Assembly: GCF_964355755.1 (NCBI RefSeq)
Contig: NC_092670.1
Location: forward strand, 2,284,201 to 2,348,200
Length of the DNA: 64,000 nt
Direction of reading: 5' to 3'
From: Antedon mediterranea
Lineage: Eukaryota > Animalia > Echinodermata
The notes beneath the pieces are model-generated. The model searched no databases. It was given only the letters and a program-made list of their open reading frames with translations, and was not told where the DNA came from. Below are positions 1 to 64,000 of this stretch, piece by piece. Each line of letters starts with the position of its first letter. Within the stretch, counting starts at the first letter, position 1. Made by a program: the position numbers and the translations under genes.

Positions 1-837
1 GTGGAAACATACAAGTCATAATGCATTAAGACAAGAATTAGGCTGGTTATCATTGGAAAAACGTAGAAAATTTCTTAACCTAATACTGTTTTTTAAAATT
101 ATTCATAAGTTAACACCAGTGTATCTTTACTCCTTATTTAATTTTTCTGACAATATTGAAGTTTATAACTTGCGTAACATCCGAAATATAATAATTCCAT
201 TTTGTAAGACCACATCATATCGTTTATCTTTTGTCCCATCTATTATAACACATTGGAATGAGTTAAATAATGAAATAAAAAATTCCTCATTTCTTGTTGA
301 GTTTAAAAAATTGCTACTGAAATCCAATTTGTTTGAAACAAAAAAACGTTCTTATTATGATACAGGTGATAAGAAGATTAACCAAATTCACACTAGAATC
401 CGACTTGGTTTCAGCTGTCTCAATTCGCATTTATTCTTACATGGACTTCGGGACAATCCAAATTGTACTTGTGGCTTTAATGTTGAGAATCCGCTTCATT
501 TCTTATGTTACTGCCCTAATTATAATACACAAAGAGATATTCTACTTGTAAGCGCTAACTCAATTATTGAGGATATCTTAGCCAAGGATTTTTCTTTAAC
601 ATTTAATTTTACATTTTTAAGTGAAATTTTTATTTTTGGTTCCGATCTTCTTTCGAATTGTGAAAATGCTTTATTATTTTATTATGTACAACAATTTCTT
701 GTTAATTCTGGAAGATTTAATTGATGTTTCTGTTAGTTGTTTTAAAATGTTGTATTTGTTAATCTGAGGCGCCTTGAAGCTAAGATGGTTCCATCTTGTA
801 AGGCGCCTCTGTGTAATATACTGAATAAAAAAAAAAA
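1..837 (+). mobile_element. 3' end of a non-LTR retrotransposon (CR1/L2-group-like LINE) inserted in an intron of Roco gene A
   Basis: ORF 53-724 has the RT C-terminal tail with a CxC..HxxxxC zinc knuckle (NPNCTCGFNVENPLHFLCYCPNY). 3' UTR hairpin at 766-809 (gaggcgcctt...aaggcgcctc), then AATAAA/poly(A) to about 837. The paralogous intron in gene B (about 62050-62070) is an empty site. Confidence 0.8.
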
Positions 838-1918
838 CAAGTAAAGTATCCAATATTATGTTTCTGAATGTAATATATTATTTGAAGGTTTGCATGGCGA
901 GATCAAATGTTTATATAAAGTTTGCAGTACACCATGTATATATTTAGTTCTGTTGGGTTTCTCTACGTTTCTATCAATATATAATAAACTTTCTGTATGT
1001 ACTTTTTATAGGCTTTTTATTAGGATAAATTATTATAGGATTCTAATTATTTTATCAATGGTAATTAAAATTAATAATTAATGTAGAAAAGTACATTTTC
1101 AGAAAATTTAATTTTTAGAAATGAAAGTGAAAAGGATAAAGGAACGACAGAATATCAACGTTTCTGATGATTTCAGGTCCTGGATTTGCTTCCCTAATGA
1201 TTCTACGCGGATTTTCGTTTCCTGATTGACAAGTAGAGTTGTGATAGTGACTTTTCAATTGCCATATATCTTGAAAGAAAACCTTGTCAATTAGTAAGAG
1301 GAGAATTTAGCACATGCCTCTTAAGATGTTCCTCTTTCATTGAGTTTGTTTTGAGAATAATAAAAAATATATTTTCTGGTTAAAACATGAGCAGAGGTGC
1401 CTTGAAAATAGTAGGTCTAATTATTCCGAGACAGAGAGGCCCATAGTTTTAACAAAACAAACAAAAATTGAAATAGGCAAAGTATATTTGTTTTGTATTA
1501 TGGATCAAACATTTGAAGACACCAACTGTTCTAAAGTAAACTTCTTCTCAATTTAACCACCTCTTCCATCTTTTTATTTTATCCGTCAACGGTTATTTTT
1601 ATTTCAATATGACATGAATACAGAAAAGGTTTACATGATAGACAATAAAGCAACTAGAATCATATTGAGGATATACACTAGAAGAATAAATTATTAAATT
1701 ATTATTATTAAACATATAAAGAAAAAGAGACAATAAATCAAATATCGAATAAATGAGAAAAAATTATAACAATAAATCGAATATCAAAGCCCAGGCCACA
1801 AGTCAGTCCATGTAAAATTCAGTGCTTAGTTTTGGTAGAGCAGACCGTGAAATATTAGGTGTGAAATGTAATAATGATACGCCGTGCACTTGAAATTTCT
1901 ATTAATATTTTTTATTAC

Positions 1919-2122
1919 CCTCATCCATTTTGCTTTCTTCTGTTTTAGTTGATTGTGCTGGATTTTCTTTTGACTGTTCTTCTATTCTGTCTTCTTTCAC
2001 ATGCTTCATGGGAGCATTTTCATAATTGCCAGAAGCCTGTTTTGTAGATGCTGTTGTATTTTGTTTTCCTTTCACTTGTTTCACCACTTCTCTAGCAATT
2101 GCTTTCTCATACATATTAGACG
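1919..2122 (-). CDS. Roco A low-complexity ROC insertion exon
   Basis: SNMYEKAIAREVVKQVKGKQNTTAS...KMDE; in phase with the previous exon; paralog of 62685-62948. Confidence 0.75.
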
Positions 2123-5100
2123 CTTTAAAAAAATTGTACAGTAGTTTGTTTTTGTATATTATTGTTGTTGTGTTTGTACACTATGAATATGTTAATTATT
2201 TATTAAAATGTTAAAAAGGAAGAAACACACATTTAATTGATTCATTTGCTGTGCCAGCTCAGGAGTCGCAAAAACAGGAAACCTGAAGGACGTGTGGCTC
2301 CCTACAACAAACCAACAAATGCAATATAGTACAAAGCTTTCAAAACAAAACATACATCACACACATTTGAATAATAAATATAACCATGATGAATAAATCC
2401 AGTTCTGTGTTATAAATAAATAATTTAGGTAAAAAGAAGCAAGTTATCAATTTATTTCAAATTTGTTTGAATTGAAGTAGTAATCAAGAAATTGTATGTA
2501 AAACAAATTATATAAATAACACCCATAAAACAAGACAATACAACTACATAATAAGATTAAATAAATAAATATTAAACAAGAATCATACATTGTCTCTAAA
2601 ACAACACAGGATTTAACATGGGATTTTTAAAGCAATAAAAGAGAACAAAAATTACTATTTAATCACGGTGGATTGATTTGAATATTAGCCACTTGTATGA
2701 ACTAATTTTCAAAGTTTTCAAGGGCCTTATCTATGTTATGTTCTACGATTGTCATCCAGTTTTATTTTATTAAATTATTTTTATTTATTTAAGTTTGTCT
2801 CCAAACTTATTTTGGCCTCCTTCTGCACTCTCGTATTTTTCTACTCTTGTAATTTTGTTCCTTAGTTGTAAATTGTAAATGTGTGTGAAGAAAAGCAGTT
2901 ATTAGATTTAGTTTAAAATTTAGTTTCATCAAAGTTGTTGTAGTTTTTACTTGTTTTATCTATGGTTATTAACATTTTCCTTTTGTTTACCATTACAGTA
3001 TAAATAATAGAATAATCACTGATTATGCAATACACCGGCCTGGCTTACCCTTTTCTGTACTTGTGACATATATATGAAGGTTAATGTATTTTTTTAAATC
3101 TTGTAAAATCAGTTATTATATTTTATAAATAATGAATTTACTGAAGCCAGAGAAATATGGGTTTGTCACAAAAGAAATATTTGCATACTTGTGTCAATAA
3201 ATGTTGGTTGGTTTTGAAAAACAATTTTTTTAACATCTATGGAACCATTATTTCACGCATCTTAAGATGATACTTACATGTGTCTCGTATTTCTTTCAAT
3301 GTTGTTTCATCGACATCATCTTGAGTGCACACCGTTGTTGCTATAGCGTCAGTTATGTCATGCTTTGGATTAAAACTATAAAAGAAATGTTGATTAAATT
3401 AAATATCGAATGTCAAAAATGACAAGAAAAAATGCCTTCTTGGTAGAGAATACTGTATTTGTTTATACTACGTCATATTATATTAGTTAAGTCGACAAAA
3501 TATGCTTTTTTTGTAGAAAAGGCAAAATTAAATTAAATAGGTATTTATGAATTCTTGGTATCAATGTCGTGGTCCGAACAAATAAAGAGGAGAAAACACT
3601 TGGTTTCTTTCCTTCAGTGCGATTTTATTAGTTTCGTCAAATCATTACATAGGCATAAGTCATTTCAGGTACAAGAATTCGAGATTTAAGATATAAGATT
3701 CAAACCCTCAAGTTATCAACACCAACGTATGTATGACACAGCATCAACTCGTGATAACAAGATAACAACTCCTGATTATTATACTTCCGACTGAGCAAAA
3801 AAAATAAGAACATATCAATAGCTTAAACAAACTCTCAACCAAAACTGTAGTAACATAGCGAGAGCCAACAAAACGAACAAAAGACCCGCTCTGCTTACGC
3901 ACGGTCTTTTATCACACAGTGTCACCTGTAGGCCCTATTCCAATTACAGAATGACTACGCAGCGCCCTCAATACTCAATTCATCACATCTTCCCCGCCCG
4001 GAAGTACTTTTGCCCCCAAAAGTAAAGTTTCAATAAAAAAAAATGCAATATCCATATTTATTTGTTTAGAACAGAAATTGGAAGTCTATGAGGATTACTA
4101 TTAATACCCTTAGTGGAACGGGTTGACCTTCTCGGAGGAGAACGGACACTTTGTGTAATCCCACAATGAAATCTAATGTCCTCTAAATCATCCGAATCAT
4201 CAGAGTCACTTAATACTTCGGATTGAAATGGTAGGCCCAAGGAATCATCTACTAACGAATGACCAACTGGATACAATGTATCTTCTCCATTGGATGGGTC
4301 TAGAACAAGTTTCCGTCTATTCACATACTTAAGTTCACCACCCCTTACTGGCCGAATACCAAACACATCATCTGTAGAATTAATTGACTCAATTATATAA
4401 GAAAAATCATGAAATTTATCAACAAGTTTATGACGTGAATTAAAGGATTCCCTCCTAAGCAATACACAATCACCGATTTTAAGACACTCAACAGGCATCT
4501 TAACAACATGCCTCTTTTCTTCACGAATTGCTGCAGCCTTCAATCTGGACAATGTTATCTCATAAGCTCTTTTCATCAATTTTGTTTCTTTTTGCAAATA
4601 TTCCTCCGACCAATCATTATCCAAATTTCCAATCAGACTATCAATAGGAATAGATGGCTCTCGACAAAACATCAATAGATACGGAGCGACACCTGTAACA
4701 CAATGTGGTGTAGAATTATAGATATAAACAATGTGATTAATTAACTCAGGCCATCTTCTACGTTCTTTAGGATCCAGAGATCGTAACAATCCACATAAAG
4801 ACTTATTAAATCGTTCACATTGTCCGTTTCCAGAAGGGTAATAACTAGTAGTACGAGATTTGCTAATGCCATATAACTTACATATCTCACGAATTACGTT
4901 GTTCTCAAATGATTTACCCTGATCAGAATGTAACCGATCAGGAACACCATAATGTACAAACCACGAATCCCTTAACACATTAGCAACAGTGATTGCTGTT
5001 TGATTTTTACATGGAACAGCCAAAGAAAATTTACAAAAAACATCGGTCATAACCAGAACATCTTCGTAACACCCCTTACCCCGATCTAATTTTAAGAAAT

Positions 5101-8100
5101 CCAAAGCCAAAATCTCCTGAGGACGGAAAGCCAGTAAGTGTCGAAGTGGTGGTTTAACAGTAGGAGAGGGTAATTTGCTACGCACACAACGACCACAGCG
5201 AGAAATGTAAAGTCTTACTTCATTATTCATCCCCGGCCAATAACAACGCCGTCTTAACAAGGACAAAGTTCGATAAACCCCCTGATGCGCCCACTTATCA
5301 TGACAAAGCTCAATTAAAGTTGAACGCAAATTACGTGGAACTAGTAATTGTCTGAATGAAATAACAATAGGATCTTTTACTTGCCGATACAAAACACCAT
5401 TAAATTCAACATAATTGGACCACTCACGCAACCAACCAGATACACACTCCGCTTCTGGACGCCCATCCTTTTCCCTACACCATCCAGCCTTCCATAGTTT
5501 CCAAACTTCACCTAGCTCATCATCTTTCTGCTGCATATCTGTAAGTTGCTGAAATGTATAACTTGGTAAAACAGAAGGAATAGACTTAGTTTCCAGAAGG
5601 GACTTTGCCATTGAAACTGAATTATCTGAATTTTGGATATCAACAATAGCAGTACGAACATGTACCAACAAGCAACAAGCAACAGCCGCCAATGCTTCTT
5701 TATTTACACTCTCTTCTTCGAACGGATATCTGCTTAAAGCATCCGCACACTTATTGTTTGAACCCGGTTTATACTTTATTTCTATGTTAAACATTGCAAG
5801 CTGAGCAACCCACCTTAACTCAGTCGCTCCTAACTTAGCAGTTTGCAAATATGCTAAAGGATTGTTATCCGTGTAAACTATAGCTTTAGTACTCTGAATG
5901 TAAGAACCAAATTTATCAACAACGGCCCATTTTAAACCCAATAATTCCAATTTGAAACTAGATAGTCCAGCATAGCTTTTCTCTGATCCACGTAACCCAC
6001 GACTTGCATACGCAATAGGATGAAGAATCTGGTTATCGTCCCGCTGAGACAAACATGCCCCTATCCCATTACCACTAGAATCCACCTCAATAATGAACTC
6101 TCTATCAAAAATAGGATAAGCTAACACAGGTGGAGTCACTAAACTTTTCTTAAGACTTTCAAATGCAATTTGTTGTGGTAAACCCCAATGAAATGTACTT
6201 ATTTTGTCTTTACCGACTCCAGCACGACCATTCCCCGCCCGAGATGCTGCCATATGGGTAATATTATGGAGCGGCGATGCAATCTTAGCGAAATTCGGGA
6301 CGAACCTCCGATAATACGAGGCAAGTCCAAGGAAGGACTTAACCTCAGTAACATTTTTTGGAACAGGCCACGAAACGACTTTATCAGTCTTACCTACATC
6401 AACAGAAACACCTTTACTCGAAATGACATGACCCAGATAAGCGACTTCTTCCCTAAACAAATCACATTTTCTTCCTTTCACCTTTAACCCATACCTCGCT
6501 AACCTACTAAACACCTTATCTAGTCTATTCAAATGTTCATCAAACGTAGCTGAAAAGATAAGAATATCATCAAGATATAAAACAACTTCAGAGAGATTCA
6601 AGTCACCCAGTACATACTCCATTACGCGTTGGAACGTGCTTGGACTGTTCGTAAGACCCTGTGGCATCCGCAAAAACTCGTACAATCCCCACGGCACCCG
6701 GAACGCTGTTTTACCAATAGAATCATCAGCCATGATTATTTGAAAAAACCCATGTGCCAAATCAAGGGTTGAAAACCAACGAGAACCGGTTAAAACGTCA
6801 AGTACCTCATCAATTCTAGGTAAGGGAAATGAGTCTTTCATAGTACGCCCATTCAATTTGCGATAATCTATGCACAAACGCAAAGAATTATCCTTTTTCT
6901 GAACCAAAACGATGGGACTGGCGTAATCACTTTTTGAAGGCCTAATAATACCCTGATTTAGCATTTCTTGTAGCATTGCTTTAACTTCTTTAATATTATT
7001 AGGATGGACTCTACGATATGGCAATCTAATAGGTACATTGTTACTAATTAATGAAATTGAGTGAGGTATCACATCGCACTTCCCAACATCATAGGGACCT
7101 GTAGAGAAAACATGTTTGTAATTATTTAACAGCAACAAAACTTTGCGCTCCTTATCTCTAGGTAAGCCTTTCAATAGTAAACCCGGAGGACAGACCAACT
7201 CAGATTCTGCAACAATGCTACGTTTATGAAACGGATAATTACCATCAACCAGCTCAGAGCCGTTGGAACACACATTATCCGGTGGCAATACACTTGAACA
7301 CACATTGACTTCATGTAACTTATCACAAGCCACTGGAACAGCTGTATTAAAGTGCTTTAAAGAAACAAAAATTTGGGATTGCTCATTATTAACTCTCAAG
7401 ACTACCTCAGCCCTACCAGTACAAGGCGAAGCTGTTTTCGCACCAACTACCTTACCCAAGGTTTCCAGAATTCTCGGATCATCTTGAATATAACGTAAAA
7501 TATTACATCCTGTCAAAATTGGATAAGAAACATTGTTATTACATGCACTATCAGAAACAATGAGAAAACTACCCAACAAATTGTGCCCTAATATTTCAAT
7601 TGGAACTTCAACATAGCCCTCAATCGGAACTTCAACACCACAGACGCCAATCACATTGGTAAATAACTTGTCTGCACTGTGTAAACCACCCAGCTCAGAT
7701 TTTAGAATTCTGTGATAAATTGAAGAAGGAATGATAGATGCTTCCGCTCCTGTGTCAAGAACTGAACCCAATTCAACTGAACCAAACTTTATAACAGCAC
7801 AAGGGCTTTGGGCAACTAAACGGCTAAGCAAAGAGGATTCCGAGGGCTCTCGTAAATCATTAGGGGGAATAATTTTATCTTCCACAGAAACAACCGGGAT
7901 TTGAACAGAACCTAGATTATGATTATCTGTAGATGGTTCGGGCTTTGACTTCCTAACTCTACTTGGACATTTTGCAGCAAAGTGGCCGACCTTTTTACAT
8001 TCCCAGCAGAGACCTGGAGGCATTTCACAATTATCTCTATTATGACCAAATTGTCCACAATTAAAACAACGACGGGGCCCACTTCTATTAAAAGAATTAT

Positions 8101-11100
8101 TAGTAGTATTTTGGGAAAACTTACATAAACTCTGTTGAAGTTGATCTAGCTGTTGTTTAAGAACCTTTAACTCCTTTTTAATTTCACAATTTTCAGATTG
8201 GTTTGAATAAGAATTTGTTGGAAAATCTACACCCTGAACTTTCGGTCTATAACCCCGTGATGTCTCGCCTTTAAACAATTCAAGAACTTCCTCCCTCATT
8301 TCCATAAAGGATTTACCCCTAGGCGCCAATTCAATTCTGCGCATTTCACGCCTAACGAGTGGATCCCGTACCCCTTCTACCAATCTCTGTTTGAGTGTGG
8401 AGTCCTGTAAATGTTTGAGAGCATTCTGTTCATTGGGGAAAGAAGCTTCCAATAATCGCGAATAAATTTTCATTAACTCTAAACTATATTCGGCCACACT
8501 TTCATAATCCAACTGATTACGAGAATAAAACAAAGTATTTAAAGCCGATACAGATTCATCTGGAGAAAAGGTAGTCTGTAACACTTGAATGGCCTTTTTA
8601 ACATTTTTGCCTTTACCCAATATGGACATTTGGTAATGTACTTCGTCTTTAGCCGATCCCCCCAAGTGACTTACTAGGGCATCATATTTTACGTCCCCAC
8701 CTAGATTATAATGTGTACAATATGTCTCAAAATCTTCGAGCCATTCCCGCAACGTGACATCCCCAGGGGATTTTGGACGACCCCTAAATTTAGCCAACTT
8801 AATAGGAGGAGGAACTTTTTGAACACCCACACCTCTCAACACATCAGTAAGCGCAGCAATCATACTATTAATTCCTGTGGTCTCAGTATCGGGTTTCTCA
8901 GCTTTCGCCATATTAATATACACAGATGATATAACGAGTTTAAATCGAGAATATACGAACAACGATCATTCATAAACTAAACTATAAGGTACTATATAAA
9001 CAATTGATCACAGATAACATATCAACAATATATTTTAACAGATCCACACTTTTCAATGATTATAATTCCAAGCAAGAGTATTGTATGTCACACATGTCAC
9101 ACCAATTATTAGAATTATCAATTTAAATTATATGGTCAACTTCCCAAATGTTAAATTATAATCAACACATTCATAAGTATCAAAATTATAATCAACACAT
9201 TCATATATAAGTATCAATGTTCTTATCTTCTTATCTCCATTCATAACTTGAGAGCCTAGATTCCGGTAACTGGTCCTCTTCGATCTTGATGCTTGGTACC
9301 CTGCTCGCAGCGCCAAGTTTGTCGTGGTCCGAACAAATAAAGAGGAGAAAACACTTGGTTTCTTTCCTTCAGTGCGATTTTATTAGTTTCGTCAAATCAT
9401 TACATAGGCATAAGTCATTTCAGGTACAAGAATTCGAGATTTAAGATATAAGATTCAAACCCTCAAGTTATCAACACCAACGTATGTATGACACAGCATC
9501 AACTCGTGATAACAAGATAACAACTCCTGATTATTATACTTCCGACTGAGCAAAAAAAATAAGAACATATCAATAGCTTAAACAAACTCTCAACCAAAAC
9601 TGTAGTAACATAGCGAGAGCCAACAAAACGAACAAAAGACCCGCTCTGCTTACGCACGGTCTTTTATCACACAGTGTCACCTGTATTCCAATTACAGAAT
9701 GACTACGCAGCGCCCTCAATACTCAATTCATCACATCAATGTCTGATGACTTAATGTGTTTTACACCCTTTCGTCAATCAATTTCACACTTCAGAAAAAT
9801 GTTTGTATAGGAAATGTGGTAAAATGCGACGGTAATGAAATGGTATTTTTATATTTTCAGTGTTTGTAATGTTCACAATTCAGTTCATTAGTGGAAAAAA
9901 CTCTGGTTTTCAGATGGAGGCACACACATATTTAAGTGACATGATCCTTTATTTTTCTGGCAGCTATTGAAGATGTTAAGTTGTTTATAATTTTGTAAAG
10001 TGTATCTTACATATAATGTAAATAATAATTAACCTTTAAACAATATTTTAACATGAAACTAAAAGAAAGTGCAAATACTTTTTTTGAGAAGTGTATTTTA
10101 TTGTTACTTTATTTGAAAATCACTTTTAATTGTAATTGTATGTGTTTGCTATCTTTTAATTTGATTTGACAGTTTTAATAGATTTGCTTACCCTTTCCTT
10201 AGCAAAGCATTGATAGTAGAAGTTTTTCCCACTCCTTCAAGACCTACAAAAATAACTCTGCCCTGTTTAACTTCAGTTTCTCCTTCTTCCAGAGCTTCAT
10301 TGTATGCTCTTATTGCTTCTGGTCCTCGAGCCTGTATCTCCACCGGAGTTAAATCTTGAAAACAAAAGTAATAAAGTTAGTACACAATCAATGTAATTTA
10401 CCAAAAACATAAGGGGGTAGTTGTCCTAAGGGGGTAGTTGTCTGGGTGGTAAACATCCGGGGGGTAACTGTTTAGGGGGTAGGTGTCCTAGAACAAATTT
10501 TTGTAATGTAGTTTCTCAATATGTGTTGGGTATTCATTTCCCCATACAATTAGTTAATAGACAAGTTTAAAGTTATACCTGTTAAAAATGTCTGACATGA
10601 TTGTTTAGAATTGTATAAGTAGTCAACAAGATCCCATGAATAAATACTAGGTTAATATTTGTTTTTTACCTTCTGGTCGACGTTTGGAAGCAAATGCTAC
10701 GCATTTGTCATCGTCACTCTCAATATTTCCTTAAAAAATAAAAAAAAACCTTGATAATATTTTTGAATGTTTACACAATTGACAAATAATTAATTGAGAT
10801 GGTTTGAAAATTAAAATTAAATAATAATAGTTTTCTATGATGTACAATTTGTTGAAGAAGATCGTAAAATACATCTTTTTTTCTTATAAACGTTGGAATA
10901 GATATTTGGTAAATAAAATCAAAATGTTTTAACATTCATATAAATATCGGTTCACATTTACCTTCTGGTCGTCTGTTAGATCCTGATGATTTACTATCGT
11001 CATATTCATCTTTCCTACGTTCTAGAAAATGTTTTAAATGTTTAAAAACAAATTATAATATAAATACATACGGGTAAAACTGCTTTTAAAATACTACATT

Positions 11101-14100
11101 ATAAATATTATGTTATAATATATTTATTTTCAAAATTAATGTAACAAACTGTTAGTTGTGATGGTTTGAAGATTATAATTTATAAAGTAATAATAAAAAA
11201 ATTAAATATCACATGTTTTATACCTTTGTGACTTCCACTGCGTTGTGGTACATTATCATGATGTACAATTTGTCGAAGAAGATCAGAAAATACATCTTTC
11301 TTGTCTGGTTCTTTCGATAAAAGTTGTCCAGTTTCCAATCTGAATGTTACATCCCAAATGTTGGTGTAGTTATACCTTGCCAGATCATAGTGAGCAATAA
11401 CCCTCTTTAACGCATCTGGATCAACATTTCGCAGCTTTTTAAACATATATTTTCGACGGAGTGATATCTTTTCTTCTGTATTTTTAGCGTTATCATTTCT
11501 AATATACTGGACTACAAGATCTTCAGCCTTCTTTAATTCACATAATTTGGTAATCTCCAATAAAAGACTAACATTATTAGGTGTAATTTTACCAGTGGCA
11601 TGTAATTCATTAAAAAAATCATTTCCTATGACATTCAGTTTTGTGAGGTCTTCTATATGTAGATGCTCGAATAAGCAGAATTTTAACCATAGCAACCGGT
11701 CACCGTCGAAGTGTCTACCAAGATCAAACTTCAAATTGGTGAACTTTTGATTAGTTTCAAACTTCAAACATCCGGGGGGTAACTGTCTAGGGGGTAGGTG
11801 TCCTAGAAGAAATTTTTGTAATGTAGTTTCTCAATATGTGTTGGGTATTCATTTCCCCATACAATTAGTTAATAGACAAGTTTAAAGTTATACCTGTTAA
11901 AAATGTCTGACATGATTGTTTAGAATTGTATAAGTAGTCAACAAGATCCCATGAATAAATACTAGGTTAATATTTGTTTTTTACCTTCTGGTCGACGTTT
12001 GGAAGCAAATGCTACGCATTTGTCATCGTCACTCTCAATATTTCCTTAAAAAATAAAAAAAAACCTTGATAATATTTTTGAATGTTTACACAATTGACAA
12101 ATAATTAATTGAGATGGTTTGAAAATTAAAATTAAATAATAATAGTTTTCTATGATGTACAATTTGTCGAAGAAGATCGTAAAATACATCTTTTTTTCTT
12201 ATAAACGTTGGAATAGATATTTGGTAAATAAAATCAAAATGTTTTAACATTCATATAAATATCGGTTCACATTTACCTTCTGGTCGTCTGTTAGATCCTG
12301 ATGATTTACTATCGTCATATTCATCTTTCCTACGTTCTAGAAAATGTTTTAAATGTTTAAAAACAAATTATAATATAAATACATACGGGTAAAACTGCTT
12401 TTAAAATACTACATTATAAATATTATGTTATAATATATTTATTTTCAAAATTAATGTAACAAACTGTTAGTTGTGATGGTTTGAAGATTATAATTTATAA
12501 AGTAATAATAAAAAAATTAAATATCACATGTTTTATACCTTTGTGACTTCCACTGCGTTGTGGTACATTATCATGATGTACAATTTGTCGAAGAAGATCA
12601 TCAAATACATCTTTCTTGTCTGGTTCTTTCGATAAAAGTTGTCCAGTTTCCAATCTGAATGTTACATCCCAAATGTTGGTGTAGTTATACCTTGCCAGAT
12701 CATAGTGAGCAATAACCCTCTTTAACGCATCTGGATCAACATTTCGCAGCTTTTTAAACATATATTTTCGACGGGGTGATATCTTTTCTTCTGTATTTTT
12801 AGCGTTATCATTTCTAATATACTGGACTACAAGATCTTCAGCCTTCTTTAATTCACATAATTTGGTAATCTCCAATAAAAGACTAACATTATTAGGTGTA
12901 ATTTTACCAGTGGCATGTAATTCATTAAAAAAATCATTTCCTATGACATTCAGTTTTGTGAGGTCTTCTATATGTAGATGCTCGAATAAGCAGAATTTTA
13001 ACCATAGCAACCGGTCACCGTCGAAGTGTCTACCAAGATCAAACTTCAAATTGGTGAACTTTTGATTAGTTTCAAACTTCAAACATCCGGGGGGTAACTG
13101 TCTAGGGGGTAGGTGTCCTAGAAGAAATTTTTGTAATGTAGTTTCTCAATATGTGTTGGGTATTCATTTCCCCATACAATTAGTTAATAGACAAGTTTAA
13201 AGTTATACCTGTTAAAAATGTCTGACATGATTGTTTAGAATTGTATAAGTAGTCAACAAGATCCCATGAATAAATACTAGGTTAATATTTGTTTTTTACC
13301 TTCTGGTCGACGTTTGGAAGCAAATGCTACGCATTTGTCATCGTCACTCTCAATATTTCCTTAAAAAATAAAAAAAAACCTTGATAATATTTTTGAATGT
13401 TTACACAATTGACAAATAATTAATTGAGATGGTTTGAAAATTAAAATTAAATAATAATAGTTTTCTATGATGTACAATTTGTCGAAGAAGATCGTAAAAT
13501 ACATCTTTTTTTCTTATAAACGTTGGAATAGATATTTGGTAAATAAAATCAAAATGTTTTAACATTCATATAAATATCGGTTCACATTTACCTTCTGGTC
13601 GTCTGTTAGATCCTGATGATTTACTATCGTCATATTCATCTTTCCTACGTTCTAGAAAATGTTTTAAATGTTTAAAAACAAATTATAATATAAATACATA
13701 CGGGTAAAACTGCTTTTAAAATACTACATTATAAATATTATGTTATAATATATTTATTTTCAAAATTAATGTAACAAACTGTTAGTTGTGATGGTTTGAA
13801 GATTATAATTTATAAAGTAATAATAAAAAAATTAAATATCACATGTTTTATACCTTTGTGACTTCCACTGCGTTGTGGTACATTATCATGATGTACAATT
13901 TGTCGAAGAAGATCATCAAATACATCTTTCTTGTCTGGTTCTTTCGATAAAAGTTGTCCAGTTTCCAATCTGAATGTTACATCCCAAATGTTGGTGTAGT
14001 TATACCTTGCCAGATCATAGTGAGCAATAACCCTCTTTAACGCATCTGGATCAACATTTCGCAGCTTTTTAAACATATATTTTCGACGGGGTGATATCTT

Positions 14101-15730
14101 TTCTTCTGTATTTTTAGCGTTATCATTTCTAATATACTGGACTACAAGATCTTCAGCCTTCTTTAATTCACATAATTTGGTAATCTCCAATAAAAGACTA
14201 ACATTATTAGGTGTAATTTTACCAGTGGCATGTAATTCATTAAAAAAATCATTTCCTATGACATTCAGTTTTGTGAGGTCTTCTATATGTAGATGCTCGA
14301 ATAAGCAGAATTTTAACCATAGCAACCGGTCACCGTCGAAGTGTCTACCAAGATCAAACTTCAAATTGGTGAACTTTTGATTAGTTTCAAACTTCAAACA
14401 TCCGGGGGGTAACTGTCTAGGGGGTAGGTGTCCTAGAAGAAATTTTTGTAATGTAGTTTCTCAATATGTGTTGGGTATTCATTTCCCCATACAATTAGTT
14501 AATAGACAAGTTTAAAGTTATACCTGTTAAAAATGTCTGACATGATTGTTTAGAATTGTATAAGTAGTCAACAAGATCCCATGAATAAATACTAGGTTAA
14601 TATTTGTTTTTTACCTTCTGGTCGACGTTTGGAAGCAAATGCTACGCATTTGTCATCGTCACTCTCAATATTTCCTTAAAAAATAAAAAAAAACCTTGAT
14701 AATATTTTTGAATGTTTACACAATTGACAAATAATTAATTGAGATGGTTTGAAAATTAAAATTAAATAATAATAGTTTTCTATGATGTACAATTTGTCGA
14801 AGAAGATCGTAAAATACATCTTTTTTTCTTATAAACGTTGGAATAGATATTTGGTAAATAAAATCAAAATGTTTTAACATTCATATAAATATCGGTTCAC
14901 ATTTACCTTCTGGTCGTCTGTTAGATCCTGATGATTTACTATCGTCATATTCATCTTTCCTACGTTCTAGAAAATGTTTTAAATGTTTAAAAACAAATTA
15001 TAATATAAATACATACGGGTAAAACTGCTTTTAAAATACTACATTATAAATATTATGTTATAATATATTTATTTTCAAAATTAATGTAACAAACTGTTAG
15101 TTGTGATGGTTTGAAGATTATAATTTATAAAGTAATAATAAAAAAATTAAATATCACATGTTTTATACCTTTGTGACTTCCGCTGCGTTGTGGTACATTA
15201 TCATGATGTACAATTTGTCGAAGAAGATCAGAAAATACATCTTTCTTGTCTGGTTCTTTCGATAAAAGTTGTCCAGTTTCCAATCTGAATGTTACATCCC
15301 AAATGTTGGTGTAGTTATACCTTGCCAGATCATAGTGAGCAATAACCCTCTTTAACGCATCTGGATCAACATTTCGCAGCTTTTTAAACATAAATTTTCG
15401 ACGGGGTGATATCTTTTCTTCTGTTTTTTCAGCGTTATTATCTCTAATATACTGGACTACAAGATCTTCAGCCTTCTTTAATTCACATAATTTGGTAATC
15501 TCCAATAAAAGACTAACATTATTAGGTGTAATTTTACCAGTGGCATGTAATTCATTAAAAAAATCATTTCCTATGACATTCAGTTTTGTGAGGTCTTCTA
15601 TATGTAAATGCTCGAATAAGCAGAATTTTAACCATAGCAACCGGTCACCGTTAAAGTGTCTACCAAGATCAAACTTCAAATTGGTGAACTTTTGATTAGT
15701 TTCAAACTCTGCCATTTAAGCCTTTTCTGT
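1919..15730 (-). CDS. Roco gene A, 5' part: tandem DED-like domains, linker micro-exons and ROC GTPase N-terminus; continues off the left edge
   Basis: Phase-consistent GT-AG exon chain: 15730-15169 (ATG 15715), 60-bp micro-exons, 10354-10192, 3375-3278, 2122-1919. The last three exons are clear paralogs of gene B exons. Confidence 0.8.
3278..3375 (-). CDS. Roco A switch I (G2) exon
   Basis: FNPKHDITDAIATTVCTQDD...; TTATAG acceptor, GTAAGT donor; paralog of 63220-63323. Confidence 0.8.
3565..3987 (-). repeat. 3' LTR (423 bp)
   Basis: Matches 9320-9735 by eye except for 7 extra bases GGCCCTA at 3931-3937; adjacent polypurine tract. Confidence 0.95.
4058..8911 (-). CDS. Gypsy Gag-Pol polyprotein (Gag with 2 CCHC knuckles, protease, RT, RNase H, integrase)
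   Basis: Single uninterrupted frame: CFNCGQFGHNRDNC and CWECKKVGHFAAKC, LDTGA, YLDD, VDSS...ELLG...TDNNPL, HHCC plus D..D..E integrase. Order PR-RT-RH-IN. First ATG at 8911. Confidence 0.95.
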   Translation of the reverse strand: MAKAEKPDTETTGINSMIAALTDVLRGVGVQKVPPPIKLAKFRGRPKSPGDVTLREWLEDFETYCTHYNLGGDVKYDALVSHLGGSAKDEVHYQMSILGKGKNVKKAIQVLQTTFSPDESVSALNTLFYSRNQLDYESVAEYSLELMKIYSRLLEASFPNEQNALKHLQDSTLKQRLVEGVRDPLVRREMRRIELAPRGKSFMEMREEVLELFKGETSRGYRPKVQGVDFPTNSYSNQSENCEIKKELKVLKQQLDQLQQSLCKFSQNTTNNSFNRSGPRRCFNCGQFGHNRDNCEMPPGLCWECKKVGHFAAKCPSRVRKSKPEPSTDNHNLGSVQIPVVSVEDKIIPPNDLREPSESSLLSRLVAQSPCAVIKFGSVELGSVLDTGAEASIIPSSIYHRILKSELGGLHSADKLFTNVIGVCGVEVPIEGYVEVPIEILGHNLLGSFLIVSDSACNNNVSYPILTGCNILRYIQDDPRILETLGKVVGAKTASPCTGRAEVVLRVNNEQSQIFVSLKHFNTAVPVACDKLHEVNVCSSVLPPDNVCSNGSELVDGNYPFHKRSIVAESELVCPPGLLLKGLPRDKERKVLLLLNNYKHVFSTGPYDVGKCDVIPHSISLISNNVPIRLPYRRVHPNNIKEVKAMLQEMLNQGIIRPSKSDYASPIVLVQKKDNSLRLCIDYRKLNGRTMKDSFPLPRIDEVLDVLTGSRWFSTLDLAHGFFQIIMADDSIGKTAFRVPWGLYEFLRMPQGLTNSPSTFQRVMEYVLGDLNLSEVVLYLDDILIFSATFDEHLNRLDKVFSRLARYGLKVKGRKCDLFREEVAYLGHVISSKGVSVDVGKTDKVVSWPVPKNVTEVKSFLGLASYYRRFVPNFAKIASPLHNITHMAASRAGNGRAGVGKDKISTFHWGLPQQIAFESLKKSLVTPPVLAYPIFDREFIIEVDSSGNGIGACLSQRDDNQILHPIAYASRGLRGSEKSYAGLSSFKLELLGLKWAVVDKFGSYIQSTKAIVYTDNNPLAYLQTAKLGATELRWVAQLAMFNIEIKYKPGSNNKCADALSRYPFEEESVNKEALAAVACCLLVHVRTAIVDIQNSDNSVSMAKSLLETKSIPSVLPSYTFQQLTDMQQKDDELGEVWKLWKAGWCREKDGRPEAECVSGWLREWSNYVEFNGVLYRQVKDPIVISFRQLLVPRNLRSTLIELCHDKWAHQGVYRTLSLLRRRCYWPGMNNEVRLYISRCGRCVRSKLPSPTVKPPLRHLLAFRPQEILALDFLKLDRGKGCYEDVLVMTDVFCKFSLAVPCKNQTAITVANVLRDSWFVHYGVPDRLHSDQGKSFENNVIREICKLYGISKSRTTSYYPSGNGQCERFNKSLCGLLRSLDPKERRRWPELINHIVYIYNSTPHCVTGVAPYLLMFCREPSIPIDSLIGNLDNDWSEEYLQKETKLMKRAYEITLSRLKAAAIREEKRHVVKMPVECLKIGDCVLLRRESFNSRHKLVDKFHDFSYIIESINSTDDVFGIRPVRGGELKYVNRRKLVLDPSNGEDTLYPVGHSLVDDSLGLPFQSEVLSDSDDSDDLEDIRFHCGITQSVRSPPRRSTRSTKGINSNPHRLPISVLNK
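9299..9315 (-). promoter_or_regulatory. Primer-binding site, tRNA-Ser-like
   Basis: TGGCGCTGCGAGCAGGG just inside the 5' LTR, complementary to a ...CCTGCTCGCAGCGCCA tRNA 3' end. The Ser assignment is from memory of eukaryotic tRNA-Ser ends. Confidence 0.75.
9320..9735 (-). repeat. 5' LTR (416 bp)
   Basis: Direct repeat of 3565-3987; followed on the minus strand by the PBS. Confidence 0.95.
10192..10354 (-). CDS. Roco A ROC P-loop exon
   Basis: Translates DLTPVEIQARGPEAIRAYNEALEEGETEVKQGRVIFVGLEGVGKTSTINALLRKG: a GxxxxGKT Walker A preceded by the Roco-type P.EI..RG...Y...L..G lead-in. Canonical splice sites. Confidence 0.9.
14615..14674 (-). CDS. 60-bp phase 1-1 micro-exon b (GNIESDDDKCVAFASKRRPE); copies also at 13300-13359, 11985-12044, 10670-10729
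   Basis: TTTTTTAAG acceptor, AAG|GTAAAA donor, open frame. Shares the CGACCAGAAG end with micro-exon a. Confidence 0.7.
14907..14966 (-). CDS. 60-bp phase 1-1 micro-exon a (ERRKDEYDDSKSSGSNRRPE); copies also at 13592-13651, 12277-12336, 10962-11021
   Basis: TTTTCTAG acceptor, AAG|GTAAAT donor, open frame in phase with the flanking exons. Confidence 0.7.
15169..15715 (-). CDS. Roco A first coding exon, two DED-like death-fold modules
   Basis: Acceptor TTTTTCAG upstream of 15730, ATG at 15715, donor AG|GTATAA at 15168. Protein pattern F..L..DL...RL.WLKFCL...DFFNEL...GKITPNNVSLLLEI, then ISPRRKFMF...WDVTFRLE, resembles caspase-8/cFLIP-type tandem DEDs. Recognised by eye. Confidence 0.7.
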
Positions 15731-16659
15731 CTGAAAAACCAAATTATCAAGAATGAGTTCAGAACATTTCCATAAATAATTGCATTGGCAATCACATATC
15801 CTCATCATTTAGTTTGAAATTAATTACTTAGAGATAAAACCAAAATTAACAATAATTTGTAGATATTTATATTGAATTGTTAGCCAATGATTGGTGACAA
15901 TAATAATCAGTCTATATTATAACGATCAGTATACTATTATTAATAATTATATCATAACATTTAAAATTACTTCACAAACAATGAATGTAATACAAACAGA
16001 AATAAAAAAACAAAGATGTGGACTATAAATAATTAGTGGCATATCTTGGTAATAATAGAGCAGTTATAATAATGTTTAACAAAATTGTTTGTTGTTCCAA
16101 AATGTTGACCAAGAAACTAGACCAGTCATGGTATAACGAAGCGGTGATAATATAATTGTACAAAAATAAAATTGTATTTGTATTATAATTTGTTTTCTTT
16201 CATCCTTTTTGTATTTAAAGAAATTTGTCAAATTGAGTTTTCTTTGATGATTGGGGGTTCGCGTTTGGGTGAGGGTGGGTTAGGCTCTTAGGGGTCCATG
16301 GCGGTTCTCTCTATCTGCTCCCCAACATCCCAACAATGTTTTGTTTTTGTAAAAAAAACAAAGCCTCCGTTTACCAATCTAGCAAAATAATAAGTGGCCT
16401 AACTTAGTAATTTGTACAAACGAATTACAGTAAGTGTACTTATTTTAGGGTTTCGTACTGGATAGACCATTCAGTATACCAGCACTTTTAAACTTTTTTT
16501 AATACGTTATTGTTATTATAACAAAGCAGAGGATTGTATTTCGCTAAGAAAATTGCAGATTTTACGAATACAACATTACGTTTTTGTATTATACTGTACC
16601 ATGCTGCTATACATTTGATTAAGAGCAATTGTCGAAATTATTATTAAAAAAAAATTGCC

Positions 16660-17260
16660 TATGGTACAAATATAAAGTAAATATTGTTAAAAAATGTAAT
16701 CAACGGCTGTACCTTCTCAGAAAGCTGAACTCTTTCAGAGTGAATAATGATGTACCTTTTATGTTTCACCAGAGTGTTATTCTTAGTGTTGTAACTTTCA
16801 ACTGTGTTGTTTGGTACAATAGTCCGAGTGCTAATGATAAAAAGAAACTTGACCGTACTATGAAAACTGCTAGTAAAATAATAGGAAGGAATGTCAATGT
16901 TATTGACGCAGTTTACAGGCGCGATGTTATTAGCCAAGTTAAGAAAATAATGAAAGATAACTCACACCCATTGAATGATTAATATGTTGTTAATAAATCA
17001 GGTAGAATTCGTCCTTTAATGTGCAATACCACTCGATGTAGGAAATCATTTGTCCACAACTCTATTCATGTTTCCAACACAACATTCCAAAGCTAGTTTG
17101 TTTACTTGTTTACTAACCTGTATATAGTTTTAATGTATTGTATTGATAATTTTAATGTTTTATATATTGTATGTGTTTTTAAGCATCAAGGAAAACCAAT
17201 TTCATGTTCGCCTTGTTGTGTTCATGACAATAAAGATTTATCTTATCTTATCTTATCTTA
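16660..17260 (+). mobile_element. 5'-truncated Rex1/Babar-like LINE remnant
   Basis: KKCNQRLYLLRKL...SVILSVVTF...VWY...KTASKIIG...DNSHPL post-RT region with an in-frame stop; AATAAA then (TCTTA)n tail at about 17240-17260. Confidence 0.75.
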
Positions 17261-17539
17261 AATAATTCATCATCATTGCGTCATCATCGTCATTGCGCCA
17301 TCAAATTCAGAATCTATTTTATGAAGCAGCCTGATCCAAGACAATCTACAAAAGTTGCTTTGGTAATCTATGCAGTCATGAATATACCAAATCGGGAAAA
17401 TTAACTACTCTGCTAACGTAAAAGATTACAAAGTCTTTTGGTTTTAGTATAAGCATCTAATTTTTGCACAACTTTACATTTATAAACGTTTTTTTCCAGG
17501 ATTTCCAAAGTTCACTTTTAGTCATCGCAGTACACAATA

Positions 17540-19135
17540 TTTAGGTGATCATTTAGAATAAAATGATCACCTATTGTTATTGTATGAAATCTTATTATTT
17601 GTTACTTTCTGTACAGATTTTGTGTGTCAATTATCTCAAAAAGTTGAATGGCAATGATCACAAGAATTTCACAATGTCTTTCTAATACTTTAACTTAGTC
17701 CTAAAAAGCTTTTCAGCGCGATCACTCATCCGTGACGTCATTTATACGCCATTTTGTGAAATCGCATTATCAATCATATCTCTATAATTCATTATCACAT
17801 ATTAATGAAATTCCCTACACGTAAACTTCAGGTCAAGGGTAAAAATATTAGTAAATAAAAACGCACGCGTACATAGGTTCATGTGCGTAAAATCGCGCGT
17901 TAAAAGTTAAAAATGTGAAAAATAAATTTCTAATCAATTTTCTACGCATTTCATGTCATTTTAAGCATGTCAAAAATTCCCACGCGCGCGCACATTTTTT
18001 CGCGAGCGGCACGCATGTAGCGTTAAAAACATATTTTTTTCACTTGATTTATGTTTTTTCAGCCCTTTTCTCGTAATTTTACCAACTTTTAAACAATTTC
18101 GACTTTAAATCACGTCATGCGAGCACGTCGAATTTGAGAATTTGCGCGTGTTTTTGATGAAAAAGTTAAAAAATTCGTCAAAATTATGCCTTTTTTTAAA
18201 CAGTCATATTTTCTAAACTAAACGGTGAAAGTTATTTTTATTACATATTCTGGAAGATGATGAGTTTTAGATATCGGATTATGCATCAATATGGCTAACC
18301 GGACATTGTGACGTCATTGTATGGCCACTCGAATATAAAATATTGGATTTTTGTTTCTTTCGTCATAGCTTATCACATTTAATAGAGCGCATATCCACTT
18401 ATGCGTTTTCCATTTTGCACCTGATTTTGATATTGTCTAGGTCAATCAATTATCTTTCGAATGATTTAACATTTTAAAATTTTTTATGACGTCATCATGT
18501 TCAAAAGCGTGAATTCCTTGGGTCATTTATTTTCATCATACAGTAAATTTCAATATGTTATAGCTCCTCAGAATAAGAAGAGATAATCATGATTAAAACG
18601 TTTTCTGGAAGCTGTTGAATTGTAGATACGAATTCATGTAAAAATGTTGCGATACGGATGTTGTGACGTCATCGTATGGCCAGTTGAATTATAAAAGTCG
18701 TATTTTCATATTTTGCGTCATAGTTCATGACATTTAAAAGAGCGCACATCCATATTATGCGTATCCCAATTTCTTCAACACATTAATAAGTTGTTGCTCA
18801 AATAATTTCCTTCCAAAATTGTTATCTACGTATTTCATTTTGATGACATCATCATTTTAAAATTTGGAATAAAGGAGGGTCCCGTTATTTTCACCTATTC
18901 TGCACTGTATTTAGTATGTATGCTACACTGTATATAGATATACAGTATATACTGTACATATTGTATATGACATATAATAGGCACAATTCAGCATTATAAG
19001 CGTATAATAGGATGGCATACATCAACATTTTCCGATCGTATGTTAACGTACGTGCATGTTTTAAAAAAAATTAATTTCAGTAAAATGATAAAAATGATCA
19101 CCTATAATTCGTCAAAGTGACGAATTAAATTCTAG
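17540..19135 (+). mobile_element. Non-autonomous Helentron/HINE-type rolling-circle element
   Basis: 5' hairpin AGGTGATCATTT...AAATGATCACCT. The same sub-TIR recurs near the 3' end, followed by the hairpin AATTCGTCA..TGACGAATT and a CTAG end in a T-run. Internal diverged duplication of about 360 bp. Confidence 0.7.
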
Positions 19136-19187
19136 TTTTTACATTGTTATTTATAGGCCTAATTTGAGTTTCATAACATGTTATTGT

Positions 19188-19310
19188 TAGGGTCGAGTTG
19201 ATCGATTAGTTTGTGGCCGAGTTGACGCAGGGCTGAGCTAACTTGGGCCGAATTGACATGGGGCTGAGTTGGAGCAAGGCCAAGTCGAGATAGTTCAGTG
19301 CCGACTTGGA
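19188..19310. repeat. Short degenerate ~20-bp repeat (GGCCGAGTTGAC-like), MITE subterminal remnant
   Basis: Five to six degenerate copies visible. Confidence 0.45.
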
Positions 19311-21342
19311 TTGAATTCATTTATAGTATTAATGCATTTATACAGATCATTTAGTGATTGTAATCACAATAATTTAATATCATGCACTTAGCGTAATTAA
19401 CAAAATTATATATTAAATTTAAAAAAATAAGCAAAAAACGAACTCCTTCCTTGTTTCCCTAGACATTAATGGCTTAAGCTGGGGGAGCTCCTACATTCAG
19501 GAAAAAAATCTTTAATGTTCAACATATTTTCTTGAAACTTATACAGTATGTTGATATTAATGAAACTTGAAAAAAAATATGACACAAAACTAATTATATT
19601 GATGACGTCATACAAAATGGCCGCCATTGAATTTTAATAGGTAATCAGTATTTTCAAAACAACTCTGTCACTAGTTAGTAGAATCATATACAACTTTCTA
19701 TGCATGGTCTATGCACTTAGATGAACAAGTTGGACAAATATTGTTGCATTTGGTTATATACATGTATAGTTTTTATTCATTTATTTATTACAGTAAATCC
19801 CGAATTGGTTTTCCATGAATTGCAGTTAATATATAATTTGGTATGAGTAAAGCTTGCACACCAATACTTTTTCACTTTGTTGCTATACATGATACCTACT
19901 GTACATTCTGGCAAAATTTCAGTTCAAATGGATTACAAATAAAAAAGTTGTTTCGATAATAGAGTAAGAAAATTGTGGAAATTGACATTTTGAGAAAATC
20001 GCGTTTAAAAATGATAGTATAGTATTATTATAACTAATAAGCCAAAAACTGCAATCATATCATATAAAAGAACTGTTTATGTTATTGTAATACATTAGTA
20101 TTTAAATAATAAATTATTTAATATCTTCCGGCTTCAAATTCTGGTTCTACCTGGTCCCTATCAGCTGTCTTCTCCGCAAAAAGATGTTATACAACAGCGA
20201 CCAGATGCATTTTCGAGTTCGAGATGGGTCTTTTTTGACACCATATTCTTTCTCCACCTGTCAAGTTACTTTAATTAACCGGTGTCCATACTTCAATTCC
20301 TTTTTTTTTCTCTCGCAAGTGCCAAACAAAGTTGGGAAAATCATAGAAATATGTAAAAACAAAGATATGACATATAGCCTAGGCTAGGCCTAAATATTTA
20401 GGGCCTACTACACACAAAAAGTTCTTTAATAAAATTAAAATCAAATAACAAATAAATTTAAAAATTATATTTATTCTATGCTTAACTTAGAAATAGGCCT
20501 AGGCCCCTAGGCCTATTTCATCAATTAAATTACATGAAAAATATTGGAAATTAGATATTTTATGCAGAGCAATATTCTAGGCCTAGGCCCAGCAATTAGA
20601 GTAATCCACACAGGGCTTCAAGCACATGTAAATGGGTACATGTGTGGGTTTGCATGTACCCGATAGGTAGTATGAATGATAGGCCTAGCCTAGGTTTAAA
20701 TCGTCTTGTTTTTTAGGCCTACTAGCCTTCACTGATTACTACATACTATTAGTTATATTGTATATGTATTTCATACAACTTACCAAATAAAAGATTCTTT
20801 CATATTTAGTCTGTATTTAGCAGTAAAAAAAATGCAGTGAAAGTTTGATTTGTCACGATGTCAACAAATCAAGTTATACACAATGGTTGCTTCTTGTGAG
20901 AAACAAAGCTTCCTAACGGCTTTCTAAGGGGTGTCACGAAACCTCAGACCACGAAAGCTCAGACCCCCTAAGACCTAAGATCACGAAAGCTAAGACCCAA
21001 CACCTAAGATTACAAAATATTTATCTTTCGCACCTGCCTTGTATTTTAACTCCTAACATTTATTCTGAATACCACACCTTAGAATTGGCACTTTCATGAA
21101 AAAGAATCACATAAAAAGTAACAAATACATTTTTAAATTGATGATTTTACAAGCGCCGTGAAGTTGGTTACTTATTCCTTATTCGACATTCGTCAATGGA
21201 AGTTGGTTCCTTATTCGACGTTCGACATTCGCTAGGCTAGGCCAAAATTTCGAAAATGATAATTTCCCAGCGGTAAATATGCCGTGCGCCACCAACCAAT
21301 CTCCTGCTGTTACTTATTCCCTATTCGACATTCACTCGTGAA

Positions 21343-23226
21343 GGGTAGTAACAAAGTGCGAGGCAGCGAGGCACGCGAGGCAGGGAAGGCATGCGAGGCA
21401 AGTCAGAAATTTATGCGAGGCATCGTTTTACCATCATCAAAAAATGCGAGGCATCATTTTATCATTTCTCAAAATTGCAAGGCAGGAAATCACCGAAATT
21501 GAAGTAGCCTAGGCCTAGGCCCGCTAGGCTAGTTTCCTTTTGCACCTGCCTTGTATTTTAACCAACTTTATCCTGAATACCACAGCTTAGAATTAGTAGG
21601 CCTATTTTAATGAAGAAAAATCACATAAAAGTAACAATAAATCCATTAAATTGGTGATTTTACAGACGTTGTTTTTCTCGCATTTCGCACACTCAATGTT
21701 CAATATTTTGGTTTCTATGGAACGCCAAAAGAGCAAAATTAATTAGAGGGCTAAAAACTCTGTAGAATCCATTTATATTTAACGCATTATTTGGTGAAAA
21801 TCAAGTACAATTTCAATAGATTTTGTCACTGTCAGTAAGGAAAAATGTTACTGTTGATAATGTACATGGTTTCGTTAACCTTTTAAAGAATAAAATAGAA
21901 AAATTCATCATAATATCCTTAGTAGGATGTCCTAGGTCTAGACTAGGTAGTGATGTTGATTTAGGATCGATTATTATTCTTTGAAAACAGAACAGTATCA
22001 GCAGTAACATATTACAACATTTTTATTGACAAATTAACAAATATATTGAAATAAAACGTGTTTTTCACCAATAAATGCATGAGAAATTGACGCATTCCAC
22101 TGAGTTTTAGTCCTCTATTATCGTTGCTCTTTTGGCGCTCCATAGAAACAAAAAATATTGAACATTGAACAAGTGAAATTCGCGAACAGTGTGCGAGAAA
22201 CACGCCTGTAAAATCATTAATTTAAGGATTTATTTGTTACTTTTTATGTGATTCTTTCATTAAAGTACTCATGAGGTATACTTCTAAGGTGTGGTATTCA
22301 CACGATAAAGTTAGTTATGATTATCAAATTTGGAGTAAAAATACAAGCGAAGGAAACTATAGCGCCAGGTTTATTAGTACGTACATGGACAACAATAAAT
22401 AAAAATCGTTCGTAATATACCTAGCTTACTAAAACAGGAATAGTGTATCATTATTAAATATTACACCAATTATTATTTTATCAAAATTGATTAAATTATT
22501 TTCTACATAGGCCTCTTATCTAGGTTAGGGCTAAGCATATTAGCTAAAGTTTAATTTTAGGCCTAGTATTACAAGTCTTTTTTCACACGCGCTCCAGAAT
22601 TCTGTCGCAATTTTTTTCTTTGCGGCATGTTATTGGATCGGCATATCATCAGTTACCTTTTATTCACCGCCAGTTATTGAACTTGTCCTGGCAATCACTG
22701 TTCACCTTATTTGCGAGAGAGGTACACGTGTTGTTCCTAGAGAATGGAATGTCAAAAATGTCTTTGGCACGCCGCTCAGAGAGAAGTCTGTGCGTTGCTG
22801 CTGAAACCACGTGCTATAGGAGGGGAATGCACCACAATCCTCTGAGCTGAGGGCTGAATCATTCCGCTACCTGCTAAATAGTAAAGAGGGATTTTCCATC
22901 TCTCGGGTCTACCGGATCTAGGCGCAGGGGTGTGACAAAATATTATTTTCACTCTGCTATGTTCGAGAGACATGTGAGTAAAATAAAATAAACAACATGA
23001 TGAGTGTATACACGAATCTATTTAGATACGCTTGTATCGATTGATTATTAGGCCTATAATATAGCATAATAGCACGTTAAGATATGCCTCGCACCTTTTT
23101 GAAATTGTAAACTATATGCCTCGCATGCCTCGCACTTTTGGAAATGATAAAATGATGCCTCGCACAAATATTTGGCATGCCTCGCTTGCCTCGCGTGCCT
23201 CGCTGCCTCGCACTTTGTCAACACTC
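21343..23226. mobile_element. E3: TIR element with GCGAGGCA subterminal repeats inserted in the left arm of E2, 9-bp TSD
   Basis: Imperfect TIR ...ACAAAGTGCGAGGCAGCGAGGCAC. TSD ACTCGTGAA/ATTCGTGAA. The right arm of E2 (about 28745) shows the empty site. Confidence 0.85.
21535..22360. mobile_element. X2: second copy of the X MITE family, inside E3
   Basis: Imperfect inverted arms of about 250 bp (21535-21790 vs 22080-22360), homologous to X1. Confidence 0.6.
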
Positions 23227-23352
23227 ATTCGTGAAGTTGGTTCCTTATTCGACGTTCGCTAGGCCGCGGCCGACCGGCTGGCCCAAATTCGTACCAAAGT
23301 AGACCTAGTGTAGATGTACCTATTTTATCACAGATTTACATTTTTTAGTTCC

Positions 23353-25870
23353 GATATTACGACCATACCAACGCCTCGGGCCGGGTTCACAATAGTATAG
23401 ATTGACGTAGTATGGTCCTGGAATTCCAGAAATGTGCCACTTGCCCCGACCCAGATCGGGCAAGTACGGATTTTAAAGCAATTTAAAATGCGTATTTTTA
23501 GCATTAATTTAGTAAACACCACTTTTAAAGTGGCCATATGACCACACACCGACGCCTCGCGTCGGGTACACAATAGTATAGATTGACGTAGTATGGTCCT
23601 GGCATTCCAGAAATGTGCCACCTGCCCCGGCCCAGTGCGGGCAAGTACGTGTTTTAAAGCAATTTCAAATGCGTATTTTTAGCAATAATTTACTAAGAAT
23701 TAATAGCACCACTTTTAAAGTGGCCATATGACCACACCACGACGCCTCGGGCCGGGTACACAATAATATAGATTGACGTAGTAGGCCTATGGTCCTGGCA
23801 TTCCAGAAATGTGCCACTTGCCCCGGCCCAGTGCGGGCAAGTACGGGTTTTAAAGCAATTTAAAATGCGTATTTAGTGTTATTTTACTAAGTATTAATAG
23901 CACCACTTTTAAAGTGGCAATATGACCACACCCCGACGCCTCGGGCCGGGTACACAATAGTATAGATTGACGTAGTATGGTCCTGGCTTTCCAGAAATGT
24001 GCCACTTGCCCCGGCCCAGTGCGGGCAAGTACGGATTTTAAAGCAATTTAAAATGCGTATTTTTTGCATTAATTTAGTAAACACCACTTTTAAAGTGGCC
24101 ATATGACCACACCCCGACGCATCGGGCCGGGTACTCAATAGTATAGATTGACGTAGTATGGTCCTGGCATTCCAGAAATGTGCCACCTGCCTCGGCCCAG
24201 TGCGTGCAAGCGCAAAAGTACGTGTTTTAAAGCAATATTCAAATGCGTATTTTTAGCAAAAATTTACTAAGAATTAATAGCACCACTTTTAAAGTGGCCA
24301 TATAACCACACCCCGACGCCTCAGGTCGGGTTCACAATAGTATAGATTGATGTGTAGAATGGTCCTGGCATTCCATAAATGTGCCACTTGCCCCGGCCCA
24401 GTGCGGGCAAGTAAGTGTTTAAAAGCAATTTCAAATGCGTATTTTTAGCATTAATTTACTAAGAATTAATAGCACCACATTTAAAGTGGCCATATGACCA
24501 CACCCCGACGCCTCGGGCCGGGAACACAATAGTATAGATTGACGTAGTATGGTCCTGGCATTCCAGAAATATGCCACTTGCCCCGGCCCAGTGCCGGCAA
24601 GTACGGATTTTAAAGCAATTTAAAATGCGTATTTTTAGCATTAATTTAGTAAACACCACTTTTAAAGTGGCCATATGACCACACCCCGACGCCTCGGGCC
24701 GGGTACACAATAGTATAGATTGACGTAGTATGGTCCTGACTTTCCAGAAATGTGCCACTTGCCCCGGCCCAGTGCGGGCAAGTACGTGTTTAAAAGCAAT
24801 TTCAAATGCGTATTTTTAGCATTAATTTACTAAGAATTAATAGCACGACTTTTAAAGTGGCCATATGACCACACCCCAACGCCTCGGGCCGGGAACACAA
24901 TACTATAGATTGACGTAGAATGGTCCTGGCATTCCAGAAATGTGCCACTTGCCCCGGCCCAGTGCGGGCATGTACGGATTTTAAAGCAATTTAAAATGCG
25001 TATTTTTAGCATTAATTTAGTAAACACCACTTTTAAAGTGGCCATATGACCACACCCCGACGCGTCGGGCCGGGTACACAATAGTATAGATTGACTTAGT
25101 ATGGTCCTGGCTTTCCAGAAATGTGCCACTTGCCCCGGCCCAGTGCGGGCAAGTACGTGTTTAAAAGCAATTTCAAATGCGTATTTTTAGCATTAATTTA
25201 CTAAGAATTAATAGCACCACATTTAAAGTGGCCATATGACCACACCCCGACGCCTCGGGCCGGGTACACAATAGTATAGATTGACGCAGTATGGTCCTGG
25301 CTTTCCAGAAATGTGCCACTTGCCCCGGCCCAGTGCGGGCAAGTACGGATTTTAAAGCAATTTAAAATGCGTATTTTTAGCATTAATTTAGTAAACACCA
25401 CTTTTAAAGTGGCCATATGACCACACCCCGACGCCTTGGGTCGGGTTCACAATAGTATAGATTGTTGATGTAGAATGGTCCTGGCATTCCATAAACGTGC
25501 CACTTGCCCCGGCCCAGTGCGGGCAAGTACGTGTTTAAAAGCAATTTAAAATGCGTATATTTAGTGTTTTTTTTACTAAGTATTAACAGCACTACTTTTA
25601 AAGTGGCAATATGACCACACCCCGACGCCTCGCGCCGGGTTCACAATAGTATGGATTGACGTAGAATGGTCCTGAAATTCCAGAAATGTGCCACTTGCCC
25701 CGGACCAGTGCGGGCAAGTACGTGTTTTAAAGTATTTAAAATGCGTATTTTTAGCATTAATTTAGTAAACGCCACTTTTAAAGTGGCCATATGACCACAC
25801 CCCGACGCACGCCTCGGGCCGGGTACACAATAGTATAGATTGACGTAGTATGGTCCTGACTTTCCAGAAA
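23353..25870 (+). repeat. Satellite-like array, 181/190-bp units (left arm of E2)
   Basis: About 13 units with GC-rich CCCCGGCCCAGTGCGGGCAAG and CCGACGCCTCGGGCCGGG cores. Confidence 0.95.
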
Positions 25871-25880
25871 CACTTTAAAG

Positions 25881-28620
25881 TGCTTTAAAACACGTACTTG
25901 CCCGCACTGGGCCGGGGCAAGTGGCACATTTATGGAATGCCAGGACCATACTACGTCAATCTATACTATTGTGAACCCGGCCCGAGGCGTCGGGGTGTGG
26001 TCATATTGCCACTTTAAAAGTGGTGCTATTAATACTTAGTAAAAAACACTAAAAATACGCATTTTAAATTGCTTTAAAACACGTACTCGCCCGCACCAGG
26101 CCGGGGCAAGTGGTACATTTCTGGAATGCCAGGACCATACTACGTCAATCTATACTATCGTGAACCCGACCCGAGGCGTCGGTGTGTGGTCATAATGGCC
26201 AGTTTAAAAGTGGTGTTTACTAAATTAATGCTAAAAATACGCATTTTAAATTGCTATAAAATCCGTACTTGCCCGCACTGGGCCGGGGCAAGTGGAACAT
26301 TTCTGGAATGCCAGGACCATACTACGTCAATCTATATTATTGTGTACCCGGCCCGAAGCGACGGGGTGTGGTCATATGGCCACTTTAAAAGTGGTGCTAT
26401 TAATTCTTAGTAAATTAATGCTAAAAATACGCATTTGAAATTGCTTTTAAACACGTACTTGCCCGCACTGGACCGGGGCAAGTGGCACATTTCTGGAAAG
26501 TCAGGACCATACTACGTCAATCTATACTATTGTGTACCCGGCCCGAGGCGTCGGGGTGTGGTCATATTGCCACTTTAAAAGTGGTGCTTTTAATACTTAG
26601 TAAAATAACACTAAAAATACGCATTTTAAATTGCTTTAAAACCCGTACTTGCCCGCACTGGGCTGGGGCAAGTGGCACATTTCTGGAATGCCAGGACCAT
26701 ACTACGTCAATCTATATTATTGTGTACCCGGCCCGAGGCGTCGGGGTGTGGTCATATGGCCACTTTAAAAGTGGTGCTATTAATACTTAGTAAAATAACA
26801 CTAAAAATACGCATTTTAAATTGCTTTAAAACCCGTACTTGCCCGCACTGGGCCGGGGCAAGTGGCACATTTCTGGAAAGCCAGGACCATACTACGTCAA
26901 GCTATACTATTATGTACCCGGTCCGAGGCGTCGGGGTGTGGTCATATGGCCACTTTAAAAGTGGTGCTATTAATACTTAGTAAAATAACACTAAAAATAC
27001 GCATTTTAAATTGCTTTAAAACACGTACTTGCCCGCACCAGGCCGGGGCAAGTGGTACATTTCTGGATCAATGCCAGGACCATAACTACGTCAATCTATA
27101 CTATCGTGAACCCGACCCGAGGCGTCGGTGTGTGGTCATAATGGCCACTTTAAAAGTGGTGTTTACTAAATTAATGCTAAAAATACGCATTTTAAATTGC
27201 TTTAAAATCCGTACTTGCCCGCACTGGGCCGGGGCAAGTGGCATATTTCTGGAATGCCAGGACCATTCTACGTCAATCTATACTATTTTGTTCCCGGCCC
27301 GAGGCGTTGGGGTGTGGTCATATGGCCACTTTAAAAGTGGTGCTATTAATTCTTAGTAAATTAATGCTAAAAATACGCATTTGAAATTGCTTTTAAACAC
27401 GTACTTGCCCGCACTGGGCCGGGGCAAGTGGCACATTTCTGGAAAGTCAGGACCATACTACGTCAATCTATACTATTGTGTACCCGGCCCGAGGCGTCGG
27501 GGTGTGGTCATATGGCCACTTTAAAAGTGGTGTTTACTAAATTAATGCTAAAAATACGCATTTTAAATTGCTTTAAAATCCGTACTTGTCCGCACTGGGC
27601 CGGGGCAAGTGGCACATTTCTGGAATGCCAGGACCATTCTACGTCAATCTATACTATTGTGTTCCCGGCCCGAGGCGTTGGGGTGTGGTCATATGGCCAC
27701 TTTAAAAGTGGTGCTATTAATTCTTAGTAAATTAATGCTAAAAATACGCATTTGAAATTGCTTTAAAACCCGTACTTGCCCGCACTGGGCCGGGGAAAGT
27801 GGCACATTTCTGGAAAGTCAGGACCATACTACGTCAATCTATACTATTGTGTACCCGGCCCGAGGCGTCGGGGTGTGGTCATATGGCCACTTTAAAAGTG
27901 GTGTTTACTAAATTAATGCTAAAAATACGCATTTTAAATTGCTTTAAAATCCGTACTTGCCCGCACTGGGCCTGGGCAAGTGGCATATTTCTGGAATGCC
28001 AGGACCATACTACGTCAATCTATACTATTGTGTTCCCGGCCCGAGGCGTTGGGGTGTGGTCATGGCCACTTTAAAAGTGGTGCTATTAATTCTTAGTAAA
28101 TTAATGCTAAAAATACGCATTTGAAATTGCTTTTAAACACTTACTTGCCCGCACTGGGCCGGGGCAAGTGGCACATTTATGGAATGCCAGGACCATTCTA
28201 CATCAATCTATACTATTGTGAACCCGACCTGAGGCGTCGAGGTGTGGTCATATGGCCACTTTAAAAGTGGTGCTATTAATTCTTAGTAAATTTTTGCTAA
28301 AAATACGCATTTGAAATTGCTTTAAAACACGTACTTGCCCGCACTGGGCCGGGGCAGGTGGCACATTTCTGGAATGCCAGGACCATACTACGTCAATGTA
28401 TACTATTGTGTACCCGACGCGAGGCGTCGGTGTGTGGTCATATGGCCACTTTAAAAGTGGTGTTTACTAAATTAATGCTAAAAATACGCATTTTAAATTG
28501 CTTTAAAATCCGTACTTGCCCGATCTGGGTCGGGGCAAGTGGCACATTTCTGGAATTCCAGGACCATACTACGTCAATCTATACTATTGTGAACCCGGCC
28601 CGAGGCGTTGGTATGGTCGT
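25881..28620 (-). repeat. Satellite-like array, reverse-complement arm of E2
   Basis: About 15 units, reverse complement of the left array. Confidence 0.95.
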
Positions 28621-30159
28621 AATATCGGAACTAAAAAATGTAAATCTGTGATAAAATAGGTACATCTACACTAGGTCTACTTTGGTACGAATTTGGGCCA
28701 GCCGGTCGGCCGCGGCCTAGCGAACGTCGAATAAGGAACCAACTTCAAGAATGAATGTCGAATAGGGAATAAGTAACAGCAGGAGATTGGTTGGTGGCGC
28801 ACGGCATATTTACCGCTGGGAAATTATCATTTTCGAAATTTTGGCCTAGCCTAGCGAATGTCGAACGTCGAATAAGGAACCAACTTCCATTGACGAATGT
28901 CGAATAAGGAATAAGTAACCAACTTCACGGCGCTGATTTTACAGACGTTTTTCTCGCACACAAAATGACTAGCCTACAGTACAGCAGGCCTACCCCATGG
29001 GCCATGTTCAATGTTTTTGTTTCTATGGAACGTCAAAAGAGCAAAAATTATATAGAGGGCTGAAAACTCTGTGGAGTCCATCTACAGTGTGGATGGAACA
29101 ATGTAAAATTAAAATTGTAATTATAATAGTATAATCATGCAAGTACGAAAAAATAAATACTGGCAAATAAATTTTAATTTAAAAATCATGATAAGTTTTT
29201 TTGTTTCGTTTTCTTTCTGTTTTTATAGTTTACTATTATTGTTGCTCTTTTGGCGCTCCATAGAAACAAAAACATTGAGCATGGGGAGCTCGAGGAGTTA
29301 CATTACAACTTATACAAAGAAACACATCTGTAAAATCATCAATTTAAAGGATTTATTTATTTGTTATTATGTGTTTCTCCTTCTGAAAGTACTTATAAGT
29401 CCTAATTTTAAAGTGTGGTGTTCAGGATAAAGTTAGTCAACAAATTTGGAGTCAAAATACAAGAAAGGCAGGTGCGTAAGAAAAACATCATCTGAACCAA
29501 CACAATGGAGTAAATATATACCAACAAACAACCCGTCAAGTTTGTTTGTTGTAAAGAAAAAATATACATTTACTCAACGGGCGAAAATAATGTGAGTTTA
29601 TCTATGTTTTGCGGTAGTATTAAATTATATTTATGGTAATAAATGAAACCTACTGTGTTTAAAATTATGTATGGATAAACAAGTATTGTTTTTAAGCTGT
29701 AGTATATCTTAGTATTTGTAATCTTAGGTGTTGGGTCTTAGCTTTCGTGATCTTAGGTCTTAGGGGGTCTGAGCTTTCGTGGTCTGAGGTTTCGTGACAC
29801 CCGCTTTCTAAGGTAACCTCTGATTGGTCTATAAATCAGAATTTTATATTCTCTAGTACAATGATAAACCAATAAGAAAAGCTCTTTAAAAACTTTAGAT
29901 AGATATTTTCTCCTAAAAAAGATCTACATTTTGATACTAAATTTATTATCATACGCCTTGTAGAAGTCAAGTTATTGCCTTATGAATATTTAATGAGGCA
30001 TAATTTATTTCTTCGATAACAATTTGTAAAAATATACCCTCATTTATTTACCATTTATGTCACTTTTATGAATAGTAAATGAAATAAAAGTATTGTCAGA
30101 GTGTAAATAGAGTATAATAATTATATTTATGTTGCCAAAAATTATGGTGGCCTATAAGT

Positions 30160-30370
30160 GTCACGGCAACTTTAAAAAATATCACGGCAATTTTTTCCAA
30201 AAAAGCCACGGCAATTTGAAAAAAGCCACGGCAATTTGAAAAAAGCCACGGCAATTTGAAAAAAGCCACGGCAAATTAAAAATAAAACATCACGGCAAAT
30301 GAAAAAAAAACATCGCGGTAATTTAACAAAAATACCACGGCAACTTAAAAATGAAACATCCACGGCAAAT
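30160..30370. repeat. ~20-bp tandem repeat (CCACGGCAATTTGAAAAAAG), probable MITE end cut off by the DIRS element
   Basis: About 10 degenerate copies abutting the DIRS terminus. Confidence 0.7.
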
Positions 30371-31012
30371 TAGGAAGATTAAACGAGACTTACCTGTAAG
30401 TTGAAGTTTGATCACTATTTTATGAATATGTGAGTGAGGTGTAAACTGAGATCCCGACGCGCACGCGCACCCTCATACTTTAAATCAAACATGTCCAGAG
30501 TAATAATTTGCAGCGATAAGTATATATATGATAACCTGCATTGTTCTATAATAATAATTGTTTTACTTGGGGTGGGTTGAGGCGGGCAGTTTACACCTCA
30601 CTCACATATTCATAAAATAGTGATCAAACTTCAACTTACAGGTAAGTCTCGTTTAATCTTCCTATTTTATTTCATATACGTTCGCTGTAAACTGAGATGT
30701 TTAAAGCCAACTCTGGAAACATGTTTGAACTGTAAACCAAATAAATGACGGAAATGTTAGTTTCAATAAAACAACTTTATTTCCAAAAGTCTACATTCAT
30801 TCATAAGGATGTTTGCCCTAACGGGCAACTTAAATATGACAACTATCGTGTTGTATTAATAATAAAGCATTTATTTTGCTTATAATCAATAGTCCAACGT
30901 TTTAGGATTCTCACCCTAAAAACATCAATTAGAAAACTAAACAACAATATTAAACTGGTTCAAAATGCAAACAGGGGCTATTTGTTGTAGCCAACAACAA
31001 ACACAACCAATA

Positions 31013-31816
31013 TTAATGAGTTGATGAATCAATTTTTCTCAACAGTGCCTGTTGAAATGACGGATTTTCTACAAATTTTATAGGCTTATTATAATATCTG
31101 TTTAGTGTATGTTCGTTTCTCCACCCAGCTGTTTTCATTATTAAGTCAACCGGGACATTCCTTAATTTTGCTGATGAAGATGCAGCCGCTCGGACCGAAT
31201 GGGCTTTAAATTTTGTTGTATCTACTCCTGCTTCTGATAGACCTGTCCTTATCCATCGAGCAATTGTGTCTTTTGATGCCTCGGCATACGGTTTCTTATG
31301 ACATATAAAAAATCTGTCCTTATTTTCCCTTAAATTACTAGTTTTTTCCCTGTACTTTAGAATTGTTCTGACCGGACATAGGGCAGGGTCTTCACTTTTG
31401 TGGAAAACCACCAGTTGACCTGTGTTGTTTGGTCTGCTAGTTTTTAGTAATGTACAAATGTAAAAGGTGATTGCTTCATTCTCGATATTCATATTTGAAA
31501 ATTTGAAATTATATAAGGTTTGAAGCCTACTTGAGGACAATAATGCTAATAACAATGCTACTTTTATGGTAAATTCTTTAAGCGATAATGTATCATCGTT
31601 AATTGTTCGCCTCAGATAGTCTGTAACTAAGCGAACATCCCAAATTTGTGCATATTTTGGAGTCGGTGGGTTAAAATTGAATAACCCTTTCATAAATCGT
31701 TTCAGTTCAATAGACTCCTCCATGTTTATATTTAAGATTTCGAGAAAATTTACAATTGCGCTTTTCGCCGTACTGATAGTACTATAGCCTAAGCCCTCGT
31801 CCTTCAGCTTTATCAA
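31013..31816 (-). CDS. DIRS tyrosine recombinase (frame extends further 5')
   Basis: SSSRLQ (R), LKTSR (K), LCPVR, AHSVRAA (HxxR), AGW...RYYNK (Y). Confidence 0.9.
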   Translation of the reverse strand: MIKLKDEGLGYSTISTAKSAIVNFLEILNINMEESIELKRFMKGLFNFNPPTPKYAQIWDVRLVTDYLRRTINDDTLSLKEFTIKVALLLALLSSSRLQTLYNFKFSNMNIENEAITFYICTLLKTSRPNNTGQLVVFHKSEDPALCPVRTILKYREKTSNLRENKDRFFICHKKPYAEASKDTIARWIRTGLSEAGVDTTKFKAHSVRAAASSSAKLRNVPVDLIMKTAGWRNEHTLNRYYNKPIKFVENPSFQQALLRKIDSSTH

Positions 31817-32038
31817 GAAATCGAGGACGTGACCGGTGTTTAGCTGTTGCCATGTGATTCCTCTGATTTCACAAAAGTCTATAAATTTTGTTAGCTGTGA
31901 GTTATATTGCTTCCACGTTGACCGTCTCCAAGATTGCAGAATGACGTCTGCTGCAGTATTGCTTATTCCTTTGTTGTAGAGTTCCGCCCTGATAGCCTGC
32001 AGGCAAAAAGGTTAAGTCTGTTATAAAGGGGATGACAA

Positions 32039-33185
32039 TCATCTGAACCACAATGTTAAGGCATGTTTGGTATTCTTAAACCTCAGTGGTTCCCCAACCA
32101 TCATTGATAGTAATTTGGGATACCAATACTGTGTTGGCCAGTTTGGGACCACCATGATAACTATGGCATTATCTGTCAATATTTTTTGCAAACATCTACC
32201 TATAGGGCAGAACGGCGGAAAAGCATAGAGCTTGGCAGAGGACCAATTTTGTAGAAATGCATCGATACCAATTGAATCTGGGTCCGGTTTCCATGATATA
32301 TATTTCGGAAGCTGTGCATTGTGCCTAGAAGCGAATAGGTCTATATCCAGTTCGCCGAATGTTTTAGTGATTTTTATAAACAATTCTTTGTTAAGCATCC
32401 ATTCTGTCTCATCTTTAAACTGACGAGACTTTGCATCAGCTATTATATTATCTCTACCTGGGATGTATTCTGCACTTATCCAAAAATTGTTCTCAATACA
32501 ATGCACCAAGACCAGATGGCTTTTGAAATTTTATTGCACGCAATTGATTTTGCACCGCCCATGTTGTTTATGTAAGCTACTGCCGTGGTATTATCACCCT
32601 TCAACCTTATGTGCTTAGCTTTTCTCTCACGGGACAATGCTTTAAGGCCGAAAAAAAGCAGCCAGCAATTCTAAGTAATTAATATTTAGTGCCCCTGTAG
32701 CATATGCAATGTCTAGGTCTTTGTTTATCCACCTTCCCCCAGTGTGGGTATGTCCATCAGTGGCACCCCAGCCTAGACCACTAGCGTCTGTCTCAATTGT
32801 TAGGTCGGGGTACCCATGATATATCAATTTATATGCGTCTTTGACATTATTTTGCCACCAAAGAATATCGTCCCGTCCATTGACGGAAATACTAATAGGC
32901 CTATCGTAATGGCCTTTATTTAGTTTTAGAGCTAGTATTTTCTCCTTCTCTAGTGCCCTATAATGAAGCTTTCCATACTCTACAGCAGGTAGTGTTGCTA
33001 TAATTTTGCCTAAAAATTGCGCAACTTTCCTAATGGTAGTATGACTTAATGTAAGTATGTGTTTACTTTGAACTCTAATTTCCTCCTTCTTGTGATATGG
33101 AAGGGAAACCGTCATACTTATAGAATTTATTTCAAATCCCAAGAAGGTTATGATCTGCGTAGGATTCATTACTGATTTTTCTCTA
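32039..33185 (-). pseudogene. DIRS pol 3' half: RT end, RNase H, adenine-methyltransferase-like domain; frameshifted
   Basis: TDASGLGWG...INYLELLA, YIPGRDNIIADAKSR, IDLFAS, YAFPPF. Frame breaks near 32645 and 32515. Confidence 0.85.
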
Positions 33186-34539
33186 TCTATATTATAAGTG
33201 AGAGAGTTTGTCTGTCTGTTTGTTTGTTTGTTCGTTATACAAAATTTTGTTACTGCACATAATCTTACATATGGGGTATCAAAATGACCGTAATTGTACC
33301 GGGAATGTTCTAAGCTATATTTCTACATCATCCGCCACCTAGGATCCAAGTTAGGGACCAAAATGTGGTCAAACCCCCCACTTTCGATGTTTGTTCGTTA
33401 TAAAAATTTCTGTTTCTGCACGTAACCATACGTATGGGGTATTAAAATGATGGCAATTGTACCCGGAAGGTTTTAAACTACATTTAAAAAAATTCCCCTG
33501 ACTCCTGGGGTTTTTGTGGGAGGGGTGGGAGGAGTGGGCGGGGGTGGTGTGGTGCTTTGTGATGTCATTTTTTGCTAGGGCTCGGGGTTGTAGGCTATTG
33601 AATTGTAAAATTATACTACAAAAGTTTTACAGTATTTTAATTATCCTCAGCAAGGCGTATATAGATATACATATTTTATTCATTAACCAATATGACACCT
33701 ATTCATTTACACATTTAGCAAAGTACTTTAACCATATCCAGCTATGTATCGTCTCTTGGATTGTCTCAGTACAAACATCCATTCCTGTGTGAACATACAA
33801 ACGTTGTTTACTGTGTTCAACTACACCACCAATCCTCCAAGGGAAAAACGTGGGGTTGGGAGATAGGGTTTGGGTTCAGGGGATAGTGGGGGATTTTGCT
33901 TACACCAGAATTGTGGTTGGAAAATGTTAAAGTATTTAATCATCCCTGGGAAGCGGATGGGAGGTTGGGGTGGGGATGTAGGCCTATCACCATGACCGAA
34001 ACTGTATTTGAAAACTGCCACTGAGGGATTATGGGTTGGGAGTGATAATAACATAATTTGTACTGGGGTGTAGTGTAGTAGGGGGAGGAGGAGCGAAAAT
34101 ACTAGCGTAATGAAGTAGCCTATATGATTGGATTGTACTAAGGAAAGTTACTAAATTTGAACTGTCCAGGGGAGGAGTCAAGGTTTGTTGGTGGCTGGGG
34201 TGGTGAAAGGAGAAAGAAGGCTGGGGGGCCGCAGTATCTAAATTACATATTTTAATTATCAGCCAATATGACACCTATTCATTTACACAATTTACAACGT
34301 ACCATTTAACCATTATTAGACCCATCGTAGCTATGCATACTCCTCTCAATTCGAAGCTTAGGTTGAATTGAATTTGTCCATCACTGGGAAGAATTTATTT
34401 TTAAGAAAGAGTATGGGGTGTTATTGAAGAGGGGTGGAGGTTGGCGAGTACAGACAGATACTCATGGCGTCGGGTGTTATGTACTGAGAAGGCTGTAAAC
34501 TAATTTTGAAACCCGCCCTGGGGCGGGTATAATTGCTAG
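33186..34539 (+). mobile_element. Non-autonomous Helitron inserted in the DIRS RT
   Basis: Starts TC, ends CTAG, inserted between A and T with no TSD. Hairpin ACCCGCCC-TG-GGGCGGGT at 34511-34528. Removal restores SLGFIINREKSVMNP. Confidence 0.92.
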
Positions 34540-35210
34540 TTAATGATAAAACCCAATGAGGCTAGAAGTTCACTAGTTTCCCTGGCGGTACCGCCGGCCA
34601 AGTCTTCTGACTGGTTTATACACAAAATGTCATCAATGTAAACCAACAGAATATGCCCTCTGCTGCGCAAAAACGCAATTGGGGGCTTCAATAATTTCGT
34701 GAAAAGTCTAGGCCCTGAGCTAAGCCCATTAGGCAATGCGACAAACTTATACAGGTTGTCTTTCCAAACAAATTTTAAATATTTAGTGTCCGACTCTGCT
34801 ATGGGTACAGTAAAATATGCATCTTTGAGGTCGACTGACGTCATATATACACCTGGTGAAATTAGTGTCAATGCATTTCCAAACATTTCCATTTTGAAAT
34901 GTTTGTATGTCACATATTCATTTAATGTAGAGAGGTCTAATATCATTCTGAACCCTCCATCATTCTTTGGCCTTGTAAAAATATTTGATACAAACTGGAC
35001 CACCCCTTTTGATATCAATTTAACTATTTGATCATCAATAGCCTCCATATCCATGTTGCTGAGTTTGTATGGATGAGGTATTTTTCCTTTTAGGTGGTAG
35101 GGTAAGGCTTTATTAAACTATATTTTATATCCTGAAACCGCATTTAGGATGTATGGATCCGAAGTATATTTTTTCCACCTATGTATATATGACCTGAGTC
35201 GACCTCCTAC
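34540..35210 (-). pseudogene. DIRS reverse transcriptase, 5' part
   Basis: GGRL...W...DPYIL, FRMILDL, DLKDAY, LPNGLSSGPRLFTK, YIDD; stop at 35118. Confidence 0.88.
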
Positions 35211-36353
35211 TATGTCATCAAGGTTATCATGTTTGTTGACCTTATTGTTAGGAGAAATACTTCTATTATCAATCGACTCATACCTCTTCGGCTGTTGTTT
35301 TAGGTCCTTTTTCCCCTGATAAAATTTGGTCTGGTTGTAGTTGTTTGTTGACCATTTGTGTCGCCGGGTTTGACCTAAAAAAGGTTTGCCATTTCTATTG
35401 TATGGCTGGTATCTGTAGTTGTTGGACCTGGTCTTTGGTTGGTACGACTTAAAATTAAATAAGCCTGCCGTAGCCTTCCTTTCCTCATCCAGTTTTTTAA
35501 CTGTAGTACTCAGGTCACCAAATAAATACTCTGCAGGCTTAATGCTGGGTTTACATAAATGAGTATATTTGGCATTTATTTCCGGTTTCAACATCTCCTT
35601 ACGAAGTGCAAGTAACTCGAAGTTCGCATTGGCAAGTAGGCCGATTGTGTCCTGTGCTATCTCCGATGACTCATTTCCATCAACTAATTTAGCAAGGGCG
35701 GTAATTCCCTTTATCAAAGGTTTTTGTACCTTTTGAAATTTTAGATCGTTAGACCGTGCCCTTGGTGTAATGGAATCCCAAATAGTTGGATTGACCTTTG
35801 GCACCATTAGGGCCTCTAGATTTTCCGGTATAGGATAGCTTTTGATCAGCTCGGTCATTACACTCTCACTCATATGCGAGTGCAATAAGTATGTTAGCGT
35901 GTACAGCCAACTCTTGGCTGACTGCTGGTGCCAATTCGTTAGAAACAGCAAATCTTGCTGCAAAACCCGGAGGAAGGGGGCCTTTGACCTTACTATTACT
36001 ATTAGTGGCTGGCCGCTCAGGATTTTCATCCTTCTTGGATAGTTGTGTACTACCTGTTACTTCCCCCTCCTCCAGGTCAGACACATCACGTTCGTACTGA
36101 TGATGCCTATCGTAAATGTTACTCGTGAGGCTAACCACCGAGCTACTGTCATCATATTCATTGTTGTGACATTGTGATGACATTTGTGTCATCAACTGAG
36201 ATAAAAGGTCGTGCGTTGACTCATTTATTTGTTGAGCAGCCTTCGTCTCTTTAACCTGCTGCTCAACCAACCGCTCAAGGTTTTCAACCCTAGCCTCATA
36301 GTTCAGGCCTACTCCGACCTGCTGATTAGGCTGCAGCACGTTAGTGCATGATG
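35210..36353 (-). pseudogene. DIRS Gag-like ORF1, frameshifted and 5'-truncated
   Basis: YPIPENLEALMVPKVNPTIW...D.KFQKVQ...EYLFGDL; frame switch at about 35870. Confidence 0.7.
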
Positions 36354-37352
36354 GCCCGGCGGCGATTTTTTTTTTTCGTACATAAGTTGGGGACCCCTCA
36401 TGAAACGTCACAAAATAAACATGAATAATTCATCAGTTAAATTTGTTGTTCCGTGTGCACCAAAGCGTATATAGCAACAAGAAGTGATTTACACAACTGC
36501 GATACGATACTTTCTACACTTAGGCCTAGGATTCACGTGATTGCCTTCGCGCACTCTTCTTCACACAAAATGTGTCGAGTCGAGGCTAATCGACAACTAG
36601 GCAAGACATTAAACTAAGTAGTAATTCATTGGTCATAGCCCAAAGAAAGCTTAGACCCACAAGAATAAAGAATGTGTATAACTTGTGTACTGTATTTTTT
36701 TAATTCTGCTATTTTATTATCAAACAATATGCATGTACTCAAAGGAACTTTAAAAATGCGCGTATATGAACACATGAGATGGGAAGTTTAGACGCACGAG
36801 AAAAAAAAATGTATTTTTGTGTAATGTTTATTGTTTAATTTTGCTGACTTGTTACTCGGATTGTGTCATACCTAACACACACACGTCACACACACCCACA
36901 CAGCTAATACTAGAATAGACATGGGTTTAGAGACTAATTAGGCCTAATAGTATTAATAGAAACTATAATTTTAACCCGTAATTCTTTAGTAATAAATTAT
37001 ATTAAAAACACCATAAACCATGGAGTAAATAAACTAAAGGCTGATTATTTCGACAATCCACACAAAACGCCGCTATTCTTCTATGAAATTGCACGCCGCA
37101 ACAACAGCGGAGATAGGCCTAGAATCGTACCGCACTTGTGTAATCGTTTCTTGTTGCTATACGCTTGGGTGCACACGGAACAAGAAAATGTAACTGATGA
37201 ATTATTCATGTTTATTTTGTGACGTTTCATGAGGGGGTCCCCAACTTATGTACGAAAAAAAAAATCGCCGCCCGCTGGCCATATTGCGCAATATCCGGGA
37301 CGGCCGCTGGCCATAAAAAGGTACGCATACTGGCCAAACCTACCCAACCCTG
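36354..37352. mobile_element. hAT-like MITE lacking its outer left end
   Basis: Inverted repeat 36358-36484 vs 37147-37272. The right end reads ...CCTACCCAACCCTG (CAGGG terminus). The left end is fused to DIRS gag. Confidence 0.55.
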
Positions 37353-39474
37353 TATAGACAAGTTCTATTTCCTCTGAAATATGATGTAAGAAGCATTTTT
37401 GGGTAGAAGCTGGGATCCACTTGATTTAGGATATTTCGACCTCGCTGATTACGAATATGGCGGATCCCAAGCGAAATTCGGCCATCTAAGCCCTTAATTT
37501 GCATAATTAAAAATGGCGGCCATTTTTTATAATTACCCTATATCACGAGAACCACTAGTCACAGATAATTAATTTTGGTGTCAACATGTTTTAAATATAT
37601 GTTTTTATATTCACTTTAGTGACACATTTTCTAAAAAAATGGATGCAAGTCTTATTTCTGACATTTTGACCTTTGACCTTGATTTATCGTATCTCAGTAA
37701 CCAATAATCGGAGAGACACGAAATAGGGCTCAAATTGTTCAGAAACTATACATTCATATTTATTATAATGAAATGTTTTTACAAAAAATGGCCGATTCTA
37801 CAACTATTGACCTTTGAACTATTAGTCAAATATAATAATATAACTCTGAAAATGTTGGTCTTATGACATTTTTTTTCTTTTTAAATTGTTTAAAACATGT
37901 GTGTTTCTATCCAGTCTAATGGCACATTTTGTACAAGAATGGCCGATAGTATGGTTATTGACCTTTGAACTACAGCATAGGCCTACTGTATAATAAATAT
38001 AATATAATTGCATAACTATGAAATTATTTATACACAATAATAATTAGTAAAATTATAAAATTCACTGCCATCAAATATGATGTATTATGATTTATATAGA
38101 TTTAATAAAAAAATGAACATGCAAGTTACATTTGGAAATTACCTGCCATCAGTATGACGGAGTATGATTATAGATTTTTAAAGATGTGAACATGTCAGCA
38201 ACATTTGGAAATTACCTGCCATCAATATGATGGATTATGATTATAGATTTAAAAAAGAATTTGAACACGTCAGCTACATTTGGAAATTTGGAAATTACCT
38301 GCTATCAATATAATGGATTATGATTGTAGGCCTATAGGTTTGAAAGAAAATGTGAACACGTTAGGTACATTTGAAAATTACCTGCCATCAATATGATGGA
38401 TTATGATTATAGATTTTTAAAGATGTGAACACGTAACCTACATTTAAAAATGACCTGCCATCAATATGATGGATTATGATTATAGATTTAAAAAAGAATT
38501 TGAACACGTCAGCTACATTTGGAAATTTCCTGCCATTAATATGATGGATTATGATTGTATAGGTTTGAAAGAAAATGTGAACACGTAAGCTACATTTGGA
38601 ATGAACATGTTAAGGGCATCAGTTTTGATCATTCATGCAAAGGTTTCCGTCATCGTTAGCGTTGTTACAGCAGCATAAAGCTGTACATGATAGTTTTGAC
38701 TTCTTGCACCTACATCTATATGGTTATGCATCGTGTCTTGCATCCACAATAAATCATCTCTAACGAAGCAGTAGGAATAGCTTCATTTTTCAGAAGCACT
38801 GGTTGAAGTTTACCATTAGATAGCTCCCAACCAAAATCTGTTGGTAATGGCAAGTGCTGGATTGGCGATACAGCTTTTTTCCATACGAGAGTGATTGGAA
38901 GTGTGCTCTTTTTATATGCTGGTGCACTGCATCGCTTGTTGGAGGTATGCCTCTGGTTTTTTTTTTTTTAAACATGGCATGCCTAACTTAAAACTGTCGA
39001 TAAAGGACACCACCAGGCAAAGATGAACCAAAACAAAGCCAGCCAAATTGCTGGTCGAACTTTTTGGCATTACAAGAAAATAAAGCAGATCTGGCACGAT
39101 TTCTATCAGAGGAGTTGATTCGTCAAGCTCCTATAGACAAAGAAATTGTCACAGCTGGTGGATTTATGGAAGAATCAGTTGTTAAATCATCAAAAGTCTA
39201 CACGAATACGTTGTCTCTGGTAGGATATCATGAAGAAGCGGACACGCGACTTGTCATGCTGCCAATGTCCGATACGACACAGTTGTAGTTGCTTCTAGGG
39301 ATACAGGCGTACTAGTGATTCTAGTGTCTCACTACCAAAGCATGGTATCCAAATGGATGATGACAGGTACATCAAAAAAAAGAAAGTATCTATAAAGACA
39401 TTTTTCAAGACTTGCCGGATGGTTCTGCAAAAGCACTGATTCCATTCCACACTATTAGTGGATGCGATACTACC

Positions 39475-39635
39475 TGATTGATTGATTGATTGAATTTATT
39501 TGATGCTCAACATTAAAATAACAAACAGACAAAAGACAAAATAACGAGCATCAGGAACACCCATTAGGCCGGAAAAACCAGCCCATTTCCAATGGGGTCC
39601 AAATTGCACATAACAAACAAGAGAAAATACAACAT
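39475..39635 (-). mobile_element. Short LINE/SINE 3' fragment with (TCAA)n tail
   Basis: (TGAT)n run at 39475-39491 next to TTTATT (AATAAA on minus); interrupts the GCDTT|SYL codons. Confidence 0.6.
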
Positions 39636-39642
39636 TCATATC

Positions 39643-39697
39643 CAGGGAAGAGTTAAATTACATTAATACATACATACAGTAATTTAACTCTTCCCTG
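39643..39697. mobile_element. 55-bp hAT-like micro-MITE
   Basis: 19-bp perfect TIR CAGGGAAGAGTTAAATTAC, flanked by (C)TCATATC on both sides. Confidence 0.7.
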
Positions 39698-42600
39698 CTC
39701 ATATCTAAGTGGTCACTCAAAGGCATCGGCATGGGAAGTATTACAAAAAAATTATGAACTAATTAAAGACCTGGGAGAAAACCTATCAGTGACCAAGTTA
39801 TTATGAAATCGGAAAGATTCATTTGCTACGTTTACGGTGTTGGTCAAGTTAAAAGTACCAATGAAGTTAGGCATGCCATGTTTAAAAAAAACAAAAACCA
39901 GAGGCATTACCTCCAACAAGCGATGCAGTGCACCAACATATAAAAAGAGCACACTTCCAAGCACTCGTACGGAAAAAAGCTGTATCGCCAATCCAGCATT
40001 AATTGCCATCACCAACAGATTTTGGTTGGGAGCTATCTAATGGTAAACTTCAACCAGTGCTTCTGAAAAATTAAGCTATTCCTACTCCTTCGTTAGAGAT
40101 GATTTATTGTGGATGCAAGACACGATGCATAACCATATAGATGTAGGTGCAAGAAGTCAAAACTACCATGTACAGCTTTATGCCGCTGTAACAACGCTAA
40201 AGATGACGGAAACCTTTGCATGATGAATGATCAAAACTGATGCCCTTAACATGTTCATTCCAAATGTAGCTTACGTGTTCACATTTTCTTTCAAACCTAT
40301 ACAATCATAATCCATCATATTGATGACAGGTAATTTCCAAATTTCCAAATGTAGCTGACGTGTTCAAATTCTTTTTTAAATCTATAATCATAATCCATCA
40401 TATTGATGGCAGGTAATTTTCAAATGTAGCTTACGTGTTCACATCTTTAAAAATCTATACAATCATAATCCATCATATTGATGGCAGGTAATTTCCAAAT
40501 TTCCAAATGTAGCTGACGTGTTCAAATTCTTTTTAAAATCTATAATCATAATCCATCATATTGATGGCAGGTAATTTTCATATGTAGCTTACGTGTTCAC
40601 ATTTTCTTTTAAATCTATACAATCATAATCCATCATATTGATGGCAGGTAATTTCCAAATTTCCAAATGTAGCTGACGTGTTACAATTCTTTTTTAAATC
40701 TATAATCATAATCCATCATATTGATGGCAGGTAATTTTCAAATGTAGCTTACGTGTTCAAATTCTTTTTTAAATCTATAATCATAATCCATCATATTGAT
40801 GGCAGGTAATTTCCAAATGTAGCTGACATGTTCAAATTAAAAAAAATCTATAATCATACTCCATCATATTGATGGCAGGTAATTTCAAATTTCGAATTTC
40901 AACAAATGTAACTTGCGTGCTCAAATTTTTTTTTAAATCTATATAAATCATAATACATCATATTTGATGGCAGTGAATTTTATAATTTTACTAATTATTA
41001 TTGTGTATAAATAATTTCATAGTTATGCAATTATATTATACTGTATTTAGTATACAGTAGGCCTATGCTGTATTTTAAAGGTCAATAATCATACTATCGG
41101 CCATTCTTGTACAAAATGTGCCATTAGACTGGATAGAAACACACATGTTTTAAACAATTTAAAAAGAAAAAAAAAATCATAAGACCACAATTTTCAAAGT
41201 TTTATTATTATTATATTATTATATTTGACTAATAGTTCAAAGGTCAATAGTTGTAGAATCGGCCATTTTTTGTAAAAACGTTTCATTATAATAAATATGA
41301 ATGTATAGTTTCTGAACAATTTGAGCCCTATTTCATGTCTCTCAGATTATTGGTTACTGAGATACGATAAATCAAGGTCAAAGGTCAAAATGTCAGAAAT
41401 AAGACTTGCATCCATTTTTTGAGAAAATGTGTCATTAAAGTGAATATAAAAACATACATTTAAAACAATTTGAGACCAAAATTAATTATCTGTGACTAGT
41501 GGTTCTCGAGATATAGGGTAATTATAAAAAATGGCCGCCATTTTTAATTATGCAAATTAAGGGCTTAGATGGCCGAATTTCGCTTGGGATCCGCCATATT
41601 CGTAATCAGCGAGGTCGAAATATCCTAAATCAAGTGGATCCCAGCTTCTACCCAAAAATGCTTCTTGATTCGTTTTCTAGGCCGTTTTTTGAGAAATGGA
41701 ACCTGTCTAGTAGCCATGTCGGGATTATATTTAAGAGATAGAAAGCAATCAAACATTTTATAAGCAGAGGTCAGGTTTGAAATCACAAATTATCAGTGAT
41801 CGCATTTTAACATTTGTTTCCGTACCGGGTATGCTACAATATTGACAAATACTTAGCGTAGCAAATAAACAACCTACGTGGCAAAGTCCAGTGGTTGTCT
41901 ATAAGAATTTGCTTATTTATAGATTTGTAAAATATATGCCTAGGACCCAAAAATGGCTGTTTTTTGTCTTATTGAAATTAACAAACAATATTATTATTAT
42001 ATAAACGTAATTGTCATACGCTTCCCTCTTTATATTCTTAAAGCACACCTGCATAGACTCAGGTCATTTTATTGAAGAGGCTTGTGGGTTGATATCCAAT
42101 AGTCGTACTATTGAACTCTTACGTCAGAGTATTATTATTATTATTTGTATATTAATTTATTCATTTTGTAATTATTATGTCAAAGCGGGGAGAATGGTAC
42201 GAGTAATAGTTGTTGCGTGGTAATGGTAGTTCGGGCGCAACCAGTGATAAAATCCATAGGATGGGGGGGGGGGGGTAATGCATAATAACACTGCATGCCA
42301 TAAACGCTTGATTTGAATTGTTTTCAAACATTTCAGGTTTCCTTAGGGCCTATAGTGGCTTGACCTATCAGTTATTGAAGGAAGGGGAGTAACTTTCAAG
42401 GTCAAGAGTCTTCCTGTATAGTACAACCATTGCTGTGGCCAAATTTGAGGGCAGTATGTATATATCAGGTCAGTTTATATAAGCCTATTAGTAGAGTAGG
42501 AAATGGGGGTTCCCATGCACCCCTGAGGTATATTTTTTTAATGTGATTTTTTATAATCTCAAGTATGTCTAGTAACCAGATCAGGTTGTTAACATTTTCA

Positions 42601-43007
42601 AATCGTGTCCCATGGGGTTGTTTTTGACCCATTTAGTCGGCCATGTTGGTTTTAACAAATTAACATTTTTTCGCATTTCTCAGGAACCAAAGGTCGTAGA
42701 AATATAATTTTGGTACCAAAGTACTCAGTATATGTATGTTTGTATATGCTGTAATGAAAGTTTTTTGTATACAATTACGGGAAGTATGATTTTTTACCTA
42801 TGACCTTGCTTTTAAATGGTGTCCATATCTAAAAAACCGGTTGTCATAGAAACTTTATTTTAGTCTCAAATTATGCAGAATACCAACATTTATATTCATG
42901 GTAATGCAAAAGTTTGTCCGAAAATGATCGGAAATGATATTTTTGACCTTTGACATAATTTCATTTACATTTTTACACAATTTTGTCCATATTTGAGGGC
43001 AGGCTAT

Positions 43008-43152
43008 AGGCGCTTGACCTTTGACAAGATCGCCTAAAATTTTTAAATTAAACTTACGATACTTATTATTGTATATTCAGGAATAGCCGCTCCATAATCT
43101 CTTTGCTTTTCTTCTTTATATCTATATTTTATTTTTTTTTTATTTATTTATT

Positions 43153-43191
<39 letters not shown>

Positions 43192-44815
43192 TACTAACAA
43201 ATATATTTTTATTAATATTATAATCATAACAATAAATATTTTAAAAATATATACAATATTATTTATCGCATAATATGCAGTGTAGGATAATTATTTAATA
43301 TACAAAATCATTACACCCAACCACGCCTACTATCTTCATCTCCTATATGCGGAACATCATTTGGATAATAGAACAAATCATACATCTACACATAATCAAG
43401 CATCGTATACTCTATCTCTAACAATATTTCAATCTTCTATCGACTAAAGCTGAAGTATAGTCGTTATCTCGGAACCGTCCTATGGTTACCACCAGGTAGG
43501 CTTGCTTCATCAAGGCTTCTATGAATGGATGTACTGGTTGGGAGCAGAAAATCTAGTAGACCATACCCAGTACCGTTTTGATTACGATCAATCGGGAATT
43601 TACCTCACAACGTTATATCTATATTTTTAATTTATACTAACAAATATCTTTTTATTAATATAATAATAATAATAATAATAACAATATATCAAACATTTAT
43701 TAAATAATATTTTTCGCATAATATGCAATCTACGATAATTGAATTAATTGATATAACAAATTTATTAAATACATAACATCATTTGAATAAAAAGAACAAA
43801 TCACATATCTACACATAATCATAACATCGTATGCTCTATCTCTAACAATTTATTCAATCTTCTATCGACTAAAGCCGAAGTATAGTCGTTATCTCGGGAC
43901 CGTTCTATGGCCACCACCAGGTAGGCTTACTTCATTAAAGCTTCTATGAATGGATGTACTGGTTGGGAGCAGAAAAACTAGTAGACCATACCCAGTACCG
44001 TTTTGATTACGATCAATCGGGAAATTACCTCACAATCGTAACGCGAGCATTTCATTCTATACGCATACGCACTTTATCGAACATAATTTTAAACCAAACC
44101 TAATCATACATCATACAACGATAAGACACCAACCGATTCAGTTCAAAACCAGTTATTAAGGTAAACTTTTTAAATTTAAATTAATTTTTTGTTCTATCCA
44201 CTCTACCATATTCATATAAAGATATTGTGGAACCACGTCAGGTCAAGTTCAATATTGAATATCGAAACGTGGTAGGCTGAAGGCGTTTGACCTTTGACAA
44301 GATCGCCTAAATTTGTAATATATTAACTTTACAATACTTAGTGTTGTATGTTCTGGTACAGCCGCTCCATAATCTCTTTGCTTTTCTTCCTTATATCTAT
44401 ATTTTTAATTTATACTAACAAATATCTTTTTATTAATATAATAATAATAATAATAATAATAACAATATATCAAACATTTATTAAATAATATTTTTCGCAT
44501 AATATGCAATCTACGATAATTGAATTAATTGATATAACAAATTTATTAAATACATAACATCATTTGAATAAAAAGAACAAATCACATATCTACACATAAT
44601 CATAACATCGTATGCTCTATCTCTAACAATTTATTCAATCTTCTATCGACTAAAGCCGAAGTATAGTCGTTATCTCGGGACCGTTCTATGGCCACCACCA
44701 GGTAGGCTTACTTCATTAAAGCTTCTATGAATGGATGTACTGGTTGGGAGCAGAAAAACTAGTAGACCATACCCAGTACCGTTTTGATTACGATCAATCG
44801 GGAAATTACCTCACA
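43008..44815. repeat. Local direct duplications: three copies of a ~430-bp block and two of a ~130-bp leader
   Basis: Blocks ending TTACCTCACAA at about 43610, 44035 and 44815. Leader TTGACCTTTGACAAGATCGCCTAAA at about 43014 and 44287. Confidence 0.8.
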
Positions 44816-45348
44816 AAATTATGTCATCAAGAGTTCAATGTGTATCCACACCAAAGATATTTAACAGATAACAATACGATTGTTCACTCAATAAACACAT
44901 TGATTGACTCAAATCGACATATAGCGTGACAACCAAATATTACAATAGATCACACTTTCAGAAGATAATTGTCTGAACAAATTTGGAAGAAAAATCTGGA
45001 CACCATAGAAGCGCGCTGCGCGCTCTTTTAAATGTGTATAACTTTGACGAAAGATATGGAGTTAACTACTTGTTTAATTCTGCTGGCCATAACATAACGT
45101 CAAAACATCCGTAAGGCACAATTTTTAAACGAATTCATATCAACAATGCAGAATGCAATAAGTTATAAACATGGAAATCACTATAATTTTGAAGAGCTGT
45201 AATGTATTCAAATATGCGGTGTAGGTGAAAGTAGGCCTACGCGACCCACCCTCAAATTTGGCTGGCATAATTGGAATTTTTACAACTTCTTTTGCTTTAG
45301 ATTACAGTTTTTCAATCAAATGACAAGAATCTACTCAGATGTTTTAAA

Positions 45349-45396
45349 AATGACGTAAGCGCAAATTATAGATCTATAATTTGCGCTTACGTCATT
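45349..45396. repeat. 48-bp perfect spacerless palindrome
   Basis: AATGACGTAAGCGCAAATTATAGA|TCTATAATTTGCGCTTACGTCATT. Confidence 0.95.
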
Positions 45397-46473
45397 GTGT
45401 TGTCTCTCTAGTGGAAACCCTGCATAAAGAACATGACATGAATATCATATGATCCAATCCTTCAATCAAATGACAAGAATCTACTCAGATGTTTAAAAAA
45501 AATAATAGCAGTGGTACTATAAAATAACGTAATAATACAACTATATTTTATTTATTTCATTTTGTAAATAATTGTATACAGAGAAGGCGTAAGGTTACAG
45601 ATAAAAAAGTTAAGTGCATTTCACTTAAAACAACAATGAAACCTTGTTAATATAATAAACTTTTAATTTAAGTACAATTTTATTAGAATTCACAATTAAA
45701 CAAACTATTTTGCAAACTGTCGTTGTTTCGTTTGCTTGATAACAAATACACATTTAAAAGAAAATCGTTTTTGTCACCATGTGTTTAGTATCAACGAAAT
45801 AGAAAATAAATTACAGTTTCAGTATATATATTTTCGTTATTTTTGCATGTTCGACTGTGAATAAAAGTAGTAACTTGAGTAGTAGTAATTTAAATACATA
45901 TTTCTTTTAACGAATCCACTCATTGAGAAATCTCCATGGTCCACTTTAAAACTGTAAAAATTGAATAATTTTGTCTTTAAGAAGAGCAATCATTCCTATA
46001 GGTTACGCACACATGTGACAATGAAAAACGCATTTCGTCCTATCAAACTGCCATACATGTTTAATTTAATTCCCCAATATTTTAGGGGGTGGGGTATAAG
46101 GACTTCCCCTTGCGTTCGTGGACATTAGTTGCTTGATTAATTATTAAGGGGTAGCAAGGGGTTATAGACGTCGTCGTCGAGAGGGCAGTAGGAGGAGGAG
46201 GTAGGAGGTCAGTTCGCATGGTTATCTAGTCACTGTCACCAACAACAAATCATGTTATCGGGAGTCACTGTGTACAGTTGACATAATGAACGATTTACAT
46301 TACACAATGATTGACTATAATTGACACATATCGTGATAGCAAAAACAATATAAATATTAATAAATAATATATTGCCAAAGGGACAGTAACCTATCTGTAC
46401 CAGTATGTTCCACGTCACAACATAGACCGCGCTAACCGGTTAAACGTAAGGGGCCAAGGGCATGAGCAGCCCA

Positions 46474-46851
46474 CGAAATTTTCTTTACTCGTCAGATAAG
46501 GCAGAAATCATGAATAATTCATTACCTTAATTATTTTCTATTACTGTATAAAGAATTGCAAGATAGCTGATCTACTTCCTAAATATACTAAACCTAACCC
46601 TCTAAATAATCTCTCTCGACTATTTAAAAAGAACATGTTCTTGAAAGACCTCGAACCGAGGGCTCCAGCGTAATAGGTTAAAGCCTTTACCACTAGACCA
46701 AACATTTCGGTTGGCAAACACTGTTTACACAAATTATTTAATATCTCTGCATGCTTATATAGCGCCCTCTTTAATGTGGCATATTATGTCATAATTATTC
46801 TAATGAATTATTCATGATTTCTCCCTTATCTGACGAGTAAAGAAAATTTCG
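46474..46851. mobile_element. Inverted-repeat element with a tRNA-derived internal segment
   Basis: Inverted repeats of about 50 bp at 46474-46523 and 46801-46851. Minus-strand A-box-like TGGTCTAGTGG and B-box-like GGTTCGAGG at about 46645-46712. Confidence 0.6.
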
Positions 46852-47683
46852 CGAGCAGCCCAATGCAACTACCCAGTTGGAAAGCACCTTAGGAGTACTA
46901 AACAACGAACCGCTCCCCCCCCCCCCCACCCGCCTCTCCCACAACTTGCGTTACGCCATTGTTAGTTCAGCTTGGTTCCCACAGGACGCAAGGCAAAGAC
47001 GTAGACGCAACGTATCGACTGAAATTGCTTAATGCTTGGTTCTAGAGACGCAATGCAATGACGTATACGGCAACGTTCATGCGAAACAGATTTTTACTGG
47101 CTTACGAAAACGAATACGTGTACGTGACGTACCCGTTATCGTATTCGTAGTGTGGAACCGGCCGTGTCGAAGCCACATATAAAACTTTTGATCTCTGGAT
47201 CTCAGCACCCTGTTAGATTGCATTAATAAAAACGCCTGTGACATTTTCTATGTAGGATATAACATATCAGCAGTGGTTATCATTAATCGAGTATTAAGTA
47301 AACTTGTTATACTTTATATTATTACTTTGTTGTAAAACATTATTTTCACCTGCGTATTTATGTTTTCATCTTCCAAATCCCTCTCTACGCATGCGTATAA
47401 GCTGACCTTTTAATTCCCGCAAATCCGCCTAGTGGAAAATCGGCTTCTTCACTAGGAGAATATAATCATGCAATAATGAAAAAACTGCACAAATAAAATA
47501 GCAATACTGAGTCGCCCACAAACCGTCGGCACCTCCAGTGAGACACGTCCCCTGTTGGAAAAGGGGGAAGTCCCATTTACTATCCTGACCCCTTGACGAC
47601 GGTTGTAAACAATGTTTCGTCAAGGGCACAATAAAGTGTTCACCACAGGAAAGGTAATTAAAAACACAGGAGAAACCCCGTTA

Positions 47684-48077
47684 AGGCCCATTTACACTAG
47701 GACGATAACGGTCGACGATAAATAGACAAATATGCATTTTGCATACACATGAAACATAAGAAATATAAAAACTTTTCATTCTAGAACTATAGAATACCAT
47801 AATAATATGCTTCCTTTGATGAAAATGATATTTTCAAACGTCCAATCAAATGACATCATGATTATTAAGAGCAATTATATCGTGAAAATACAACAATTTT
47901 ATTGTTTTTATGAATCATGACCTCATTTGATTGTAATTTTAAAAATATTATTATCAAATACAGCTTATCCTATAGTTCTAGAACGAAAACCTTTCGAATT
48001 TCTTTTGTTTTATGTAATAAAAATGCATGCATATTATATTTATCGTCAATATTTATCGTCCTAGTGTAAATGGGCCT
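47684..48077. mobile_element. PIF/Harbinger-type MITE
   Basis: TIR AGGCCCATTTACACTAGGACGATAA, TTA TSD on both sides. Confidence 0.85.
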
Positions 48078-49622
48078 TTAGTCCACCGGAGGTCGTGATT
48101 GGTATAAAATGCCAATCACGAGCGACTCTTTTGAATTAATATATATTTTAAGATTCTTAGGTATGTATGTTTGGCGATTCTTAGTATGTACTCAATATCA
48201 TTTCTTTAATTTTAATTTTATAATGTTTTAGAGAACATTCATTGTAGGCCTATATTTGGTCCGTGAATATAGACATGACTCAACGTTTGGATAAAGGTGT
48301 AGGCCTACACATTTTTTATTTCAAAGATTTTTACATAAGGGTCATGAAACTATTGCATGTTTAACTTATTTATTAAAAATCGTAAGTTAAATTGTTCATA
48401 TGGAACATGTCTCTTTTTATTTGTCTAACCATTAGTGTATGTAAGTTGTGCGTCTTTTCAATATATGTTGGATATTCATTTCCACATACAACGTTTCCAT
48501 TTTGAAGATGTGGCAAGATAAGGGCGTTATTTATTTATTAGGCTAGTTGTGTAGAGAAAATGTTTTTTTAAATGTAAAATAAATTTTTTTGTATCATATC
48601 ATAACCGTCCCCAATTGTTATTGGTCAACGGCGTTGTGTCCTGGTAGTACTGTATGACCAAGGTATGATGGAACATCACTGTGCACCGAGCAAAAAACAT
48701 AGGCCACAGCCTCGCTAAATGGTTTGACTTACCATAGTTATAACAAAGTATCGATGATTTATTTTATAGATATTATTGTGATCAACTCATCAGTATTTAT
48801 TATACAACGTCATCTCTGAACCAGTACATCTTATTTCTACATATCGGATCGCACGTGCATTAAAATGCGAACGCCAGCTTATAAAGTAAACCAAACATGA
48901 CATGGATATAATTATATAAAATTTCGGTCTGTTACAGATTTTACGAGCCGCGTCTCAAACAGTTTAATTTATTTGCATATTACGAGGAAAGATTTCAGAT
49001 GTTTAAAATTGAATTATTAGATAAGATAATAAAAATAACTCAAGAGGTATAACGCTGTTTCATTAGGAGTCGCCAGATCGAAGACATTACCATTCTCATT
49101 AAAAGTCACTATATTTAATGAAATACCAAAACACAAATACATAATCAATTTAGTCAGTGTACCAATCTTTGAAATAAATACAATTAAAAGACAACTTTTG
49201 TTTCATTTTCTTTATTCATAACTAGAAGAAACTAAAACAATCTTCAAAATAATGTAAACGGATACTTATCTACAATATGATGTAATTCTACTCAGTTCAT
49301 TATTACAAAATAATAAAATGTATAAAAAATGTATATACCTTAAGCTTGGTTCTCACTAGAAACAACGCAACGACGTAAGATAAGGAATAACTCTCTATCA
49401 ATTTTGCATCCCCTCTCCCCACCCATGTGGCGGGCGTATTCCACATGGTGTTCTATTAGAGGGAATGGTGGCGTTTATTTGAGAGAGGCTTTTATTCAAA
49501 GCGGGTGTTAATTCGAATAAATACTCTAATTTTAATAATTATAATTCGTTTCTCAACTGATAAAAGGTACTTTACATGATTCGTTTTCTTCTTTATGCTT
49601 TTTAACGAAATGTTTCTGTCTT

Positions 49623-49943
49623 TTAGAATAAAAGTGACACTGTCATAGATAACATTAAATGGATCTTCTCTTCCAGGTGCCAGTATAATGATATAAAACA
49701 ATGACACATCATTATCATGACACAATTGCACTCATAATGGATCTTCATTCTATCATCTGTTTGTTTGTGACTACAATTTGACAACAATCTTTTGCATATT
49801 TTTAAATGCCAATACATAGCTTCATTACTATTGTACAATATGTCCAGCTTTCCTGAAAACACCCTTGTGTACTGTAGTACAGTGTTGTAGTATGATTTTA
49901 TCATGATAACTTCTGATGCTTTTATTGTCAATGAATTCAGTAC
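49623..49943 (-). CDS. Candidate terminal exon of Roco B
   Basis: TTTTAG|GTACTG acceptor in phase 0, open to 49623. An overlapping second frame (49492-49731) makes the true end uncertain. Confidence 0.4.
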   Translation of the reverse strand, partial: VLNSLTIKASEVIMIKSYYNTVLQYTRVFSGKLDILYNSNEAMYWHLKICKRLLSNCSHKQTDDRMKIHYECNCVMIMMCHCFISLYWHLEEKIHLMLSMTVSLLF

Positions 49944-52900
49944 CTAAAACATGTCAAAGTTTCTAGTGGTATTGGTAATAAATCTCCAGAAACATATTTT
50001 GTTTTATTATCTACACTGGGACCAGACGTGTATAATATACACCGACAAAACTTATACATATTATGTATAAGTTTTTTCGGTAACATTCAAAAATATTATG
50101 CAACAGTGTTACGGAATAATTATAATGAATTGGTCTATTATAGTTGTCTGTGATACCTTTTATTACATGATTGTACTTGCAACAGGATAGAATGAGGTTT
50201 AATCCAGTTATTATTCTTATATTAATTTTTTTTTTTTTTTATCTGGGGTGTATTTATTTGATTATACATGTTACCATTATTACACCCAAACAAAATAAAC
50301 GCCTTCCCTGAATAACTAAATGCCCGGACCTTTTATTCGGGTAACTATAGTAAGTTACTTCTAGCATTCTTAACTGTTGAGCTCGAGTATTTATTCGAAT
50401 TAACACCCGTTTTGAATAAAAGCCTCCATTCCCTCCAATAGAACATCATGTGGAATAAACGCTCCGCCACATGCATTTACCAAATAATTGTATCACAAAA
50501 CATTTCATTAATTACCATAATCTACAATTTACCAAGCATTTTGACATAATGTTATCATTTTTTTATATTAATTGTGCTGTATTTTTTTACATTTAGGTGG
50601 TATTTATTTGATTATACATGTTACCATATTATACCCCAAATAAAGATGCCTCCCCTCCCCCTAAAAACCCTTTTGAACAATAAATGCCCGGGGCGTTTAA
50701 TCGGATACACATGGCAAGTTACTTCTAGCATTCTGAAAAGAACTGTTGAGCTTGACGTTTATATCAAAATGTTCTCGTGGACAGCAATAACTAGTAGGCC
50801 TACTTGAAATTGAAACAATTTAAAGTATCATATTTGCATAACATTACTGTCTAAGGATAAGTTGTGTAGAGATATGTTTTTTGTTTGAAACATTAGTAAT
50901 AGTATTTTCTGTTCATCTTTTAACCACATTTTCTATTACAATGAATGTAAATATGTATATTTCGAACAATTTGATACCAAATTTAAGTTTCTACGACCAG
51001 TACTTACAGAGATATGAAGATGCCCTGGTATGTGGGTCAAAGGTCAGAAATGGCATTTCTGATAATTTTTTACTAAAATGTCCCATTAGACGGAATATAA
51101 ATGCATGCCTTCTGAACATTTTGAGACCAAAATTGACTTGCTGCGACCAGTGGTTGCCGAGATACAAGTACCTTTATTTATTTGTTTATATAACCCTTGA
51201 CCCTGACCCTTTGACGTTTTGTAACATTTTTCAAAATGTTTTTCATATAACAAAATATATATTTCGAACAATTTAAAACCAAATTCAAGTGTCTACGACC
51301 AGTAGTTACGGAGATAAATACATGCCCTGGGTTGTGGGTCAAAGGTCAGAAATGGCATTTCCGGTCATTTTAAACTAACATGTCCCATTAGACTGAATAT
51401 AAATGTATACCTTCTAATCAATTTGAGACCAAAATTACTTCGCTGTGACCAGTGGTTGTTCAGATTTAAGGACATATTGGTGTTTGGTCTTATGACCTTT
51501 CACCCTGACCTTTTGACCTTTCGCCACATTTTCAAAATGTGTAACCAAGCCAAAAATGATTGTTTGACCACCCTAAACCAATTTCTGAAGTCAAATTCTC
51601 TGGACCTCAAAGTGCATACGAAAGTTGATCTAGCTACTAGAGTATTTGGGGTTTTCAGGGAATTTGTTAGTGTCGGAATTGATGAACGAAGATTCCTCGA
51701 ACCGTTCAATTATGATAGCCTAAGATTAAACTCTAGGCCATAGGCTATAGGTATTTTTTTCACTGGTTAAGAGTATTTCCTCCTTGGTACCTCCTTCCTC
51801 TTCCTATTATTTTTATACTCTATATTTTATCCTAATAATTTAAGATTTATTGAATTAATCAAATTGTTTCATTCATCGATTTTAATATTTTATTTATTAA
51901 TCTATGACTTTGCACTTATTTGTATAATCATACCTGTGTTGGAGGCTTCACATCCCAATCTTCTTTGTTTTCTACTTCAATGTCCATATCAGTGTGCAAC
52001 AAATCTATATATTTGGGAATTTGTATAGGTATTTCCCCAAATAAGTGACTCTCTCTGAATACCTCCTGAAAGTAATGTATAGAAGGAAATCTAGATATAG
52101 TCTGGAAGACAAGTGAGACTTTAGTAGATGTTTCATTGTATTACTTTTACTATTTTGTTAAAAATAAAATGATGTAAAAAAGCTAATATTCTGCAACCCA
52201 AGGGAGTTTGAAGGGTGGAAATCACTTTTCCAAGCTATAGAGACCATGCCAGGCTGTAGGCAGATTTCATCTACATCATCTAATTTTTTTGGATGCCACT
52301 TGCAGTATTTTTTTTCAATTTGTGCCCTTCTGGAAGAAGAGAGAGTCTGTAACAATGCTGGCTATAGGCTTTTATTGTAGGACAGTCAACTTACATTTAA
52401 AAGTAGATACATTTTTTTTAAAGTATAGTAGGTTTGACATTGATTTTCATGACTGAAGCAAATACTCTATTCATTGGGTGGTGACATATTATACAAATTT
52501 TCAATTGTATTATGTATTGAATTACAATCAAAATAATATACAGTATGACTTTTACAATAAACAAACAATAAATTACCTTTTCTCTATCAGTGTCCCAAGT
52601 TCTTACTCGAAGTTGATACTTGTTAATCAATACCTTTCCAAACACACCTAGCCTTGCTGTTTTTTTACAAGCACCTCTATTTGTTATTGTAGGCCTACCA
52701 GTAAGACCATATTTAGAAAAATGTTTTGAATGTACACAACACTGTCCATTGTTTAAAGAAAAGGTTATGTCATCATCTTCATTACTGTCCAGTTTTATTC
52801 TTCTCCATTCACCTTGACACGTTGTAACAAGTAAAGTGAATTCCCAACACTCTTCATCTACAGCATTATGTGGAAATGACAGCAAGCAGTGGTTTCTAAA

Positions 52901-55900
52901 GACTGTGCCTGGTGGTCCACATCTAACAACAGGTGAAAGTATTGTTTCAAGAGAATCTGATAACAAATCACTAGGGAATGAGGTATTTTCTAGTGAGACT
53001 TTAACATTCTTTCCTTCTTCAATTGCTCCAGGATTTATCACCAACTTTGTGTCTTTATCCTTAAGATAGAGAGTTTCGCCTTTGGAGTCCACAATTAACT
53101 CCACAATTTGGTCTGTGGAATCAAAATGCTTTATAAATTTAATATATGTTGTAATTATATGTGGTTTATTAATATAATAATAACACTAACACTAACAATA
53201 ATAATAATAATAATAATAATAATAATTGCCATGTATTTTTTTTTGTGTGCTGTCTTCTGTTCTATGATTTAGATGTTAAAATCTCTTAAAGGTGAAGCTT
53301 TAAAATTAGCACAGTACATTACGGAATAATTGTTAAGCAAATACACAAACATGGTAATTACACTTTTGTTATATAATTATAATTATTTTTCTTTTTCCTC
53401 ATCACCTGGTATATAATTAAAAATGTTTGTGTTTAACTCATAGTATCGCTAAAATATTTTGGCATTGAAAAGTCCATATTAATATGCACTCTAAAAGAAT
53501 AGCTTACAATACCTGGCTCTGATGCAAAAAAATGTAAACGGTTTTCGTTGTTTTTCAGTTGATTTATGGGAAGAACCTATTAAAAAATAAAATATGAACT
53601 ATAATACTAAACAAATTTTATTATCCTTAATATACTACATTTTGGAAAGCTGTCTATGAAGGTCCTTCTTCTAATTTCAGTTTCATAAATTATCAATTTG
53701 ATATGTTTGTAAAACTAAAAAAAGGAGTATGCACATATCAAAATTGGGATAGTTTCTCACAATATTTTTTAAAAGATGCTTTCACCTTCATTTTTAACAA
53801 ATCAACAAAAAATATGTAAAACAATTATTAACTTTAAAAAACTTTAAAATAATGTTATTTCAATTATAGGAATCATGCGTTATTCTATAAGTAAGGTATA
53901 CCTGCTAGTTGTATTTCATATCTTTTTTCAACAATATCTTTCTGAAACATATCAGCAAGATTGTTACTGCCATGTTGAATTAGTGCAATGCAAAATACTT
54001 CAAGTTGATTCCATTGGATATCAATATTGGTTCTCCAAAAATTCATCATTTCTTTGGTAGATGTAATTAGCTCACTTCCAAACTTTGTCACCGTTAATGA
54101 GCTAAGACCCAGATGAACACCAAACAATTTCCAGTTATGAATTTCTTCAGATACTTTTCTAATAATTTGATCATCCACGTACCCTATGATAGAAAAATTA
54201 GCTTTGACTTTGAATTATTGGCTATTCCTAAGTAAATTAACTTTTAAAATTTGCAATCCTTAGATTTTTAATGCCATAAAAAACCTACTAAATCTTACCT
54301 TCGTTATGAGATCGTGATGGTATAGCTATAAAAATAAATAAATAGATATAAATTTGTCAATCAGTATACATCTTTATAATATTACTAAAAACAATCTCAA
54401 AAACTGTATTCCAAATTTTTTTTAAATTCAACACTATTGGACCATACCAAACTAAAACTACTTACTTTCATCTTGAGATTTTAAAGTTTCTGTAACAGTA
54501 AATATATGTAAATTAATCAATAATGCAGGGTGAATCCAGTAACGTAAAGGATACTGGTACTAGAGGGTGTAATGTGGTCTGATTCCTGTAAAAGTTGGCT
54601 TGTGAGAGATCGGTCACCATTGCATAGAATGGAACACCAACTTTTCTGCGTAGAATAGACCTACTGTAGAACCGTTTTTTATTTGACTTGCAGGCCAGTT
54701 AGACAGCCTTTTTTTCCCCATTTCGAGTGGGGTTTGTCTGAAACAACTCAGATCCACCACTGATAATGTCAACACATTGTACTATGGGATACTGCAAAAT
54801 ATCAAAATATATGTGTATAACTTTAAATGCCTTGCCTTTTGGTAGCACAGCTTCCCCAAACAATTTACGGTAAAGTTTAACTTCCATTTGATTGCTTCCA
54901 CAAGGCAACACATCCTGGTCAAACTTGCGAATAAGATGCATATGAGCATTTTGAATGTTTGGACTAGATGCACACGGGATGTACATCCTTACTTCAAGAC
55001 CTCGGGCATCCTTCTGACTGAATACTTTTAACTCTTTTTGAAGGAAATGAAGAACCTAAAAAAATCCATGTATATTACTGCAGTATGTAGAAATAACACA
55101 TTAAAAAAATAAAATTTGTTATGCTAATTATTTTGGCAATTTTTTTTAAAATTCTGAACAGAAGTACTTATCACTGTCATATATTTAACTTTATTTATAA
55201 CAATCATACGAAAGCCCATTAATGCCATTTTAAGTATATGTTTTTCGAACGTAATCCGTTTTAACGAATTAGTAATTCGTTTGAACGGATTAATAATCTG
55301 TTCAAACGAATTAGTAATCCGTTCAAACGAATTGCAACATATACAACAAGTGCCATTTAAAGTATATGTTGTAATTCGTTTGAACGGATTACTAATCCGT
55401 TCAAACAAATTACTAATTTGTTCAAACGGATTACTAATTCGTTCAAACGAATTACTAATTTGTTTAAACGGATTAGTAATCCGTTCTAACGAATTACTAA
55501 TTCGTTTAACGAATTACTAATTCGTTTAAACAAATTAATAATTTGTTTAAACGGATTACTAATCTGTTTGAACAAATTAGTAATTCGTTTGAACGAATTA
55601 GTAATCCGTTTAAACAAATTATTAATTTGTTTAAACAAATTACTAATCCGTTTAAACGGATTCCTAATTCGTTTTAACAGATTATTAATCTGTTTAAACA
55701 AATTAGTAATTCGTTTGAACAGATTAGTAATCCGTTCAAACGAATTACAACATATTCTTTAAATGGCACTTGTTGTATATGTTGCAATTGGTTTGAACAG
55801 ATTACTAATTCGTTTGAACAGATTACTAATCCCTTCAAACGAATTACTAATTTGTTTAAACAGAGTATTAATCTGTTCAAACGAATTAGGAATCCGTCCA

Positions 55901-58900
55901 AACGGATTAGTAATTTGTTTAAACGGATTACTAATCTGTTTAAACGAATTAGTAATCCGTTTAAACAAATTATTAATTTGTTTAAACAAATTAATAATTT
56001 GTTTAAACAGATTACTAATTCGTTCAAACGGATTACTAATTCGTTCAAACGAATTACTAATTCGTTCAAACAGATTATTAATCCGTTTAAACAAATTATT
56101 AATTCGTTTAAACAAATTAGTAATCCGTTTAAACAAATTAGTAATCCGTTTAAACAAATTATTAATTTGTTTAAACAAATTACTAATTTGTTTAAACAGA
56201 TTACTAATTCGTTCAAACGAATTACTAATTCGTTAGAACGGATTACTAATCAGTTTAAACAAATTATTAATTCGTTTAAACAAATTAGTAATCCGTTTAA
56301 ACAAATTAGTAATTCGTTTGAACGAATTAGTAACTCGTTTGAACAAATTAGTAATCCGTTTAAACAAATTAGTAATTCGTTTGAACGGATTAGTAATCCG
56401 TTTAAACGAATTACAACTTATACTTTAAATGGCACTTGTTGTATATGTTGCAATTCGTTTGAACGGATTACTAATTCGTTTGAACAGATTATTAATCCGT
56501 TCAAACGAATTACTAATTCGTTAGAACGGATTACTAATCAGTTTAAACAAATTATTAATTCGTTTAAACAAATTAGTAATCCGTTTAAACAAATTAGTAA
56601 TTCGTTTGAACGAATTAGTAACTCGTTTGAACAAATTAGTAATCCGTTTAAACAAATTAGTAATTCGTTTGAACGGATTAGTAATCCGTTTAAACGAATT
56701 ACAACTTATACTTTAAATGGCACTTGTTGTATATGTTGCAATTCGTTTGAACGGATTACTAATTCGTTTGAACAGATTATTAATCCGTTCAAACGAATTA
56801 CTAATTCGTTAGAACGGATTACGTTCGAAAAACATATACTTAAAATGGCATTAATGGGCTTTCGTACAATCATAATAATTTTCCTTTACTGTGAGTATGT
56901 ACCCTAAGAGTCCCTTTGTGTTGTGCCAAACGGTACTCGTTTGTCTGTCCACAATGACAGTGTCTGACTTGTACACCAGGGTGGGGTAACCCCCTACTCT
57001 TCTGAAAGATGAACAGGGTTATTTATATTACTTGGATCTCCAGTTATAAGTCCTTATCCACAAAGACTTGTTCTCCCACCAGCACTATAGTTGAGGAGTG
57101 CATTGAATTTGTTGATTTTATGGCTGTGGTTTAATTGTTCCTGTATTATCACTTTCATATCTACTAGCCTACCTTCTTACAGACTTCAGGTAGTGGCTTA
57201 ATGTCGTCTTCTAGAGAACTATCAGCCTTGATGCTCTTTGTTCTGACTATTGTTGTCTGCAATATAAAATAATGAACCTTGTAGTTTGACACATTGTAAA
57301 TGGTAGTCTGTCTTGTATTTTTTTTAATGGATTGATGCTTGTTATTTCATTTGTCGGAGGTAAATAAATTTAACAGATTATAGCAATCCATACAACAGAC
57401 ATGGTCTTGATATATTATATTGTACAGATATATTTAAAATGTTTATGGGGTGAACATAGCCAAGGCAAACCTTTCATTTTTGTTTTTAATGTAGAAAATA
57501 TGTGATTAAAATTGTTTTAATGAAAGTTATTGGTTATTTTTGCTGTAGAATACTAAATTATAGGGATTAAAATTTAAACACTGATGACATGGCACTGGGC
57601 CCTTTAATTCAGCTTTTGCTACTATATATCAAGTATAAATTTTAAAAATTTACCTGTAACATACGGCAATGTTTGATGGTAGCTACATATAGAATGACCA
57701 GATGTTCAGCATCAATATTCAATTCTACATGCTCATACGATAGGCGAGGTTCAACATCTTCCATTTGAAATTTCTCAATGAATTTGGTTGCAGCACGTTG
57801 AAAGAGATCATCTGGAAGATAGCTACCAAAATCATGAAAAAGTGAAATTGCACGCTTGTCTTCAAATTGAGGCTGTGGTGGGGGTTCTGGTTTAAGACGC
57901 GAGAGAACGTAGAAAATGTGTTCATCCTTCTATAAAATGAAAAAGAATATATCTTATAGATTGATAGTTTTGTAAAGAAGATGAATTTAATACTTGAATG
58001 CATTCCTGGTTTCAATATCAATACCTTTTTACTAGCACACATTAAACCAAACTTTTCCATGAGAGACACAAAGAAGTTAAAAGTCTCATCAGAATCACAA
58101 AACTCTTTCCACAGATATCTCAACAAACCAACTTCTAAAATGCCAGTGTCCAGTCTTTGCCAAGCTTTCCACATTACTGGCTCCTATTAAAAAATAAATA
58201 AATATCAGTGTAGTTTTCAGTTAGTCAAATTATTTAGGAATATTTAATAAGGACATAAGTAAGAAGATGTTTTAGTAACTCTGAATATAATTAGGATATT
58301 GAGAATATTGATTCTTGTATTACTGTATACCTGTATATTTCATTTTACAGTTAGAATATACAGTATAAAAAATTTCACAAAATTGTTATTGTAATGATTG
58401 TACACTGTACCTATTTCCTAATAAGTATATTTTTTTTTATATTTTCATAAAAATTGTTTAAAAATAAAAATCTTACTTTTCGCTTTTTAGCATGATGCAT
58501 ACTGAATTTATATATATAGATACTAGAATAAGAATACATATTGGAGAGAGCAGTGTCAAAATATTTATTTGCTAACCATATTTTCAGGCTCTTTAACAGT
58601 AATGAATGTTTTTGACATGTCAACTAGTTTCATCAAATCTATAACTATTATATCTCTTAGTGCCTCATCATCTGGGTAGTAGAGAATCTCGCCAATGTCA
58701 TGTAAATACTCAAGCAGGAATCGCTGATTTTCTGTATCTTCACAGTCTTTTAGTAAAATGTGTACCTGTAAGAAAATAGTTTCATAATAAACATTTACAA
58801 TCTGAAATAACTCTAATGATTTTAATACCTTATTTTCATCATTTTTGTAATTAATTTCTGGATTGCATTTCACTAAATGTTCATGGAATTGTCATGATTC

Positions 58901-61900
58901 ATCTATTATACAGTATAAGCACTTATTAAATGTATAATATCATCAGTATATGACGATGCAACATTACAGTCAAGTCTATCCAAATACAGATCAAAATGGC
59001 AGTTAATTTTTTTTTAAAGCCAAGTAATATGAATTGTTTATAAAATACTTTGTTTTCCATATGGCAGTGATCATTTATAAAAATAATAATATTTGAATTT
59101 ACAGATGCATTTATTGCTTTTTTGCTTTTCAGTGTGTACCAATTTCTATATTATTATTACATCAGCATATTTTTAAAACGATTATTTTCCTGCTTGTATT
59201 TCACCTTAGAAACTTGTAAATAGATGTGCTCTTTTTTCAAGCTTTGGATTTCCTGCTGTCCTCGCAGCCATTTTATTGGCAAAGTGCGGATCATTTTCTT
59301 GGAAAATTCCAGTATATGTTTCATTATGACAGAAGCATTGCTCTGTGCAAATGGTACACTGTTTTCAATGGTAAAGATAGTTGAACACACCATAGCCGCA
59401 TATGGTTTGTCTTTTAGGGCTTGCCATATTCTTTCCTTTATCTTTGCAAGCTGTAATAAAGTGAATTATATATATCAGAGTGTATGATAAACCTTAACAG
59501 ATTGATTATCTAACATTTACTATTTCAAAATATAAAAATAAGGCTGTAAAAAGTTTAGTAAAACATTTACGGTGAACATTCTTTTTATCACCAGAACCAA
59601 TTCTTTAGGACTTTGTAATATAGATTCATTTTACCTTGCATTTCTTTTCTTCTTCAGTTCCTATAAGGCCATTTAAATGTGTACCTATCAGTAATACAGG
59701 AGGACAAGGCTGACCATTTATCTTTGCATCAGGTCTGCTGTTTGTGTATATGGAACGAATCCAAGAAAGAATAAACTCCAGATTTGTCATTCGATGTGGA
59801 TATGTTTGACCCTAAAAAATACAATAGCATCTCAATCTCTTGCCAAAGACTCAAGTTATTCATTGGTCAACTATTCTAATGTAGTAATACAGTTTTTTTA
59901 GTTTAATCTGCGAATAAACTTTTACCACATATCTTTGACAATCACACATTTGAAGCTTAGAAGCAAGTTCACCAGACGTGTCCAAGAGAGGTATTCAAAC
60001 ATTTTTCAAGAAATGAAATTAATAAAATAGTTTGTTTTATGAATTATATCATTGAGAATTCTTCTTAAAAGCTAATAGTATAAATACAGTATTGTGACCA
60101 AATTATAATTTAAAACAAACTTATTATGATGCTGCTTACAGATGTTGGATCCAAAACCTTAGCTGGGGCATCAAGATCATCACAAAGGTTGAATACTACA
60201 CAAATAACAGCAAAAGATACCATAAAGATCTGGGAGATCAATAAAACAGTGGCATTCAATGAATGGTGAATATTATACAGATTTTGACTGCTTAGAGGTT
60301 AAATATAAGATTTGACATCCCCGAGGGAATGATATTTTGTTCGAGGGAATATTTATAATTCCCGAAGCGCTAGCTGAGAGAAATATATCATTCATAATAA
60401 TCATTCCCTCGGGGTTGTCAAATCTTATATTTTACCGATATAAAAGGCGATATTTGTTATTACATAGCCAACAACAAGTTGAATATCTACTGCTGGGTCG
60501 GGTGTAGCTAGGCCTCCTTTGTAATAAGCCTGCCTAATTAGGCGTTGCATTCACCTTACCTTGCAAAGAATAATATACAGATAATTACTAATTAATGTTC
60601 CTTGGCAATAATATATTCATTAGGCCTAGGTCGTTTAAATTAACAGAAGAATTTCCATCAAAAAGCCTACATTAATAATAATAATATTATTATCAGGTAG
60701 GCAGAATAAATTATAATTCGTGTTGTTCGAGGAGCCAAATCACCGGATGTTCAGCGCGCCGCGCGTACCAGGTTACTACCGTGAGTATTAACCAATCACA
60801 AACGGTCTTTCATCACATCTAGGGAGGACTAATAACAAATGAGGGCGCTAATGTATGCATAGTTTAAATAGTTTAGTTGATTAATTTCTTCAAGCAAGTT
60901 GTGTGGCGCAACGGAAAAAACGTTGTCTTTTGATGATGTGACAAATCATGGTGAGTTCAAGTCCCAAGATGACTTTTGTTTATTTATCGCCAAACGCGAG
61001 TGTTGCCACACGAAAATTACACAGTCAATATCATCGTACTCGAGAATTTGCTGGATTTTATATGTTTAATGACAGAGACACGATAATTATGCGAAAATTA
61101 CTCAGTCAATATCATCGTGCTCGAGGATATATACGATTTATGATCCTCGCAGCGGTAGTCATGTGATGCAGTTTCAACCAATCATGTTCACGTATTTACA
61201 TAGGCTATGTAATATAAAAAAATATCTTTATTATCAATGAAATTTAAATTTTGAATTGTTAATGTAGTTTTTTTGTTTCAGTAGTTTTAATTTTTAGATT
61301 TAAGAATGTTGCGTCTATACTACTACTAAATTTATTACAGATTTGTGATAGAGATATTTGACCAATATAAAAATTATTACTTATTATTTTTTTAGTGTTG
61401 GCCTTTCCTAACTTTGTTTGTCTTATATTACAGGAGGAAGACCTGTGCAAGTAGAGCTAACCTGTTTCTCACAGAAATATGTGTTGGGAATATATGTGGA
61501 TAAACTAACTCCATGCTGGTATGACTTTCTGTCAGAATATGTCATGCAGGCATTGGGTAGAATAGTTGGTATATACCATACTTAATATTCCTGGCTGATT
61601 GATAGCTATATGCTGGTAACAATGCCAGCATCAATTCCAGCATTTTGTCTCCACTTTAGGTAATAAAATGTAACCACTTTACCCGCTGCATCACATGATA
61701 AATTGGTTGTCCTCCAAAATCTGAGATGTTCATCACAAACTTGTTGCTTGTCGTCTTGTCATCATTTCCTTCTTTCTGAAACTCAATTTCTATTAATTCT
61801 TCAATTTTTGAAGGAATCTTTGTCTGGTCATCACTTTCTTCTTTCTCAATCTTTGTCTGGTCTTCACTTCCTTCTTTCTGAAACTCAATCTGTATTAATT

Positions 61901-63972
61901 CTTCAATTTTTGAAGGAATCTTTGTCTGGTCATTACTTTCTTCTTTTTCAATCTCTATCTTTGAGGGAATCTTTGGCTGAAGGTTTTCTTGCTCTATATT
62001 TAAAAATGTTAAAAAATTGTACTAAATTCATTAAAATAAATTCATTAATTGACAAATAAAATATCCAATATTATGTTTCTGTATGTAATATATTATTTGA
62101 AGGTTTGCATGGCAAAATCAAATGTTGTTATAAAGTTTGCAGTACACCATGTATATTTAGTTCTGAAAGAACTGTTGGGTTTCTGTACATTTCGATCAGT
62201 ATACTTTGAGTGACATTCACTTCTGAGGACGATAAAAGTATATTGATCGAAACATTGAGAAACCCAACAGTTCTTTTCAGAACTATATATATGTGGTGTA
62301 CTGCAAACTTTCTGTATGTAATTTTTATAGGCCTTTTATTAAGATAATTTATTATAGGATTCTAATTATTTTATCAATGGTAATTAAAATTAATTAAGAA
62401 AAGTACATTGTCAGACAATTTAATTTTTAGAAATGAAAGTGGAAAAGGATCTACAGAATATCAACGTTTCCGATGATTTCAGGTCCTGAATTTGCTTCCC
62501 TAATGATTCTACGCGGCTTTTCCTTTCTTGATTGACAAGAAGAGTTGTGATAGTGACTTTTCAATTGCCATATATCTTGAAAGAAAACCTTATCAATTAG
62601 TAAGAGGAGAATTTGGCACATGCCTCTTAAGATTTTCCTATTTCATTGAGTTTGTTTTGAGCGCAAAGCAACATTTTTGATTACCCTCATCCATTTTGCT
62701 TTCTTTTGTTTTAGTTGATTGTGCTGGATTTTCCTTTGACTGTTCTTCTATTTTGTTTTCTTCCACATATTTCGTGGGAGCATTTTCATTGCCAAAAGCC
62801 TTTTTTACTGATGCTGTTGCACCTTCTTCTTGTATCATACTATTCTTGTTATCAGAAGCATTTTCTGTTGATGCTGCTGTTGTATTTTGTTTTTCTTTCA
62901 CTTGTTTCACCACTTCTCTGGCAACTGCTTCCTCATACATTTCAGAAGCTTCAGCATAAAAGAAGTGTAATTTGCTTTTGTATATTATTGTCATGCTTGT
63001 ATATATACACAGTATTATTTTAAGAATGTTACTATCTTTTTTAAATAGGATAAGAATGGAAAAGTCTGGGACAAGGTCTTTGCACTCAAACGCAGGATTG
63101 GCTAGCATGAATAGCTAAAGCAAAAACAAAAACAACCAATCCTGTGCCTCTCTCTCTTTGGTGCTAATTTGGTTACCAATTTTGTATTTTGCATTCTTTT
63201 TTATTCTCATGTTACTTACAAGTTTCTGGTGATTGTTCTTTCAAAATTGTTTCATTATCACCTTGAGTGTACACTGTTCTTGTTTCTGCTATACCATCAG
63301 TTACTTCATGGTTTGGATTAAAACTACAGAAAAAATTAATAAACTAAATAATGGCCATACAGTATTTTTTGTTTTATTGTTTTATTATCATTGTCTGCCT
63401 ATATTTTAACGATTAAATGTAGTGCCCCAATGCAACCAATTGGTTGCAATGGCATTTATGTCATTAGTAAATTCCCTTAAATCCGTAATAATAAAAATGG
63501 CTAAACTGAGAGGAAATTATGTTTTTAAATATGCATTTAAAAATGCATATTGAATCTAAAATTTACACAGATATATACCCCGGGATTGAAGATAGAGTTT
63601 CAACTCAAAACAATCTCATTATACTTTTCATCTCATTTTCTGTAGATTGTTTTAAACAACATTCAAATCAAATAAAAAATAACATTTATTTCCAAAATAG
63701 TGGCATCACCAATAAAGCAAATGCTTGTGTCAGGGCTGCCAATACAAAACAGACAAAAACAAACAAAATATATAAATCACATTTAAATAAATAAATGTCA
63801 AGGTTTTCTTACCGTTTCCTTAGTAAAGAGTTAATAGTAGAAGTTTTTCCTACTCCCTCTAGACCTACAAAAATAACTCTGCCCTGTTTAACTTCAGTTT
63901 TTCCTTCTTTCAGAGCTTCATTAAATGCATTAACTGCTTCTGGTCCTCGAGCCCATATCTCCACAGGTAAGT
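49623..63972 (-). CDS. Roco gene B: ROC-COR-death domain-ZU5-UPA-like; 5' end lies beyond the right edge, 3' end uncertain
   Basis: Phase-consistent exon chain: 63972-63813, 63323-63220, 62948-62685, 61993-61683, 60229-60140, 59811-59635, 59450-59205, 58765-58577, 58183-58025, 57929-57654, 57256-57173, 55055-54836, 54489-54466, 54325-54299, 54183-53902, 53576-53508/53513, 53112-52577, 52065-51934, 49943-?. Confidence 0.85.
50850..51740. mobile_element. DNA-transposon end fragment with a ~300-bp tandem duplication (TGACCTT-rich, resembles the ends at 37.4 and 42.6 kb)
   Basis: Repeated TACGACCAGTA...GGGTCAAAGGTCAGAAATGGCATTTC blocks at about 50990 and 51295. Confidence 0.5.
51934..52065 (-). 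CDS. Roco B probable UPA-like exon
   Basis: CTTTCAG acceptor, CAG|GTATGA donor, 44 open codons in phase 0. Confidence 0.6.
52577..53112 (-). CDS. Roco B ZU5 domain and start of a UPA-like domain
   Basis: VDSKGETL...LVINPGAI...LSPVVRCGPPGTVF...LSFPH...KHFSKYGL...LRVR. Confidence 0.88.
53902..54183 (-). CDS. Roco B death domain exon
   Basis: IRKVSEEIHNWKLFGVHLGLS...EMMNFWR...FCIALIQHGSNNLAD fits the death-domain pattern; phase 1-1. Confidence 0.82.
54836..58765 (-). CDS. Roco B COR exons (58765-58577, 58183-58025, 57929-57654, 57256-57173, 55055-54836)
   Basis: LLEYLHDIGEILYY...VID; GIL...LW...LMEKFGL; FYVLSRL...YLPDDLFQR: COR-A/COR-B patterns. Confidence 0.85.
55207..56866. mobile_element. 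Non-autonomous TIR element with 21-bp internal repeats, IS3EU-like
   Basis: TIR of more than 50 bp TACGAAAGCCCATTAATGCC... with TAC...GTA termini; 6-bp TSD CAATCA at 55201-55206 and 56867-56872; intronic. Confidence 0.85.
56900..57100 (-). mobile_element. Degenerate SINE fragment with a Nin-domain-like core
   Basis: Minus strand GGATAAGGAC...AACCC...GAAGAGTAGGGG...CCC.GGTG resembles the conserved core of invertebrate SINEs (from memory). Confidence 0.4.
59205..60229 (-). CDS. Roco B ROC C-terminal exons (60229-60140, 59811-59635, 59450-59205)
   Basis: IFMVSFAVICVVFNL; TNLEFILSWIRSI...PPVLLIGTHLN; FTIENS...LPIKWL. Exon lengths 90, 177 and 246 bp, all phase 0. Confidence 0.88.
60292..61215. 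mobile_element. Intronic non-autonomous element with asymmetric inverted repeats (Crypton-like)
   Basis: 5' hairpin AAATATAAGATTTGACA.CCCCGAGGGAATG...CATTCCCTCGGGG.TGTCAAATCTTATATTT, plus ATTACATAGCC (about 60460) and GGCTATGTAAT (about 61203); no TSD. Confidence 0.45.
61683..61993 (-). CDS. Roco B acidic repeat plus G3 exon
   Basis: (KIPSKIEELI.IEFQKEG.DDQT)-type repeats, then FVMNISDFGGQPIYHVMQR. Confidence 0.88.
62132..62311. repeat. ~180-bp imperfect palindrome, possibly Penelope-derived
   Basis: AAAGTTTGCAGTACACCA...TGGTGTACTGCAAACTTT arms with CTGAGGA...CGAAAC inside. Confidence 0.6.
62685..62948 (-). CDS. Roco B low-complexity ROC insertion exon
   Basis: SEMYEEAVAREVVKQVKEKQNTTAAS...KMDE; phase 1-1. 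Confidence 0.78.
63220..63323 (-). CDS. Roco B switch I exon
   Basis: FNPNHEVTDGIAETRTVYTQ... carries the T-x-G-I G2 motif; canonical splice sites. Confidence 0.82.
63813..63972 (-). CDS. Roco B P-loop exon
   Basis: DLPVEIWARGPEAVNAFNEALKEGKTEVKQGRVIFVGLEGVGKTSTINSLLRKR. Confidence 0.9.
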
Positions 63973-64000
63973 CTATATACAAATTAATTAGTATAAAAAT

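What the first reader, a model, noticed from the sequence alone, without database searches (positions are those of the whole stretch)
1919..63972. Tandem Roco GTPases with death-fold domains: candidate NLR-like immune or cell-death receptor family
Seen: two head-to-tail paralogs, gene A giving DED-DED-linker-ROC and gene B giving ROC-COR-death domain-ZU5-UPA-like, with no LRR or kinase in view. Known: Roco proteins (LRRK2, DAPK1, MFHAS1) are nucleotide-regulated GTPases; tandem DEDs (caspase-8/cFLIP) and death domains nucleate signalling filaments. Inference: if both genes share the composite architecture, this is a GTPase-switched scaffold analogous to NLR/PIDD platforms, expanding by tandem duplication. 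Neither gene is complete in the window, so the composite is inferred.
Basis: partly seen in the sequence, partly recalled or inferred. Interest (0 to 1): 0.85.

Follow-up and report, generated by a model that had tools for sequence, protein, structure and literature searches.

The report
Feather-star Roco GTPases with NLR parts

Summary
The domains are real. The window is from a feather star (exact matches to Antedon mediterranea models). Gene A's first exon folds as a caspase-8-type tandem DED (Z 14.2). Gene B encodes ROC-COR-DD. Its public model starts with an NLR tail, not DEDs. Its ZU5 exon is out of frame on the modelled path, and its UPA is cut short. So the shared composite fails, although an in-frame COR-DD-ZU5-UPA-tandem-DED paralogue exists (P0037). 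The family is a crinoid expansion with swappable ends. Three close members carry three different NLR pieces before ROC, and the ZU5 has a PIDD-type HF/S motif at the autocleavage position. Likely mechanism (inferred): nucleotide-dependent ROC-COR clustering seeds DED filaments that recruit a DED caspase or kinase. Kinase-less death-fold Roco expansions are known (Trichoplax); NLR-Roco chimeras were not found in eight literature searches. The scan earlier noted other Rocos in this genome. Verdict: new variant of a known kind, interest 0.55.

The parts
15169..15730 (-). Gene A first coding exon (ATG at 15715, in-frame TAA just before it): tandem DED, copy 1
   Evidence: equals start of P0001; fold
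10451..15708 (-). Four tandem copies of a 1315-bp unit (tandem-DED exon plus two 60-nt phase-1 linker exons); copies 2-4 use an acceptor inside a short inserted repeat; eight DEDs in frame
14907..14966 (-). Linker mini-exon 1, copy 1 (copies at 13592-13651, 12277-12336, 10962-11021)
   Evidence: joint 11021/11224 CT..AC in run X9
14615..14674 (-). Linker mini-exon 2, copy 1 (copies at 13300-13359, 11985-12044, 10670-10729)
   Evidence: joint 10728/10961 CT..AC in run X9
13854..14432 (-). Tandem-DED exon, copy 2
12539..13117 (-). Tandem-DED exon, copy 3 (unit identical to copy 2)
11224..11802 (-). Tandem-DED exon, copy 4
10192..10354 (-). Gene A ROC P-loop exon (G1 GLEGVGKTS), phase-1 acceptor
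3565..9737 (-). LTR retrotransposon (Gypsy-type domain order; LTRs 98% alike; ORF 4058-8965) inside a gene A intron
3278..3375 (-). Gene A ROC switch-I exon (TDAI)
1919..2122 (-). Gene A low-complexity insert exon within ROC; gene continues beyond the window start
63813..63972 (-). Gene B ROC P-loop exon, phase-1 acceptor; the upstream 50 aa of P0025 lie outside the window
61683..63323 (-). Gene B ROC exons 63220-63323, 62685-62948, 61683-61993 (switch I, insert, G3 ISDFGGQ)
59205..60229 (-). Gene B ROC exons 60140-60229, 59635-59811 (G4 GTHLN), 59205-59450 (into COR)
54836..58765 (-). Gene B COR exons 58577-58765, 58025-58183, 57654-57929, 57173-57256, 54836-55055 (GC donor at 54835)
   Evidence: X9 contig stops matching at 54836
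54299..54489 (-). Two phase-1 micro-exons (54466-54489, 54299-54325)
53902..54183 (-). Gene B death-domain exon, phase 1-1
53513..53576 (-). 64-nt linker exon; its 7-T run (53526-53532) shifts the frame relative to paralogues P0004 and P0037
52577..53112 (-). ZU5 exon and start of UPA; HF/S motif at 52715-52723, its Phe aligned to UNC5B Leu677
51934..52065 (-). UPA exon; last part of gene B with a match to P0037 in the window

Best explanation
Both genes are members of a crinoid family of kinase-less Roco GTPases whose ROC-COR core carries exchangeable death-fold modules, and they likely work as nucleotide-switched scaffolds for cell-death or immune signalling, in a family that likely gains and loses copies quickly. 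Shown: the exon anatomy; the tandem-DED fold (as a predicted model); phase-1 boundaries around the DED cassette, the P-loop exon, the DD exon and the ZU5 exon; species-specific expansion; exon-wise mosaic ancestry of gene A; and different ends on different members. Those ends are tandem DED, TAZ-KIX, ankyrin or an NLR piece in front, and DD, up to 12 DDs, tandem DED or ZU5-UPA-tandem DED behind. Inferred: (1) ROC-COR cycles between monomer and dimer with GTP/GDP, as other Rocos do, and so clusters the attached death folds; (2) clustered tandem DEDs seed a filament that recruits same-species proteins with the same DED subfamily, such as the caspase P0090 or the kinases P0065/P0070/P0071; (3) in members with an intact tail (P0037), HF/S autocleavage frees a UPA-tandem-DED fragment as in NLRP1, CARD8 and PIDD1; (4) gene A took its DED cassette from an NLR-type gene by phase-1 exon shuffling, and a recent unequal crossover made four copies on this haplotype. 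In this assembly gene B likely makes ROC-COR-DD without the tail, and gene A may be broken in COR. The trigger is unknown; I expect it to come through partners or through the variable N-terminal module, not through an LRR sensor.
For: Gene models. tDED fold. ROC motifs G1-G3 intact in A and B; P-loop exon dN/dS 0.29 between A and B, 9 silent and 9 replacement changes in 51 codons. Expansion: 6 A. mediterranea and 7 Anneissia proteins among 22 hits; 17 crinoid rows form one clade (SH-aLRT 100) that splits into 9 Antedon rows (86) and 8 Anneissia rows (98) (quick tree). Varied ends. Same tDED subfamily on 8 NACHT proteins, 5 Rocos, 3 kinases, 2 NHL/TRIM proteins, 1 caspase and 1 very large GTPase among 63 of 65 hits scanned; 10 of 10 looked up were crinoid. 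Gene A's tDED groups with NLR P0002 and fragment P0040 (support 99), not with the tDEDs of its own Roco clade, and the 52-aa linker is 85% identical to P0002's. Gene B's first 35 aa are 78% identical to the last 36 aa of NLR P0088; P0026's residues 7-104 are 72% identical to P0088 592-688. Mosaic gene A: exon 2 and insert 96%/95% to P0003 but 66%/80% to gene B; exon 7 95% to gene B but 81% to P0003. HF/S position. Spliced joints across both cassette introns in run X9.
Against: No function, expression-on-challenge or binding data exist for any member. No sensor domain is present. No read joint from the DED cassette to the P-loop exon was listed, and the spliced X9 contigs (94-98% identical) could come from an NLR that shares the cassette. 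Both genes show decay: gene B's frameshift, missing tail and G3 Trp-to-Ser, and P0001's end inside COR. G4 lacks the usual Asp (GTHLN), so guanine specificity is not assured. The NLR pieces on gene B and P0026 are fragments known only from automatic gene models and could be joins between neighbouring genes. The caspase's tDED is only 28% identical to gene A's and sits on a long branch. The direction NLR -> Roco rests on parsimony, not on a rooted test.
Confidence: 0.6

Rival explanations
1. The two loci are mostly decaying by-products of segmental duplication in an NLR- and transposon-rich region. The ROC-COR cassette lands in or behind NLR genes by chance, gene-prediction programs join the pieces, and the fourfold DED array is a neutral or harmful private variant. 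The family may be functional elsewhere, but these two copies are not.
For: Frameshift before ZU5 and missing tail in gene B. P0001 stops inside COR and P0037 starts inside COR. LTR element in a gene A intron and a DIRS-type element between the genes. Array apparently single-copy in sample S1: X1 contig 10496-11024 runs on into other letters where the inserted repeat lies, an X2 contig runs past 11763 into other letters, and depth on the unit is like the flank, 1045-1297 against 1068 in X1 and 136-224 against 179 in X2 (depth is a weak measure). No cassette-to-P-loop joint listed.
Against: Gene B keeps an open 908-codon path through ROC-COR-DD with canonical splice sites, and gene A an open 1076-codon path. 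P-loop exon dN/dS 0.29. Spliced contigs of close paralogues in runs X8 and X9. An X1 contig over 53235-53545 is one base shorter than the window, which fits an in-frame allele, though the gap's place is not shown.
Confidence: 0.25
2. Gene A is an inhibitor, not an activator: a cFLIP/vFLIP-like decoy whose NLR-type DEDs cap or soak up DED filaments made by NLRs and caspases. The GTPase would localise or time the brake, and copy number would tune its strength.
For: The model matches cFLIP, vFLIP and MC159 (Z 10-12) as well as caspase-8 (Z 13-14). The cassette is 72% identical to an NLR's effector end. Gene A's model lacks most of COR, which other Rocos need to dimerise (PMC6337361 passages). Many hits of 150-420 aa have no domain but DED.
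Against: A fold match cannot give the sign of the effect. Eight DEDs in one chain would more simply lower the barrier to filament formation (inference). A probable in-frame 3' half exists (P0037).
Confidence: 0.1
3. The family serves non-immune programmed cell death or trafficking (for example arm autotomy, regeneration or metamorphosis), acting like DAPK1 or UNC5 dependence receptors.
For: The best solved match of the ZU5 exon is UNC5B, and the Atlas's nearest models for P0037's tail are UNC5 clusters. DAPK1 is a ROC-COR-DD protein (PMC6337361 passages).
Against: Species-specific expansion, mosaicism, pseudogenisation and parts shared with NLRs are typical of immune families, not of conserved developmental genes. 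UNC5B has Leu-Gly where this ZU5 has Phe-Ser.
Confidence: 0.05

Closest known systems
Trichoplax adhaerens Roco expansion (Civiero et al. 2014, PMC4104024; section 5 part 1 read)
   Same: [quoted passage not shown]
   Different: Trichoplax members carry TPR, LRR, AAA or Ras-like domains; no tandem DED, ZU5-UPA or NLR-derived pieces are named in the section read.
Brown-algal LRR-ROCO candidate immune receptors (Teng et al. 2024, PMC11378527; passages)
   Same: Expanded, clustered, pseudogene-rich, kinase-less Rocos diversified by exon duplication; immune role proposed but not shown.
   Different: There the shuffled exons are LRR sensor repeats. Here the multiplied and swapped modules are death-fold effector ends, and no LRR array is present.
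PIDD1, NLRP1 and CARD8 ZU5-UPA (FIIND) autoproteolytic scaffolds (D'Osualdo et al. 2011, PMC3210808; passages)
   Same: ZU5-UPA followed by a death fold (in P0037), with HF/S at the position of CARD8 Phe296/Ser297.
   Different: One ZU5, preceded by ROC-COR-DD in place of LRR or NACHT-LRR; the C-terminal fold is a tandem DED; in gene B the module is out of frame and cut short.
Invertebrate NLRs with death-fold N-termini (PMC3879445; passages)
   Same: Lineage-specific tandem expansion and death-fold effector domains; gene A's cassette is shared with an Antedon NACHT protein.
   Different: The switch is a ROC-COR GTPase, not a NACHT ATPase, and there is no LRR sensor.
DAPK1, LRRK2, MFHAS1 and neuralized-PATS1-type Rocos
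   Same: ROC-COR tandem; DAPK1 and neuralized-PATS1 also have a DD after COR. Neuralized-PATS1-type proteins are the best non-crinoid hits (23-26% identity).
   Different: No kinase, LRR, neuralized or TIR domain; many recent copies, not one conserved gene. The tree does not resolve which Roco group is sister.
Amphioxus Hypp5498 (P0018), a database protein
   Same: DED, Roc, COR and Death in one chain.
   Different: Single DED plus OTU domain; separate long branch in the ROC-COR tree.

Membership tests
Roco proteins | ROC domain directly followed by COR (gene B) | tested here: met
   P0025: Roc E 3.4e-10, COR-A E 1e-12; exons verified
Roco proteins | ROC domain directly followed by COR (gene A) | tested here: inconclusive
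   P0001 has Roc (E 6e-11) but ends after the first COR exon; the rest lies outside the window; P0037 may be its 3' half
Roco proteins | G1-G3 nucleotide motifs | tested here: met
   GLEGVGKTS, TDAI/TDGI, DFGGQ in A and B; gene B has Ser for the usual Trp before G3
Roco proteins | G4-G5 guanine-specificity motifs (variable in Rocos) | tested here: inconclusive
   GTHLN without Asp in A and B, also without Asp in the other crinoid rows and two hemichordate rows; variation is noted in PMC6337361
Roco proteins | GTP binding, hydrolysis and monomer-dimer cycling | not testable with these tools
   needs purified protein
NLR (NACHT-LRR) receptors | NACHT/STAND NTPase domain | tested here: not met
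   no NACHT or NB-ARC in P0001 or P0025
NLR (NACHT-LRR) receptors | C-terminal LRR sensor | tested here: not met
   no LRR family in either model; only a 35-aa piece like an NLR's last residues at gene B's N-terminus
NLR (NACHT-LRR) receptors | N-terminal death-fold effector domain | tested here: met
   gene A only: tDED grouping with NLR P0002; not in gene B's model
PIDD1 / FIIND proteins | ZU5 with HF/S or SF/S at the cleavage position, followed by UPA | tested here: met
   HFS at 52715-52723, Phe aligned to UNC5B Leu677, the equivalent of CARD8 Phe296; in frame only in P0037 or if gene B skips the 64-nt exon
PIDD1 / FIIND proteins | LRR-ZU5-ZU5-UPA-DD order (PIDD1) | tested here: not met
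   order in P0037 is COR-DD-ZU5-UPA-tDED, one ZU5, no LRR
PIDD1 / FIIND proteins | Actual autoproteolysis | not testable with these tools
   needs expression of wild type and a Ser-to-Ala control
Tandem-DED proteins (caspase-8/cFLIP type) | Two packed DED folds | tested here: met
   predicted model pLDDT 91.9; caspase-8 tDED Z 14.2, rmsd 2.9, 150 aligned; best Foldseek hit caspase-8 tDED, E 3e-3
Tandem-DED proteins (caspase-8/cFLIP type) | Filament formation and caspase recruitment | not testable with these tools
   needs biochemistry or cell assays
LRRK2 / DAPK1 kinase Rocos | Protein kinase domain | tested here: not met
   none in P0001, P0025, P0037 or the crinoid paralogues scanned
Neuralized-PATS1 orthologues | N-terminal neuralized and C-terminal TIR domains, single copy | tested here: not met
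   present in P0015-P0017, absent from the crinoid rows; crinoid rows form a separate multi-copy clade

The most novel reading that the evidence does not exclude
In crinoids, NLR and Roco genes trade parts so freely that ROC-COR serves as a GTP-driven replacement for the NACHT ATPase behind the same tandem-DED effector, giving a 'Roco inflammasome'. Intact members would self-cleave at the ZU5 HF/S site to free a UPA-tandem-DED seed as NLRP1 and CARD8 do. Haplotypes with four tandem-DED cassettes in one chain would carry a pre-built filament seed, so that cassette copy number sets the death threshold between individuals.
Probability: 0.22. Interest if true: 0.85.

Novelty: new variant of a known kind. 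Interest (0 to 1): 0.55.

Why it matters
What ROC-COR does is an open question even for LRRK2 and DAPK1. A natural series of close paralogues (49-96% identical in the ROC region) in which the same core drives different death-fold outputs, and in which an NLR's effector cassette sits on a Roco, would give a simple read-out (filament, caspase activity, death) for testing ROC-COR as a general nucleotide-switched clustering device. It would also add a GTPase branch to the NLR/PIDD type of death-fold platform in an unstudied deuterostome group. If the loci are only debris, the value falls to a clear case of birth-and-death evolution and of annotation pitfalls in such clusters.

Tried and rejected
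No whole genome was held, so neither flank could be read: gene A's COR and tail, gene B's first exon and the place of P0037 stay open. An apparent frameshift in gene B's last COR exon (stop near 54700) was rejected: paralogue P0004 and model P0025 use a GC donor at 54835, and an X1 contig spans the stretch without a gap. Read-through from gene B's UPA exon into gene A's DED exon was rejected: an in-frame TAA lies just before gene A's ATG. An assembly artefact as the source of the fourfold array is unlikely but not excluded: copies 1, 2/3 and 4 differ at 6-13 sites and share one new junction, but no laid contig was listed across that junction. Positive selection on the DED copies was not shown: dN/dS 0.67, 3 silent and 8 replacement changes. 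A sequence search of solved structures with the tDED found nothing significant; its weak TcpF match is chance. The complex prediction of gene A's tDED with the caspase P0090 prodomain gave no answer (score 0.28, mark 0.34) and is not used as evidence either way. No RNA holder was listed on record for gene B. The careful ROC-COR tree did not finish; the quick tree is used, without P0001, P0037, P0024, P0028 and P0097 (incomplete core or isoform). It warns of long branches and does not settle the sister group, so my early idea of descent from neuralized-PATS1 is unproven. Look-ups of earlier findings by words, by sequence and near this place returned nothing.
Full report
Source and layout. The window is AT-rich eukaryotic DNA. 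The first DED exon matches P0001 at 100%, which its source names Antedon mediterranea, a feather star. Both genes lie on the minus strand: gene B from 63972 down to 51934, and gene A from 15730 to beyond base 1. About 36 kb of repeats lie between them, including a DIRS-type element. No whole genome was available, so what lies outside the window is known only from public protein models.

Gene A. Fifteen exons join without a stop into 1076 aa that equal the start of P0001. The first coding exon (ATG 15715, in-frame stop just before it) gives a weak Pfam DED hit. With an alignment of 34 sequences it folds at pLDDT 91.9, and its best structural matches are caspase-8 tandem DEDs (Z 14.2, rmsd 2.9, 150 aligned), then FADD, vFLIP, MC159 and cFLIP. 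So DED-DED is right. Copies 2-4 lack the native acceptor and use an AG inside a short inserted repeat (motif at 14433, 13118, 11803, 10488). All boundaries are phase 1, so the product has eight DEDs in frame. Units 2 and 3 are identical; unit 1 differs from them at 11 sites, all in the DED exon (binomial p 6e-5, though one allele exchange would explain all 11). The P-loop exon follows in phase, then an intron with an intact LTR element, a switch-I exon and an insert exon. P0001 goes on through G3, G4 and the first COR exon and then ends with residues that match gene B's intron read-through, so the public model has no complete COR.

Is the array general? Four runs were laid on 9745-11900. X1 and X2 are one sample. 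They differ from the window at full depth at several flank sites, so I infer another individual. In X1 a contig covering 10496-11024 continues into other letters exactly where the inserted repeat begins. In X2 a 542-letter contig matches 11393-11763 and continues into letters unlike the junction. Contig depth on the unit is like the flank (X1 1045-1297 against 1068; X2 136-224 against 179), though the tool warns that depth is no copy number. This sample seems to have one cassette, so the array is probably a recent haplotype-specific gain; an assembly error is less likely but not excluded. Against this reading, one X1 contig ends exactly at 11763, which a branch to the junction would also give. 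Run X9 (guessed RNA, another study) shows joints at 11021/11224 and 10728/10961 with CT..AC ends, which are the two introns inside the cassette. No joint from mini-exon 2 to the P-loop exon was listed, and the table was cut.

Gene B. Seventeen exons give 908 aa equal to the end of P0025, with Roc and COR-A above Pfam's cut-offs. The last COR exon uses a GC donor. After the DD exon, a 64-nt exon shifts the frame, and P0025 stops 17 codons into the ZU5 exon. Paralogues P0004 and P0037 read this exon in the other frame (FFASEP), and P0037 continues in frame through ZU5, UPA and a tandem DED. An X1 contig over 53235-53545 is one base shorter than the window, which fits an in-frame allele, but that stretch has five homopolymer runs and the gap was not placed. 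Skipping the 64-nt exon would also keep the frame. Below 51934 the window has no match to P0037 residues 494-963 at E<=0.1, so gene B's tail is cut short in any case. P0025 begins with 50 aa from outside the window; the first 35 are 78% identical to the last 36 residues of the NACHT protein P0088 (P0088's species was not looked up; the Antedon NLR P0057 gives a weaker match, 41%). Gene B therefore does not share gene A's N-terminus. P0037 starts inside COR, does not overlap P0001 and is 91-100% identical to gene B. It may be gene A's missing 3' half (my estimate about 60%); I could not place it.

The family. A search with gene A's ROC region gave 22 proteins: 6 from A. mediterranea and 7 from Anneissia japonica at E<=1e-60, then 9 others at 22-30% identity, led by neuralized-PATS1-type Rocos. 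Cluster look-ups added more copies on two Antedon chromosomes. In a quick tree of 29 rows, 17 crinoid rows form one clade (100) that splits by species (9 rows at 86, 8 rows at 98). Ends vary: tandem DED, TAZ-KIX, ankyrin or NLR pieces in front; one to 12 DDs, tandem DED or ZU5-UPA-tandem DED behind. P0026 starts with about 100 aa that are 72% identical to the post-NACHT region of P0088. Gene A is a mosaic, near P0003 in exons 2-3 and near gene B in exon 7. The P-loop exon shows dN/dS 0.29 between A and B. G4 lacks Asp in all crinoid rows examined.

The DED cassette. A full-library search gave 65 proteins. I scanned 63 with Pfam, leaving out two that matched only short repeated stretches. Eight have NACHT, five Roc or COR, three a kinase, two NHL repeats with RING or B-box, one a caspase domain, one a very large GTPase, one ZU5-UPA alone and one TPRs; most of the rest show only DED or nothing. 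Ten of ten looked up were crinoid, nine of them Antedon. In a FastTree of 81 rows, gene A's tDED groups with NLR P0002 and the fragment P0040 (99), while the tDEDs of its own Roco relatives fall in a separate subfamily. The 52-aa linker is 85% identical between gene A and P0002. The simplest reading is capture of an NLR's first three exons by a Roco; the direction was not tested with a root.

The ZU5. It aligns to UNC5B (E 5e-9). Its HFS puts Phe on chain residue 137 of 3g5b. The two cysteines at 123 and 130 fit the paper's Cys663 and Cys670, so this is Leu677, which D'Osualdo et al. give as the equivalent of CARD8's scissile Phe296 (PMC3210808 passages). PIDD1 cleaves at HF/S. Two other Antedon ZU5 proteins have HFC there. 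The Atlas's best feature match for P0037's tail is a ZU5-UPA-Death cluster (0.93, 163 shared), with FIIND clusters next. Autocleavage is a prediction.

Mechanism. Rocos are low-affinity GTPases that cycle between monomer and dimer through COR (PMC6337361 passages). Death folds signal by clustering into filaments that recruit caspases and kinases (established knowledge; PMC8195603 passages). I infer that ROC-COR clusters the attached DD or tDED modules, that these recruit same-subfamily partners such as caspase P0090, and that intact ZU5-UPA tails release a UPA-tDED fragment. None of these steps is shown. I give this 0.6, decay of these two copies 0.25, a decoy role 0.1 and a non-immune role 0.05.

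What is known. Kinase-less Rocos with CARD and death domains are expanded in Trichoplax (PMC4104024, section 5 part 1 read). LRR-ROCOs are proposed immune receptors in brown algae (PMC11378527 passages; its figure of 40 animal domain combinations was not visible to me). Roc-COR with TIR or death domains is reported in Aplysia and sea anemones (PMC9334734 and PMC5094078 passages). Death-fold NLR expansions are general in invertebrates (PMC3879445 passages). An amphioxus database protein has DED-OTU-Roc-COR-DD. Eight searches listed no paper on crinoid Rocos, tandem-DED Rocos, Roco-ZU5 fusions or NLR-Roco chimeras. The library lacks most subscription papers, including Marin's Roco surveys, which I did not read, and I opened no supplements; domain tables there could list such architectures. 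Earlier notes of this scan describe ankyrin-cassette and CBP-domain Rocos elsewhere in this genome; I saw the TAZ-KIX member myself (P0006).

Verdict. Observation partly confirmed; interpretation partly supported. This is a new variant of a known kind. Interest 0.55: the NLR-Roco part exchange, the eight-DED haplotype and the HF/S ZU5 are surprising and testable, but they rest on automatic models, both copies show damage, and no function is shown.

Noticed in passing
window 3565-9737: Recent LTR retrotransposon in a gene A intron: LTRs 98.4% alike, one open 1635-codon frame with zinc knuckle, RT, RNase H and integrase.
   Followed up: partly
window 31013-36429, minus strand: DIRS-type retroelement in pieces: RT, adenine methyltransferase and tyrosine recombinase hits, with inverted ends near 36358-36511 / 37121-37272. 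The name DIRS is recalled from the domain set.
   Followed up: partly
window 20929-29802: About 5 kb of a 181-190-bp satellite in two opposed arrays (23371-25870, 25874-28608) inside inverted repeats (21152-21343 / 28743-28934; 20929-21016 / 29715-29802): a fold-back-like element.
   Followed up: no
window 37388-41666: Inverted repeats of about 1.2 kb built from 73-83-bp subrepeats around decayed coding fragments; probably an old DNA transposon. One fragment had no Pfam hit.
   Followed up: partly
window 55251-56822: 21-bp minisatellite in a gene B COR intron; an X1 contig skips 55063-56866, so the insertion seems absent in that sample or paralogue.
   Followed up: no
window 1-840, plus strand: 240-codon frame ending before an A-rich tail, placed just before the expected next exon of gene A; looks like a LINE 3' end (recalled; no Pfam hit).
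   Followed up: partly
window 15169-15708 against 11224-11763: All 11 differences between array units 1 and 2 fall in the DED exon and none in 775 bp of intron and linker; three of unit 1's private letters also occur in a contig of run X9. The DED exon may be more polymorphic than its introns.
   Followed up: partly
proteins P0038-P0099: One tandem-DED subfamily is grafted onto NLRs, TRIM-NHL proteins, kinases with MAM domains, a very large GTPase, a TPR protein, a ubiquitin protein, several Roco clades and a caspase in crinoids; worth a study of its own.
   Followed up: partly
P0014, P0097, P0003: Other family members also multiply death folds: 12 DD matches in P0014, two near-identical tandem DEDs before ROC in P0097, and an N-terminal tandem DED 85% identical to the C-terminal one in P0003.
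   Followed up: partly
window 61753-61954: 102-bp in-frame tandem duplication inside gene B's ROC insert exon; the G1-G3 distance ranges from 161 to 229 aa among crinoid members.
   Followed up: no
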